Shown: positions 1 through 64,000 of the stretch, in pieces
Layout: every line of letters begins with the position of its first letter
How positions within the stretch are numbered: position 1 is the first letter of the stretch
From: Psammoneis japonica
Lineage: Eukaryota
NCBI GenBank assembly: GCA_008632985.1
Contig: QPGO01000047.1
Coordinates: forward strand, 264,608 to 328,607
Reading direction: 5' to 3'
Length of the DNA: 64,000 bases
Translations under genes and position numbers: made by a program
The notes under the pieces: model-generated
The model's input: the letters and a program-made list of their open reading frames with translations, nothing else
Database searches by the model: none
Told to the model about the DNA's origin: nothing

Positions 1-12
1 GTTCGCGGCGAT

Positions 13-1458
13 TTGCAGAAACACGGGATCGATTTTTTCGAGACCTGCGCGCCGGCAGTGCAATGGTCGTCCATGCGCCTTCTCCTCACCACGGTGCTCA
101 AGGAAGGTTGGACTGCACGTCAAGTGGACTGTGCCACAGCCTTCTGCCAAGCTGATGTCAAGGAGAAGGTCTGTGTGGAGCCTCCCAAGGGTTTCCAGCC
201 AAAATCGGGCGCCGATCTGGTGCCAAAATTGTTGAAAGGCCCACACGGCCTGTGCCAGTCTCCCAAGTGCTTCTGTGAAAAGCTGAGGGACGGATTGCTC
301 GAAAGAGAATGGATTCAATCCGCCATTGACCCTTGTCTTTATTTCAAAAAGGGTGTGTCATGTGTGGCACATGTTGATGATGCCGTGTTCGCCGGCGCAT
401 CGGCCCAAGCCTTGGAAGCAGAGATTGCCAAGTTGGGTGTTTCTGACGATGAGCAACGCCATGTCTTTGATCCACGTGATGAAGGCGAAGTCGGCAACTT
501 TCTAGGCATCAAGATTCAAAAGCTCGAAGACGGCCGATTCCTCCTGACCCAACCCGGCCTAATTGAGAAAGTTCTCCGCACCGCACAGATGACTGAGTGC
601 AACGGCGCACCCACTCCTGCCTTGCCTGCTCCTGCTGGCAGCGACACCGACGGGCCACCGTTCGATGAGCCTTATGACCACCGTTCCGTGGTCGGCATGC
701 TGATGCATCTAGCGTCCAACAGCCGCCCAGACATTGCTTGCGCGACCCATCAAGTCGCACGGTTCTCCTGCGCACCCAAGGCCTCCCACGCTGTGGCCAT
801 CAAGCGCATTCTTCATCACCTGAAGGATGCGGCCGANNNNNNNNNNNNNNNNNNNNNNNNNNNNNNNNNNNNNNNNNNNNNNNNNNNNNNNNNNNNNNNN
901 NNNNNNNNNNNNNNNNNNNNNNNNNNNNNNNNNNNNNNNNNNNNNNNNNNNNNNNNNNNNNNNNNNNNNNNNNNNNNNNNNNNNNNNNNNNNNNNNNNNN
1001 NNNNNNNNNNNNNNNNNNNNNNNNNNNNNNNNNNNNNNNNNNNNNNNNNNNNNNNNNNNNNNNNNNNNNNNNNNNNNNNNNNNNNNNNNNNNNNNNNNNN
1101 NNNNNNNNNNNNNNNNNNNNNNNNNNNNNNNNNNNNNNNNNNNNNNATTTCGACACATTCGAAGGCTTTCCGACACGCCAACGACGGAACTGAGGATTCT
1201 CCCATTGACTCCACTAACCTCCCAGCATCCGTTGTGCACGAAGACAATGCTGCCTGCCTCCAATTCGCCCGCACGCCAAAATTGTCCCCACGAACCAAGC
1301 ACATCGGCATTCCCTGCCATTGGTTTCGCACCAAAGTTGAGGCTTTGGAGATCAAAATTGAGCCTGTGAGCTCAGCTGCACAGCTTGCTGACCAGTTTGC
1401 TAAAGGATTGACTGTTGATCTATTCCGCACTGGTCGCAAAGCCCTCATGGGCTGGTGA
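13..1458 (+). mobile_element. Ty1/copia (CoDi-like) LTR retrotransposon pol fragment: RT and RNase H, degenerate, spans an assembly gap
   Basis: Copia RT motifs QVDxxTAF, (LY)GLxQSP, DPCLY, (Y)VDD, FLGIKI, RPDIA and RNase H motifs (Y)EDN, RTKHI, QLADxFxKGL. Most conserved Tyr residues are replaced by Cys or His. Confidence 0.93.
837..1146. other. Assembly gap (N run)
   Basis: Run of n characters. Confidence 1.
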
Positions 1459-1480
1459 CTGACAGTTCTCCTTCTCTTTT

Positions 1481-1730
1481 CAGTTGAGAGGGAGAGTCAC
1501 GAGTCAACAACCAAGTCTGATTCACGGATGACGCTTCCGGTCATGGATCTCTTCTTCCAGAAGAAATGTCCGTTGAGTCTTCTAGCAACAGTGATCGGAG
1601 TGACACACGACCGTCAGGTCATAATGTCATCTCCAATCCCTCGTGAGATCTTCTCACAATTCGCATCTTTGGCGCATCTTGTTGTCCCAAAACTGCTTCT
1701 TATCATCCTCTGTTGCATTGTACAACCTCA
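1481..1730 (+). mobile_element. Polypurine tract and probable 3' LTR of the copia element (right end uncertain)
   Basis: CAGTTGAGAGGGAGAGTCA shortly after the pol stop. The same 19-mer follows the related copia at 40032-40050 on the minus strand. Confidence 0.5.
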
Positions 1731-3436
1731 AGAGAGTCCTGAACTCTCCATCCTGCACAGTGTGTTGTTGCATCCCAAGTTCACCCATTCATTTTGAGTC
1801 GCGAATCGATCACTTCAAAGCAAGTCCCGAATTGGACGAAAGCCTCGAAAATCAATGGGTTCTCCTCCATCGCCAGGCTGGAAGGAAACATTGCGTGGGT
1901 CGCGACCCGCAAATCTCAAGGAGGTTTGTGTCCACTGAGACATGCACCAGCAATCACAAGCAGAAAGGATCGATGTTGCTTGGTTGCACCAGAGAAAGGC
2001 TGAGACAAGTGCCTTCTTGAAGAAGTGTGTTGCTGTCACCAACGACTGGGCGGATGGAAGTGGAAACATCCCATCTGGCCGCAACTGGGATGACATGCAA
2101 GCACAGGTCTTTTGAAAGTGGAAAGGAAGGTGATGGGAGCCTGCTCATCCCAGAAGAGTTCACTGCAAAAGATGATGACAAAAAATGCAGATGGCCAACT
2201 CTTCAATGAGTGGCTTGCTTTCTGCATGTTCAATTGATCGAGCATGTGGAGAAGAGCAACAGCTGGACATTCTGATGGAGTCTTGGGATGACAATGGTCG
2301 GATGCAAAGAGAGAATGCCAGCACCAAGCAAAACAGCAGGCCCACATGCAACAACCACAAATCGGCAATGATGTGGGGCACTTTCCCATGGCAAACAGCT
2401 TGTGCAAAGCAACCCAGCATGCTCAACAAATGAGCAACACATTGCGCATTTTTCACCTTGCCAGTTCAGCAGCAGCACTCTTGATGGCCCCAAGATGTCC
2501 CCACACATGAGCCAATGCTTTCTGGGCTGCTTGCTTTTTGGAGTTGCTGCTCAACAAAAGAAGCCCACCCAACACCAAGAGCTTTTTGGTGCTCTTCTTG
2601 GCCCCATTTTGTCATGTTGCACATCTGCCCCAATCTCCAGCTCAAATTGTTGTGGGGTGCATCATCTTGAGGTTCATCGCTGCACAGCACTCTTGCTCCA
2701 AACATTTCTTTCTTTAGAGCTTCTTGCCCTGTCTGCCCCCCCCCCCCTTTTCCAGCCAGCATGCAGCAATGCAGGGGAAGCTTTGAGAGAGAGGCACACA
2801 TGCGTGTGTGGTTTTTCTGGCTGGAAAAGTGTGCACGCCACGACCCTGTGTGCAGCACGGCCGCAGTGACTGAGCTGTTTTTTGATGTTGTTCCAACATG
2901 AAGAACAACTCCTTGTGTGATCAGAAAGTTGATGCAAAACTTTGACTGCTTGAGAAAGCATCAAACTGGCTCTTGGCTTTGTTTTTCTTGTGTTGCAAGC
3001 AGTGGCTTGTGTCGCTCTTGCTGCACGTGAGCAGCAGGCTGTCCTCAAAGACCACCACCAGGAATGTGACCAACAAAGCAGTCATCCCAACTGTCATGCA
3101 TGTCCACCAAGACATGATATGGGATTTATGGTAGTTTGATGCAAAGTGCTGTTGACTTTGATGATGATGTTGTGCATTGTGTGATTTTTGTTGGGCCAAA
3201 ACCTGCCGAAGGTTAGTCGGACGATTCAAAAGAGCACGTCAGCCCTCCGACGTCAGCGTTTCTGTTGACGTATCATCGCATCATCAATCATCATCGCTCA
3301 CTTTTTCTTCGCCGCCACCCAAAACAAAAAAGGCAAGAACGCGTTGAACCTGCGGTGTTTTTCTTTCTTCATTCAGAGGCTATACGTATTACTCTTATTC
3401 TCACTTCCATATTACAACAACAACAAAACTATAACG

Positions 3437-4828
3437 ATGGGATCGAAAGCGTCGAAACCTACAACGAGTTTGGATATCGTTCCGGAAAAGAGCTTGAAGC
3501 AAGAACAGTCCAGGGAGGACCAGCTACCCAAAGAACAACAACAGGAGGAGCAAAGCAGCGGCTGTCCCATGAAGCGAAGCGACGGTGGCTACAACATTGG
3601 ATTTTCGTTTGGTGGTAAGAAAATTCCTCATGGACCAAAAGGACCGGCTGCTGCTGCTACTACTACTTCCGCTTCATCCAACGATACCAGCAGTAGCAAC
3701 AACGAGAGTGCTTGTCCCGTCAAGGGAGGACAACAACAAGAATACAATGTTTATTCACAACCCATAGATCCCAAGAATCAAATGCCCAATTTGAACCAAT
3801 TGCCGTCTCCCCAACAGACACAAGAACTCGACACAAATCGCGTGTCATCCTCCATTCCAAAAGGCGGTGCGGCCGAGGGCACCACGTGGACCTATCCGTC
3901 ACCACAGCAGTTTTACAATGCGTTGGCACGCAAAAACAAACTCGATAATGTCGAAGAACAAGACATGGAATCCGTCGTGGCGTTGCACAACAATATGAAT
4001 GAAAAGACGTGGAAAAAAGTGTGTGAATGGGAAGGCGTACTGACGGGCAATGATAGTCCCAAGCTACTCAAGTTCATGGGCCGGCCGACCGACTTGTCAC
4101 CCAAGGCGTGGTTCAAGCATTACGTATTGGGACATCCACTTCCTATGATCGACACGATTGGACCATTGTAAGAGCGGACGGCAAAACGACGGTGCGATAC
4201 GTTATTGATTATTATCACGACGAGTCGCGGGGCAGCGACGACGAGACTCGGCCGTCCCCCACAAGGACGATCCCCACGCCACGCCGAGTCTCTTGGTGGA
4301 TGTACGACCCGCACTCGATGGACCGTGGGAAGCTATTGGACGTGGTATTCAAATGCCGTATGCGAGACGGATAGCCAAATCACGTCTATGAAACATTACC
4401 CATGATGCCTACGAGCGAAATGAAATCGCAAGTGATGGAAAGCATTCAAGTGTGGGATAATATTCAAAAGTCAAAAAAGAAAAATACTGCAGTTGAACAA
4501 GAGGAAGGAATGCCCATATTTCGACAAGGAAGCCGTGGCGTTGGCAAAATCGACGGCACGTATTCTCAAGGATTGTCAAGAGGCACAAACCAAGCTTAAT
4601 GCCGCCACGACCGAACAAGACATGGCCAGGGCGTCCATGGATTTGACAATGTGCATGGCCAAAATTGTCTGTCCCGTCCAGCACGGAGCCGTTGTGAAGG
4701 CCATTCAAGAGAATGAGGATGGCAAGATTGGAGCAGCGCTCGAAAACATGACGGCCTGTGTCGGACGAGCCAATCAACGGACAGTCATGGCAAGGAAACA
4801 ACACGAGAAGGTATTTGAGACTGCGTAA
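3437..4828 (+). CDS. HCCS: Holocytochrome c synthase (cytochrome c/c1 heme lyase) with C-terminal extension, broken by about 4 small frameshifts in this sequence
   Basis: CP heme motifs (GCPM, ACPV), WTYPSPQQFYNAL, HNNMNEKTW, FMGRPTDLSPKA, then DRHDW, VRYVIDYY and LLVDVRPALD in successive frames. The first shift is at about 4144. Confidence 0.9.
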
Positions 4829-5203
4829 GAAAGAACATGGGTGTATGGAAAGTAAGAAGGATTCATACTTTATAAGAACATTAATACATTGCCTCTTGCA
4901 ACCACATCTGATTTACAACGCCCATCGAGAAAGAGCAGACATTCAGCAAAAGGCAAATGATTTATAAGAGCGCGTCTTTCCAATTACGTAATGCTTCCAT
5001 TGTGACAAGGGCGTGTGGAACCAACTAAAGCATGTTCTTGCGCAAAATCGTGAACTGCCATCAATAATACTCTCTTGTGGTTACTCGCACGAGGGGGGAA
5101 AGGGCAAAAAAATATCCCGTTCGTCTACGGCCTGATGGATTTGATACCCAAAGAGAGGCGCATTTCTATTTCTGGCAATTGGAAAGCGAAATTGGCTCAA
5201 CTA

Positions 5204-5264
5204 CATGTACTGCATATGGCGCATCCTCTATCCATGTACTGCATATGGCGCATCCTCTATCCAT
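5204..5264. repeat. Tandem duplication, 29-bp unit x2
   Basis: catgtactgcatatggcgcatcctctatc at 5204 and 5233. Confidence 0.9.
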
Positions 5265-5400
5265 ACTACTAGCTAGCTAGCTACTTGTAGCTAGCTACTC
5301 TCTAGAGTAGTAGCTCTCTACTAGCTACTCTAGTAGAGCTACTCTAGTAGCTACTAGCTCTAGAGAGTAGCTCTCTAGAAGTATCTAGGGCCCTACTGTA
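5264..5400. repeat. TA-punctuated low-complexity tract (candidate stack of transposon footprints)
   Basis: TA recurs every 3-8 bp, separated by C, G, GC, CTC, GAG, CTCTC, GAGAG, GGGCCC or CTG. Confidence 0.75.
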
Positions 5401-7625
5401 CGTTTCAATTTTTTTGAAACACGCTTTGAACCTTTATAATAGACGTAGAAAGACTAAAAGTACCACATAGCAATCTTTATTTGCGTGCAAGCTATTCCGC
5501 ACGTAGGTCAATAGACTACGATGGCGGTCGTAGCGCTTGCGATGTCGTTCCAAACTTTGATGCATCATTTCTGTTTTTGTACCACATTTCTCTCTTACTT
5601 TCAGATGGGGTCCATGCTGGGGTATTCGTTACGGTTTGCCCCAAGGCTTGTCGTCTATGCCGTATGTGCTGGACTATTTCGGCGTTCATCACCTGGATTC
5701 GTCGTGTCCACTTGTTGTTCTGTAGGGAGTTGCAAAAGAAGAATGCCAATTCTAAAGTAGCTAGCTAGAAAACTCTCTACTGGAGAGAAATGAAAGATAC
5801 GGAATTTGTGACTTAATTGTCTGACGGTACCAAGCTCCGTTTATCCTCTTTCTGAGGTGAAGAATACTTGGCTAGACATACTTGTTCAATACCTTCTTCA
5901 GCTCAACAACAAGTCTCCAATCGAACTTCTCGAGCTTGTCGCGTTTGGGTCGAGTAGATGCTGTGAGATCGACGAGTCTACCGCGCAGGACTATCGACAG
6001 CTTACCATTACCTTGATTGTCATTTCTCGGCTTAGGGGTGGTGTCAGCAAGCCTCGGAATAAGGTATCAAATGGAAAGTTCCAGGGTACAAACATGGCCT
6101 TGTCGCCCTCTCGTAGGCCCTCCTGTCCTCCCATAGGTCACCATTCACCTCGAGAATCTGTAGTCATGCCTAATCCGTCAGCGGCTTTCACTTCAAATAC
6201 GGTACACTGCAATTGGCGCACCATATGATTTCGTTTATAGCTTGCGTTGAGAAATTTCACAAAATGTAGCATCAGGACATCTTGAACTCCCTGTCTCGTC
6301 ACGGCCGATGTTGGTACGAGCGGGAATAAAAAGAATTTGTCCCATTCTCGCCGCCTCTCCCATTTCCAAGAACAGGTACAAGTTTGAGTTGACACCCTGC
6401 TCTTGCAGTTGAACCTTTGCTTCCGTAGGGCGAATGCTTGAAGTGTGTTGTGTGGCTCCGACCCTAAATGACTCATCGATCTTTTCATCCGATCCTTCAC
6501 CTTGCTCCGGTAGCGTGACGACTGAGATTGTCTTGCGAGTGTCTGGCGTGCATGTGACATTATTGACTTAGCTATGGAGTCCGCCAGAGTCGACACAATA
6601 ACAGACGCCTTGGAATGAAAACAACGCAATTTAGAATCGCCAACAAGAAAGGCAAGTAGAATCATTGAGCGACGAGAATGATTCACTGTAAGCTTCTTGA
6701 GCTTTTTGGCCCTTTCTGAGTACTGCCAAACTTGTACCGGTAGAGACCAACAATTGACTTGCAGGATCGACTTTTACCGATATGCACATCTGGCCATCAA
6801 AAGACGAAACCGCCTAAAATTGCTCTGAAATCGCAACGAGCTTAACGAGTCTACAATTCTGATAGCCGACGTGACGACATGATGGTCACGGCCGCGTCAA
6901 AAAGCATTTCTGACCTTTCTTCTCTTTTTCACACGATACTCTCATCTGCTTGCTCCCACTACCTAACTTGCCATCTGGCATCAAATCGTCAACATCAATT
7001 GTCACTTGTGCCGTCACGGCCTGTGGCACGTCCGATCGTCGACTCGGCTAATGCGCGAATATGTATCCGTGAGGCAGACAACCTCTGAGAGAGAGTCTAG
7101 CTCTAGCTCTAGAGAGGCTTCAGTAAAACTTAGAATGTCTTGTATCAACGCCTTGTAAACGTATACTGTAAGCAAAGAGGTGTCCATATCTGTCGCCTCG
7201 TCTGACCTGCTTGTGGTCGCTCTGCGCTGTCTGACGAACATTCCGTCACGGAATTTCTTATCATTCGCAGTCAGCTGGACTGACAAACAACATTCCCACT
7301 CTAGAGACTACCCGAGTCGAAAGCATGCCACAAGAATAGAAAGGAATGCCATAAGAAGATGATGCATCGGTTATCGAGCGCCGAGCTGAAGAGGCCCGTG
7401 GCTTGAATAGCTACGAATCCATTGCTGCACCACAATCCAAAGAAAGATGACCACAGTTGAAAGCTAGAGATGTTCTTTTCTTGTCGCATCATGTTTTTTT
7501 ACCCTTTTCCATTCTCACGTTACTGGTCGATACCAAGTACCTTTTGGTAAGGAGTGTTGAATGTCGTAGACTAATCGCCACGCATATCTTAGCAATTTCC
7601 AAGGTTTATTCCAATACCTGAAAGC

Positions 7626-8627
7626 TCATGATTTGACCTGTAGCGAGTACGAATACAGCCTATCGCCGCATTTCTCTTCATTACTGCTGTACAGGGCAAA
7701 GGCTGTAACGGTTCTGGTCGGAGTTTGCGGCGATATCTGAAGCCTCAATACGCCCCACAACTCTCCATCCACGGCATAGTCCCAAAGGTCGTCTTGTGAT
7801 CCTGCTGCCAAGAGCTTTCCCGTATCATCTTTGATGTAAGCCATGACGAGCGGTTGACTGCCCTTGCTCTCCAGTGCAAACGCTGCCATTCCTGTTCCAT
7901 CACTTGGACGAATCTCTAGTTTTGGATAAATGTCAGAAGAAGGGAATGGAGTTGGCTGGGTATGATTTGATTCAAGCTCTTGAATCACTTCGGTCCACGC
8001 TTCTTGCAATTCGTTGGGATCTACACCATCCGTGTCGTCTTCATACTGCTGGTCATACACATTTATCGATTCGTAATAGTCGTGATGCTTGTTCAAACAC
8101 TGTGCAAGTGGTGTGGCCAAGTGCAGACACTTTTCAATATGATCTTCTTCCTCCGGCTTGTCCTTACTCATACCGGGGTGATCGTCTGTGCATTTCAGCC
8201 ATTGCGTAAAGAGCTCTCCACATGGACCTTGACTGTACTTTTGACAAATGGGACAGTCTTTATGCTGTGCTGGCGACTCATCAGGATTGGAGATGGTACT
8301 GAAAGATCGATTTTGTTGAATGGACAATCCGAATTGAACTGGTCGCCTTTTCGGTGATTCACATTTGGTGGTGTTCTGCTTGTTGGAAGAATTCAGCTTG
8401 TTAAAAGCCAGCGACCAACTGGTGACTCGAAATGCTGCTAGTCCAAGACCAACACCAGCCACCACCACATGGGTGGATCCAGATAGCGCATGTCTTTCCG
8501 TGTGGTCGGATACCGATGATGTGTTGATCTTGCCTCCCGACAATGATGTGCTTCTTCTTGTTGTACCAAAATGCCGCACGAGCTTCAGATTCACCCTCCT
8601 GCTTCTGGAAACACTGCGGGGAAACAT
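7626..8627 (-). CDS. GCK-domain (CX9C-like) protein, probably mitochondrial
   Basis: 333-aa ORF with Arg/Ser-rich N-terminus and CPICQKYSQGPCGELFTQWLKC...C...L..CL.KH.DYY matching the GCK domain pattern. Confidence 0.7.
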   Translation of the reverse strand: MFPRSVSRSRRVNLKLVRHFGTTRRSTSLSGGKINTSSVSDHTERHALSGSTHVVVAGVGLGLAAFRVTSWSLAFNKLNSSNKQNTTKCESPKRRPVQFGLSIQQNRSFSTISNPDESPAQHKDCPICQKYSQGPCGELFTQWLKCTDDHPGMSKDKPEEEDHIEKCLHLATPLAQCLNKHHDYYESINVYDQQYEDDTDGVDPNELQEAWTEVIQELESNHTQPTPFPSSDIYPKLEIRPSDGTGMAAFALESKGSQPLVMAYIKDDTGKLLAAGSQDDLWDYAVDGELWGVLRLQISPQTPTRTVTAFALYSSNEEKCGDRLYSYSLQVKS

Positions 8628-8809
8628 GACTCCCTCTTCCAGATTGTACTGTAAATATGTTTGGCTCGTAATGATGACACAACGAGAGGAACAGAACCGA
8701 AAGGCGATGCAGCAATCAGCAATTCAGGAACGGGTCGCCGCCATCGTTCTCTCGTTTTGCGTCACCTCACCCAGTGGCGCGGTGTGGATGACAGACGCTG
8801 TAACAGGAT

Positions 8810-10820
8810 GAAACTGCTGCAGCCAACACTTTGCTGTCTGGGTCATGTGCTGAAACATGACCCAGTTGTCATGCATGCATGCATGTAGACAGAAAAGAGT
8901 GGGGGCTTGGATCAGGGGACAGCAAGGCGTGTGTGGAGTCTGGCAGGGTCCTGGAGCAATCGGCTGTGGCTGGTCAGCAAGAGACTTCATGGTTGTGGCA
9001 AGACCGCTGCTGAGACTCTCTTTTGTGGCCCTGCCACTCCTGGAGTGGCGTGGCGGAGTGGTGAGTGATGCCAAATTGGGTGGATGACACAGGGTGCGGA
9101 AAGGATGATTTGGAAGCTTGTCACAGGGCAAGGGGGGGGCTGGGATGGAGCATCTTTGCCAAACAGCAAACAGCAGGCGCAAAGCATCCAGCGGGGCGGC
9201 GGCCCCCCAAAAAAGTCAACGACAAATGGGGGGCAGTGCCTGTGTGATGTGCCTCAGCACAAGGATGGCAGCAGGGGCAGACAAGCAAGGAGCTGGGAGG
9301 GGCAGTGGCTCAGGGAGAGTGGCCCAATGGAGAGGTGTTGAAAAACCCATGGGAGAGTCAGTGGCGGGGGGGGGGCAGCAGGGGTGACTTGGGCGCGCCA
9401 ATGGCGGTGGGGCATTTGAGGGGTGAGTGCAGAATGGGGTTTGCAGGTTCACAGTGCATGGTCAAGGAGCTTGTGCAACACCATGCCAAAGGGCCAAGGG
9501 CAAATTACATGAAGGATGGCAAAAAGGCCATCATGGGAGGTGTCGGGTGGGGTTGTTTTTTGTGTCCGAGGGAGGAAAAGACATGGCCTCCTGTGGATCC
9601 ACTGTGATGTTGCATGAAAGGCAAGAGATGGAGTTCATGTAATTGGGCAACATCAGGGGGCAGAGTTTGCATGGCTGCATGAGCTGGAAGAGGTCTGGTG
9701 GCAGCTGTTTGTGCAGGAGTGAGTGGGTGAGGGAGTGCGCACCAGCGGAGAAACTTGCAAGGGGTGGTGATGGCAGACAAGATGGGAGAGCACCATGGCT
9801 GCATGCACGCACTGCCAGAGCTGCCAGAGCTGCAGGTGGAAGTGTGCGCAACAAAGCACTTGGGACTCCACCAGTGGAAATGGGGTTGCAGGAGAGGAGG
9901 AGGGCACAGGGTGGAAAAAAGCTGTTGCAGCTGGGGGAGGCAGCCAGCAGCCACCAAGGTGCTGTCCCAGCGGCTTGCACAAAAATTGCCATCATGATCA
10001 AATGAATGTTCCAACAACAATGATGACCACTTTCAAATGGAGCTGTGGCTGCCACACTGCAAGGCATGAAAATCACTTGAGTCTCATCAAAGAAGGCACA
10101 AAAAAAGCCAAGCTGCGCAGTCCAGCCCATCTTCATGTGCCAAGTCAGGTGCACTGCCAGCTGTCAAGCATGCAAACATTGTTGTTGGAGGGTGCTTGTT
10201 TTTTTTTTAAACACAAGCAACAAAGAAATCCAGGACATGCCTTGGAGGGTTTGTCTTTTTTTGGGGCGTCAGCAACAAAAAGTTCCAGGGGGTGTCACAT
10301 TTTTTGCTGATCATGATCATGAATGGCGCTTGTCTTTTGGAAGCAACACCAAAGGCAATGCTTCTGTTGTGTGAGAAAAAAGCTCACATGGCTGTGTTCA
10401 CCAGAACTGGCTTTTTTGGGTGGCAAAGTTGCTTCCTCCTGAGAGAGTCATGAAAGTGCAAACCAAGAAGGCGCCTGTGACGACAAGCACCAGAAGACAT
10501 GGCAGCAGCAGGCGCAATGAAATGACCATTGGCTCTGACATGCTTCAATGTCCATCCAACATCCAAGTGTTGGCCTTGTTTGAATCTGTCTCTCGATTTT
10601 GGGTGAATGCAGCAAAAATCCTGCAATCGGAAGAGACTGTGCCAATCACATCCAGAGAGGGTGGTGCTCTGCTGGCTGCACCCCACACACCCACAACAGC
10701 AACAAATGGAGTGTCTGAATCAGTCATGTTGTTTGGGACGTGGTCAGCTTGCTGCTGAAGATTCTTTTTGGGACGCCATTGAGTTGCCTTGCTGGTGATG
10801 TGAGAAGTCGTTGGCATTTT
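8810..10820. other. TpA-depleted hypermutated domain, original content not identifiable
   Basis: Only about four TA dinucleotides seen by eye in about 2 kb. TG/CA rich, with dense spurious Cys/His-rich ORFs. Confidence 0.85.
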
Positions 10821-10821
10821 G

Positions 10822-10973
10822 CGATCTCAGATCGATGACATGACCCCGCGCAAAGATTGTGAGACGATCGCGCGATGTGTCGTGATCACGACTCTCGATC
10901 TCAGATCGATGACATGACCCCGCGTACTGCAACGATTCTGAGACGATCGCGCGATGTGTCGTGGTCACGACTC
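10822..10973. repeat. Tandem duplication of about 75 bp upstream of the SDR gene
   Basis: cgatctcagatcgatgacatgaccccgcg...gagacgatcgcgcgatgtgtcgtg at 10822 and 10896. The second copy has an extra TACTG. Confidence 0.9.
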
Positions 10974-11145
10974 GCAACGGCCCTTTGGACTTCGCGCTGT
11001 GCAGGAAATTCGCGTGACGCTTGATGCTTGATGACAGCGTGAAACCAAAAAATGCATGAAATTATCCTTTTTGTTCTTCTGTCACTGATCACTTCACTTT
11101 TATGCTCATTAATTCCTCATCTACACCAAACAACACACAATAATC

Positions 11146-11925
11146 ATGAAGCGCTTTGAAGGAAAAGTAATATTGGTCACTGGCGCCGCTTCAGGAATTG
11201 GTCTCGCTACGGCTCAAGAGTTTGCCCGGGAAGGAGGCAAAGTCATTGCCACCGACATTGACCAAGAGACACTCGAAAAAGTCCACAAGGATATACCTGG
11301 GATTGAAACAGCAGTCCAAGATGCCACAGACCCGCAAGTTTGGAAGTCAACAGTGAACGAAATTGTAGCAACGCATGGACGTTTGGATGTATTATTCAAC
11401 AACGCCGGAGGAGCTGGTACTTTTGCTTACATCGACGAAACCAGTCCGGAGCAACTTCGTCGCATCAATTCTCTTAATATTGACAGTGTCTTTTTTGGTA
11501 TGCAGGCTGCTATTGACGTCATGAAAAAGCAAGAAACGGGCGGCTCCATCATCAACAACTCGAGTGTGTTGGCAATAGTGGGCGTGCCGATTCTCGCAGC
11601 CTATTGTGGAACAAAGGGCGCCGTTCGTTCACTGACAAAAGCGACTGCTGTTGATCTTGCTCGTCGGGGTATTCCTATTCGTGTCAATTCCATTCATCCA
11701 GGTTTTGTGAATACTGCATTTGTCGGCCGTGGATTGGAGTCTTCGGCACAAGAGAAAGGACCCGAGGTGCAGGAAGCGGCAGCTGCGTTTATAGAGCAAA
11801 TACCCGCGGGCCGTGTGGGAGAGCCCCTTGAGATTGCTCGACCTGTCCTTTTTCTTGCAAGCGACGATGCTTCGTACATTACTGGATCAGAACTTGTGGT
11901 TGACGGCGGTTTGGTTGCAGCGTAA
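11146..11925 (+). CDS. Classical short-chain dehydrogenase/reductase (3alpha,20beta-HSD / cyclopentanol dehydrogenase-like)
   Basis: TGAASGIG, NNAG, catalytic YCGTK, IRVNSIHPG, YITGSELVVDGG. Intact, intronless, 259 aa. Confidence 0.95.
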   Translation: MKRFEGKVILVTGAASGIGLATAQEFAREGGKVIATDIDQETLEKVHKDIPGIETAVQDATDPQVWKSTVNEIVATHGRLDVLFNNAGGAGTFAYIDETSPEQLRRINSLNIDSVFFGMQAAIDVMKKQETGGSIINNSSVLAIVGVPILAAYCGTKGAVRSLTKATAVDLARRGIPIRVNSIHPGFVNTAFVGRGLESSAQEKGPEVQEAAAAFIEQIPAGRVGEPLEIARPVLFLASDDASYITGSELVVDGGLVAA

Positions 11926-13086
11926 TGCTTTATTGCATTTGGCACTTTGCCATAAGCTGATGCAGCTGGATTTTCGCTCAAGTTCTTTTAGTTTTTGTTG
12001 TGTCCCTGGTCCCTGGTAAAAGCATATATATTAATATCACACCAGTCTCATGATGATTATGTAGGCAACGCTGTGCTATACCTTTTTCTGGTAAGACCCT
12101 ATAGCGGGAGGACACCGAAGAGCGGAAAGCGGCCTCTGGCTGTTCACCTTCTCATCGAAGCTTAGGGATTTCTGTACAACAAGAGCAAAGCCTTCAACAC
12201 TCAGTCGGTGGTATCGGTTAAACATGTTGTTGAATCAAAGAAAGGAAAGACAAGCATTCTGCTTCTGAAGATTCTGTGTCGTGCTGAAACGTAATGGGGG
12301 AGTCTCGATAGTGAAATAGACGGTAAGCATTAGCATGGATGACATGTAAAAGCTTCAACATGTGCTTCCTCTAACAACAACTTTTTGCCGCGCCACTACC
12401 ATACTACAGGCGACATGGATTGGTGGCTGAGCTTGAAACTGAAATATGCTATCGAGTGACCTTGATCTCACCAGAACTCCACTGCCGCTTCTCGTTCCCC
12501 GGTCTGCAGATACCAATGACAATGACGCCGCTGATAATACGAGGAAAAATCAATTTCTGGAGGAGGAACAAACGAAACACAAGAATGCAAGAAGCAAAAC
12601 CCGACGGACAATTGCCACTTCACAAAGTAGCCGACGAAATATTTTGTCGAACTGAATCGTTGCTCAACATCAACAGCGTAGCCAATGCAATCATGCTTGG
12701 AACTGTACGGCATGGAATTGCTCAAGAAATTGCTGACACATTTCCGCCTCACCAAACATGCCGGCTACTCGCGCCATTGTAAGCGCCCCGGACACGACTT
12801 TCTTTCCGGTCTTTCTGTGACTCTGGGAGGCATCGTGCCAACCCATGCGTATGGCCGTTGATGCCTACGTTCACTTGATCATGACTGAGTGGTTTAAGAT
12901 GGCCGTGAAAAGAGCAAAGGACCGTGTGGTCGGTCTGCTGTTCTTTTGTTATTGGTGCTATTCCGCTTGGTTTGGTTCTCTTGGCCATTTCTCCCTGCGA
13001 GGCTGGATGCTAGTTACAGTGATTTCACGTCAACTTTTACAAAAATGTAGACTGTATGTCAACTTTGCGGCCTCGTAAAACTCGCT

Positions 13087-14226
13087 CTATCGATTGAGGC
13101 TTCTGTGTAGTATTTCTTCCAACACGTCGTTTGGAGCGTCACGGCAGTCCCACACAGTTTGGTTGTTTCGTACTTGCTTCATGAGCGCAGGCACTGGTTG
13201 TGCGCTTGAAGAATCCACAGATAAGCTTGAAAGGGAGGGTGCGGAGTCAACCCATTTGGCCATTTGCTTCAGCAAGGCATCAACCTCCTCGTTCGTAGTA
13301 CTTGGAGGAGCTCTTGACACGAGCGTTTCGTGCAATCCTGGAAGCAGACTCGCCATAAAGGGAAGGGGATGGCTATGAGGAAAAGAAATAGGAAGAATGG
13401 AACACGACAAGGCCAGTGGTATACTTCGGCGGCGAAAGTTCGTTTGGGACGCAGGGATGCCGTATTCAAGGGACAGCCCTGCGTGGTAGAGACTTTCAAC
13501 AACCAGTCGACCGGCTGTCGTTTCGTCCTTGTTCTCGAGTGCCTCAAGCGCTTCCAAACTGGCCCGCATTGATATTGATTCATTGCTGTTGTTGCCTACT
13601 ACCGCTCCATTGGTATATATCGTATCAAACGCCATAGCCAAAGCTGCATAAGCAGCTCGAGACAAAGCTTCGTTCGAGTCTCTATAAACAGCTTTCTCAT
13701 CCAGGACTATCAAGGTTTCTAGATCGGCGTTACTTGACAAATCAGAGTCAGATGGAACGATGGTTTCCTCCTTTGTTTCCAACAAGAGCGATTGGGACGA
13801 CCCTGCCGCCAATGCCGCTCCCAGTGTCGCTGGAGCCAAGACGAGTTTTTCGCTACCGCTCGTGGCTGCAAGTGCCTTTGCCAAGTCTATGGCTGCACCA
13901 GAACCAACACCAAGAACAGCACAAGCCCCAGTACGTTGAATAAGTTCAATTCCACGACCTATGTCAACTGGAGTCGGAAGAGCCGATTCTAATCCCACGG
14001 GAACGGTTCGTAAGCCCAACTCTTGCGATGCAACAAAAGATGCGAAATCACATGCTTGTTGCACTTGTGGAATTGACTCTAACCCGGGTTGACTCGACAC
14101 AACCACAAGAGGACTGTTTTGAAGAGGTGAGCGCTGTTCTACAAGACAATTGCGTAAAGCAGATGATCCCCTTACAACCGATCGCTTTGCAGACAAACAC
14201 CGAGAAACAACACTCGCCGACGTCAT
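13087..14226 (-). CDS. Divergent iron-containing alcohol dehydrogenase family protein with likely mitochondrial presequence
   Basis: VLGVGSGAAIDLAKA matches the Fe-ADH GGGSxxDxAK motif, followed by LVLAPAT. ATG at 14226. Confidence 0.65.
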   Translation of the reverse strand: MTSASVVSRCLSAKRSVVRGSSALRNCLVEQRSPLQNSPLVVVSSQPGLESIPQVQQACDFASFVASQELGLRTVPVGLESALPTPVDIGRGIELIQRTGACAVLGVGSGAAIDLAKALAATSGSEKLVLAPATLGAALAAGSSQSLLLETKEETIVPSDSDLSSNADLETLIVLDEKAVYRDSNEALSRAAYAALAMAFDTIYTNGAVVGNNSNESISMRASLEALEALENKDETTAGRLVVESLYHAGLSLEYGIPASQTNFRRRSIPLALSCSILPISFPHSHPLPFMASLLPGLHETLVSRAPPSTTNEEVDALLKQMAKWVDSAPSLSSLSVDSSSAQPVPALMKQVRNNQTVWDCRDAPNDVLEEILHRSLNR

Positions 14227-15399
14227 GGTTGCTCGAGAAATACGTACTCGCAACGCAACAGATAGATTAGTGACGGTCGGACGGACGATCTCTTGTTGGA
14301 GGCAGTATTTTCTGGTAGATTTCTACGTGAGCATACGAGAATTTGGAATTTTGAGTTTTACGATTTTTTTCATGCCTAAAGTTGCGTTCATTCCTTTTTT
14401 GTCTATCTTCCCACCGGCAATGGCGTGTACGAACGGGACAGAGTATCCCCGTCAATGTTTTTTGGAGCAACGTATCCCGACGAAACAGTCATTCAAGTGT
14501 GCGTCGAGGAAAATGGAGACATTGATTATGCTGAAATTCACCAGCAACCAACAGCATTTATATGAGAGGAAAGTGATGATTTTGGTCGGCATCGACGGAG
14601 TTAGCTGCGTCACCTTAGACCAAAGTGAATTAACAGAGCATGAATTGCATAGCATCGACTACACCCCAGTGCCGGAAGAAGCAGATCATACAGTCTTGGG
14701 CGCTTGAACAAGAATTAAGACCATAAAGTGTGGCAGGGATCTCGCTGCGAGTTTCGCTGTAGTACACGTGGTGTTAGCACTTCACCCGAGTGCCTTATTT
14801 CATTTTGTGGATGATGCCGTTTTCTTTGACGAGGTTTTTGGTCGGGAGTATCGTGGGTACGCCAACGTGGAACGATGCATTCTCGATGCAGTGTATTGGG
14901 TGCAGCATTTTACTTTGAAAACGACATGTGCGTGAGACTAGAGGTCACGCCCGGGCATTCGCGGCAATTGTATGTGCCCAAAGATGTGAATGCCGAAATC
15001 CTTGCACTCACAAAGATAATGAAATGGATCGCTTTCTTTCGCGATTCTCAATGTGATAGCGGCACTCTTGATGTAGATGGCACTTATGCTATTCACTTGT
15101 TCTCCGGCGCTCCCATTCAGAAATGGGTGTATGGAATTTATTACGTGCAGATAGCTGGACAAATCTGGTACGCCAATCGCTGTGCATGCACCTCTGCATG
15201 TTTATGAATGGATGTTGTTTTGCTAAACCGGTTTCCTTTTGACTCCTTCATCGTGTCTTCGCGGCTCGCCCACAGCATCTAGAAGACAAACAAGGCGGGT
15301 ATATAATGAGTCCTTTCGCAACATCTGGGAGCTTAAGCTTCTCTCAACAGTCAATTGACATGGTGCTCAGAACCCTTGAGATCGACGGGGTTGCTTGTG

Positions 15400-15760
15400 A
15401 CTGAGAAAGGAACGATAGCTCAACAACATATGCTTCTTCTTCTCCCTCGTTGATTGTCTCAACGAGCCCCACACCGAGTCCTACTCCCGTCCCAAGTATG
15501 AAGCCAACCTTGAACCCTACACCACGGCCCACGCAAGCCAACAAAACTCTGACAACTTACCCAAGTTTCAATCCTACGTCTGGTCCAACAGCGTCTCCGA
15601 CATAAGCATCCAACATCCACTCCCACACTTGGCACAACGATCGAACCGACGCCGAACCCGTCAACAAGCATTTCCAAACCCCCAACGCAGCTCCGACCTT
15701 GATCGAACTGTAATACCTACGACGGTACTTCGTACCCAACTATAATCCAACACAACGATC
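15400..15760 (+). pseudogene. Remnant of a Pro/Thr/Ser linker (PT-repeat) coding sequence
   Basis: Broken frames reading SPTPSPTPVPSMKPTLNPTPRPT and PSFNPTSGPTASPT. Confidence 0.45.
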
Positions 15761-16142
15761 GTCACTCTCGCACCCACCTTTCTTCACACCGAAATTGAAA
15801 TATTTCAATCCATGTAGCGCCACGGGCAAAAGATACTTCTATCATGACCAACCATTGGCCGTCAAGATGGATTAAACAATACAGTTAGCGCCAGTCTCGC
15901 ATGGTGGATGGTACGGTAGTGGCACAACTACACTGTACAGAAAAAATGCGAAAAGCCCCCCCTCCCTATAATACACGGGCAGTAAGTACACCGACGCGGC
16001 ACAATTGTGAGAAAGCCAAGGGTTCTATGCTCAAGAGACTGAAGACTGATTTATTTACGAAATTTCTTACTGGAAATGAAGACTTTTTAGTGAGATAACA
16101 GCATAGGCTGAACCTGTAGGAATCGATGTTGGATGCGAGGAT

Positions 16143-16790
16143 TTGATCTCAAAAAAATGTAGCGCGTGGGAAAATGGGAAAAGCAACCTCATCAAAAGCA
16201 TAGAGGCAGAAGGAATGATGGAGTGTTGCAATTCGATTTCTTTTTCCTTGCCATGGCCACTCTCTCTTCTCATGCAACGTGCAATTTCCAACTCTCCAGC
16301 TTCAATCATTGCCGAGTGCATGGTCCACATTTGACATGGATTGAACAGCCACATTCAGTGTGACAGCACTTTGCAAGTGTGCCAATGCTCATTTTGTGCA
16401 TCACACAATATTTTGAAAAGGCTGCTTTATGACCATGGATGTTCCAAGTCATCTCTGGCGGTGTCAAACATCACAGTTTGCAGTCAAACATGCCCATGAC
16501 TCTGGCTCACATGAAGGATTGTCTGCATCACAAAATTGTTCAAATGTGCAGAGCCACATTGATGGCTGCATCATCCAGTGTGTCTCTGGAAGTGATGCTT
16601 TTCAAGTTCTTTTGCCCGGTAGAAACAAGGTCATTCACATGCTGTTGAGATCCATGCACATGAGCCAGAGGTGGAGTTCCATCGTTTCTGTGCCAAGGTG
16701 CAAAGCCACAATGAACAGATTGTTCCTCAGTGTCGTGACTGCAGTCAAAAGACACAAGAACTGATGATGTGCAATGTGACATGCAAACAA
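16143..16790 (+). pseudogene. Degenerate MYND zinc-finger gene copy A (paralog of 32880-33600)
   Basis: Colinear with 32880-33510. Ends in VPQCRDCSQKTQELMMC and has stops and frameshifts. Confidence 0.65.
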
Positions 16791-17239
16791 TGGAGAGAGT
16801 TGAATGACACACCATTGCACTGTGCATTGCCGTCACCTCCAAAATTCTGCCCAACAGACGTCATCCAATGGCACCAGCACTCTCATCCAGGCCACAGCAA
16901 TGCACAAACAGCAAAATTGCAGCCATTGACAAAATTGGTTGACAACACACAGGTTTGAGTCCCTGCAAAAGATGATTGCAAAATGAAACACAAAAGCACA
17001 AACAGCTGCAATTGTGGAGATCTGGAAAGTTTGTGGACACACCAGGGCAGAAGAAGTGGCTGTTTCGCGGTCAAAGAATTTTCTCATTTTCCCATGGTGT
17101 GGTGTGGTGGGGGGGATCACAGATGAAAAATTGTTGCCATGCGCAACATCTGGTGTCCCATCACAGCATGAAAAAATTTGCTGTGAGAAAGGCGCTCTTG
17201 ATCACTGGAGTGTGCACTCTGATGAAACTGCGCCAGCAC

Positions 17240-18075
17240 CAAAAGCTTGCAGATGGCCTTCTTGGTCATCTTCAGTGGGTGCTGGACAATGCTTTGAGAG
17301 CCAAGGTTGAGTGCCAGTGCAAGGCTCTTCTTGCTCAGTTGTGGCCCACTTCACTTTGTCTCTTCAAGGATGATGTGTGACACAAAATTGAAAAAGTCAG
17401 GTTGATGGAATGAGCGCGCACACAGCACTGGACCAGCCTGTGCCAGCAAAAGCTGGCAGAGGGCCTTGGTTGTCTCTGGTGGGTGCCAGACAAAACTTTG
17501 ACAACCAAGGTTGAGCATTGCAGGGCCCATTTTTTGCAGCTGTGGTCCCACTTTTCACTTCATCCCCCCACTGGGAGGGGACATGACATTCCAAAAGTCA
17601 GAGCAGAGTGTGCCAAAAATGCAACCAACACTTGCATCTTGGCAGAAGCTGGCAGATGGCCTTGGTTGTCTTTGGCGGGTGCTGGGCAACACTTCAAAAG
17701 TCAAGGTCAAGTGCTGCAAGGCCCATCCAGAGCCGTTGTGGCCCTGCCATTGTTGATCCCCACCAGAGCGAGACTGCACCACAAAATTGTGAAAGTTGGG
17801 GTGGAGCAAGTGCAGCAGCCCAGCAGCCCAGCAGCATGGGACCAACCAGTGCAAAAGCAGCAGGGAGAGCACCCTGGTTGCCTCTGGCAGGTGCCAGATG
17901 GGCGACACTTTAACAACCAAAGTTGGGCCCTGAGACATGAAGCTTCAAAAGTCAGAGTGGAGTGAGCCCTGGGTGGGACCAGCCAATGCTAGCAAGAGCT
18001 GACAGATGGCCTTGGTTGCTTCTGATGTGGGTGCCAGGTGGCACTTTGACAGCCATGGTTGAGTGCTGCAAAGCT
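17240..18075 (+). repeat. About five diverged copies of a 70-80 bp core (spacing about 135-215 bp), degenerate internal-repeat coding sequence
   Basis: agctggcagatggccttggttgtct...gggtgcc...caaggttgagtgctgca at about 17244, 17451, 17647, 17871 and 17997. Translates as KLADGLG(C)LWxV. Confidence 0.7.
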
Positions 18076-18683
18076 TTTTTGTGCGATTGCACCACCGCTT
18101 CACTTTGTTGAGAAGAATGAAGAAGCACGTGCAACCTGCTCTGCATGGTGCAGGAGCTCATTTTCTTGCAAATGAGTGGACTGCAGGCAAAGCAGAAGCA
18201 GATTGCAGTGAGTGGGTTTCAAGCTGTTTGGCAAGAAAATGGCATGATGTCAGTTGTTGAGTTTTTCGGTGGCACTTGCTTGCGCATGCAGTGCTGAAGC
18301 GTCTTGATTCGTGCTTCCTGTCTCGATGATTCGTGCTTCGTGCGTCTGAACCGTGCCTCGACCGCACACATCCGAACCATGCATCATTTTACCATCATTC
18401 TGGAAATCTTTGCTCCGACTTGTCTCACAATTTCCTCACAACAGAAATCAAAGCTCGTTAATTTGTTGAAAATGCAGCAAAAACGTTTGGAGTTCAGCAC
18501 ACTCTCGACCTCGACCCTGAGCTTCAGGCTAGCGTGCACACGTTGAATTACAACTTGTCTAACCTTTCGGATCGCGTTGACACCGGCAGGGCTGAAGTTC
18601 AATACCGTGAGATTGCCTTTCATGAAAGCATCAGGTCGGCCATCAGTCGAGACCACTATAACGTAGCTACAGAATATTTTTGC

Positions 18684-19802
18684 AAACTATAAGTGGAGTC
18701 ATTGTCCTCTTGCCTTCCCTGCCTCGAGTTATCGCTTCCGTCTCAAAGCGTCGTATAATGTCTCAGTTTTATGATCCCTTACAAATATAGGGCCCTACTT
18801 CGTCATACCGGTAACTTTTTACTTGAATCTTTCAAGACGAGTGCGCGTTTCCACAACTGTCATTTCTATTACTTCTAGGAACACAGCAACACCCTAGAGA
18901 CGAAGAATATGCCAGAGATGAACGCCGTTTGACAATTCGAGTCCGCGTTGGATCCGCCTCCAATTATTGGTTCAGGAACAGGAACCGTACCAGTTGTGGG
19001 TGGTGCAACTGATGGTATAATAGAATGCTGATGAGAGGATGGAGTATTCGAAGGAAAGTCAGATGGGACAATGCAAGGAGCAAGACTTGCGCTTGGGACG
19101 CTAGAAGGATGATCCGACGGTTGAAGCAATGGTACTTCGCTCAAGCTTGGTTGAAATACTCGCTAGGAGCTCTTGATGGAGCCGGGCTGACACTTGGTTG
19201 TTGCGATGATAATTGTGATGACAATAGAGATGGTGCGGGACTGGTGGTGGGAGAACCAGATGGAGGACTTGTAATTGTAGGGTAGTTTGTTGGAGCCACA
19301 GAAGGTGACAAGGAAGGACGTTCACTTATCGAAGGTGCTGGACTCACACTCGGAAATATTGATGGCGATGCACTAACCGAAGGCGCAATACTTACAGACG
19401 GAGCCGGAGAAAAGTCAATGAGACACCCTGCAAGATTTTCAGAAAGTCCCCTTTACAAACTCGCAGTGTTCTCCCTCGTACATTTCCATGCAGTCGCACC
19501 CCAGGTTTGGAGGATCGCGACATGTTCCAAAGTTTGTGCAAAATGAGTTAGGGTCAGAGACATTGCAAAATGATGTTGGGAGCCCAGCTACAACCTTTGG
19601 CGAAGCTTCGCAGTCACAACAGTACTGATCTTTTTGGGCGCCGCTCCTAACACAGGTTCCGCCGTTCAAGCACACGTTGCCGTCTGGACAAAGCGCAAGT
19701 TCGCATAATTGTCCTGACGTACCCGCAGGACACCGACAAAACTCTTCGCCAGTTGCAATCACGCTGCAGATTCCTCCATTCAAACATTCGAGACGGCATG
19801 AT
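18684..19802 (-). pseudogene. Partial duplicate of the 3' half and downstream flank of the EGF protein gene (34081-35249)
   Basis: Near-identical sequence with a 15-bp deletion (FCDQI lost), a +1 shift giving a stop at 19439, and a 7-bp deletion near 19154. Confidence 0.92.
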
Positions 19803-20666
19803 CCATTCTTGGCAGCAGAGAATGCATCATACTCCGTCACCATTTGGTTCATTCCGTCGTGACCAAAGATCGCTTCCAAAATGATCTTTTTTGCGGATGT
19901 CTTGTACTCAAAGCTGGTTTGATCGCTGATTTTGTCACGGTTCAGTTTCAGGTCGTCCGAAAGTATTTCCTCAAATCTCCGATTGTTCAAAACCTTGGAG
20001 TAGTGGTCTCGCCCTTTATCAAACAGGAGAATGCCTTCAAGAATGTATGGTAGGTAACAAACTCGCGCGTCGCGGCGGCGTTGCCCGAGTCGCAAACCAC
20101 TTTTGCGACTTCCGTGAGTAGATCGACAACAAGGTCTTGGGAGGGCTTCTTCGGCTTCTGGGTTTTCATGACCCAAGACAAAGTGGCTTCCATCGGAGTG
20201 AGCCCCTGGCTGTCACCGGACAAAATTCGAATCCTTGTCATTTCGTTCAACTTCTCCGAAAGCAAGGGCCCCAAATTCGAAGTCTTGATGATATGATCGT
20301 TCCTGCGGACAGAAAGGGCTGCGATTGTTTCGTCACTTTTCAGCGAGAACCCAGCCATCACTTTGAGAGCGACGCGCAAGTTCTCCTCTGAGTTACCAAA
20401 AATGGGCTTCAGAGTACTACCAGTACCTGATCATCCTCAAACGAAATGACCGTCGGGATCAAACTACTATGCTGTCTGGATCGCCGTCAGCATTGTCATT
20501 ATTTCCATGTCTGGCAGCGACACGCCCATTGCGGATGCGTGGGGTCGTCGTTTCCATGTCAACGTCGTTGGTACAGTATATCGAACGATAGAGATAATAC
20601 TTTATACCGGCATGTGGTCATGGACTCTCTCTCGTCTCGACAAGCGGCCGCTTTTTTTCGATCTCA

Positions 20667-20834
20667 AGGATTTCTGCTGAAAACGAAATTCAGCAGAAAA
20701 AATCGAATTTTTCTGCTGAAAATGAATTTCAGCAGCATTGCCGAGATTTTCCCCACCAATTCTCCAGGATTTCTGCTGAAAACGAAATTCAGCAGAAAAA
20801 TTCGATTTTTTCTGCTAAAAATCAATTTCAGCAG
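20667..20834. repeat. Two 99-bp-period units containing four hairpins (ctgctgaa...ttcagcag)
   Basis: aggatttctgctgaaaacgaaattcagcagaaaaa at 20667 and 20766, each followed by a second imperfect hairpin. Confidence 0.9.
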
Positions 20835-21421
20835 TTTTGAGGAGCTATTGTGAGGCGAGCGCGCGCGGCTGCATGAAGTTAGGCGGGACTCATTCAGTCA
20901 CGTATGCGCACACACCCTCCGAACGCCACTCACCATGAGAATCGGAACGGCATTTCATGCTGTTGCCAAACCTTTTCAACAACAGCAGTGCTTTAGAATA
21001 GTTTCTACCATAATATAGAAACTATTTTCATCACTTGTTTGAAGGTAATTGCTCAATCGAAAGGTCAAAAAATGGATTTTGTAATTGCATCACCATCCGC
21101 AGCTCTTTTTCGTGTGCTGTCGCGATGCAATCGCACTGCGCTTTCATGACACTGACTCGTTCTTTTTATTTGATACGCTCGTTTCATACACTCACATGGG
21201 GAGCATTTCGATCATGTTAAAAGCCCCAACAAGGAACACCGGCTCTTAGTTTCATGTCGACATTTGAGCCATTTGTCTGCGGCCGACATTTCTGCATCAA
21301 TCGAAATGGGGCTGTTGCATGTCGTACACTGTCTTTTGGATCAAGCCAAGCAACGGATGGTCGATTTCATTGACAATGAGGATCATGGTGTGCATTGTTT
21401 GATGGCAGACAACGGCAAGTG

Positions 21422-21815
21422 CAGACGCGTTCCAGGTCTAGGTGGGACCTCGTGCTGCTGAACTGTGACATCGATAGTTTTTTGAATCACGTCGTATGTC
21501 GCGCACGTAGATTTCTACGTGATTTTTTTGATGTTTTGTGTCATTTTACGGTACACTTATTGAGCGATCCGTCCAACAACTTTTGACATTTTTTGTTACA
21601 GCGCGATTCTATAATGTCTTAAGAATCGCGTAGGGCAGGTGCATTTGCAAAAACGTCGAGTGGTAAGAGGCATAATTGCACCACAAACTTGGCCGTTTGT
21701 TTGATGTTGAAGATAAATATATCCATTAATTAAATTCTCGTACTACGGAGCTCGCACGTAGAATTCTACGGGCCCAATGTCACACGGAGTCCCACCTAGG
21801 GCTGGAACGCGTCTG
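21422..21815. mobile_element. Non-autonomous TIR element (Tc1/mariner-type MITE), 27-bp TIRs, inferred TA target-site duplication
   Basis: CAGACGCGTTCCAGgtCTAGGTGGGAC (21422-21448) is the reverse complement of 21789-21815 with 2 mismatches. Flanks are TG on the left and CA on the right. Confidence 0.75.
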
Positions 21816-24800
21816 CATGATTTGTGGAGCTCACAACTTGCTGCCGCGAAAAATGATGACACTCACCTCGAACGCAAGCAACTGATGACACTTTCTTGCC
21901 ATTTTGCATTTTTCTTACTCATTGTTGAAAGCTTTAGGTGCTTGTCGCTTTGTTGTGGTTCTGCGCTGCATTTTTAGCCGTCAATGTCCAATCTGTCGTC
22001 TCGACTTCTCACGGTGAAAATCGGGATGGATGACATGAATCCAGGAGGAGGTTGGGGTCGGAAAATTCGCCAGCCGGTGGTTTTACAATCTCTTGACGGT
22101 GGGTGCCACTTTTGTGATGTGAAACTCTGCTTTTTTTGTTGAGACGTGTGCTGAAAATGTTCTTTGCTCATCATCCAAAGCTGACGCAGAACCAGTCTTT
22201 CTCGCACGTTTGCTGCCAAGAATGCCGCGGGATTTCACACAGCAATTTGACCAACGATTTGTTCTGGGACACAAAGTGAAAGAGATGCCGAGTGTTGGAG
22301 ATGCGGTTGCTTTTCTTGTTCTTGATCTTGATGCTTTTTGATGCACTCATGACACGCACCTCGGCACCGGGTCATGGAGCTTCTAGATGGGGTCCGTGTT
22401 CGGGATGCTCCCTCAATTCGGCATTCATTTGTGTTGCCGTGACATCTTTGTCCACACCCCGGAGCTTCAATTCCGTCAACCAAGCATCAGCACTGACCCA
22501 ATGCCCAACAAGAGACAACGTTTTCCATGGCTTTGTTGCATCGTCGAACACTGCGTGGATTGTTCTTTGTTTTGGTGCCATTTCATCGAATCGGCTGCAC
22601 CCAATGCACAAAGCAGACCAACTGGGTGTGGGTGGTTCGCAAACACTGATTGGGAGCAGCGAATGTTGTCACCAGCAAAAGTTGTTTGCATCGGCATGCC
22701 ATTGTCGCACCCATTGTCATTTTTTCCCGCGGTGCACCGCGGTGTCCAGATGGAAGCGTCGACGAGTCCTGAGCAGGCGGGACTCAAAACTTCATGCAGC
22801 CACGCGCTGGCCTCAGTCCTCATTGCTCAATGAGAGATGCTCATGCCAGTGCAATCTTGCGGATCTTGCCATGTTGGTTGGGTCTTGAAGGCGGTGCTTG
22901 TCATCAACCCGGAACTCCTCATTCAGAATCTTGGCTCAACTCAAGAAGCAGTCACATGCCAGTGGGCGGTTTCACTGCTTTTTTTGTTTCCTCGGTTGCG
23001 TTTTGTGCATCAAACAGAATGCCAAAACCAGAGACAAAGTTGCCCAGAAGACTCCAACACATGTCCCGGTGATGCCAAGACAAGAGTTGTTGAGTGCACC
23101 ATGCAGTGATGAGTTGTCGTTGTCCTTCTAAAAGTGAGGCACTTGCGCTGCCTCTGCTGGATTTTTGCAATTGGAGCTTGCCGTCTGACCACATTTTCGT
23201 CATGCCCCACACACTCCACTCAAACGACAATGTGCTCCTTCTCACCAAGGAATTCGAAGTCACTCTTTTTCCATGTCTTTGGCTCCAGCTTGGTGTCAAT
23301 CCATTCGGCCATTTCTTCCGTCACACTTGTGCGCAATGCCGTCATCGCTTCCACGTTGAGATGATGAACCTGCCAACCCGAGACTGCACCACTTCAAACT
23401 CATGATCGTCCTCTTTTGATGTGACAGTGGAGCATTTTGACAGCAACGCTGACACCAATGGAGTCACCTCCTCCAGCTTGTCCTTGTCTGCTTCAGGTTG
23501 CCAATCGCAAATGTCAGAAAGGGGCGCTGGCTCCAGTTGGTGAAAGACCTCCTCTGCTGCAATCGAGTCCGGCAGTGATTGCGGCATTTCAAACAGGTGC
23601 AAATGGGAATCCATGGCTGCAATGGCCAACACTTTTTGCCATGTCTTGCTGGGCTTTCGTTGCTCCACAACTTTCATGGAGAAAATCAATTCGCTCATCA
23701 GCGGCAACTTGAGCACTTCAAGGTCCTTTGCCTCTGGTGGAATGAATGTGCGTCAAGATCGATTGAGGATGGAGGATTTGTGCTGCACTTCCTTCATTTG
23801 CACTTGCTTTGAATGCTTTTGAATCATTTCATGAACATGCCAATTGACCTCCTGGTCCATTTGGGGGAATGCACAGACTCGAAACCTGACAAAAGGTCCA
23901 CCTGTTGAGGCAAACGCTCCAAGAGCAAATCCAGCAGTTTGCTTTGACAATCCACTTCATTGGTCATGACTGAATTGGCAAGATGCAGCAATTCTGGTGA
24001 TGCCTTGTTCCACAACTTGGATTGCAACTTTGCCATGACACAACAAAGCATCTCTGCCAACCACAAATCACGCACATCTCGTTCTGCCACTGGGCTTTTT
24101 GGAGATGGCTTCGACAGGGATGACAGCACCATGCTGAGAGAAGCATGGGGATGGCAAGGGGACACAAGAGGTGTCAATTTTCTTTCTGGAGTGCAAGCGG
24201 GTGAAGCAAAAACAACGCCTTGCTGTGAACTCGTTTCATGAGAAGACCAGTGACAAAGGCAAAAAAGACTTGTGAGCCATCAATGCATCCCTTGGACTTG
24301 CCCTGCGCACGGGCGACCTTCGACTCCACCCCCTTGAGCTCTGCAATGACACCTTCACCCTTCGCGTCCATTTTTCACAAAAGAGACTTGAGCTCCTGCT
24401 GGTGGTTTGTCAACATGCTTGCCTGCCTTGCCGAGGCAGATTCTTTCTTTGAACTTTCCTCAAATCTCCAGGAAACAACAGACTGAGCATCAATGAGAGA
24501 TGTGAGCATGCCTCACATCTTTCTTCTGGTGCATCCAAACTGTTTCACCATGCTCCTTCATTCTGCACTGCAGCCGCCGTGTGGTCCTTGTGACTGCGCT
24601 CTTCCAACAGACGAGTCTGCCTCCCAGCAGCCGCGCGCTTGGTTTGCATGAGCCACGCCGAGAGCCAATCGATGGGCATGCGGGGTTTCTTGCAAACCAG
24701 AGTTCATGGCATCAACACACAACAGTCATTTTGTTGATGCTGCCTGGAGCTTCTCTGAAAACTCTTTGCGGCATTTCTCCCGAAGTCTTTTGGGTGCACG

Positions 24801-24997
24801 TGGTTTTTGGTCTTCAGTGTTTCCCTCAAAAGGAGGATGAGAAGGAGCACCGCCATGCATGTTGGACAACCAGATCTGATGCTGCTCACTGCATGAGCCA
24901 CAGCCCACCTGCATGAAGGGACCATGCAGCTGAACAATCCAATGCAGTGTGCATGCAGACAAAAGGTTGTTTTTGTCACGCCCTTTGTGACATTTGA

Positions 24998-25487
24998 GGT
25001 GGCACGGGTGCAAAAGTGGGCCAGATTCTACGTGCGCAGAGCTTAGCATGTTTTCTACACAAATCGCCAAAGTCGGCTCGCCAACTTGAACCCTCTCCCG
25101 GACGATGGAAAGTTCGACATTTCAAATGACAAAGTGTTTCGACTGCTTGGTTGCACTCTCCTCGACTTGTTTGGGGAGAGAAGTTACAAGTTTTCACAGG
25201 TTTCTGAGGATGCATGACGAATCTAATCAGAAAGGTGCCGAAATCGCGACGTTCGACTTTTAAAGAGCCGTGCAAAATGAGAAACCCATGGAAACTTGTA
25301 ACTTCTCTTCACAAACAAGTCGAGGGGAGTGCAATCAAGCAGTCCAAACACTTTGTCATTTGAAATGTCCAAGTTTCCATCGTCCTGGAGAGGGTTCAAG
25401 TTGGCGAGCCGACTTTGGCGATTTGTGTAGAAAACATGCTAAGCTCTACGCACGTAGAATCTGGCCCACTTTTGTACCCGTGCCACC
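24998..25487. mobile_element. Non-autonomous foldback element with about 208-bp TIRs and TTGA 4-bp duplication (Kolobok-like if originally TTAA)
   Basis: 24998-25205 is the reverse complement of 25281-25487. Termini are GGTGGCAC...GTGCCACC with TTGA on both sides. An empty-site paralog lies at about 25783-25888. Confidence 0.85.
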
Positions 25488-28400
25488 TTGAAGGCTGCAA
25501 CACGTTGCCGTGATGCATTGACTCTTGTTGGCAGCTGTGTGTTGCACTCCTCCCCATGTGTCACGCGTCCATGCGGCTCTTTACCAACGTGTGCTGACAC
25601 TGCACGGTTTTGGCAGAACAGTGTGGGTGCGTGCAAAGGAACATGCAGAACTGCACAGAGTTTTGCGCGTTCGACAGTGATCAACGTTGCTGCAGACAAC
25701 TCCCACTCAGGGTTTCGAACCCCTGGCCTCCTGCCCAATGATTGCGAGATGAACCACTCCGCTGTGAATTCACAACGCAGCACGCATGCAGACAAAAGGT
25801 CATTTTTGTCACGCCCTTTGTGACACCCAAAGGCTGCAACACGTCGCGCCGTGATGCATTGGCTCTCATTGGCAGCTGTGTGTTGCACCAACTGAATTTT
25901 TTTTTTTGCACGTTCGTGCACCACCCCACATGTTCCTTGTTGCACAAGAAAAAAAGACTTTGACCACAGCAAGCAAACAGTTTGCGGCAGTGTCAATGTT
26001 GACAATCAAGCGGCAATCACATCTGAAGAGTCTTTTTGTTCTTGAACCCTGTTGGAAGCATGTGGCACAGCAATTGCCGCTTGAATTTTTCCTTCAGTTG
26101 CTTTTTTCCCCATCCACTGCTTCTCTTTCATTTTTGCTGTTGTTGCCTCCATCCCAATCGAAGGTTGCGAATGCCTCTGTGACCAAAGCATGCAAAAGTT
26201 TCGCGCGTTCATTGAACCATTCAACAAAATTGGTGGTGTGGATGGAGTTGCCTGTGGACATTCATTCTGGTTGGTCAAACACCGCCATGCTTCGTGCTTT
26301 TGTGTGGCCAGAACATGCTGCCGACAGCGGCGATTGCTCAGATGCGACTTCGTCAATGTCCCAATTTGAGTTGCAAGCACACATGGAATGCATTGATCAA
26401 TCTCATGGGAAGGACACCAGTTGGTGATTGCCGCTCAAACTGTCAATTGTTCCACTTTTGCTGACGCTTTTCTTGCTCTCCATTAAATTTTTGGCGGTGC
26501 GTCGACCGGCAATGCCGTTTCTGATGTTCAAGTTGGAGTTCATTGGACACAATCACATCTGTTCACTCTTGTGTGCATCATGTGAGATGACAGGGTGAGG
26601 TGTCTGGATTCTTGGGGTGGTTCTGTGTGAGCATGAACGAACACAGATCTGCCTGGAAGTGGCTTGCCAGCCCCCCAACTTGACAGCCAAATCAATTTGG
26701 ACTGCAAAAAGATTCATCACATGTTGTTGTCAAATCAATGGTGTCTCATCATGAGTCCTCAATCAAACAATTGTGGGTGATTGGAACAAAAAGCAAAGTT
26801 TGGCAAGCACTTGAGATGCCGGAAGCTGTTGGGCCAGTTGTTGTGACGGACCGGGCTTGTCTGACTGAAGCAGCAGACAAAAGTCTCCAAGTCATGCAGC
26901 ACCTCTTAGAGATCTGTTGTTGATGAAACATGCATCTAAGCTGGTCATCTGGGGCTCCTGAGCTGGTTTGTCTTAGAAGGTGGTGCCAATTGCTGGCAGG
27001 GAGCGGCTCCTCAGACATCAGATTGCGCAACAAAATTTTTGTCTGTGCTTTGCTGCTCTTCTGATTCTCATTCTTTCCAAAACAACAGGCAAGAAAACTT
27101 CATCCTGACCACAAAGATGTTGGAAACAATTGATTTTGTGAGCACAACAAAAGAAAATGTCACAAAACTTGCCCTCAAGTGCTCACCTGAGTCCCTCTTG
27201 ACACATGTTGCAGCATCCATCTCATGATTGGAAGCATGAAAAGTGGTGCTCTTGTCCAAATTTTGCCACGCTGCTTTTCAAAACCATTTGGTGGCTTCAT
27301 CTTGACCCAAATCCAACAAAGCAGGGAGATGCAGGCAGCTGAAACTCTGTTGCATGGCAACTTGGACTGGCAACAAGTGGGATTTTGCACGGGTCCTGCA
27401 CGCACAACATGCGTTTGCAAGTGGAAAACAAGAAAGAATGTGCGACAGCACTGCAATGTCCGATGAGGACAAACTTGCTTGTTGCTGCCAGAATCATTGG
27501 ACACTCATCAATGGCATGCTTGTTGTTGACAAGATGAAGGCAACAAGGCATCAAAGCATGTGGCAGCAACAAGGATCATCGGGGGTGGCATGGACAAGTT
27601 TTCAATGGTGGTGACGGACCAAAACCACGAAGAATGAAAGTGTGGAGTGAGATGTGCAGCAAAGAAATGGAAAAACAATGAGAACCCAGTTGGGCCCCCG
27701 TGTTGACTCATGGGCATCTTCTGCTTCCTTTTCTCTTGGTCGCACAGATCAAGAGACACTTGAAAAAGAGAAAAGGCTTCTCATCAGAAATGTCGTTGAT
27801 GTGCATGGTGCTCCGGGAGGCAACTTGAGCTTGCACCTCATTTTCTTCTGCCAACGCATGATCATTTTATTTGCAACCAATCTATTTGGGGGGCAATCGA
27901 GTGCCTGTGTGATTCTTCTTTTTGCCGCCGATCTCTTTGCACGACAATCGAGCACCTGGAGCCATTTGAAAAAGGGAAATTTTGTGATTTGCTGACATCC
28001 TTCTTGCAAGAGGCAAGATTCGGGGCAGAAGAATGCCATTCTAGCCCTGTCCCCAGCATTCAAAATGCACTGTGTGGCTTTCATTGTGCACGTCTTGAAA
28101 ATGCAAGCACTGACATTGCAGTCTAGATGGCGCGGCTGGAGGAGCCCTGTGGCAAGTTTGTTGTGTTGTGAGAATGGCTCTCTCGGCCTTGGACAAGGAA
28201 GAATCAGTGGAAAATGTTTTATGACAAATGTGGTTGCATCGTTTGCTTGTCACTTTGGTGAGAAGAGACTGTTGCAGCGCATGTTCTTTTGGTTGGATGT
28301 TGATGCGACCGCCTTTGCAGCACTGCCAAACGGCTTCCTTCGGGTCAAGACGAATTTTGACAAGGAAGTCACTCAACTTGTTGAGGTTGACGCATGAGGT

Positions 28401-29659
28401 TGTCCTGAGACATCTCCAGATGGACTGTGTGCACACTCTCTGATGAGACATTGCCAGCAGAAAACAACTGCGAGCGCAGCTGGCATTCCATGCCAGGGAG
28501 GCGATTGCAGCTGCCAAATGATTCAAGAACATTGCCTGAAAGCATCCGATGCCACAGCAGCTGCTGACACTGCTTGTCCACTGCAATCTTTGTCAGTTTT
28601 TTTTGTCACTAGAGATCCCATTGAAAAAATCTTTTACAACACAAAAGACAGACAAGAGCTGTTTTAGCCAAGTGCGATCTTGAAGTGGAAGGAGCTAGAA
28701 ACAAAAGACAAATCGTGTCGCAGGCCCCATCCCCGAGCACACAGTGCCGTGGACCTCCTTCTACATGGAAATCTGTTTGCAAGGGACCACCAGTGGTCTA
28801 CTTCCCAACAGAACAGCTCGGTAAAGATCGATGCAGCATTCCACGAGATGGAAGATGCCAGGTTTACAAACTACAGATCCGAAAGACATCAAGACGAAAT
28901 AACATTCATGCTCATAAAAATGAAATGTTTGAAATCTACGTCTGATGTGCGTCCGCAAAGATCTGATGACTAACCAACGCGCGACCACACAACAACACAA
29001 TCAAAAATCAAAGAACGAGAAACTTCACCATGACGCTCGCGATCGATTTGCCGCTCGTTTTTGGAAGATTCGGCATGCCAGTACCGGTTCCGACATTTTT
29101 GAAAATATCTGATCCCACAAGAGGATAAGTTGTCGAAACCTGCCAGGCACCGAGAGCACACGAGTCGTGGAAGACCGAGGACTGAGGCTCCGTGGATTTT
29201 ACGTGCTTCTGGTACACGAACAATCCGATGCTGAATTTCCGCTCGCTCTCGATTCGCTCATAATTCTGACAATCAACTCAAACAACACGGCAGTAATGGA
29301 GGAGTTGATTGTGTTTCTCTTTTGACCATGGCGCTCTTTGCAGTGGCCATGGGCGTTCTGCTTGCTGCCGGCTTTGTCGTCGCAGAGTAAGGTACGTGGG
29401 TTCTTGTCGTGATCTTGCATTCCTTTTTCTTTTGTATTTCATCCACTCAACTCGCTCTTGCCTTCTTGTACGTACACAGAGACAGAATTATCATTCACCG
29501 TGGTTGTGGGCAAGAAGCGGATACGTTGAGGTGCTCGTGTCTAGGTTGCGGCACGGCGGTCTGGGATATTCAAGGCGAGGCGATGTACTGATTGTGGTTT
29601 GGGATTGGATTCACCAAGAAGGACGTTTTGAAAAGTACAGCAGCAATGCGAGGCTACCC

Positions 29660-30270
29660 ATTAGGATTGAGCAGACGTGGCACTCAGTCTCCCAACAACG
29701 TTGGAATAAGAGACGGCCTCTTGTCAATTGCTCTACCCGAAGCAGTAGCAAATCCTCGTACTTGACTTGTTGTGGCTTTTGCTGCCATGGGGCGGCGTGA
29801 ACGTGGAAGCGGGGTTACTCATTAGGACTTGGATAGACGTGGCACTCAGTCTCGCAACCCGAGACGGCCTCTTGTCAATTATCCTGACTCGAAGCAGTAA
29901 CGCGAACTCGCACACGAATTCACAGTACGGAATGTTAGATTGCGGGGCCACCTATTAGGGCATGAGTAGACGTGAAGGCTTCAGTCTCTCGTCAATTATT
30001 CATAGTCACGAAGCAGTGGCACAAAAACTCGCACGCATATCCATTGGTTGGGAGAAGAACGAATTTTGCCGCAAAGGCAAGGTGGACGTTAGACGGGGCT
30101 ACCTAATAGGGCATCGGCGGACCGGGCAATCAGCCTTTACCGATAGTCACGAAGCAGTAGCGCAACACTCGCCAACGTCTTCACCAAGGGGGGCATTACG
30201 TCAGTCGTGGGGTTGCCTAGTAGGGCTGCCTGTGTGGTAGTCTCGAAGCAGTAGCTAAAACTCACCAGAT
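29660..30270 (+). repeat. Five highly diverged tandem units sharing cgaagcagt(a/g), possibly a decayed repeat-protein gene
   Basis: agacgtggcactcagtctc...gagacggcctcttgtcaatt...cgaagcagta at about 29673 and 29835, with weaker copies at about 29968, 30145 and 30240. Confidence 0.55.
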
Positions 30271-31436
30271 GCCCCCACCTGTTCCACCAACAAGTCCTTC
30301 CGAAGAGGTGTTTGTTTAACATCCGGTGACCATGTCAGACCATATGAAGGCCAGTACTCGGAATATTGATGACATAGTCGGTTCAAGAACTTTGCAATCT
30401 ATCAGAGAAACGCGCTTTCTCTGCCGTTTGCGCCATCTCGGTTCGCTTCTACAGCTCAAGAATTCAGGCTCGCAGTATTGTAAGCCGAGGCCGTTTCTGA
30501 CGTCACGTTGAAACAGAGAGGCAACATTGACGAAAGAGAATTCATTGACCACACTCTATTTCAGGCTCGCATTGCTATCATTAAGTCGTGTCGCTTCGGA
30601 AGTCAAGCTTGTTGTTGAAACATTGACGGAAGAGAATAGAGCATTCATTGGGAGCAATAATTTTACAAGGCTCCCATGAAAAAATACGAATCATACCTCT
30701 CTAGAGAGACAATAAAAACACGTCTCAAATAAAAGGAATAGAAAACAGAGTTCCTAAAACGTCCGCTTGCATTCTTTACAATTTACAATACCTTAGTACT
30801 ACTTCTAGCTCGCTCATGGCGCGGTCGTCAGTCTTTTAAAGCAAGACGGACATTTATGTCGTAGCATATTCTGGCTGTATCCTTTACGTTGCGAAACCGC
30901 ACGTGCACGTTGTGGACTAGTCTAGATTTTTCTCTCAATTGTGGAGGTGGTGCGGGTGGCTTTTGGAAGCCCCCACAAATTCTTAGGCTGCATCAAGTTT
31001 GGAGAGTGATGACATCATGTGACATCATTTTCCACTCAGTGTTGCAGCACAAAATGCGCACATGACGTCAACATGCCAGGCCTGCAGCTCCAGTGACCCC
31101 CAACTCATGCAGTGATGCCACCAATGCCTCGTCAGCAGCACACAATGCAAAGCAAACAGCCCACACTTTTCTCACTCTTGCCAAATTGTGATCTGCTTTT
31201 CTGCTTCCTTTGGACTTCAATCTTGTCAAACCAATCTTGCCAAGTCAATCTTGTCAAATTGATCTTGTCAAATCATCACTCCTCATCCACCCGATTCATC
31301 AATCTTGTTCCTCCAGATCAACAGCAGCATTCTCAATTTGTGGCTTGCTCTGATTTCTGTGGTCATCTGCCATGCGACCCTTCAATCATGACCGGGACCC
31401 AATCACTTGAGCTCTGCTTGAGTCATGGTCCGCGTC

Positions 31437-32620
31437 ACCCTCCTTGATGGGCTCTGGCTCCACCATCATGAGTTCGTCACACAGGCTTTGAGCCAATCTC
31501 TTGTGAGTCTTGATTTTTGCATTCTTGGTGTTGACATCTGCCAGTTTCTTCTCCATGCTGTGCTGACATGACATGGTTCAATTAATCCACGCTGGACCAA
31601 CTCATCCAAATGTCCATTGCGAACGTGAGTGTGTTTCATCCGCTGTCCCAATTGGTTGTCAACAGCCAGAAACAGTGATGTGGCATTGTCCCCACACACA
31701 CAACTTGGCATCTTCAACATGTTCATGCCTGCCAGCTCCTCCACCAATGAGCGTTTCTGGAACTGCACACTCTGCGCGCATGCCATGCCTGCCATGGTCT
31801 TGCTTTCACAGCTGCTCAGCACCACAGAGGTCTGCTTCTTGACTGCCAATCAGTTGACAATGTGTCACTGCTCAGTGTGGAAAGGTCACTTGAAATGCTC
31901 TTTTTGTCATTCTTGTCTGTCCCTCACTCAGGGCAGAACATCCCTGTGCTCCTCAACTCCAAAGGTGACCTCAACTTCAATGGCTGACAGTGAAATTTCA
32001 GATGTCCCACAACTCTGTCCAGTGTGTGCCAGCAATCCTCAGCTGGATTTGTCAAATGCATTGTCAGCACTCCAATCAAATTTGCACAATCAGGTGAGAC
32101 CTTCAACATCACATGTGAGCTCTTTCCAACAAAGGCTTGACATCCGTTCTGCTTGACTGGCTCATGGTCTTTGTCTGCCTTCATCAATGTCTTGCCCGGC
32201 TCTCTTGGCATCTTGTAATTTTTTTTAGTGTCTTGTTCTTGAAGTGTTGTCTGCACCCCACAATTGTGTTTGTCGCATGCTTGTGCATGCTGCACTCAAA
32301 GTGCCGACCATGTTTGTCTTTCTTCAACTCACAATCAACTCCCAAATGAGTGTCGATTTGTCCAACATCCAGGATCTGAGCTCTCTTTGCCAAACAGTTC
32401 TTGGCTTCCTTGACAACTTCCCGGCTTCCCACATGTGAAAGCATCATCACCCCTTGTTGTCATCATGACAATGCAGCACACAAGGGTCAGTTTTGCTTTG
32501 CTTGAGCTTGACGCCACCCTTTTCAGTCATGGTTCTGACAAACATGTTGACTCAAAAAAAATTTGCAGACAAATCAGTCTTCAGTCTCTTGAGCATGGAA
32601 CCCTTGGCTTTCTCACAATT
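31437..32620 (-). mobile_element. Degenerate Ty1/copia RT-RNase H fragment with PPT and LTR start
   Basis: QSKTDPCVL, HLGVDCE, VVGHLK, KKQTSVVLSSCES, CGDN, RMKHTHVR. On the minus strand CAAGGAGGG is followed by TG at 31437. Confidence 0.85.
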
Positions 32621-32879
32621 GCACCACATCGGTGTGCTGCCTGTGCAGGGCAGGTGGGACTGTTTTCACATTTTTCTGTGCCTTTCCATTTGGCAGTGGC
32701 ATTCCATGTTGTCATGTGTGCCACTGCCATGCACCATGTGAGACCAGCACTGCATGTGTTGTTCACTCCATGTGGACAGCCGATGGTTGGTCATGGCATC
32801 TTTTGGTGGTGGTGGTGCAAGGATGAAACATTTCAATTTTGGAGTGAGAACCCCTGGCCAAAAAAAAATTGACGGACTG

Positions 32880-33600
32880 TTGATCTTAAAAATGCAGTGT
32901 GCGGGAAAATGGGAAAGTGACCTCATCGAAAGCACAGAGGCAGAGACAACAATGGAGTGGTGCAACTGGATTTCTTTTTCCTTGCCATGGTCACTCTCTT
33001 TTCTCATGCAACGTGCCATTTCCAACTCTCCAGCTTCAATCATTGCTGAGTGCATGGCCCAAAAGGTGACATGGATTGAACACCCAAAACAGCTGGGCAT
33101 CCAGGATGAAATCGCTTTGCAAGTGTGCCAATGCTGGTTTGTGCATCATGCAACATTTTGAAAAGGTGGCTTTATGACCATGGACCTGGTGGTGTCGAAT
33201 GTCATTGTTTGCGGTGGAATGCCCACGACTCTAGCCTGCATGAAAAAATGCCTGCATCACAAAATCACTCAAATGCACAGATCCGCGTTGATGGCTGCAT
33301 TGTCCAATGTTTCTCTGGTGGTGATGCTTTTGGAGTTCTTGCTGCTGGTGGAAACGAGGTCATTCGCATGCTGCCGAGATCCATGCATGTGAACCAGAGG
33401 TGCAGCTCCATCGTTTCTGTGCCAAGGCATGAAACCGCAATGAACAAGATTGTTCCTCAGTGTCATGACTGCGGTCGAAAGTCTCAAGAACTGATGATGT
33501 ATGAGCGATGTGACGTGGCTTGGCATTGCAGCAATGGATGCCTTGCGAGGGATTGGAACAATGACAAAGCTTCGTGTAATGCATCAAAGTGGAAGCCTCT
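32880..33600 (+). pseudogene. Degenerate MYND zinc-finger gene copy B
   Basis: CHDCGRKSQELMMYERCDVAWHCSNGCLARDWNNDKASC follows the MYND pattern (WYCS->WHCS). Upstream stops and frameshifts. Confidence 0.75.
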
Positions 33601-34299
33601 CAACGGCACTGCCAAGCAGGATTGGGCTTTATTGTGCTTTGGTAGAAACGGCACATGTTGCGTTGAAAAATCCTAGCATGAATGTGAATTTGTGTCACTT
33701 GGTTGGATAGAGTGACGCTTCTAGCTCTATCATAGAGATTTCGGCAGAAGTAAAGCTTGGAGCCGTCAGAAAGGAACGGCCCATGGTGTATACTCCCTTA
33801 TGATCACACTCTGGTTTGAGAATCACTTAGAAGACCATATGCAAAGAACGATGTTGGCATCTGTCTTGGAGATAGAAATACGATACAACACACCCACCAT
33901 ACTATTTTAGCCTGAAGTTCCTATTTGCACGAGTAGAACGTAGAGTAAGATGCCGTCTCGACACTATTCGTACAGAGTCGAATCTTTCTACGAAGCAGGA
34001 AAATACGCCTTTCCTCAGCTTGCCGTTGTCCCTGATTTTGACTTGAGTTACAGCTTCCTGCAAGATGTGTAGTTAATAGCAAACTAAGTGGAGTCATTAT
34101 CTCCTTTCCTTTCCTTCCCTGTCTCGAGTTCTCTCTTCCGTCTCATAGCGTCGTTCCCTGTCTCCAGTTCTCTCTTCCGTCTCAAAGCGTCGTATAATGT
34201 CTCAGTTTTATGATCCCTTACACATAGAATTCGTCATAACTTTTTACTTGAATCTTTCAAGACGAGTGCGCCTTTCCACAACTGTCATTTCTATTACTC

Positions 34300-36108
34300 C
34301 TACAAACACAGCAATACTCCGCAGAGGAATACTACGCCAGAGATGAACGCCGATTGACAAATCGAGTTCGCGTTGGATCCGCCTCCAATTATTGGTTCAG
34401 GAACAGGAACCGTACCAGTTGGGGTTGGTGCAACTGATGGTATCATAGAAGGCTGATGAGAGGATGGAATATTTGATGGAAAGTCAGATGGGACAATGGA
34501 AGGAGCAGGACTTGCGCTTGGGACGCTAGAAGGATGATCCGACGGTTGAAGCGATGGTGCTTCGCTCAAGCTTGGTTGACAAGAAGGATACTCGCTAGGA
34601 GCTCTTGATGGAGCCGGGCTGACACTTGGTTGTTGCGATGGAAATTGTGATGGCAATAGAGATGGTGCTGGACTGGTGGTAGGAGAACCAGATGGAGGAC
34701 TTGTAATTGTAGGGTAGTTTGTTGGAGCCAAAGAAGGTGACAAGGAAGGACGTTCACTTATCGAAGGTGCTGGACTCACACTCGGAAATATTGATGGCGA
34801 TGCACTAACCGAAGGCGCAATACTTACAGACGGAGCCGGAGAAAAATCAATGAGACACCCTGCAAGATTCTCAGTAGTCCCCTTTACAAACTCGCAGTGT
34901 TCTCCCTCGTACATTTCCATGCAGTCGCATCCCAGGTTTGGAGGATCGCGACATGTTCCAAAGTTTGTGCAAAATGAGTTAGGGTCAGAGACATTGCAAA
35001 ATGATGTTGGGATCTGATCACAAAATAGCCCAGCTACAACCTTTGGCGAAGCTTCGCAGTCACAACAGTACTGATCTTTTTGGGTGCCGCTCCTAACACA
35101 GGTTCCACCGTTTAAACACACGTTGCCGTCTGGACAAAGCGCAAGTTCGCATAATTGTCCTGACGTACCCGCAGGACACCGACAAAATTTTTCGCCAGTT
35201 GAAAGCACGCTGCATATTCCTCCATTCAAACATTCTAGACCGCATGATGTTGGGGCCGGTGTCACCGTTGGAGATATCGTTGGCGTAGTCGCGCCTCCCT
35301 CAGACATTGTAGGAGACGGAGTCGTAGTTGGTGAATCAGTTGTTTCCATGCCAGAAACTGAGCATGCATTGACCCATCGAAGAATATGGTCGCCTCCTGG
35401 ACAGTCCATGGATGGAAAAGAAGAGCCTAAGCAGTACGCGGCGTTCAGATACACAACGTGAAAGTCAGGTCGATGAGCACCAGCTAGGCTTCCATCCTGG
35501 TAGGTACCGTCCTGAATTCCATTCCCTTGTAGCGGTACATTTCCGTCTCGTCCATTCATAGCTGCTCGGAAATCGCTTATACCACTATAGAGCAATGACT
35601 TCCCATCTCCCTCATATGTTGGAGTAAACAAAGATGGCCCAAGCAACTCTCCGGCAGGTCCTACTGGGCTGTGTGTTGCTTGTGTTATGCGTCCTCCACT
35701 AGATCCCAGCGCCAACATGAGACGGTCAGAGAATACAACTGTTCCACCGGCATCTACATAGTCCGCCAGCGCGTTACCAAACTCTGTTGGATTGACATAG
35801 GGAGATCCGGTGTGTATCATCACGCAATCGTAAAGAAGCATCGTCTCCAGTGGTGGAGTTGCTCTATTTAGCAGAGAGGCATTGAAAAAGTCCGTTGCGC
35901 CACCGGTTACTTCAGATACTGCAGTTCGGAAGCCAACATTGTCTACGGCTCGATCTGACTTGACGTAGAGAATGGTTCGACCTGTACCCTCAAACACGCT
36001 TGACGTGAGCACAATCTGCTTGCTTGTTGCTGCAAATTTGTCGTCTATCGCTGCACCATTGCGCAAATCAAGGCATAGAATGGAAAGCAACGTCGTGAAG
36101 AATTTCAT
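34300..36108 (-). CDS. Secreted or surface-anchored protein: signal peptide, globular N-domain, 3 EGF-like repeats, PS/PT linker, hydrophobic C-terminus
   Basis: Intact 602-aa ORF with CLNGGxC...CxCP.G.SG.LCE repeats, PSxxPS arrays and terminal AFISGVVFLCGVLLCL. Confidence 0.9.
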   Translation of the reverse strand: MKFFTTLLSILCLDLRNGAAIDDKFAATSKQIVLTSSVFEGTGRTILYVKSDRAVDNVGFRTAVSEVTGGATDFFNASLLNRATPPLETMLLYDCVMIHTGSPYVNPTEFGNALADYVDAGGTVVFSDRLMLALGSSGGRITQATHSPVGPAGELLGPSLFTPTYEGDGKSLLYSGISDFRAAMNGRDGNVPLQGNGIQDGTYQDGSLAGAHRPDFHVVYLNAAYCLGSSFPSMDCPGGDHILRWVNACSVSGMETTDSPTTTPSPTMSEGGATTPTISPTVTPAPTSCGLECLNGGICSVLSTGEKFCRCPAGTSGQLCELALCPDGNVCLNGGTCVRSGTQKDQYCCDCEASPKVVAGLFCDQIPTSFCNVSDPNSFCTNFGTCRDPPNLGCDCMEMYEGEHCEFVKGTTENLAGCLIDFSPAPSVSIAPSVSASPSIFPSVSPAPSISERPSLSPSLAPTNYPTITSPPSGSPTTSPAPSLLPSQFPSQQPSVSPAPSRAPSEYPSCQPSLSEAPSLQPSDHPSSVPSASPAPSIVPSDFPSNIPSSHQPSMIPSVAPTPTGTVPVPEPIIGGGSNANSICQSAFISGVVFLCGVLLCL

Positions 36109-37382
36109 AATAAAGTACGATTGGAATTATTTTGCTTTTTTGTGACGGACAAGGACTCAAACGCGGGAATCTCAATCCCTGCTGTGCAATCATTTTTTGA
36201 AAATTTGAGTGGCTTCATTATGAAGGAATTTTTGACTGTATTTATACGTACTTTCTAAAATACAATCCCACAACGGCAATTTTGAAATGAAAGGAAGATT
36301 TACTATCATATAATTTGAGGGTATATGTATATATAAATGAAGTATTTCATTTCTTTTCAGTAGACAGCTTTTCTGATACTCAAATATATTTTCACCGCCT
36401 CACATTTTCGACTGTGAGAGCTCACAACTTCCTAGTACTGTACTTGAGAAGCAAACGCCAGTGATAGGGACAACAAGTATATGTCTAATGAAAGGGGTGC
36501 ACCTCTTTAAATGTAATGCCGCCGTCGTCAACACGTACCCTGAGGCCTGAGGCCTTTGGGCGATTCTTCGTCGCCTGCCTTGCTAGCTGGGTGATGATTC
36601 AGAGAAATAATGGCAAGTGGAACCACAGAAAGCATACCGTACATAGCAGATACTACTAAGAAAAGCTAGAAAAATGACATGGGCCCTGTTGTCCCGGACA
36701 ACAAGGCTCTTGGTGGGATAGGCTCTTTCTTCAATTCTGCTTCCTTGTGAAGAAGCATCGAAACTTTAAACATCGTTTCTAAATTCATCTTCCCTAGTCA
36801 TAAATATCTTCCGTCCAATTCTTCGTCCTGAAACGAAAACCAGTTTTTCTTTTGAAGAAGAGTATCCCACTCTGCAGTCATTAAGATATGAAGGGATTTC
36901 TGCATCGTTATGGCTGAATCTACATATTCTCACGTCCAGAAAATACAAACCAGCCAAATCCTAAACTCATTTACTGTCGGTGCAATTTTCGTCTTGCTAC
37001 TTCGAGCACTTCTCTCTTCTTTTCATTCGAAGATTCCTAGAGTGTAGTTCTACGCGATCTTCTACTAGGCTGTCTCTTGTTTCATCATATGGGGAAAGTC
37101 TGTGTGAACGCGCATGCTGATCAGATTCGAGAACGGATTCGGCGTGGTCAGCGACGTCTCAGCGTTGACCAAACGGCACTACCAATAACCTACACTGGTG
37201 TATATTTGCGGTTTTCACTCGTAAACTAAGGCCTCCTTCATTTTCCTCGTGAGCCTCTTCAACACAAACAAGCGAATACGAAAAGAAGGTACTATAAGGT
37301 ACGTAATTACAGTACTCAGGCACACCACTTTAGTCCCATGCCATAACGAGCACATTTGTTGAAAGAACACAACACAATCAAT

Positions 37383-38309
37383 CTACAATGACTGGTTTTC
37401 TTCAAAGACGGGCTTTGTTGGTCTGCCTTGGTCATCCCGAACGACTCGTAGTCCGCCTTTCTGGACTTCATCGCCAACATAAATTTCTGGATTGTATCCC
37501 ACGTTGGCCACTGAGAAATCATCCGACAGATCTGATACGGATCCCTCCACCTTTTTCAATGTAATCTAGTTATAAAGATTGGATGCAATAATGAATAACG
37601 ACGGGACGAGGCAGAAATGAGCGCTTTGATCAAACTACAGTGGCAACTCGCTCGCCCCATCACTCCACTATCCCCCATGATTGCTCACCTTATTCTTGAC
37701 TGTATCCATTTCGGAATCTCCCGGAGCCAACCACAGCTCTAGCGCCTTTGAGTAAGGTCCTCCAAAGTTTTGTGGCCGCAACTGATGCTTGGCATATTCC
37801 AAAATGAGTCGTTTCTGACTCAGCACCGCCTCGTCCTCGGTTGGAATGTGAGTTGACTTTTCCAGATCTTGCACAACTACACACCGTGCCACCTTGCCGA
37901 CAAACCAAAACAGCTCCTCATCATTTAATGGACTTCGTACATAGACATCATTGGAGCACTTGACTCCGTATTTCTTACGTAGCTTGTCAAAGGTATTGGC
38001 GGCGACACGAAGCACCTTTGTTCCAGAACCCGTGTAACCCGACACGGACCGAACCTTGCTCGACAAGTCCTCCTGTTTCGTCCCAAAACCAGCTCCAGTT
38101 GACTGCGGTTTCTTTTTATTCTTTTTCGGTTTATTTGCATACAGTACTGTTGTCAAACAACAAGTTGTTCTTTTGGAGGTATGGGGTATTGATGCGGCCG
38201 TGATGTGTGAGGGGCATGACGAAGAATGTTGTTGCCGTGGCTGTATCGAAAAGCCGTCAATCAAATCGAATGCCAACAAAAGCAAAGATATGAATATGAA
38301 TCGAATCAT
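37383..38309 (-). CDS. Conserved hypothetical plastid-targeted protein, two exons (38309-37689, 37565-37383)
   Basis: Signal peptide ending IDG-F, transit-like region and a GAGFG motif. A GTGAGC...CTAG 123-nt phase-0 intron joins to ITLKKVEGSVSDL...VGYNPEIYVGDE...FEENQSL*. Confidence 0.8.
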
Positions 38310-38499
38310 GCCGTTGTCGAGTTACTACACCATGAAGAGCACAACAACAACAATAAGGTTGACCAAGAGCAGTGCGGGCAGCTACGCAGCGTCAATAACA
38401 TCGTGTGATGTGGGCGATGCGGGATGCGGGGCGGGGGGAAAAAAGCGAGCGACGCACGGGCGATGTCGTGTGTCGATAACCTGTTGGCCACTTGTACAA

Positions 38500-39430
38500 T
38501 GGCGACGGTGCAAATCTTGCGGTTTTGGTGCTGATGATGAGGAGAATGACAGTGGCGGAACGGATGCCGGTCACGTTCGGGTGTTTGAACACAACTCTGC
38601 ATCGGATCGTTGGGTCCAACTCGGCAGCGACATCCTTGGACAAGATGCTGAGGATCATTGTGGTTTTTCCGTGTCACTCTGGTGGGGGGTGGGGGGCGGG
38701 GGGTGGGAGACATTCTTGCAGTGGGAGCTTGTCTGGATGACACAGAAAACGACGATTCTTCTCGACCGGCTCAACTGTTTCAGTGCAACTGTGGCTTCTC
38801 ATCCTGGAACCAACTCAGACAAACACTGGTTGGCCAAGCCATTGATGGTTGTTCTGGCTTTTCCATTTCCTCGGGTGTGCTGCTGCTGGGGGGGGGCATT
38901 GTTGGCACTTGAGCTGAAAGGAATGAATCGGGTGGAAACAGTGTGAGCCAAGTGTCGGTGGTGCATGAATGCAATGCTGCATCATCAAAATGGGATCCAT
39001 TGGGCAATCCAATGGATGGACAAGTTGTCAGTTGTGCTTTTGGATCTTCTGCTTTGTTTGATTGACGAGACAGCGGGGTTTGATTGTGGCCGTGGGTGCA
39101 CCCGGAAGCAGCAACGAAAGGGTTTTGGCTCACTCGCACAACAGCTCAACTTTGACATTGAATCAACATTGCCAAACTCTCTCACAACCGCCTGGTGGTT
39201 TTGGCTGCTCAGCATTGCTCCTGAGTGGCAATGGAAATGTCTTGGCAGTCAGAAGTCCGTTTCATGACCTCGGTGGATCGGAAAATGCTGGTCAAGTTCA
39301 AATCCATCAGCACAACAGCAGTGCTGATGAATGGAAGCAAGTTGGAGATCCTTTGAAGAATGGCAAGGATGATTTTGACAGTTCTGAATTGTCCATGTCC
39401 GTGTCATCCAACAGAAGCATCGTTGAAGTT
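38500..39430 (+). pseudogene. Hypermutated FG-GAP-like beta-propeller repeat gene
   Basis: AGHVRVFEHN...WVQLGSDILG...GFSVSL, IVAVGAPG and AGQVQIHQHN...WKQVG repeats with frameshifts and Tyr loss. Confidence 0.75.
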
Positions 39431-40031
39431 GGCTGGTGCACACACAGATGTCAGCAGCTCAGCTCTGCATCCACTTTGTGCACTCAATGGCAAACAACAA
39501 TTGGAAGTGCATTTTTTATGTTTCATCCTCTTGTGTCAATCACACTGCATTTTAGCAGCTCATTTCATTGCACAGCAGACCGTGCATCACATTCCTTGTG
39601 CCATGGTGCACGGTTTGCTTTCATCAAAAAAGGGGACGAGTCTGTCTGTCTCTGAACTTTTTGAGTCGTGCAACTCCAATCCCAAATCATCCTTGCTGAA
39701 AAATCCAACAGTGACAACAATGGCACAAATCAACTGTGACAACATCAACAACCATGTTGGAAGGATGTTTTGCCAAGAAATCAAAACCTCATGAATTTGA
39801 CACATCGTCGCTGTTTTTTTTCAATGAAAATGTGGCAGGCAGAGAAGTGACTTTCTAGATGACAACAGGCTTGGAGCTCAAGGTCACAAACAATGCCTGT
39901 TGTTGCTGTGTCTTTTAGAGAAAACTGTGATTGCAAACTGGCTGAGGTGTGATCTCAATGATCGATTTTGTAAGTTTGGAGGAAATGGGCTTGAGCAATC
40001 TGACAGAAATGTCTGAAACATCTTTGATGAA

Positions 40032-41200
40032 TGACTCTCCCTCTCAACTGCACAGCCACCAGCCAGCCTGCCTCATGCAGCAAGATTCAAACAAGGCCTG
40101 GACTGGGGACCCTTCTTCACAAATTGATCTGCACAAGCTGAGAGCCAGTTCCCACAGGCTCAATGATGACTTCCAATGCTTCAACCTTGGCATGGAGCCA
40201 GCAACAAAGAATGCCACTGGGCTTGGTGTGTGGTCACAGCATTGCTTTGGACAATCTCAGTGCCAAATGATGCACCTGGTGTGAGACTGGAGAAGCAACT
40301 TGCTTGATGAGTCATGCACAGCCCCCCACAATTTTTGATGAACTTGGTTGCCTCTGCATTGGCATGGCAGGGATGAGAGGCAGTGGTTGAGCAAGCAAAA
40401 ATTCCATGGGGCAAGTCTTCCAAATCTTGATCCCAATGAAAGTGCCAACTTTGCCTTCATTCTGCAGCTCAAAAACATGATGGTGTTCTTCCTCTTGAAT
40501 CCCCAAAGCAGAAATCTTGTGTTTCAAAAGATGTTTCCACCCTTTCCGGCAAGAACAGTGTCATTGACACACATGGTGCAGACCAGGTTTGTCTGCCTTT
40601 GGGCCAGCAATTGCAACCTTCTTGATGAAACAAGTCTTTTCTCCCTTCTCTTCTTCCAAAGAGACAGAGCCAGGCTTGTGCTTGCATTCAGCATTGCATG
40701 CCTCACAGAGCTTCTGAGCCTGTTCCTGTTCCTTGTTGCTGAGAGCTTTTCACTTGTCAGCAGGACAACAGCTGGCCTCAATCCCCTGGCTTCTCTTTCT
40801 TCATGCCATGCTTTGCCACCTTGCTTTCTGCATTGGTTGTTCGTGTGCTGACCAATGCTGGCAGTGGTGTGCAGTTGTTGACATTGTGCTTCTTGGCATT
40901 CTCAACCAGAGTTTCAATGCTCTGCTGGCAAGCCTCAAAATCCATGAGCTTGGTGGGGTCTTTGTCTGCCACACTGTTTCCACTTTCTAACCTTGGGTTG
41001 GAGACACCTTTGAGAAAGTCAGAGGCCTTCTTGGTCTCAGCCACTGGCTTGTCTAACTCTGGCAAGTCATCAGGAGCCTTCCGATGTCTGATGGCAATGG
41101 ATGCACACTGCTGGTGGTTGGTGAAATGACCCTGTCTAGTGTGTGCTTTGCAGCAGCAATCTGCGCATGTGAAACTTGGAGGGAAATGGGCAGTGGCACA
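40032..41200 (-). mobile_element. Internally deleted copia element related to 13-1458 (gag remnant, RT end, RNase H end, PPT)
   Basis: gag-like PVAETKKASDFLKGVSNPRL...DFEACQQ. ISALGIQEEEHHHVFELQNEGKVGTFIGIKI parallels IAKLGVSDDEQRHVFDPRDEGEVGNFLGIKI. Also KVEALEVIIEPV and the same PPT 19-mer. Confidence 0.85.
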
Positions 41201-44200
41201 AGGGACAACAACAAGGGATTGGTGGACAAGAGGGGGATCAGGGAGGCTCCAGCGGCACTTGCTCAAGCAGCCACTCTGAGCACTTTTTGGTGGCAACCAG
41301 GGGAGTCAGAAATGTGGGAAGGAAAGAAGGAGGGAGGAGAGAAGAGCCGCGGCACAAGGGGGGCAACATGGGTCAAGACAAGAGGGAAAATGACAGGGGG
41401 GGAGCAACAGAGGCAAGGGATGTTGGGCATGATTGCAAGGTTGATCTTCTGGCATTGTGGCTCCACGGCATGACCTTGTCCCCAACAGCAGCAGACTTGA
41501 CTTTCTCAGCAGCTCCAGCCAGATTGCAAGGATCCCATGGTGGGCCAATCTCAGGCAACACTTTGAGAACTGCAGCCAAGAATTGCAAGGTTGATCTTGC
41601 AGTGTTGTGGCCCCATGTCACCTTGTCCCCAACAGCAGCAAACTTGAACTCCCGAACTCCAGAGTGCAGTGACTTGTTCAAAGGCTCAATTGCCAAATGG
41701 CAGTGGGTGAGCAAAGCTTCAAAAAGCAATGTGCTGGGAGTGACATGGAGTTGTTTTGCATTGACAAAATGGCTTGAGAAGAATGGAGAAATTTGAGACA
41801 ACATTTTTGAAACAAGTCTCTCTTTTTTTGGAAGCAGGGAAGAACTGCAGTGAATGGGCAAGCTGTTTTCCATTTCCTTCACAATCTGAGGTTAAAGCAA
41901 GAGCCTGTCTTGTGGGAGGGCTGGTTGTGGTGCAAGTCAGAAATGTGAAAATTGAGCTTCATTGATTGTGTGCCAACACACAATGAGTTGTGGAGGAGCA
42001 AGTTGTCATGTGGCTGGTCTTGTCAAGAATGAGACGCGGCCGTTGCAATGTGGTGCCAAGAACTGTCCTTGTTGACCTTTGCAAAAAGTCTCAATGTCAA
42101 ACAAGTTTTCTGCTGTCACCAAAGCCATGATGGCTTTTGCTGCAAGTGTCGCAGCCCAGGTCCTGGAGTCAGGTGTGCAGAGCCATGCTCATCTTTCTCT
42201 CTGACAAGCAAAATTTTCGCTGGCACTTTGACAAGCGCGTGACACCCAAGCAAGCCTGGATGGATGTCCTTGGGGGCAAAAGTCAAGTGGATGTTCACAA
42301 TGGTTCCCTGCATTGCTGGCTCAACAGGTTGAGATGCACACGCTTCAGGAACAGGACTCCAGCAAGCTCTCCAAATCAAAGGAGATGATTTCTTCAGCTG
42401 GCCACCAGAGTTGAGCAGTGCTTGAGAAAAGGCAAGAGCCAGAGGGGGTTGTTGAGACTGCTTTGTGAGGGGCAGGCCACTGTCCACATGCCCACACTTA
42501 GTTCACATTTGGTTGGTTTTGAGTGACCTTCGCTGGAGGCTTCATGAGATCACTTTTGCTTTGGATGGCTTCTGCGCACACACCTTGCAACCCCTGTTCA
42601 GCACTGGGTGACATCACAGCTGCTCTCATGCTCCTTGAGATCTCTTGGCTGCAGGGCTGCTCAAGGTGGTTGCTGCTTCATTGCTCCAACTCAGCCAGCA
42701 ATTTGTGGTGACAGCATTTGAGCAGGACAGTCCTCCAACTGAAGAGACGACACGGGGAAAGTCACCACCTGCTGGGGTGGTTTAGTTGAGAGGATGCACT
42801 CAGAAGGCAGGGTTGTTGCAGATGGCAGCAGAGAAACCAGCAACACTGTTCAAAACACAGCTCGAAAATGGGTTTTGTGTTGATGTTGTCGTCGACTGCT
42901 TTCTCGGTGTTGAGAAAGGGTCCTGTTGACTTGCCTGTGCACCTTTTTGGGATTGTGTCCGAATTGAGAATGTGGCTCAGAACCGGTTTATTGTGCAACC
43001 ATGCAGAATGATGATGAATGATGGAGAGGCACATTGCTCGAGTGAAAATCGGAGCCGGGGAAAATAAGCGACGATGAAGTCGTTGTTTGTCGAGTGTTTA
43101 TGCGTTTCGAAGTAACTGGAGCATCACAGCGAGAGACATGAGGAGAAAGCAGGCTGTCACATATTATGATCTGCCGTAAGATCGCGATACTTGTACCTTC
43201 TTTCAATGGCAGCAAGCTCGGATCTTATGACGCAGCGAAGGGACACTACCGTTGTTGAGTTCCATAACATCCGTTCACTGCTGGCTCATCACTTGTTTCC
43301 TGATGGCCCGCCGTCCAGCGAGATATGTTTCTCTCACGCCGACACAAGGACTGCAGTCTCTGCTGCGGACGCTAGAAGGGCAGTCACAGCTATTGCAAAA
43401 GTACTCACGAGCACGAGAATCCGGTTTATCAACACAGCAGCAAATAGCAAATAATACTTATGGTGGCGGCATATGTGAAACTCTGGGTGGTAGCAACAGT
43501 GTTACAATAAGTCCCTTTATGGGCGGTCTTTGTGCTACTTTTGGTACTCTCGTCAGGAGCTTGATACTTCGATAAGAAAACGAGTTGTACGTAAAGGTGG
43601 TACTCAGGCTCTTGTCAATCTCGTCATCGCCGAAATGAAACATTCGAGCCAAGCTACAGTGACGAGATGGATCACTATTATAATTTGACATGGACGATTG
43701 GTTGGAGAAGGAGCTAATGTGCTACAACTCCGTGTTCCATTCCTTGTGGGATCCAGTTGTTCCTCTTGACGCGAAGCGTCTGTTGTTGTCAATGACGCGG
43801 TCGCATCATGTTTCCTTCTGGAGTCACCCTACTTGTATTCCAAGGCTTGCGTACTCGTTAATGTTGCAGCTCTTCGCAAGATAAGACCCAGCAGAATGTT
43901 GGGGCTTGACGCTATAAAGTCGAACCAAACAGTCTCTTGTTGCGAGCAGCTCGTATTCTAATTGTTTCAAGAGTTAGTATGACATATCATTGCGTCTGAC
44001 CCTTCTCTTAAGAAAACGAGTGATATTCCGTCCTTACTCTTGTTGTTCTACCCTTTTTGTGGATCTTTAGTGCTTAATGACAAGTGGGAAGAACCCCTCG
44101 GAAGACTTTTCGCAGGTCGGTTTCTTCTACTGTGGAGTGGCTTGAACGTGTTATTGTTGGCGGAACGTATTGCTTCTCTGGGCAAAAAAGGGATCGAAGA

Positions 44201-44797
44201 CAACCTACACGAGCATACGATTACTTCGTGGACCCAGCCCCTCAGCACTCGATGACATTAACTGCATTGCGGAGCAGCGATAGAAGTATGGGAATGCAAA
44301 GCCGCTCTGCTCTATATTATGTTCTTCTAGTAGGAATGGCACAGGTCGGACTACAATTCAGAGAGAAATGAAAAAGACTTCGATGATCAAAGTGACAATG
44401 GCTCAAGCGATGCCGCTGTGTTTTTCTACCGACGGCTCTTAATCATGCAAAGACCGGTCGCTTTCAGATCAATGAGAAACAGTCGTACAAGGACTGGTGT
44501 TCATGTTTCGTTTCTAATCCTTCGCGCTAGATGGAATGTCGGTGCTTCCCTAGGTTGAGACTTTCTTGATAGGAGACGTTATGCCTTGGTAGGATGGCTC
44601 GCCTGGAATCGTGTGGCATCCTCTTTGCTACCGTACGACATGATGCCCATGCTGTCACCCCTCACCGTTGATGATCTAGAATCTACTCTTTTAAAATGTG
44701 TCTGTCGCTCTCTTGTATAGTGGTTGCCACTGGGCGCGACAGGTTTGCCCGTACAGCACGGCGGTGTTAGGATTCGTAGAAGTTTTCCACGGCGGTA

Positions 44798-45720
44798 TTG
44801 CATAGCAGCCTGGCTGGAATGACAAGAGCTCAGCAAGCAGTTATGGAGGCAATGCTCGATGTTCAACCTACTTCTAGGAACAACTCAATCAAGCAAGATG
44901 ATATGAAACAAAAGATTACGAAATTGTCTGTTTCCCTATGTCCGAAAAAGTTTGAGTTTCTGGGCGACAACAGAGCGTTGGTCCTACCTCAATGTGCCTT
45001 TTCTATAAGAAGGCGAATTCGAAATCAAAGGCAGGGACGACCCTCAGGTTGAATTGATGCGACCCTGATTGAAATATGGCGAGGGTTGGCAAATCTGTAT
45101 GACCGCCCCCGAGTTGTGCGCCGCGGTGATATTGACCATAGTAGACCAATTCGTCGGAATGGACATGTCTTACTCTGGCCTAGTGTTGATGACGCTTCGG
45201 GTTGTTATGGTCCCAGTTCGCCTGGATGGACTACAGTCACGGAACAGCGAATTCGACTGAGTTTTCATTTGACACGAGTTATGTTCAGCAGAGGCAATAT
45301 CACCGAGAAAATTAGATTTGGAAATGAAGTGGTGCAAGAGGGTGATTTGGTGCTGGATATGCACGCTGGTATTGGTTATTTTACTCTTCCGGCCCAGACG
45401 AAGGGCAAGGCGTCTCGTGAGTAGAGCCCACATGCTGCGTCCCCCCTGAAGTACAACCTCCAACAAAATGGTGTGACGGATAGGGCAACAGTACCGTACA
45501 CGTAGGGGATTGTCGGAATATCGCTCGACAACATGAGCTGGTCGACAAGTTTGATCGAGTCAGTCTTGGACTACTCTCGAGCAGCGAAGGCGGTTGAAGA
45601 ACAGCTGCCAGGGCCTTGCGTCATGATACCGGAGGTTGGCTTCATGTCCACGGGAATGTACGAGACTCTTAAAGTAGCTCAATGCCAGCAATCGATGTGT
45701 CGTTGACTTGGTGTTCTAGT
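44798..45720 (+). pseudogene. TYW2: tRNA wybutosine-synthesizing protein 2 (Met-10+/TRM12 family) pseudogene
   Basis: TRVMFSRGNITEKIRF, VLDMHAGIGYFTLP, LKYNLQQNGV, DRVSLGLLSSSEGG*, GGWLHVHGNV. Contains stops, deletions and frameshifts. Confidence 0.85.
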
Positions 45721-46299
45721 TGGGGAGGATACTGCCAGTCCAAGTCGAGATGAGAAGAAGCATCTTAGTGGATGCTCAGCAGCAACGACAAAGTCGGGAT
45801 GGATATTTTTGTGATGTTCACTTTACATCTTCCTGTGGTATTCTGTGCATTCCCTCCAAACTGCGCGTTTACTTTGAACAGCCCATTTCGTGGGGAGGCA
45901 TTGCTCTTTCCTTACTGTACGTGCGATAGGCTTCTGTATAATGCTTTGTGGACGCCATACGTCCCGTCTTTTTTCGTCTTTTGCTACTTTATTTATTTGA
46001 ATGTGCTTACACTCGGCGGCGGCATGACCGCCTCCCTTATGTGGAGGGGAATGCGATTCGAAACCGTTGGTGTTTTGCGCGGCGTTTCGAGTCGCCAGAA
46101 ATATCTGAAATGGACTTGAAAACTGCAAGAAATACGAGGGAACAGCACAATATAAAAGGTATGTTCAATGCTGCCTTAAGGTACGAGATGGATTTCAACC
46201 GGAGAAAGTGGTTTGATGTTCTGGGTGTTTGGTTGTTGTTTTGTAGGGTTTTTGCGCAGCTGCGGTGCTCAGATGGCTATCGTGCGAATCTTTTCTCGC

Positions 46300-47724
46300 T
46301 TCAGAGTATACGGTGACGCCATTACTGTCAAGCGCTCTATTTCGAGGGGCGGTAGATAAATGGCTATAAGATTTTGGATGAGAACGTCGTGGAGCAGAGT
46401 CGCAAGAAACAAGACTTGGATGATGCTGGATAAGCTCAGTATTCATGTGGAGAACCCCGTTGCGGTGATGGATCAAGAGGAAGACAAGTACCATTTTTTT
46501 CCACAAGGCGACCGAACTTGAGCGATTATCAATCATACCTATATCTATTGTGGACAATATTGCGGAGCTAGATGAAAGCAAAAGACGTGTCGAGGAGTCG
46601 CTTCAAGATGCGGTTGAAAACGTCAAGCAACTCAAGCATGAATGGAAACAGCTTTCAAGAATTGGACAAACTTGAAGATATAAACTGGTGGAGCACCAAG
46701 AGGGCTAAGTAAGTTTCAATTTCTATGTGGGATCGCCTATACTTTTTCGATTTCTGGTCGTCGCTAACAAAGCCTAGCGTCATGTTATTCGCACCACTAA
46801 TATTTCGACAGGCGTTGGCTCTATCGGTGTGATGATGAGCGCCAGCAGCTCCAGAACAATGTAGAGACTTAAGGCGCAAGGTTGTTGGGCCCATTGGTAC
46901 ATACATCAAGGTGGCTCCGGGGAAAGAGAACATTGCGCGAATTGCAGAGCTGGCTCTTGGCGGAGGTTTGGATAGATTTGTTGTCCCCAACCACGAGGTT
47001 CGTCAGGTCATGATGAAGATTCGTCGAGGTGCTGGATGTTCAGCTCATGAATGCGGCATTACTCAGGTCAAGTCCGTGGGTCGCTACCAAGTTCCGGCTC
47101 CTCCGATGAGAGGTATTGAGACTGTAAACAGTTTCTTGCAGGCATCAGATGACTTGAGTTTTAGCACGTTGTAGACACAGCTAACGTTGACCAGCTTGCG
47201 TTGGCAGAGTCTAAGCAAGTCATTGAGCAGGCGCTTCTAGAGTGGAGGCACAACCAATCATACACGATTCGCGGTGGCAAATTAAAAAAGGTGTTCTTTT
47301 TGCCTCTGTGAGATTACTGGTTTATCAACAAACTAGGAGCTTTCTACAAGCAATCGCGGTGGATAAGTCGAAGGCGATCGAGGGCGCTTCAAAAGAACTT
47401 AAGCAGCTCTCGAAAGACGTTGAAGAATCCCGAGCCAAGGAGACGGATTTGAAGGAACAGCATCATTAGTACAAGGTCCAGTGGAACACTAGCAACAAGT
47501 CGGCTCGCGCCAATACAAAGCTCTTTTTACAGCTCAACAACATGCGGAGCCTTCGTACTACCGGACCCAGACGAAAAAGCGAAGGAGATAATCGAGGAGG
47601 AATGCGAGCGACGAATCAGAAGTACAGGAATGCTCAGAAAGCCTTGGAAGCGATGATGAAGGCTATTAATGCTATCGACGAGAACATAGCTTATTATTTG
47701 ATGCACGACATGAACCAGCGTTAA
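46300..47724 (+). pseudogene. SMC6: SMC6-like hinge and coiled-coil pseudogene fragment
   Basis: VGPIGTYIKVAPGKENIARIAELALGGGLDRFVVPN...IETVNSFLQASDDL resembles the SMC6 hinge. Flanking coiled-coil-like broken frames. Confidence 0.65.
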
Positions 47725-50700
47725 ACTCGCTGGAAGCAGCAGCGTCGACATATCGAGGACATGACTAATGTTACCTTTCACGAAAGGCAAGCGTCATTCT
47801 TCAACTCTTTCGACTCATCTCATCCTGTGACTTGCCTTGTTGGGCTCGAAGAAGCTTGAAGGTAGACGCAATTGATAGCTAGATGGTACTTGACGAAGAT
47901 TCCGGGTGATGTACTTGTAGGCCATTCGAAGCTTCCGATTGAATGCCGCAAGTTGCTTGTCGTAGATTTCAGCCGGCGTGTTGTTACAACGAGGACAGTT
48001 AGATATCCAGGCTCGCTACATGTGGCAGCTTTGCGTCATGGGCTTGGGGCGGTGGCAGTGAATGCAAGCGCTTGAAGGAATTACAGCGACGGGCATATCT
48101 TGGAGAGCACGCTCGGGTCGACTACATGCAACGCACAACCACTATCACATAAAATCGCGATGGATCAGCCGTCAGAGCTTAGAGAGTCGCATCGAGCTGT
48201 GCGAGGGAGCGTTTGCCAGCCATTTTTAAATTCCTTCGGGAACACGTGAAGTGGAGCAACCAAAGTGATTCATGGACGCATCAGTTGAGTAGAAGCATCG
48301 TCTGTTACTGGGACTTGACGAAGGTTGTAGGTTGATGCATCTTGCCTTATCGATCCGACTGAGCGCAGAGACACACCTGTTGCGTAGGAGTTTCGTCTGT
48401 TACTGGGACGTGATTAAGACGGAAGGTAGATGCACGTTGCGTGGCATGTTTCAAACCCGAGTGACTCGAATGACAGATACATGGAGGAGCTTGAGGAAAC
48501 TCGTATCGACCTGACTCAATACATTGTCTTCTTGCAAGCGACTTTAAGTTCCATAGAGCAATAACAATGAAAGCTCAATGTCACTATCCAGAGCAACTGT
48601 AAATGCGAGCGTCAGCGTGGCTTCTCAATAACGTGTATCTCCATTCGTATCATCTGTCAAAAAAGAAATCAGAATCTGAAAAAGAGTGTGAGTTATGAAG
48701 CATAACTCAGCGAGTAGATCAATACGAACGAACGATACAAACAGATCTTCAAACGCTGTGGGACGTGGAGAATATAGCTGATATAACGGGCCGGCGACCC
48801 ATAGGAGTATTAAACCTACGGGGGTACAGATATGAGATGCTCAATGAGCAACTCAAGCGGTCTGAACCACCTTTCAACCTTCACGAAAAAGGCTGCCCTT
48901 CGGGGTATCAAGCACACCGTCTTAGTCCACGACGTCTGCAGGCGTTCAGCGTGCATTCAAAAAAAGAAAGCAGGGGCTGGCCCTCACATGGTTCCTGCTT
49001 AAACAACCGTTGCACTAAAAAGTGCGTTGGTTGGCACCGGGTTACTGCCGTATTGGACGTTTACAAGCATTCAGCGCACACGCAAGAAGCGAGTTTGCTG
49101 CAATCGTGGTGTATCTCCGTCGGAACCACGGACTACTTTGACAGGCAATCGTCATTTCGTCTCGAACCGACTTCCAAAGATATACGCAATCAAACGCACA
49201 GAGGAAAACCGTCAAGGACCCAAGCCTTCAGGTCTACATGGTAATCGTGTGCGGACGACATTCAATGACTTAACTCCAGCAGATCTAATTCGCAACGAGA
49301 ACGAGACGATCGACTCACCTATAGCAGAGTTATGATGCAACCATGGCAATAAAGACGACGATGTGTTTCAAAAGGTCGAATGGCAATTTTTGTGTGCTTT
49401 GTGCAACAATGAGCAAAGTGATGATTCGGATTTCACTGTCCCCCGGCCGTTTCAAAATTTTTGAAAATGTGGCGGGAAAACCAACGGGTTTTTCACTATC
49501 ACTTTTTGTGTAGGCTGCGAACCCTAATGACGTCGGCCAACTTCGTCACAGCACGAGCTCCGAACTCCAAGATTTCCTTCCCTCCGCCAAACACACTGAT
49601 GATGCCAACCATACACCGGTACAACAACACAATATCAACAATAAACAACGTTGTGTCCAAGAGCAAAGGGAGCAATGCGGAATATTGGAACCACAAACAA
49701 GCACCATATACACCAATAAAGGGCTAACTTGAGTGCTGATACTACAGTATTCAAAAGTGGCAGCATGACCATGCCCTTTGTCGATAGGTACGATTGATGA
49801 CGAAACCACACTCGTTGACCTTGCGTCTCGATTCGAGTCGACTCCGCTTGTTCTCGTGATGGCTGTGGCATCCTTTGGTGGACCCGAAAGCAAGGCTCTC
49901 CTTGTGGATATACTCTTGCTCAGAAAAAGACTACGACAATCGTTCTACTTTCTGTGGTCCCAGTAGAACAGATGACTTTTTCTCGTTGGAATCATCTGAC
50001 ACACTTGAGGAACGCTCGTTTGATGAAGTAGCCCTGTACTGCGGATGCAAATGAATGTTTTCAACGGATGGGTGGTGTCAAGCTCACGTACAGAGCCTGC
50101 AGTGGACGTCTACTTCGATCCACATTACTTCCTGCCAATCTGAGTTCAATCATAATAAAGCAGTATCATGCCGTCCGCTACCAGATTTCTCTGATGAGAA
50201 TTACGCGGCAAACACCTCGAAAGGGAATATTGGGTTTTTACACGAACGGTGCTGAACAAGCTTTCCCGTCTGGGCGTCACCATGATGGTGCACACTGTAC
50301 AGGAACGGACAACACTGCCAATTCTTTCCTACGTAACATGAGCACAACAAGCATTGCACGCAACTCTCATACTGGACACATAAGAATGGTTTGTCTTATA
50401 CCTGTTATGGCTTCTCTGTGGCATTTTATCCAATTAAAAGGAAAGCTTCTTTGGATTCTGAGCTCACTCGAGAGAGCCATTTTTATTGGCTGTAGATCTG
50501 ACGGTATTTTCAATGTCATTAAAGGATCTCCACCACGGTTCACCTACAACTAATGGCTAGATGGAGAAGGTGCTTTCGACAGGCTTCGCGTTTTTTGGAG
50601 TAGACGTTGCGGTCCGCTCATACGAGCAATGTTCTCTTTAACGACCATGCAAGCTGTGTTCGTGGTGACTGAGGGATGTACATGTAAGAGGTTGGGGCTG

Positions 50701-50951
50701 AGTGGGCCGATAGAGTCTAGAGTTAAACATTGTCGACGACAGAATTTGGCCATTTTGTAATCTGGAAATCTTGCTACCGATGCATCCACACCATCAGCTG
50801 GTGATGCTCCTTCTCATCCATCTTTTGGGGAAACGCTGAAGACCAAAAACCACGTACACCTAAAGTCTTCGAGGAGAGACGCCGCACAGAGTTATCGTAA
50901 ACCAAGCGTACGGCGAGGCTATTCAGCAAACAATATACGAGGACTTCTACA

Positions 50952-51821
50952 ATGGCATCGTGTCCCAACTGCTACGAAATCTTTGTCCAATGCTGCGGGG
51001 AGGAGCAACGGTTTATGCTCGCTCGTGAACTGCATCTTCGAGCGGTCAAGGGACGACAATCACTGCGAGACAATGGGTTAGATCCTTTACTCGTGGCTGT
51101 TATATGTGTGGAACAGAGCAAGACGTCCACGCTATGCTGATGCCAGAGAAGACGTCTTGGCGATTGGGGAAGCCAATCCGCGAGGGCTAACATTGCTGGC
51201 GACAGGCTGTGTCTATGGGCGTGAGTCTGCTGTTCGTGGGCTCTTATTACGGGGCGCCACCCAGCGCATAAACGCCCACGATGCTGGAGGGTACACGCCA
51301 TTACAATATGCCATGCTAGGTGGGAACGAGAAAATGACTCAATTGTTGCTGGAGCATGGAGCCGAGATTGGAATCAAAAGCTTGCCTCCAGAACCGGACA
51401 CAGCCATCCACATGGCAGCTCGCTATACGAGAATCGAGTAAATGTTTTGAACGAGCTTCTCAAATTCAATCCGGAGGCGGTTGAAATGACAGATCAGAAT
51501 GGCTGGACTCCTTTGATGGTTGCGTCTTTCAATGAAAACGTCGAGGGAGCTCGGGTTCTCTTGCAGCACGGCGCCAGACTGGCTTACGAGCGCGTCTGCA
51601 TTTCCCATGACCTTGCTGTGTTGTCAGGAAACCAGGCACTGATTCTTCTGTTTCTCGAATTTCACGCGAAGGATCTCTTGCAAGAGCACAATGTGCACCC
51701 TTGTGTATGGGCACACGTGCTCGAATGCATTGGCCAGAACGCAGACGCTTCGAATCACAACGTTCTTTACTCGGTTCTCAACGAATTGCCTCATCTATTC
51801 GAAAATCAAGACGAGGCGTAA
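50952..51821 (+). pseudogene. Ankyrin-repeat gene, frameshifted
   Basis: GYTPLQYA...LLLEHGAEI, DTAIHMAA, NGWTPLMVAS...LLQHGA. Removing one TA of TATA at 51424-51427 joins the two ORFs. The 5' part is uncertain. Confidence 0.85.
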
Positions 51822-51890
51822 ATTCATTTGGGGGGGCACTTCAAGGGGGCTTGTTTTCTTCTGACACCATCAGATATGTTCGAGGTACAA

Positions 51891-52194
51891 TAGTTTATCT
51901 AAACGAACTTCTAATTTGTATCATCTTGATGAATGAACTGTAGAAGGATTAGGAGCAGCAACTGGTATTTTTTAGAATCAAATCTAGTCAGCTAATGAAT
52001 GGGAATGCAGTACGAGCGACAATATCGTACCCATGATTCGACTAGACTAGTTTATCTAAACGAATATCTAATTTGTATCAGATTGATGAATGAACTGTAG
52101 AAGGATTAGGAGCGGTATCCGGCATTCGTCAGAATCAAATCTAGTCAGCTAATAAATGGGAATGCAGTACGAGCGATACCATCGTACCCATGAT
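51891..52194. repeat. Tandem duplication, about 157-bp unit x2
   Basis: tagtttatctaaacgaa...atcgtacccatgat at 51891 and 52048. Confidence 0.92.
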
Positions 52195-52871
52195 GCAAGG
52201 TATTAATTCTTCTGTGAAAAAGAAGTCGTCAATATAGAATGCGACAGATTAGCATGATACGTACTCTCAGAGGCTACCGATAGAGATGTTCTACAGAGTA
52301 TTGCTCTTAAGCGACTTTGACAACACGCAACATGTATCCTAATTTACAATTTACGAGTATGCTAATGCTCGTCGAGTCAAGCATCCTTAGCTTACAATGT
52401 TAATTTAATATCGATATGAAGAATACTGCTGAATTGATGCAAATCTCTAGAAAGCCAGAGGATCATCCAGAAGAACACAGCACAACGATTTTCGATTTTA
52501 CGTTCTGTCGACAGGTGACCAGTTGCTTCCCTTAATGCAATGCAGATTTATAATAAGCCATCATTCCCAAACTTGACCAATGCTTTCATCGAATACTTGT
52601 ACGACCATCGATCGGCTCTGCTCTGTGACCTCATGTTGTGCTCGCAGTTCTGAGTTTTTGATTTTTGGCGCGCAAAATCTATGTACGTGGGTGTCACGTG
52701 GTTGTGCAGTAAGTAGAATCAACGAGAGTTTACTACCACGTACAAAGTCTCCGTAGAACCTACGACAATCCGATCTTTCAGCACGGCGCACCCAAAAAAG
52801 TGCTCTTCTCACAAAGCTCTCACAATCTGCAGAAAGAGCAAGAACGCAACACACCCCAAGTTTTTTTCACC

Positions 52872-53447
52872 ATGACCGCCACTACCGCCACCGAGAACGC
52901 CACCGTCAAGGCCACTGACAACGCTCCTCCCAAGGACACCGTCGCTGCTACCGAGAACAAGGTTGACGAGTCCACCAAGACGAGCACGTCGGGTCAAGAA
53001 TCTTCCGAGACGAAGCAGTCCGACACCGTGGATGCTGTGGCCGACAAGACCAAGACCATGACGGTCGATACTGCCGCCGCCAAGGCAAAGGAAGACGCTG
53101 ATTCGTCTACCAAGAAGCGTGGTTCTCCCACGGCTCAGCCCGAAGGCCATCCCGAGGCGAAAAAGGTCAACACGACCGACGTAGAACCCGGTACCGAGTC
53201 TACGGAAAAGCCCGCGGCCGCGGAACCTTCCGCCGAGGAAACCAAGAAGGACGACGACGACGAGTCTCCCAAGGACGCTCCTACCAACGAGACGTCTGCC
53301 AAGGAGGATGCTCCTGCCGCCGAGACTCCCAAGGATGCGTCTGCCGCCGAGACTACGGAAGACTCGAAGGATACCGACGACAAGCCCAAGGAGCCCGCCG
53401 CCGCGGAAGAAGCCAAGCCCGTGGAAAAAGACTCCAAGACCGAGTAG
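52872..53447 (+). CDS. Acidic, Ala/Thr/Lys/Glu-rich intrinsically disordered protein (191 aa)
   Basis: Open frame with strong C/G-ending codon bias, CACC-ATG context and an NLS-like KKRGSP...AKK. Confidence 0.8.
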   Translation: MTATTATENATVKATDNAPPKDTVAATENKVDESTKTSTSGQESSETKQSDTVDAVADKTKTMTVDTAAAKAKEDADSSTKKRGSPTAQPEGHPEAKKVNTTDVEPGTESTEKPAAAEPSAEETKKDDDDESPKDAPTNETSAKEDAPAAETPKDASAAETTEDSKDTDDKPKEPAAAEEAKPVEKDSKTE

Positions 53448-54192
53448 ACAACACGTCTCTTTCTCTTTACCATCGTACACAAGACGACTCTCTCTTTATG
53501 GTATGGCCTTCAAGCCTTCTTTACGCAAGAGTAGTACCGTTCTTCGATTGTGATGTATATATGTTTCAAGATAATCACCGACTGTGTCTGCAATTGCACT
53601 GCGGAACATACATGATATGTTTCGCCGGTGTTGCATACTATTGTAGCAATAACCAATACCCTGTATAGCACTTGCATTTTCGAGTGAACTTATCAAACTT
53701 ATTATTGTATTGTAGCGTTGTATGCTCGAGTCCGTCGTCGTCATATCTGTAGTACACTTAATGATGATTCGTTTTCGCTGAATATCTTTGTAAGAACACG
53801 CAACGGTGTGCTTATCTTTACTTTCACTAGATCTTATGAAAGTGTCAATTGTTATTATATTGTAGCGTTATGGTCGAGTCATGATAAGCCTATGAGCCGC
53901 CGCCTCTCACCTTACGCTTCGATTCTGTTATCGGACGTTTTTTTATCCGCCCCACCTACCCGCCCTCATCACACAGAGAGCAGCGATGACTCCCTTTCAA
54001 TCCATAAGAACAAGCGACGCTGCGACGTGAGCTTACTACTACTTTTCCATACTACGTCCTTATGATCGCTATGCTCTTACTGGCGCGACAACACACGCTC
54101 ACACCGCGCAACTCTACCTCAAAGAAAACACAATGCGCTTCTATTTCGCTAGACTCGAGTTTGAATGCTACTCTAGTTCTTTTAATCAAAAC

Positions 54193-55920
54193 TTAGTATT
54201 CCAAACTGGCTGGTAATGATTTGCGTTGCTTGGTATTATCGACCCATCCACGAGCACGGTTTCGAATCATCAAGTCGTTGCGTCCCACGTGACGAGAGGC
54301 GTCACATTCACGACAGGGCGCGGCACTCCATTCGATACCGCCATCCACATCGACACTAAATCGCAGCGAAAAATTGGAATGACTGGACGGCCACCACTTT
54401 TCCAGAGCCGTGTATTCGGCTTGGGTCAAGATCTCTACCACCACCTTGTTTTCGCGATCCAACAACTCGCCGTGTGATAATTCTGAATGATTTCGTTGTT
54501 GTTGCTGTTGTGGCTGATTAGGATGCGCAGCTGGAGCGGCTTGATGTATGCCACCACTGGCAACTTGTTGTTCTTCCAAACTCATCATGGCCATACGTTG
54601 CGTCGCCACTTCAGATGCCGTCATTCCGCTTGCGTACAGAGAACTCATCATGTCGTGGTCCACCGCTCCTACTACTGCCGCTGTAGTACCACGGCGTTGT
54701 TGCTGCTCATGCTCTTCTGGTATGGGATTCAGTCCCACCACTGCTGGTAGTGATGCGACGGCTGGAGTACTCGTACTGATGATTCAACTGTATTGCTGCT
54801 ACCATTGTGCAAACTATTACAGCTTGACAATAACACGTTGGTTTCTCCTCGAAGAAAGGATTCCAAATGTGGAGGAATCAAGGGGTATCGATGAGCGTCA
54901 CACAGTAGTGCTGTCGCGTTGGGAGCACAGGGTTCTTGCCCACCCTGCTTCATGTAGCGTCTCCACGAATGACACCACGCTCTTGGCAACACGTGGTACA
55001 ACCCGGTTGAAGAGGACACCGCGATGCGGATGGTTTGGTATCGCTGTTGCTGCTGCTGCTGTCTTGAACAACAAGACTCGATACAGGCACACCACGGCTT
55101 CGTGTGTAAATACCTCGAGTCAAGGACAGCTAGTGGTTCTCGTCGTGTTGCTTTTAGCTTTTCCGCCTTGTCCAAGTCGTTGCGGCGTTGCGTTTCTTGT
55201 TCGACACAACACAGCAACACTCACCCTCGGCAAGCTCCAACTGTGTTGAATCGGGATAGAGCTTCTTGAGAACCTTCCAAGCTTGCTTGTCTAGTACCTT
55301 GCGTCGAGACCGGACCGCCTTGGAATTGGCTTTTTGTAAATTGGAATGCGGACACATAATGTCAATGTTGACATTTTGCCACGGCGGCGACGCGTCCGAC
55401 AGACGTCTCTTTCGAATGCGCAACTGCTTTTTGGAGAGTTTCTTTTTTGTAGTAGAACTGCGAGAAGAAGAACAAGCTTGTTCTTGCTCTTGCTGTTGCA
55501 CCTCGAGCCACCGCAGCGCTGTTTTGCACCAAGACTTGGACACGTAGTACCCACCATGTTTGGGTTCAGGACGATTCAACACTCGAGCCACCACGAGCAA
55601 TTCCATATTTCGTAGTGCTTGATACGTCATTAGCTCGTTTTCTTCGTTATTTTCATTCTTCATGAATCCCCTCGTCAGTTCCGGGGGATAGACATAATGG
55701 GCCGTATGATGGACAATGGCATGAGTGAGGTTGGGATCGGCAAAAAAGCGACAAACGAGTTGTACCGAACTCAAATCGTAAGCGCGGAGATAGGTGAGGA
55801 TATTGACATGCAATCCAACGGTAGGTCTCGAATAAGAAAGCATGTCGATGGTTGGGAGGATATGAGCGAAGGATCCATGGTGGATTTGGATAGAGTTGAT
55901 AAAGATGATGATGACTTCAT
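54193..55920 (-). CDS. F-box-like plus DUSP-like (USP48-type) domain protein, frameshifted in this sequence
   Basis: DLP|LHVNILTYLRAYDLSSVQLVCRFF, YYVSKSWC...NVNIDIMCPH...AWKVLKKLYP, YHVLPRAWCHSWRRY...LLCDAH, and EYTALEKWW...PCREC. Three overlapping ORFs joined by shifts. Confidence 0.7.
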
Positions 55921-57303
55921 AGTTATTTTCGTGGAATGTTGAGTAAGAAGTAAGTTGAATAGCAAAAATGGAATAACGGTGTATGAGAATCTTGAATACG
56001 AATTCGCAGAGATTCGTATTTGTAAATAGCAGGTTGAATAACGAATCAGGGCAAGATTCCTGAAATCGATGAATCTCGACTTGTGTAGCACTTGAAGAGA
56101 CTCTGAACTAATGATTAAAGCAGACCAAACACAAATATGTCGTTCAGTCAAACTCTGAAACACTATGGCTTGCTCAGAGAGTCGATAAGGGTGATAGAGA
56201 GCGCAAAAGGATGCTGACTTTGTCAACAGACAGCAGAATTTGTGAGCGAGAATCGGAACATTCGCACACGTCTGCGTTTGGTGAACGATCCGATCGATCA
56301 AATCTTGGATGCGTGACGTGTCTTACCTACGAATTAGTACGGAATCTTCGTATGTACAATTGGTATCTTTCCACGTAGAAGTGTCAAGATACCACCGACA
56401 AAAGATTCAACCGACGCAACATGCCGTTTCAGTTTCACTATCACGAAAAGAGAACATTCGAACTATTTTGAAATTCTGACATCCACGCAGGCACATCGCA
56501 ACTCTCATCGCACAGTGCACAGTGCGATTCGCACATTGACGATGGCGTTCGGAGCCCTCGTCGCCACACCATGATGAAGCGAGTTGGCCTTTGGGTGTTG
56601 TGTGGCTTGCACAGAGAAGCAACATGCAACAGCGCCGCTACAGCAGTTTACATGGCAATCTCTCGAAATTGAGAGCTCCGCCGTTGCAAGTACCTCCAGG
56701 ACGAGGACCATCATGACGACACCGAGGAGTTGTTGGCGGAAAAGCCACTGTCGTATGTCAGTCGGATCCATTCCAGACTACGGCATGTGGAGTCACTTAC
56801 AGTGATCATGATTTTGTCGAGCTACTACGTTGGAAGTCCTCAAGCACTTTCTGTTTCCAACTCGTCATCCTACTCCATGGCAGTCATGAGCTCTTCCTCA
56901 TTCCATCCTTATTTGGCTCGACTAAGGTTCCTTTCCAGCGGCCAAGCACGTTTCATTCTTCAAGTCGCTCCCTTGATATTGTGGCTCTTCGTCGCAAAAA
57001 AGTCTTGGAGATTGTCTTGTTGGGTTTACCAAGACAAACGCACCCCATAGGAGTCGGCTCCAATGGCCGAATTTTGGGCGAACCTCATTCCATCTCCTTC
57101 GTGCGTGTCATGTCGTCACTAAATAACTGATTCGACGCTCAAGAAGCAGCTTTAATACAGCTTATGGACGTGATGCTTCGTGAGCCGTGATGCTTGATGC
57201 AAGCTACCGGTATCCCCAGGTTTGTCAACCAGTGAGGCTGCCGTCCATCCTTTCACTTGCTACTATATGGTTTTTGCTGTGGTTTCGTCATTTCACGCTG
57301 CTG

Positions 57304-57827
57304 GCAAAAACGACCGTCATCACACAAATCTCAGTGTGCCTTAAGTGAGTGGCCTACCGCACAGTTACCGTCTCTCGCGCTTCATACATTTTCATACATG
57401 CCTCTAATGAACAACTGTATCATCGAATCGCGGCACGTAACATCTCAACTGTTTTCTTCCACCTTGTTCCCTTACAGATATGAAAATTGAATAAGATTAA
57501 CGGTTCCGGTTTTGAGTGAAGCGACATGGATAATAAAGCGGAATTGACATCAAATGAGGTAACGCTCTCTCGGGATGGGTCAATTCCAAAACAGACACGA
57601 CGGCTTCTGTTACCTACATGCGACAGAGAATACAAGCGTGCATATTTCCTGCAAGACCTGCATAGTCATTGGCCCATGACAATGCATGACTAGCCCCAAG
57701 CTTCAAGACGTGTACGCAAGAGTCGCTCTTGTGTCCACAACACAGTATTTGCGTCATAGCGATAGACAATCACGTGTCCTTGCATCTGACTATGGCATGA
57801 GCTCCTACAGTCAAAACTCGGCCGTGG
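57304..57827 (-). pseudogene. Diverged partial duplicate of 60597-61333 (3' part of the FG-GAP-like gene) with an internal deletion
   Basis: Colinear by eye. Lacks 60961-61222, with the junction at an ACGC microhomology. Confidence 0.85.
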
Positions 57828-59779
57828 TTTTTCCTTCGGGAGCTTGGGAGTAGATGCCCAAACATTCTCAACTTTCAAAGCGTCATGCTGTACAAGGAAA
57901 GGCGGCTCGGATCGTCATTGGGTAGTCGCATACATCCTCAGACCTTTTGCATTTTCACGTAGTATCTGAAGTGCTAGAAAGTTGTTCTTTGTAGATACGG
58001 CCTACGACTTACACATGCATTGGTGGAGCGATGGACACTGCCAAGCATGCGAACTATGATAGAGATAGATATATTTGATTTGTATTTAAGTAGGACACCC
58101 ATTGCATCTAACAACTAACGAACTCGGAACTTACACACACTGCATCTAACAACTAACCCAATTCACCGTATGATTTGGATCGGGACACAAGGAACGTCCC
58201 CGACGCTTGACATCTTGCTCACCCGCACTCGCACCCAGATTAAAAGCTCCTCCACGAGTTTTGAACTCTCGTCCACCAATGTTCTGGATACAAAACTATT
58301 TTGGCGTCCGAAACGGCATGCATCGTCTCGCATTTTTCATACAGAGCACGAGCCTGAGTTTGAACAAGTGTGACAAAGCTGTTTGTAGATTCTCGAATTG
58401 TCGTCATCATACATTCTTTCCAAATGCGAGCCTGAATTCGTGCATTTGTGACAAAGGTCTTCAAGGAGTCATGGATGATTTGGTGCAAGCTTGAAGCGGT
58501 TTCACGAACAGTCTTGGTCTTCAAAGAATCATGGAGAAGTGGTCTCACTGGTGAAATTTGACAAAACCTTGCAAGGGTCGGAGAATGTCAGGATGGCCAT
58601 CATTGCGGTGGGCGTGTGCTCTCGAAGGATTTTTTGAAAACGGCTGGACAAATCATTTTCGTGCTCGATGGACAAGTCAAAGGAGGACTGGCAGACAGAG
58701 CTCGAGGCTTTCAGAGGCTTCATCTGGCATGTCGTCTGCAGGCGTGCAGTTTTGAGTGGCATTGTGAAGAAAGGTGGAGTCGCAGTCCTTGTGGTCAAAA
58801 GACACACAATGGATGCTCGACCTGATTTGAGCTTCAATGGGCATGCTTGCAGGCGTGGTCTTGTGCAGGATGTTCTGGAGGCAGACAAAGGAGTCGTCAT
58901 GGCTTTCAATCAACGCAAATGATGTGGTTGCAGCCAAAGCAATGCGAGGCATGTCTTGACTTGCTTTGCAGCAATCGACACCTGTTGCACTGCCACATCA
59001 AAGATGGCCAAAAGCGGACCAGCAAAGGGACCAGTGGCGCAAACATCGTGGTTGTAGCCAGAGCAATGCGAAGCATGTCTCTTGGCTTGCTTTTGCAGCA
59101 ATCGACACACCTTGTGCCATCGTGTCAAAGACGGCCGACAGTGGGCTGGCAAAGAGACCAGTGCTCATGGCACCAGCAGCAATGCCAAGGCAGATGATGG
59201 CAAGATTCTTCATGAAGGCAATCATGGTGATGACTTTGCTGTGCTGCTTTCCTTGTCAAAGAAAAGATTGTGAGAGAATCGACAGCAGAAACTGGGGCAT
59301 CCATCGAGAGGAAGCATCAACGTCAAGTGCCAGACACGCAGATTTCTGTGTGAAACACACCAAAAACACATCTCCCCCAGCACATTGATTGTGTCGCCAG
59401 AGAGAGGCAAAGATGGTGTTGTCACCTTTTGCAACATTCAACACTGGGCTGGATGTGATGTGTGGCTCTCCTGAAAAGAACCGGGGCTGCAGAACAACGG
59501 TGGGTTTTGGCTTTTTTTCTCAGCCAATGTTGTGATGAGGTCTGAGGGAGATTTCAAAGTGATGGCGATTTAGCTCATGCTTTCTTCGGCCATGCAATGA
59601 GATGCAAGAGATCACATTCCACCACACGTTTGTTTGCTTTTAAATCAATTGACATTTTTGCTCGAATCACAATGCTGCCCCTGTGACTGCCGCACTTCTT
59701 TCATTTCCCTGCAGTCATGAACACGACCATTCTATTTGTCATTTCTGCATCCTTTTGTGCAAACAACACAGGTGCTTCT

Positions 59780-60206
59780 CGGCATGAGATTTTGGGACTG
59801 AAGGACAGACAATGTGACAGACATTCGAGTCCCTGACACGGACGCGAAGTCATGCCTGTCCAAAACACCAGAAGAAGTCCTGGCAAGCCACGAACGTGAG
59901 AAAAAGCGCAAGCATCTCAAGCCCTGCCTTGAACAACACCCTCATTTCACGCCATTCGCAGTGTCATGCGATGGACTGTTCGGCAAGGAAGCCAAGGCGA
60001 TGCTCCGCAAGATGGCGTCGAAACTGTCAGACAAGTGGCAAAAGCCATGCTCTGAAGCATGCGGCCATGTCAATGCGAGGATGAGCATCACCATGGTTCG
60101 GGCAACCCACCGTTGCCTCTGGGGATCCCGCGTTCCCGCCTCTCAGATCAGCTCCAAGCGACCCCAGTGGGAAGATGGCACAGGTCTGTCCCTTTACAAA
60201 CACTAA
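59780..60206 (+). mobile_element. 3' end of a non-LTR retrotransposon ORF, restriction-like endonuclease (CRE-like)
   Basis: FW...DIRVPDTDAKS(C)...EREKKRK(H)L..CLEQ..HFTPFAVSCDGLFGKEA...KW.KP(C)S...RMSI..VRATH.CL.GSR. Confidence 0.85.
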
Positions 60207-60945
60207 AGGACCCCCGATTCAATCGACCTCCGCCTACCCGGACAGTGTGCCAACCGACTATCCACAGTGACTACTGACACTGCGCCTAGAAGACAACAAA
60301 AACCCGCCATCATGTTGGACACGGCGCCAAAATCAACTCGAATTTCGCGCGCACAGCCTACGACAATTGCGCGCGACAACTACCCCCTATCGTACGACTA
60401 CATTAACTATATAATCCACTTTTCCCTGCGTAATAGACCCTAAAACATTGAGCTACTAGTAGAGATGATATCAAAGCAAAACCAAGTTTACAAATCATCG
60501 CCAACCGCTACATCAAATATGGCATCATCGTGTACCGGTAGAAATCGTGGAATGACGAGTCAACCGACGAATGACCTAACTACTCTCACACTACTTGCAA
60601 AAACGACCTCGGTCGCACAAAACTCAATACAACTCAAGTGAGTGGCCTGCTACACAGTTACCCTCTCTCGCGCTTCATACATGTTCATACTGGCCTCTAA
60701 CAATTAACTGTATCCTCGAATCGCGACACACAACATAGGAACTTTTTTTCTTCCCCCCTTTTCCTTTACAGATATGCAAATTGAACAAGACCAACGGACC
60801 CGGTTTCGCGTGAAACGATGGGTCAATTCCATGACAGATACGACGGCTTCTGTAACCTACACGCGACAGAGAAGACAAACGTACATATTTCTTGTAAGAG
60901 CTGCACAGTCATTGGCCTATGACAATGCACGACCAGCCCCAAGCT

Positions 60946-62160
60946 TCAAGACGTGTACGCCATGGTCCCCAGCGGCAAAGGCAACGTGAGTTCCGCCACT
61001 CGAAATGAACAAGACGATTCGACGAAAGGGTGAGGTTGAACTTCTCCATTGAGGTCTTGACCAAGCTGGTGCCACTCATTTGCCTCGTATTCATAGACGC
61101 GGATCTTCTCGGTCCAGCTTCGTTCTTCTTGGATACAGCGAAAAAGCTTTCCACCCACAACAAGACGTCGACCGTCCCCCGAAAGTTCCAGAAACCTACC
61201 AAAATCATTGTTGCTTCCACGCAAGAGTCGCTCTTGTGTCCATAACACAGTATTCTCGTCATAACGATAGACAAACACGTGCCCTTGCGTCTGACAATGG
61301 TACGGAGCTCCCACAGCCAAAACTCGGCCGTGGAATGTGGATGCAGAGAGTGACACAGATATGCCAAACAAGCTGCCAATTTGTTTACCCACAATTTTCT
61401 GACCGAGCGTTTGCCAGTGACCTGAATCTTCACCTCCAATCCACTCATAAACGCGTACATAGCCTGGGTACCTCATGTCAGCAGTGCTTTGATGGGCGCC
61501 CACCGCCAAGTGGTTGGGGTCACTCAGTGAGACTGAGATTCCAAAATTGTCGCTTTCCTCCGATCCTGCCAACTCAATGTCGGCGCCCCGTTGCGTCCAG
61601 TTTTCATCGATCCAATCATAGACGCGAACAAGTCCAGCGTTCAAAGCCCCATCAACAGTCGTATTTGGGGAACCAATTGCGATTGTCTTTCCACTATCGG
61701 AAATCGAGACAGGACCAGCCACAACGCGGTGACTAGAAGGATTTCCACTTTCTAAAACCATTGGAAGACGCAGTTCAGTACCCACTTGTCGCCAATCTTT
61801 ATGTAAAATATTTCTCGAGTACTTGTAGACACGAGCAGCCCCGAAGAACCCGACAGCCAAGAATTCGCCGTCGGGAGTGAGTCGAACGTGTTGCGCAGAC
61901 AAGCAATGGCCATCAGGATTGGATTCAATGTCGTTTCCCAGTTTCTGCCATTCACCATCAGTGGTTTGATGTTGATACACGCGAACAACGCGGTTTCTTT
62001 TAATTCGTCTCCTACTAGAACCGCGACAACGTCCCCAGTCGCTGATAGGGAAACGTGTGTGGCATGTACACGAACACTCTCTCCCACCTGCACCCACTCA
62101 TCCGTTGTAGCCATGGTTTCCTCCTTTTGAAAGTGTGTCATGTTGTGTCGTGCCGCGTTT
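60946..62160 (-). pseudogene. FG-GAP-like beta-propeller repeat protein, frameshifted near both ends
   Basis: SISDSGKTIAIGSP...AGLVRVYDW...WTQRG, FGISVSLS...LAVGA, GYVRVYEW...WQTLGQ repeats. Confidence 0.8.
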
Positions 62161-62326
62161 CTGCGAGTCGCGAGTCGGGGGTCGGGGGAGCGACGGGAGA
62201 CGGGCGAGCGAGCATAAGAGGCAGAAGCGAAGCAAGGACATCACTTTGGGCGCTCCGCGGGTAGAAAAAAATGCTGAAGGGCATGCTGCCGGTAGTATGA
62301 TCGGATTGCATGAAAGGTCAGATGGC

Positions 62327-62440
62327 TACTATAGCTAGAGTAGCAGCTGTTGCCACGATGCTGTAGCTAGCTACTAGTAGAGTTAGTAGCGTGCTACATA
62401 GTTATTTTATGGTGCTCGCTCATCATTTCACGCTACTGTA
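62327..62440. repeat. Second TA-punctuated low-complexity tract
   Basis: tactatagctagagtagc...tagctagctactagtagagttagtagc...tactgta. Confidence 0.6.
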
Positions 62441-62964
62441 GGGCCACCACACAGAATCGGTCACAGTTGAGTGACATATGCCGACGAGGTGCATTTCCAG
62501 TGTTTCATACCATAGCACAAGCTTTGATTGATTGACGCTATAGACAGTTTCGTCGGGTCGAGTTACATAACTGGTTTGCTGTGAGAAAACACCTGGATGG
62601 GCTTTGATCTCCTCAATGCTTTTTCACGGCTCTCCGATCAAGTCATTGCCATTCTGACCACTGCCAAAAGTACTCCCGAGAAGAATTACATATGAACTCG
62701 TGGGTCCACAAAAATGAAACTTTCATTTGTATTCGTTCAATGGATAACTGTACAGTAGAGAGGCCGAGAGGACAGAACCTGGCTAGGGGATGGGGTCACA
62801 AAATGATCCCTGGAAAGCTCCTTGATCATTCTGCTTTCTTTGTACAACTCGGAGATTCAAAAAAGGAAACGGAGACTAAGCCTCTGCCTTGTCGTTTCCA
62901 TGAAGGTAACAATCAGCAAACTCTTGCAGGTCGCTCCACATTCGAAACAGTTGCTTACACTTTT

Positions 62965-63903
62965 TCACGCCACCCACAAGCATTCCGTGAAAGCCTCCCG
63001 GACAGTCACCAGCCTCGCAACCACTCCATGCTCCTCGAGACGCCGCCTATGCTCTTTAGCTTCATCGTGAAACAGATCCAAGTCTCCCACCATAATCCAC
63101 GCAGGCGCTAAACCTGACAGATTTTTCCCGCCGTGATGCCGCGGCATAGGGAAGCAGATTCGCGTCGTCGGGCTCCAAACTCGGTCCCAAGTAACTGGAC
63201 CACGCAAATTGGTTACTTCTATTGTTCCACACAAGGTGTTCGGCTCGAGTTTTGTCCTGGTCAAGGCATGTGCGGTCGTCCAGCATGGGGTAACAAATAA
63301 TCTGACACGCAGAAAGAGGACGCCCCTGGGCATTTTCGTCAAGTAGACGCTGGCATAACTCTGCGGCAAGACCTCCACCAGAACTTTCACCCACCACGGC
63401 GATTCATAAATCATTCGCCGAGCTTTGCTGAGTCATCATCTGTTTCGTCACCCAATCGTACGCGGCAACCAGGTCAAATCTGCAGGAAGCGCTAAAGACT
63501 GGTACGTTTAGTTGGCGCACGAGGCGGTACATACCTTGCTCTCGTTGGCTCCTTCTGAGCATCCCATATCCTATGACTCTTCTTCCTCCGTGAATAAACA
63601 ATATCACTTTGTTTCCCGGTGGGAAGCTGACTCCTTCGGTATCAAAGGGATAAAATTAAATTGCCCAATGCCCTTGAAGTTATGCATCCTGACACCTTGC
63701 TTTGGTTGGCCGGGAAGCTTGGTCAAGGATCGTAAAAGTTTGACTTTCCACATGGAAGTGAAGGTTGTTTTGGTGGGAAGAATTCGCAACAAGGGTCTGA
63801 GCTCTAGATCGACTTGGTCTTTCCATTTGATGGGGCGACCATCGTCCATCGTGATCAGCGCACTGCTTCACCATTTCTGTCGCCGCTGTCGCTTCATCTC
63901 CAT
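62965..63903 (-). pseudogene. Alpha/beta hydrolase (HSL/GDXG esterase family) pseudogene
   Basis: ILFIHGG, VGESSGGGLAA, YPMLDDRT, LSGLAPAWIMVGDLDLF split over several frames with stops. Confidence 0.85.
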
Positions 63904-64000
63904 TCTTCGCGTCTATGGCTACCATTGTCTGTAACCGGTACTTAGATTGCGTTTCCAAGTTGTCGCATTCGCTAATTTCGATGACCTCTCTCCTTTGAGC

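Follow-up and report, generated by a model that had tools for sequence, protein, structure and literature searches.

The window analysed here, a 64-kb stretch of DNA, opens inside a Ty1/copia retrotransposon. Frame 1 of positions 1–1458 is open and matches the Pfam RVT_2 profile (PF07727, E 1.4e-26) over profile positions 41–243 of 244, which makes this segment the 3' part of a copia pol gene. Copia polyproteins from metagenomes, which carry gag-pre-integrase and RVT_2 domains, are 50–62% identical to the query. The element is laid out as follows:

1–836, plus strand: Ty1/copia pol, reverse-transcriptase part (RVT_2 match; start truncated by the window edge)
837–1146, no strand: 310-N run, in frame, covering the RNase H core of pol
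1147–1458, plus strand: pol C-terminal end and TGA stop (tblastn against relatives, 54–60% identity)
1459–2050, plus strand: probable 3' untranslated part and 3' LTR, CpG-rich and nearly TA-free

The same frame is open on both sides of the N run, where the relatives' consensus has about 110 residues. CpG counts per 150 bases stay at 5–8 until about position 2046 and are 0–2 thereafter, and a purine run (GAGAGGGAGAG) lies at 1486–1496 within the probable 3' untranslated part or 3' LTR. We infer the 3' LTR; the 5' LTR and everything 5' of the reverse transcriptase fall outside the window. Summed contig depth is 4014 over positions 1147–1813 versus about 53–110 farther on, and the element is therefore a member of a multi-copy family. 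Its catalytic YxDD motif is not intact: bases 370–381 encode HVDD, where 33 of 34 relatives have Tyr, so that this copy is a dead member of Ty1/copia. Because the nearest relative is 62% identical, ancestral states were taken from the consensus of relatives and not from a sister copy.

Conserved tyrosines of the pol product are replaced at 10 sites, five by Cys and five by His, including the catalytic residue. The affected codons are:

46–48, 130–132, 172–174, 244–246, 370–372 (YVDD to HVDD), 679–681, 706–708, 739–741 and 817–819, plus strand: nine Tyr to Cys/His codons
1315–1317, plus strand: Tyr to Cys, PYHFF to PCHWF (Tyr in 89 of 106 relatives)

The original prediction, made from the sequence without database searches, had also listed ten Tyr to Cys/His positions. 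Nine of them hold (VDC, VCVE, PHGL, AHVDD, DHRS, MHLA, IACA, HHLK and PCHWF), and a further site that it had lacked, FETY to FETC at residue 16, can be added. The tenth, VHEDN, falls away: this column contains F in 53, Y in 32, H in 18 and W in 3 of 106 relatives, with His in 17 of the 49 closest, and judged by that alignment His is a natural variant here and not diagnostic.

Two sets of relatives were compared with the query. Among the 34 sequences of the first set (41–62% amino-acid identity to the query), ten columns within residues 1–278 have a Tyr majority. The query has Cys or His at nine of them, in each case a residue found in at most one of the 34 relatives; at the tenth it has Phe, in common with 13 relatives. 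The second set is DNA-based and contains 47 metagenome relatives. At its eight Tyr columns the query has no Tyr (three Cys, five His), and all 47 relatives pooled have two Cys and no His. With a conservation threshold of at least 80%, the query retains the residue at none of 8 Tyr columns and at 134 of 157 columns of other residues (Fisher p 6.9e-7). A reading of the Cys and His residues as a functional variant, shared with active relatives, was rejected, since relatives in both sets keep Tyr. Companion substitutions foreseen at conserved columns are present as well (three Leu to Pro, four Thr to Ala and one Val to Ala), all in TA context. The differences at conserved columns that are not of TA type number 15 of 31, and most of these 15 are probably lineage-specific.

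TA dinucleotides are nearly absent from the element. Five remain in bases 1–836 (observed/expected 0.13), compared with a median of 37 (median observed/expected 0.60) for the same region in the loci of 50 relatives, and three remain in bases 1147–1458 (0.17). At the nine steps that are TA in at least half of 37 relatives, the query retains none (five CA, three TG and one TT), whereas the 37 relatives retain 281 of 333 in the identical test; the substitutions are thus concentrated at TA, as had been expected of them. Relative to the majority base, T>C occurs 25 times (control mean 7.2) and A>G 15 times (10.2), while the ten remaining substitution classes are at or below the control mean, or at most 1 above it. 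The direction of change, from TA to CA or TG, is fixed because the relatives conserve Tyr. Query GC is 0.56 versus 0.38–0.54 in relatives, and many third-position T>C differences lie outside TA context; we attribute these to codon usage, and a weaker second context could hide there. Contigs of the copia family from sequencing run X1 carry TA at positions 1212 and 1853, where the window has CA (among the 40 of 336 differences listed).

CpG is not depleted in the same DNA, with a CG observed/expected of 0.86 in bases 1–836 and 0.76 in bases 1147–1458. The TpA of the copia is nearly gone with CpG at the level of its relatives, and older blocks in the window, described below, have lost both; the two decays are therefore separable, and that of TpA is the faster. 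The lack of any stop in the 381 readable codons of pol, together with the undiminished CpG, likewise places TpA loss ahead of ordinary decay. The open frame does not in itself indicate selection, since no sense codon can become TAA, TAG or TGA through A>G or T>C changes. Simulated full TA conversion of 35 intact relatives (700 runs) produced 0 stops and about 26 residue changes, and conversion like that of repeat-induced point mutation (RIP), simulated for comparison, produced a mean of 12.5 stops. These results agree with the earlier claims that many CpG remain and that TpA loss outpaces CpG decay and can be told apart from it; the frame is open, as had been stated, but this is not remarkable.

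The two products of TA change are balanced in bases 1–836 (67 CA and 74 TG). TA>CA and TA>TG are also equal among the replaced tyrosines (five His, five Cys), and both strands of the duplex must therefore have been hit, a point that had been made from the letters alone and used as an argument against RNA editing. The element replicates through RNA, and RNA adenosine deaminases prefer to change A to G after T, which is what recommends A-to-I editing of the retrotransposon RNA by an ADAR- or ADAT-like enzyme with a 5' U preference, fixed via reverse transcription. Such editing fixes A>G in the sense strand only, yet T>C on the sense strand makes up half of the polarised changes, in keeping with the earlier argument. 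The TA-free state also extends about 1 kb beyond the CpG-rich element into older DNA, and seven further blocks are marked that contain no recognisable retroelement in 99 open reading frames (ORFs). We consider editing of the RNA very unlikely.

Across the window, TA depletion takes the form of eight sharp-edged TA-free blocks, which cover 21.8 kb of the 64 kb and hold 58 of the 1897 TAs. The features beyond the element are:

2051–3118, no strand: older TA-free, CpG-poor DNA adjoining the element (TA-free gaps 1721–2715 and 2715–3118)
8886–10925, no strand: TA-free block between two host genes (5 TA)
16201–18390, no strand: TA-free block (79%-identical repeat in common with block 30984–33500)
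22084–25029, no strand: TA-free block containing the window's longest TA-free gap (1900 bases)
25582–28610, no strand: TA-free block (dinucleotide counts, TA-free gaps)
30984–33500, no strand: TA-free block (repeat in common with block 16201–18390)
38495–42989, no strand: TA-free, strongly CpG-poor block (dinucleotide counts) with a decayed copia RT remnant inside
40384–40595, minus strand: the decayed copia RT remnant, with stops in every frame
58410–60195, no strand: TA-free block (dinucleotide counts, TA-free gaps)

The blocks have a TpA observed/expected of 0.02–0.13 and a CpA/TpG observed/expected of 1.5–1.9, with CA about equal to TG in every block. Positions 2001–3000, for example, have TA 0.02 and CG 0.21, and block 8886–10925 has TA 0.04, CG 0.36, CA 1.88 and TG 1.66. 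Only trinucleotides that contain TA or CG are lost and only those that contain CA or TG are clearly gained; the remaining trinucleotides shift by at most 7.2 per kb. The longest TA-free gap measures 1900 bases in the blocks and 215 bases in genic DNA. When the succession of CA and TG along nine block segments was examined by runs tests, no clustering emerged (z −1.15 to +0.72), and thus no strand-coordinated tracts. Eleven CA/TG discordant pairs separate the two copies of the block repeat, and an ancestral TA or an ancestral CG would fit them equally.

Because TpA loss is found in eight blocks, the process is not a property of the copia element. A recognisable transposon remnant is present in two of the eight. 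No coding remnant or Pfam match was recognised in 2051–3118, none of the 99 stop-to-stop ORFs (90 aa or longer) that the blocks contain past position 1458 matched Pfam at E 0.01, and Rfam and tRNA scans of the whole window returned nothing.

Neighbouring bases may influence which TA sites are changed, and to which product. TGC/GCA is raised in the blocks by 30.5 per kb versus a fall in TAC/GTA of 25.6 per kb, the TG gain is concentrated before C, and the reverse-transcriptase region of the query has 45 TGC versus 27.5 in relatives. A 3'-neighbour rule in which TAC>TGC is preferred was followed at 11 and broken at 6 of the 17 polarised copia sites in a hand count that is biased toward non-synonymous changes; we treat this rule as a lead. 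Among the surviving TA sites, YTAR tetranucleotides persist and RTAY tetranucleotides do not.

Host DNA between the blocks is TA-normal. Among its genes, a haem lyase has a diatom/ochrophyte placement, and an SDR gene has mostly bacterial relatives. Sequencing run X2 contains a spliced GT..AG joint at 12321/12409 and may be RNA; within the stretch covered it has no contigs over the blocks, which carries no information on expression.

Genes are plentiful in the TA-normal parts and lacking in the blocks, an arrangement that could arise with no targeting at all if a genome-wide TpA>CpA/TpG bias eroded unselected DNA and selection preserved TA in genes. The TAs of the host genes, however, lie at mostly synonymous positions: seven host ORFs contain 185 TAs at codon positions 2-3 and 3/1 in 2461 codons (7.5 per 100), versus 6 in 381 codons (1.6 per 100) at the same positions in the copia. 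Two copies of a duplicated 1.1-kb gene, 15 kb apart and 91.6% identical, have 44 TAs each, and TA is set against CA or TG in just 4 of their 56 differences, so that paralogues 8% apart show no TA erosion. A 492-base inverted repeat whose arms are 13% apart keeps 12 TAs within a TA-free block. The block edges are also sharp, within about 100–200 bases, and the promoter-side DNA that adjoins them is TA-normal. An untargeted bias is scarcely credible against these observations.

The blocks coincide with probably methylated DNA, and the reads come from the same sample only, which brings in a sequencing or assembly artefact, where modified bases of silent DNA are misread in a systematic way and TA is shown as CA or TG. 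Contigs of run X1 at single-copy depth (~53) reproduce the blocks with few other letters (1 of 1247, 7 of 5178 and 17 of 1159 bases), although X1 and X2 both derive from a single sample, from which the assembly was probably made, and do not independently exclude miscalled bases. Misreading would need to give the same product, CA or TG, at a given site every time and still spare 58 TAs. The same footprint is reported in a preprint from Illumina mutation-accumulation data of another alga (bioRxiv 10.64898/2026.01.13.699255). We regard an artefact as highly improbable.

Several features are observed directly: change is restricted to TpA and has a fixed direction, the two strands are hit symmetrically, the affected DNA lies in sharply bounded blocks, and host genes and duplicated genes are spared. 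We favour, at a probability of roughly 80%, a reading in which a dead Ty1/copia element has undergone locally targeted TpA>TpG/CpA hypermutation, acting on the DNA duplex and directed at silent or foreign DNA. The setting would be a diatom-like (ochrophyte) nuclear genome, and the element the 3' half of a dead Ty1/copia. The element would first have joined a silent, repeat-rich block, and TpA change on the duplex would have followed, hitting either strand locally and yielding TpG or CpA. Both TAY codons for Tyr would then become Cys (TGY) or His (CAY), and CTA, GTA and T/ACN steps would account for Leu to Pro, Val to Ala and Thr to Ala. The frame would remain open while the enzyme is ruined (YVDD to HVDD), since such changes make no stops. 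Targeting would be by silent chromatin or foreignness and not by duplication, and the slower CpG loss of the older blocks probably reflects ordinary 5-methylcytosine decay.

The chemistry may be deamination of the adenine that follows T to hypoxanthine, which is then read as G, with an ADAT2/TadA-type protein as the candidate enzyme. The natural target of ADAT2/TadA is A34 following U33 in tRNA, which supplies a T-A preference ready-made. All observed changes can also be described from the thymine side of TpA, as T>C, and a thymine target has to be weighed, in which that thymine is modified (a TET/JBP-type enzyme hydroxylating it to 5-hydroxymethyluracil, for instance) and faulty pairing or repair then turns it into C. 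TpA being self-complementary, the footprint would be identical, and sequence cannot separate the two chemistries. Some protists swap thymine for 5-hydroxymethyluracil, preferentially in TpA. We know of no TET/JBP-type thymine-modifying enzyme, or modified base of that kind, in diatoms. Adenine deamination is favoured by the authors of the Bigelowiella natans study too (bioRxiv 10.64898/2026.01.13.699255). A thymine target appears unlikely to us, and we retain adenine deamination as the candidate chemistry.

The closest known system is that of B. natans. The preprint by Mettrop et al. (bioRxiv 10.64898/2026.01.13.699255) describes, for integrated NCLDV and virophage DNA of this alga, a hypermutation that is restricted to TpA: of 231 new mutations that mutation-accumulation lines gained in two viral inserts, 230 were A>G or T>C, all 230 on TpA; the rate per generation was ~1000-fold over background and the process was active in some lines only; and TpA-poor coding sequences were enriched in reverse transcriptase and DDE domains. 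The present case resembles this description in that A:T>G:C transitions alone occur, at TpA only, giving TpG or CpA according to strand, and in that integrated foreign DNA is affected with the rest of the genome normal, leaving a footprint of low TpA with high CpA and TpG. B. natans is a chlorarachniophyte (Rhizaria), whereas the host here is diatom-like. Its rate was measured in lines, and its viral region has a Rho(TpA) of 0.45; here the evidence is comparative, erasure is near-saturated (0.02–0.13) over a third of the window, and the old blocks have lost CpG as well. The words 'diatom', 'stramenopile', 'Phaeodactylum' and 'Thalassiosira' are absent from the preprint text (bioRxiv 10.64898/2026.01.13.699255), and a search of mainly open-access literature found no description of TpA hypermutation in a diatom. 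Judged by its signature, the process matches a kind already published in 2026 for B. natans, and the genome studied here would be a second, diatom-like host.

Like RIP, the process works on DNA and is specific for a dinucleotide; its burst of transitions hits both strands, kills transposons and produces blocks of skewed dinucleotide content next to untouched genes. RIP is triggered by duplication, converts CpA to TpA and creates stop codons. The chemistry and direction seen here are the opposite, TpA to CpA/TpG, with TpA lowered and not raised, and no stops are possible, unlike in the RIP imitation (mean 12.5). The 1.1-kb pair at 91.6% identity is also untouched, although non-fungal rules of length and identity may differ. 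RIP is described from Neurospora and other Pezizomycotina (PMC7296669), and RID-like DNMT4 genes of unknown function from many diatoms (PMC9998398).

A-to-I editing of the ADAR and ADAT2/3 type, including hyper-editing of repeat RNA, shares the preference for A>G after U/T, but it edits RNA with one strand fixed, whereas here the changes affect both strands and extend to apparently non-retro DNA. APOBEC3 deaminates cytosine in minus-strand cDNA, producing one-strand G>A changes and stops (TGG>TAG/TGA). It is similar as a host-driven, context-specific deamination that inactivates reverse-transcribing elements and dissimilar in that both strands are changed here and no stops are created. CpG decay of methylated transposons affects the same blocks and has the same products, CpA and TpG. 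Its substrate dinucleotide is another one, however, and CpG loss is the slower here, as the young copia lost TpA and kept CpG. Diatom transposons are CpG-methylated, and DNMT5a is present in Phaeodactylum (PMC9998398).

For annotation, long open frames in TA-free DNA are no evidence for genes, because such DNA cannot contain TAA or TAG and the process adds no stops. Transposons altered in this way escape repeat finders and protein-homology searches, as the 0 of 99 block ORFs matched in Pfam illustrate. The TpA and CpG ratios together provide a two-clock age ranking for silenced blocks.

A broader reading, which we put forward tentatively as possible and short of probable, is that SAR lineages (diatoms, chlorarachniophytes and perhaps the group as a whole) have in common a deaminase of ADAT2/TadA type that is guided by chromatin and acts on adenine in DNA, forming a defence that mirrors RIP and erases TpA from silenced foreign DNA. 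If so, Tyr codons, two stop codons, TATA boxes and AATAAA would all be exposed, since all need TpA, and retroelements would be disabled without any stop codon. Element lineages would be expected to respond by shedding every dispensable TpA; three metagenome copia relatives retain TA almost only in Tyr codons and are a possible example of such purging. The residual YTAR/RTAY bias would then be the extended recognition motif of the enzyme. The findings point to a natural enzyme for A:T to G:C DNA editing, of interest for base editing. On the favoured reading of hypermutation, a second eukaryotic lineage, distant from the first, would have a TpA mutator of silent mobile DNA, and the process would be a candidate for a widespread genome defence and not the curiosity of one alga.

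The window opens with the 3′ part of a Ty1/copia pol gene, the query in our comparisons, with the following features:

1–1458: frame 1, open from base 1 through the TGA at 1456–1458.
Residues 2–208: match to Pfam RVT_2 (Ty1/copia reverse transcriptase), E = 1.4e-26.
837–1146: a run of 310 N, with the same frame on either side.

Because the frame is shared by both sides and relatives have ~110 residues at this point, the N run probably hides the RNase H core. A database search returned 210 longer relatives, the best 57 of the 210 being metagenome polyproteins 50–62% identical to the query; a named one, belonging to the diatom Cylindrotheca closterium, shares 41% identity. The best named relatives of the haem-lyase gene beside the element come from diatoms and a bolidophyte (Pseudo-nitzschia, Bolidomonas, Ditylum, Attheya, Leptocylindrus and Odontella; 59–67% identity), indicating that the host is a diatom-like ochrophyte.

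The replacement of tyrosine by cysteine or histidine, the core of the original observation, is real and far from random. When 34 relatives are aligned with the query, it has Cys or His at nine of the ten Tyr-majority columns across residues 1–278; at the tenth it has Phe, as do 13 of the 34. DNA was also retrieved for 80 metagenome relatives, of which 47 were translated and those of short coverage left out. At none of eight Tyr columns in this set does the query have Tyr; three are Cys and five are His. Pooled, the 47 relatives have two Cys and no His, and so do not share the replacements; one of two retrieval patterns demanded Tyr at one tested column, a bias limited to that column, and three of the 47 are frameshifted, making their later columns unreliable. 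Among columns conserved at 80% or more, Tyr is kept at 0 of 8 and other residues at 134 of 157 (p = 6.9e-7). Relatives conserve Tyr at nine of the ten sites originally listed, including the PCHWF column of the C-terminal piece (Tyr in 89 of 106). The site that fails is VHEDN, where the 106 relatives have F 53, Y 32, H 18 and W 3, and His occurs in 17 of the 49 closest. An extra site absent from that list, FETY>FETC, lies at residue 16. At ten sites in all, Tyr has given way to Cys (five) or His (five), the catalytic YVDD>HVDD included.

The only Tyr codons left in the element, at window positions 340 and 673, are both TAT preceded by T. Relatives carry Phe (97%) and Trp (97%) there, respectively, and these tyrosines are new or lineage-specific, not survivors of conserved Tyr. 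Residue 257 (769–771) is His in 94% of relatives and Cys in the query (CAY>TGC); this CA>TG flip takes two changes, the outcome to expect had an ordinary C>T first created a TA for the mutator to convert to TG.

Substitutions are concentrated at TpA, as predicted. Codon-aligned with 37 relatives, the query has TA at none of the 9 majority-TA steps (five CA, three TG, one TT), whereas control comparisons of each relative with the others keep 281 of 333 in total. Measured against the majority base, T>C (25; control mean 7.2) and A>G (15; control mean 10.2) are in excess, and none of the ten remaining classes exceeds its control mean by more than 1. Part of the T>C excess consists of third-position GAT>GAC and CAT>CAC that do not lie in TA context, which we provisionally attribute to this lineage being richer in G+C (0.56 versus 0.38–0.54). 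Conserved columns also contain the anticipated Leu>Pro (three, CTA>CCA) and Val>Ala (one, GTA>GCA), together with four Thr>Ala (T-ACN>T-GCN); TA-type changes make up 16 of the 31 differences at these columns, the other 15 being of mixed kinds. Five TAs remain in the reverse transcriptase region (observed/expected 0.13); the median over 50 loci of relatives is 37 (0.60). CpG shows no reduction, with ratios of 0.86 and 0.76, in line with the observation that many CpG remain.

The open frame, although present as described, is unremarkable. Simulated random conversion of every TA to CA or TG, with 20 runs for each of 35 intact relatives, produced no stops in 700 trials and ~26 residue changes, and RIP-like conversion in the same simulation gave 12.5 stops on average. 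No stop can arise from a sense codon, since T>C yields no T and A>G only turns TAA into TGA. The frame says only that there has been little ordinary decay, and is not evidence of selection.

TpA loss defines eight TA-free segments of the window (blocks; the first holds the copia element), which total 21.8 kb and contain 58 of its 1897 TAs. Observed/expected ratios in the blocks are 0.02–0.08 for TA, 1.5–1.9 for CA and TG, and 0.24–0.60 for CpG; among trinucleotides, only those containing TA or CG are lost and clear gains occur only in those containing CA or TG. TA-free gaps reach 1900 bases, compared with a mean of 22.5 and a maximum of 215 in genic parts. Block edges are sharp, with TA density passing from normal to nil over ~100–200 bases, and the start codons of the genes alongside are a few hundred bases away. 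DNA lacking any TAA or TAG is consequently rich in long meaningless open reading frames, and 0 of 99 in the other blocks matched Pfam.

An RNA edit of the element fixed by reverse transcription is very improbable: it would yield sense-strand A>G only, and Cys and His are balanced, with CA and TG about equal in every block; it would also stay within the element, and TA loss reaches DNA outside. Runs tests on CA/TG order in the blocks found no strand-coordinated tracts. The strand balance and the reach beyond the element indicate a process acting on the DNA duplex, bearing out the earlier argument that both strands were hit. Because TpA is self-complementary, A and T are indistinguishable from sequence as the attacked base.

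A genome-wide TpA bias, with selection keeping TA in genes, is effectively ruled out. Seven host ORFs have 185 TAs at codon positions 2–3 and 3-1 in 2461 codons (7.5 per 100), compared with 6 in 381 codons of copia (1.6 per 100). Two EGF-domain gene copies (34154–35248 and 18715–19802; 1.1 kb, 15 kb apart) are 91.6% identical, with 27 transitions and 29 transversions, and set TA against CA/TG in only 4 differences. Both are TA-normal, with 44 TAs in each, so duplication alone is no trigger.

The short-chain dehydrogenase gene at 11146–11925 lacks introns. Its named relatives are all bacterial (54–62% identity) and one unnamed relative is 80% identical, making it a candidate gene of bacterial origin in an alga. 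A contig of sequencing run X2 (depth 1759) omits 87 bases at 12321–12409 with GT..AG ends; X2 is probably RNA and the gap an intron. This transcript spans the dehydrogenase gene to ~12902.

Surviving block TAs have a distinct context. YTAR accounts for 33 of 58 (CTAA/TTAG 16, CTAG 10, TTAA 7), where the genic share is 295 of 1827 (odds ratio 6.9, p = 6e-12), and RTAY for only 3 of 58 (ATAC/GTAT 0, ATAT 1, GTAC 2) compared with 564 of 1827 (p = 3e-6). Product counts suggest that adenine before C is preferred, a tentative rule followed only 11 to 6 in a hand count of polarised copia sites.

Block 1 is composite. CpG runs at 5–8 per 150 bases to ~2046 and at 0–2 thereafter, and summed contig depth in run X1, from the same sample as X2, is 4014 across 1147–1813 and 53–110 further on, indicating that a young multi-copy copia with a probable LTR adjoins older TA-free DNA. 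X1 contigs of depth ~53 match the blocks with 1 difference in 1247 bases, 7 in 5178 and 17 in 1159, and higher-depth contigs, representing other family copies, read TA instead of the window's CA at positions 1212 and 1853 (among 40 of 336 differences listed). These contigs, from the one sample in which the sequence occurs, support the window sequence and the direction of change but do not count as evidence separate from the assembly. This dead copia is seen at a stage between TpA erasure and the onset of ordinary decay.

Other repeats occur in the blocks. A decayed copia reverse transcriptase remnant at 40384–40595 (minus strand), in the most CpG-poor block, has 44–51% identity over ~45 residues and stops in all frames; the same process struck it earlier. 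Two blocks share a repeat (32880–33517 and 16143–16783; 79% identity) with 75 transitions, 27 transversions and 11 aligned CA-against-TG pairs. A 492-base inverted repeat at 24997–25488, with arms 86.6% identical and differences of mixed kinds, sits amid 6.5 kb of TA-free DNA; it retains 12 TAs, its CpG is normal (0.89), and it is either a later insertion or sequence left alone by the mutator.

Three copia relatives on metagenome contigs (L017:399–1205, L026:833–1636 and L030:2–3202; 41–44% identical to the query) are poor in TA (observed/expected 0.12–0.18) and CpG (0.1). Of 8 conserved columns, they keep Tyr at 6–7, and such TAs as they still have lie nearly all in Tyr codons (7/7, 8/9 and 8/10). 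The 1067-codon open frame of L030 has 14 TAs, 11 in Tyr codons, and its 1148 non-ORF bases hold 19. Exposure to such a mutator could have led this lineage to purge its dispensable TpA; extreme codon usage is the alternative reading.

RIP is the closest classical analogue, with the opposite direction. Diatom transposons are CpG-methylated, which fits the slower CpG loss in older blocks, and many diatoms have RID-like DNMT4 genes of unknown function (PMC9998398). According to a preprint on Bigelowiella natans (Mettrop et al., bioRxiv 10.64898/2026.01.13.699255, April 2026), two viral inserts mutate ~1000× faster than the remaining genome; of 231 changes, 230 were A>G or T>C, every one of those on TpA. 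TpA-poor, CpA+TpG-rich clusters are also reported, TpA-poor coding sequences show an excess of reverse transcriptase and DDE domains, and an ADAT2-type adenine deaminase is proposed. Its main text, as far as consulted, does not mention flanking-base context, nor do the terms ‘diatom’, ‘stramenopile’, ‘Phaeodactylum’ or ‘Thalassiosira’ appear in that text; our literature search for a diatom case of TpA hypermutation found no description. The original interpretation is essentially right, and the copia element fits as one instance of block-wise TpA>TpG/CpA hypermutation with the B. natans signature, here in a diatom-like host.

Follow-up and report, generated by a model that had tools for sequence, protein, structure and literature searches.

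About one-third of the 64-kb window (the whole stretch of DNA analysed, 64,000 nt) consists of sharply delimited blocks in which nearly all TA steps have been mutated to TG or CA. The best explanation, to which we assign a probability of about 70%, is a cumulative, in-place and domain-restricted TpA hypermutation, read here from its end states and probably of the same kind as the TpA>TpG/CpA hypermutation measured directly in mutation-accumulation lines of Bigelowiella natans, where 230 of 231 single-nucleotide mutations in two viral regions changed A to G or T to C, each of them at a TpA step (Mettrop et al., bioRxiv 10.64898/2026.01.13.699255). In diatom-like nuclear DNA, A:T pairs at TpA would be converted to G:C on either strand, giving TA>TG or TA>CA, and the changes would accumulate until TpA had almost gone; the same domains would shed around half of their CpG through the ordinary 5-methylcytosine route (CG>TG/CA). 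The direction of the change, its dinucleotide specificity, its use of both strands, the independent hits on each copy, the sharp limits and the lethality to the element are all directly apparent in the data. The core of the original prediction, a locus-targeted A:T>G:C process that hits TpA in both strands of genomic DNA, is supported, with ordinary CpG decay alongside it; its TadA/ADAT-like DNA adenine deaminase and its defence role are candidate readings.

Seven TA-poor blocks were called from sliding windows, a list of TA gaps and a two-state HMM whose parameters we chose. Pooled, they hold 74 TA in 23,107 non-N bases, an observed/expected ratio (o/e) of 0.05 compared with 0.64 in their neighbours; individual blocks range from 0.04 to 0.08 and the seven normal segments from 0.51 to 0.68 (40,583 bases with 1,817 TA counted per segment, 1,810 of them with both flanks readable). 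The longest TA-free gap spans 1,900 nt (23129–25029, in block 4), against a maximum of 227 nt in 200 mononucleotide shuffles. Block edges are steps within less than about 100–300 nt, and G+C is nearly equal inside and outside (0.497 versus 0.473). Sliding-window and per-segment ratios thus bear out the original prediction of TG/CA-rich blocks among neighbours with normal TA, and the approximately four TA that it saw in 8821–10800 are exactly four, at 8886, 9506, 9640 and 10208. Its count of about seven blocks also agrees with ours, although only six of our blocks fall within its range: block 1 lies outside it, and the earlier number was reached because a TA-bearing island (24997–25582) splits block 4.

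The content of the blocks ranges from dead copia retrotransposons and fragments of genes to sequence that cannot be recognised, and for most blocks a foreign or repeated origin is not evident. Block 1 (1–3117; 13 TA, TA o/e 0.08, CpG o/e 0.59) carries the 3′ part of a dead copia polyprotein on the forward strand, with a reverse transcriptase at 1–834 (RVT_2 match, E 6e-26) and a C-terminal piece at 1147–1506, separated by an N gap (837–1146). Blocks 2 (8670–11062; 6 TA, TA o/e 0.05, CpG o/e 0.45) and 7 (58411–60194; 4 TA, TA o/e 0.04, CpG o/e 0.59) lack recognisable coding content and recognisable content, respectively. In block 3 (16202–18529; 7 TA, TA o/e 0.05, CpG o/e 0.29), the left 580 nt belong to a repeat, Y, and degenerate tandem units occupy 17228–18074. 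Block 4 (21976–28609) has 25 TA, 13 of them in an island at 25029–25582, and is interrupted by an inserted foldback (palindromic) element at 24997–25488 that retains its TA and CpG, with the joint at 24995→25491 and an empty-site copy at 25773–25888. Block 5 (30985–33576; 7 TA, TA o/e 0.04, CpG o/e 0.32) holds mutated copies of repeats X and Y and a weak MYND-finger remnant (ORF 33110–33673). Block 6 (38496–43064; 12 TA, TA o/e 0.04) shows the strongest CpG decay of the blocks (o/e 0.26) and contains a single FG-GAP_2-type repeat at about 38545–38680 on the forward strand, in which FEHN stands in place of the FEYN of relatives, together with a reverse-strand remnant of a copia reverse transcriptase (40129–40647). 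Among the 140 block ORFs of at least 80 aa, 139 gave no Pfam match. The earlier statement that transposons or pseudogenes occur in most of the blocks whose content can be identified holds, but just three of the seven offer such identifiable content.

First, the direction and specificity of the change are visible in the block-1 reverse transcriptase, which we compared with the consensus of 57 relatives over 194 conserved columns. It departs from consensus at 55 columns, 39 of which can be explained by a one-step path: 10 TA>TG, 10 TA>CA, 3 CG>CA and 16 others. Among the inferred A:T>G:C steps, 20 of 21 fall at TpA, with one A>G and no T>C outside it, so that the excess of TA→TG/CA over other transitions expected by the original prediction is present. 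All eight Tyr columns conserved in 120 relatives have been replaced, by Cys in three cases and His in five; neither residue occurs at these columns in 114 of those relatives, while five have a single Cys or His there and one has two. Two more conserved Tyr columns, in the pieces at 1147–1506 and 40129–40647, both read Cys, and Tyr makes up 0.7% of the block-1 domain compared with 3.6% in relatives. The catalytic motif YVDD has become HVDD, and the element is therefore dead. Nor is its TA poverty a family trait: none of 80 related metagenome loci is TA-poor, all having a TA o/e of at least 0.44, contrary to what equally TA-poor relatives would have implied.

Second, repeats present at two loci record the same conversions, as the alignments of paired copies confirm for the TA/TG, TA/CA, CG/TG and CG/CA differences already noted. 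Repeat X has an unmutated copy in a normal segment (15784–16068, forward strand), which serves as the reference state, and a mutated copy in block 5 (32556–32847, reverse strand). Where the normal copy has its 17 TA, the block copy reads 7 TG, 7 CA and 3 other, with no TA left; where the normal copy has its 12 CG, the block copy reads 5 TG, 4 CA, 1 CG and 2 other. By comparison, a control pair with both copies in normal DNA kept 36 of 42 TA and 47 of 57 CG. Repeat Y has copy A across the edge of block 3 (16143–16783, forward strand) and copy B in block 5 (32880–33517). The first 60 nt of copy A retain TA (16160 and 16201), which places the block edge inside the repeat. The two block copies of repeat Y show 11 adjacent TG/CA double differences in 621 nt, whereas controls of 1,073 nt and 374 nt show 0 and 2, respectively; separate hits thus postdate the duplication.

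These observations weigh heavily against an intrinsic composition in which the blocks are foreign, for example viral, DNA that avoids TA by selection, such as to escape a nuclease or restriction. Most blocks do lack recognisable content, and the targets described for B. natans in the available part of the preprint are integrated viruses, but here the TA-free state is derived and destructive (conserved Tyr replaced in 8 of 8 columns, YVDD turned into HVDD), two loci with the same repeat differ in that one is rich in TA and the other has none, and the 80 relatives include no TA-poor locus. We regard selection of this kind as extremely improbable.

Third, the dinucleotides balance. Relative to normal DNA, the blocks have lost 4.16 percentage points of TA and 2.83 of CG and gained 6.44 of TG+CA (TG o/e 1.64 versus 1.16; CA o/e 1.71 versus 1.17), and the pyrimidine–purine total is unchanged (24.01% versus 24.55%); TA and CG have therefore turned into TG/CA. 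Because the TpA and CpG routes both yield TG/CA, together they explain the composition of the blocks. CpG o/e separates the two classes completely, at 0.26–0.59 in all seven blocks and 0.90–1.06 in all seven normal segments. By the ratio of dinucleotide frequencies, CpG survival is about 0.49 and TA survival about 0.07, that is, some 93% of TA has been lost. CpG loss is patchy within blocks (o/e 0.0–0.9 per 500 nt), whereas TA loss is uniform, and CpG survival depends on context (lowest at ACGT, 0.24; highest at GCGC, 0.91). Deamination of 5-methylcytosine, as in methylated transposons, accounts for the CG>TG/CA half of the pattern but cannot remove TpA, the loss of which is the more complete. 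The CpG loss suggests that the targeted domains are, or formerly were, methylated silent chromatin; copia elements of Phaeodactylum bear H3K9me2/3 and H3K27me3, according to the portion of that study available (PMC4504042).

The shared domains also raise the idea of a single dual A/C deaminase of the ADAT2 type that converts TpA and CpG, both self-complementary pyrimidine–purine steps, to TG/CA, with the CpG loss not derived from methylation. TA and CpG losses coincide in seven of seven blocks and jointly balance the TG/CA gain, and the B. natans preprint refers to ADAT2 enzymes for which A as well as C in DNA is a substrate of deamination (10.64898/2026.01.13.699255). However, related copia loci have lost CpG without losing TA (CG and TA o/e of 0.20 and 0.44 in L004, 0.15 and 0.60 in L056, and 0.41 and 0.60 in L006), CpG loss varies inside blocks in which TA loss does not, the attacked base is the 3′ one in TA (the A) but the 5′ one in CG (the C), and, as far as the preprint text at hand goes, the B. 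natans hypermutations are A:T>G:C with C>T not in excess. One enzyme for both losses is accordingly improbable.

Fourth, both strands are used equally. TG and CA products are even (10:10 in the block-1 reverse transcriptase, 7:7 in repeat X) and their order along each of the seven blocks is that of random interleaving (runs test, z −1.15 to +1.04), so mutation has occurred in place, on both strands and without long single-strand tracts. Editing of retroelement RNA or cDNA before integration by an ADAR- or APOBEC-like enzyme, with blocks arriving already mutated, could produce sharp edges and fits the copia remnants in two blocks. It would leave single-strand products, unlike the equal, interleaved TG and CA on the element's coding strand, and the loss of about 93% of TA would take many rounds of an element that HVDD has killed. 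Moreover, the blocks include a host-type FG-GAP fragment and much non-element DNA; terminal repeats, sought at the edges of the six blocks with both edges inside the window, were not found, and one edge lies within repeat Y; and the B. natans mutations occur in integrated single-copy DNA, in the preprint's available account. We consider arrival of already edited blocks very improbable. ADAR and AID/APOBEC, which hypermutate viruses and retroelements in animals, do share with the process here a neighbour-dependent deaminase hypermutation directed against invading nucleic acids. ADAR converts A to I on double-stranded RNA and AID/APOBEC converts C to U on single-stranded DNA; ADARs are not known outside animals. 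They act on RNA or replication intermediates and leave strand-biased tracts, whereas here resident chromosomal DNA is hit on both strands equally and tract-free. The ADAR neighbour rule, with U preceding the edited A, matches TA, as discussed in the B. natans preprint where available (10.64898/2026.01.13.699255).

TA loss also depends on the flanking bases. On the premise that the former TA contexts of the blocks were those of present normal DNA, TA survival is 0.010 in RTAY (3 versus 560), 0.044 in mixed flanks (22 versus 960; a per-strand model predicts 0.047) and 0.219 in YTAR (33 versus 290), so that loss is around 20-fold more complete in RTAY than in YTAR (Fisher p 2.5e-12). In the R-TA-R context, RCAR gained 21.5 and RTGR 12.2 per 1,000, an asymmetry confounded by CpG-derived products. 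C is mildly preferred as the base that follows the mutated A, as seen in the GTAA>GCAA and GTAG>GCAG gains and in 16 of 34 inferred sites, a Tyr-based list that is skewed towards TAY. Tentatively, and at slightly less than even odds, we propose that an ADAT2/TadA-like deaminase, brought to silent chromatin, would turn adenine in DNA into hypoxanthine, working on one strand per event and about three times faster at 5′-TAY than at 5′-TAR. The candidate family is that of the TadA and ADAT2–ADAT3 deaminases of tRNA adenosine-34, together with the DNA base editors evolved from them. In the natural TadA/ADAT target the edited A stands between a U and a C (U-A-C-G), and in the fastest contexts here the A is likewise followed by a pyrimidine, which is mostly C; the difference is that their natural substrate is tRNA, and here it would be DNA.

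Sequence cannot separate adenine chemistry from thymine chemistry, since every A>G reads as T>C on the complementary strand. The thymine of TpA in silent domains could instead be modified or oxidised, to 5-hydroxymethyl- or 5-formyluracil or a base-J-like product of a TET/JBP-type dioxygenase, and then mispair with G or be misrepaired, giving T>C at 5′-RTA. The flank effect fits equally well when viewed from the T strand, with RTA mutating faster than YTA, and the self-complementary TpA puts a target on both strands, consistent with 1:1 TG:CA. Dinoflagellate DNA carries 5-hydroxymethyluracil preferentially at TpA, and 5-formyluracil forms mispairs with G. On the other side, modified thymines have no support in this host, the mild preference for a 3′ C after the mutated A resembles the TadA tRNA target, and the B. 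natans authors, in the available preprint text, favour adenine deamination as a hypothesis. We therefore hold the thymine route to be unlikely.

Fifth, the blocks appear to be real sequence. Contigs built independently from a public run (X1) match the window over 30973–31623 with one difference and over 32158–32962 with none, that is, over 650–805 nt, at a flank-like depth of 74–85; the run represents one sample, possibly the assembly's own source, and so is not independent of the window. At the level of contigs, this run agrees with the assembly at block sites, where the original prediction would have been contradicted by TA. An artefact of sequencing or assembly, or a modified but not yet fixed base that is called G or C over a TA that is truly present, has in its favour that the assembly behind the window is scaffolded and has an N gap and that the runs found cover that one sample as contigs. 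Strand-wise misreading, however, would give all-TG and all-CA read classes and not a fixed random interleaving, normal neighbours were read with identical chemistry, and two loci of one repeat are fixed for different TG/CA choices. Given the equal, randomly interleaved TG and CA and the concordant contigs, an artefact is exceedingly improbable.

The process resembles the repeat-induced point mutation (RIP) of ascomycete fungi in being a domain-scale transition hypermutation of one dinucleotide on both strands that kills transposons and leaves a sharp-limited signature. RIP requires duplicated sequence and a sexual cycle; its C>T at CpA makes TpA and lowers G+C, the opposite direction to the process here, which removes TpA and leaves G+C as it was. 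A MITE at 21420–21817, the block-4 foldback (24997–25488) and the region at 28.7–30.7 kb have very high summed read depth and normal TA. Block 3, which is saturated, has a summed depth of 45–69 against about 60 in its flanks. It seems that copy number alone is not the trigger, since three very-high-depth stretches keep their TA, and in this respect the earlier name "reverse-RIP" is misleading.

Such targeted hypermutation has been reported once before, in 2026, in the unrelated alga B. natans. In both, A:T>G:C occurs solely at TpA, giving TG or CA by strand, and is confined to certain loci, forming TpA-poor, CpA+TpG-rich clusters in an otherwise ordinary genome, as far as the available part of the preprint describes it. 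The B. natans genome has 124 TpA-poor clusters, with RT and DDE domains enriched in TpA-poor CDS, and its authors propose, as a hypothesis, an ADAT2-type adenine deaminase with a defence role (both in the preprint's available part, 10.64898/2026.01.13.699255); for the present process too, we infer a defence role. Against the preprint as available, the present case differs in host (diatom-like, Stramenopila, versus a chlorarachniophyte, Rhizaria), in recognisable targets (copia elements and a gene fragment versus NCLDV/virophage) and in saturation (TA o/e 0.05 versus Rho 0.45 in the B. natans NCLDV region), and the B. natans process was measured directly whereas here only end states are seen. 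The protein matches fit the diatom guessed in the original prediction and not Bigelowiella. The B. natans cut-offs, applied with Rho for CA+TG taken as the mean of both, which may differ from the preprint's definition, select 20 of 64 1-kb windows and five clusters in 64 kb, against 124 genome-wide there. CpG loss in the same domains and a flank effect are seen here; the words "CpG", "context", "flanking" and "trinucleotide" do not occur in the preprint text available (10.64898/2026.01.13.699255). A literature search found no description in diatoms, as the original prediction had supposed, but its claim to novelty is lowered because the preprint had measured the same TpA>TpG/CpA hypermutation and published the ADAT hypothesis. 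What the present locus adds is that the process extends to another eukaryotic supergroup, comes close to saturation, coincides with CpG decay in its domains, reaches retrotransposons and gene fragments as targets, and depends on the flanking bases.

A scan of dinucleotide observed/expected (o/e) ratios in 500-nt sliding windows over the whole window reveals runs in which TpA o/e falls to 0.00–0.12 alongside TG/CA ratios of 1.6–2.0. The window holds 1,897 TA in total and 42 TA-free gaps of at least 150 nt, the largest spanning 1,900 nt (23129–25029); shuffling its mononucleotides 200 times never produced a TA-free gap longer than 227 nt. A two-state hidden Markov model on TA positions, with parameters of our own choosing (4.5% versus 0.3% TA per base, switch probability 1e-4), called seven TA-poor blocks, numbered left to right: block 1 (1–3117), block 2 (8670–11062), block 3 (16202–18529), block 4 (21976–28609, interrupted by a TA-bearing island at 25029–25582), block 5 (30985–33576), block 6 (38496–43064) and block 7 (58411–60194). 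Together they contain 74 TA in 23,107 non-N bases. Per segment, TA o/e is 0.04–0.08 in blocks and 0.51–0.68 in the seven TA-bearing neighbours taken here as normal DNA (pooled, 0.05 versus 0.64), and CpG o/e is 0.26–0.59 in all seven blocks and 0.90–1.06 in normal segments (pooled, 0.44 versus 1.00). Pooled TG and CA o/e rise to 1.64 and 1.71 in blocks, from 1.16 and 1.17 in normal DNA, and G+C is 0.497 versus 0.473. The original prediction, that TA-depleted blocks lie beside genes of normal TA, is thus confirmed in a more extreme form than claimed, and its count of about four TA in 8821–10800 is exact; seven blocks are found, of which block 1 falls outside the range first given (8810–60210). 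Edges are step-like in all seven blocks, TA spacing passing at 30984/30985 from about 12 nt to 599 nt.

In these blocks TA and CG have been turned into TG and CA, on four independent lines of evidence: mass balance, two repeats and a protein consensus. First, TA makes up 0.32% of dinucleotides in blocks versus 4.48% in normal DNA and CG 2.73% versus 5.56%, with TG at 10.83% versus 7.12% and CA at 10.13% versus 7.40%; TA and CG are therefore down 6.99 points and TG and CA up 6.44 points, within a pyrimidine–purine total of 24.01% versus 24.55%. Second, repeat X has a normal copy (15784–16068) and a reverse-strand copy in block 5 (32556–32847). The 17 TA of the normal copy read TG at 7 sites, CA at 7 and something else at 3 in the block copy, with none kept, and its 12 CG read TG at 5, CA at 4, CG at 1 and other at 2; the TA/TG, TA/CA, CG/TG and CG/CA differences originally seen between paired copies are thereby borne out, 14 of 17 TA and 9 of 12 CG having been converted. 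A control pair, both copies of normal composition (18715–19802 and 34154–35248), retained 36 of 42 TA and 47 of 57 CG. Third, repeat Y (16143–16783 and 32880–33517), compared between its two block copies, shows 11 adjacent TG/CA double differences per 621 aligned bases, against 0 in 1,073 and 2 in 374 in two normal control pairs. Each double difference is readily explained as one ancestral TA or CG resolved separately in each copy, so that the hits postdate the duplication.

Fourth, block 1 starts with part of a copia polyprotein (RVT_2, E 6e-26; C-terminal piece at 1147–1506), whose only named eukaryotic relative of the reverse transcriptase (RT) comes from Cylindrotheca; a second copia RT remnant lies in block 6 (40129–40647, minus strand). 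Compared with a consensus of 57 relatives at 51–62% identity, the block-1 RT departs at 55 of 194 conserved columns. All ten Tyr columns conserved in these relatives are altered (four to Cys, five to His, one to Phe), the catalytic YVDD has become HVDD, and Tyr makes up 0.7% of its residues, compared with 3.6% in those relatives. One-step paths exist for 39 of the 55 differences: 10 TA>TG, 10 TA>CA, 3 CG>CA and 16 others. Outside TpA there is just one A>G and no T>C, placing 20 of the 21 inferred A:T>G:C steps at TpA; the excess of TA>TG/CA relative to the family consensus on which the original prediction turned is therefore present. At the eight Tyr columns conserved across 120 relatives, the block-1 RT has Cys or His eight times out of eight; 114 of those relatives have none, five have one and one has two. 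Two further conserved Tyr columns, in 1147–1506 and 40129–40647, read Cys.

TA-poverty as a trait of the element family was considered and ruled out. A search for metagenome loci carrying related RTs gave 574 pattern matches, of which 471 were confirmed; among the best 80 of the 471, the minimum TA o/e is 0.44 and the majority lie at 0.6–0.7, so relatives are not equally TA-poor. The TA-depletion signature is absent from these best 80 loci and from the 120 protein relatives.

The A:T>G:C change at TpA acts on both strands equally, site by site and without tracts. The order of TG and CA is random along every block (runs test, z −1.15 to +1.04), and the test detects no strand-coordinated TG or CA tracts in any of them. 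ADAR and APOBEC hypermutation follows a similar deaminase logic but acts on single-stranded intermediates, for which strand-biased tracts are expected rather than this random order and products split 10:10. The same even split, on the coding strand of the element, makes it unlikely that RNA or cDNA was edited before integration, as do the near-complete loss in a dead element and the presence of non-element DNA in the blocks.

A sequencing or assembly artefact, or a modified base that was misread, is also unlikely. Logan-built contigs of the public sequencing run X1 match block sequence with one difference over 30973–31623 and none over 32158–32962, at depths of 74–85 (53–62 over adjoining normal DNA), although the three public runs share one sample, were used in contig form and may be what the assembly itself was built from, and so give no second-chemistry confirmation. 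A strand-dependent misread would produce all-TG or all-CA molecules instead of the random order, and the fixed TG/CA choices differ between two loci of a single repeat.

One X1 contig, over 16905–18071 in block 3 and at a flank-like depth of 43.8, departs from the window sequence at 17 positions, 16 transitions and one transversion, all in 17708–17990. Four pairs of these (17708/9, 17829/30, 17899/900 and 17980/1) are adjacent CA/TG double differences, and position 17990 is TA in the window and CA in the contig. The contig could come from the second haplotype or from a paralogous unit of the tandem array; were it allelic, the process would have acted since the two haplotypes diverged.

The surviving TA reveal a strong effect of flanking bases. 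With 100 nt trimmed from each block edge and the foldback island of block 4 excluded, 58 survivors remain to be compared with contexts in normal DNA: 3 against 560 for RTAY (survival 0.010), 22 against 960 for mixed flanks (0.044) and 33 against 290 for YTAR (0.219), the difference between RTAY and YTAR being highly significant (Fisher p = 2.5e-12). If the strands are hit independently, with separate rates for 5′-TAY and 5′-TAR, survival counts in the palindromic classes imply rate-times-time values of 2.3 and 0.76, respectively, and this per-strand model predicts a mixed-site survival of 0.047, against the 0.044 derived from counts. The products point the same way: at R-TA-R sites, RCAR, the TAY-strand product, gains 21.5 per 1,000 four-letter words and RTGR 12.2, most asymmetrically where C follows A (GTAA>GCAA, GTAG>GCAG), a comparison that is confounded by CpG-decay products and assumes that blocks once resembled normal DNA. 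A pyrimidine follows the mutated A at 25 of 34 directly inferred sites, among which the Tyr-based ones are biased to that outcome.

TpA loss is cumulative, about 93% complete and confined to domains that have also lost CpG, the conversion of CG to TG/CA occurring in the same seven blocks. Expressed as frequency ratios, survival is about 0.07 for TA and about 0.49 for CpG, which means that a site received at least threefold more hits from the TpA process than from CpG decay. In four-letter words over all blocks, CpG survival ranges with flank from 0.24 (ACGT) and 0.31 (ACGA) to 0.69 (GCGG) and 0.91 (GCGC). The CG half of the pattern, with its 9 of 12 converted sites in repeat X, resembles decay driven by 5-methylcytosine. 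One enzyme attacking TpA and CpG alike would account for both losses at once and is unlikely: CpG loss is uneven within blocks and TA loss uniform, several of the best 80 related copia loci (L004, L056 and L006) have lost CpG without TA, and the hypermutations described in Bigelowiella natans are A:T>G:C only (bioRxiv 10.64898/2026.01.13.699255).

Content is recognisable in three of the seven blocks: copia in block 1, FG-GAP and copia in block 6, and weak MYND in block 5. Copia remnants thus occur in two blocks, a host-type fragment (FG-GAP) in one of these and the weak MYND remnant in a third, and nothing recognisable lies in the other four; the earlier observation that most blocks with identifiable content hold transposons or pseudogenes stands, content being readable in 3 of 7 only. 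Among 140 stop-to-stop ORFs of at least 80 amino acids in the blocks, 139 match no Pfam family; the remaining one is a weak, below-cut-off match to zf-MYND (E 3e-4), and the ESM Atlas returned a sub-threshold MYND lead only (0.89) for this block 5 ORF. Rfam gave 0 matches over the whole window. No terminal direct or inverted repeats were found at the edges of the six blocks checked and no LTR pairs in a self-comparison of the window, and the left edge of block 3 falls about 60 nt within repeat Y; the blocks thus have the appearance of domains, not of individual insertions. At the left boundary of block 6, a single FG-GAP_2-type repeat reads FEHN, against FEYN or YQYN in five and YEWN in one of six full-length repeat alignments to a relative, and the edge may cut through a former gene. 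A full FG-GAP gene (60949–62097, minus strand) adjoins block 7.

A 302-codon open frame (38038–38943, plus strand) runs across this boundary of block 6: TA is normal in the first half of the frame and absent from the second. Residues 170–214 form one FG-GAP_2-type repeat, 64% identical to P0404 repeats. The control pair used for repeat X is a 1.1-kb segmental duplication, 91.6% identical, over part of two EGF-domain genes.

Normal DNA includes a heme-lyase gene (3344–4168) whose best named relatives are diatom proteins, those of Seminavis, Cylindrotheca, Fragilaria and Pseudo-nitzschia at 51–61% identity, followed by Proboscia, Bolidomonas, Thalassiosira and Attheya. An intronless short-chain dehydrogenase (SDR) gene (11146–11925, plus strand) shares 60–64% identity along its entire length with bacterial SDRs and glucose 1-dehydrogenases, the best match of any kind reaching 80%, and is possibly of bacterial origin in the alga. 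No match comes near identity, that 80% being the highest; given this and the diatom relatives of the heme lyase, B. natans, whose proteins are public, is rejected as the source of the window.

Three stretches of far higher depth have been spared. Summed contig depth, which is no copy number, is about 60 in normal DNA, 45–69 in block 3, 104–468 in most of block 4 and 126–215 in block 5. A 398-bp MITE-like element (21420–21817) with 35-nt terminal inverted repeats, 89% complementary, lies 160 nt left of block 4 and is nonetheless TA- and CpG-rich; summed depth over it reaches 137,795, compared with about 60 close by, and one contig jumps from 21421 to 21817. Within block 4, a palindromic foldback element some 492 bp long (24997–25488) is inserted in a short repeat (flanks 24940–24992 and 25491–25547; empty-site copy 25773–25888). 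Its arms are near-identical over about 190 nt, TA and CpG are kept, summed depth is 8,481–44,659, and contigs link 24995 to 25491 without the element. It looks like a young insertion in an old mutated domain; just two of the differences between its arms are TA/TG or TA/CA, so it provides no useful clock. Finally, 28675–30675 has normal TA and CpG at a summed X1 depth of about 700–790, raised roughly 10-fold; in the public run X2 depth is raised only over about 29.3–30.7 kb (1,370–1,575) and is 61.6 in 28675–29341, and none of the eight ORFs of the stretch has a Pfam domain. Three very-high-depth stretches that keep their TA argue that repetition alone is no trigger, with the caveat that summed depth is not copy number, and that young insertions within a block escape erasure or have yet to undergo it. 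Fungal RIP, the closest classical analogue, converts CpA to TpA and depends on duplication. Here, by contrast, TpA is lost, CA and TG rise and G+C does not fall; very-high-depth stretches are spared and block 3 has flank-like depth, as far as depth can stand in for copy number.

The closest known parallel is TpA hypermutation in the chlorarachniophyte B. natans, as described in a preprint (bioRxiv 10.64898/2026.01.13.699255). Fifteen mutation-accumulation lines yielded 302 nuclear single-nucleotide mutations, 231 of them in an integrated NCLDV (186 kb) and a virophage (25 kb); of the 231, 230 were A>G or T>C, each at TpA. Mutations per site per generation came to about 6e-7 in these regions and 3.5e-10 elsewhere (a rise of about 1000-fold), and those in the viral regions arose in only some lines (bioRxiv 10.64898/2026.01.13.699255). 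Its genome of about 95 Mb contains 124 clusters of TpA-poor, CpA+TpG-rich 1-kb windows, its TpA-poor coding sequences are enriched in RT and DDE domains, and an ADAT2 homologue was proposed as the candidate enzyme (bioRxiv 10.64898/2026.01.13.699255). The present window is alike in that A:T>G:C is confined to TpA (TA o/e 0.05), that TpG and CpA are both produced (10:10 in the RT, 7:7 in repeat X) and that step-edged blocks stand amid neighbours of normal TA. When the cut-offs of the preprint (Rho TpA ≤0.43, Rho CpA+TpG ≥1.52, the latter taken here as the mean of two Rho values) are applied, 20 of 64 1-kb windows pass and form five clusters of at least three windows, a density far above that reported for B. 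natans (5 per 64 kb versus 124 per ~95 Mb). The words 'CpG', 'context', 'flanking' and 'trinucleotide' do not occur in the text of the preprint (bioRxiv 10.64898/2026.01.13.699255). What our analysis adds to it is the diatom-like host, the saturation of TA loss, the CpG decay in the same domains and the flank rule. A full-text literature search, with a coverage mostly outside subscription journals, found no other description of TpA-erasing hypermutation, in diatoms or elsewhere; the claim of novelty must be lowered, the original interpretation, drawn from sequence alone, being in essence that of the B. natans preprint.

The mutational reading, A:T>G:C at TpA on both strands and confined to domains, is well supported; genome defence is a putative role. 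As to chemistry, the favoured candidate is an ADAT2/TadA-like enzyme that would be recruited to silent chromatin and there deaminate adenine in DNA to hypoxanthine, so that A:T>G:C changes at TpA on either strand would accumulate in resident domains; we give this a probability of roughly 0.45. The tRNA target of TadA has U before the edited A and C after it, which the neighbour rule found here (T before A, preferably C after) recalls. The ADAT2 candidate in B. natans also favours deamination, as does the fact that, to our knowledge, no enzyme class besides adenine deaminases gives A>G. Were the T of TpA modified or oxidised instead and then mispaired, the sequence outcome would be identical; we regard this as the less probable chemistry. 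The broadest form of the deamination reading is itself rather doubtful: a natural, chromatin-guided DNA adenine deaminase preferring 5′-TAY might be common to diatoms and chlorarachniophytes, either ancestral to SAR or spread among marine algae, and be recruited to CpG-methylated silent domains of transposons and integrated viruses, where TpA erasure would amount to permanent, heritable silencing. Were this so, Tyr codons, TAA and TAG stops, TATA boxes and TA/TTAA integration sites would be erased along with TpA, and the machinery could be traced as deaminase paralogues common to both signature genomes and absent from signature-free algae.

These blocks have consequences for annotation. Because they have few TAA and TAG (about one of each per 1,000 triplets, against 9–10 in normal DNA) and 5.98 ORFs of at least 80 amino acids per kb against 3.45 (1.7-fold), they may draw spurious gene calls, and divergence-based ages of transposons within them would be far too old. 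The flank rule, by which RTAY is lost far more fully than YTAR, constrains any candidate enzyme, and co-located CpG loss offers a testable tie to DNA methylation and heterochromatin. We know of no natural DNA adenine deaminase that was available when adenine base editors were evolved from TadA, and a natural TA-specific one would be widely interesting.

Before 2026 no cellular process was known that strips selected genomic stretches of their TpA, and the sole report concerns one chlorarachniophyte. Its saturated signature in a diatom-like genome means that the process reaches beyond a single alga, making possible a comparative search for a DNA-level A:T>G:C editor in which the enzyme could be found by comparing signature-bearing and signature-free genomes. 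Its targets extend beyond giant-virus inserts to ordinary retrotransposons and gene fragments, and the process is no one-species curiosity, occurring also in a second eukaryotic supergroup, among whose members are major primary producers.
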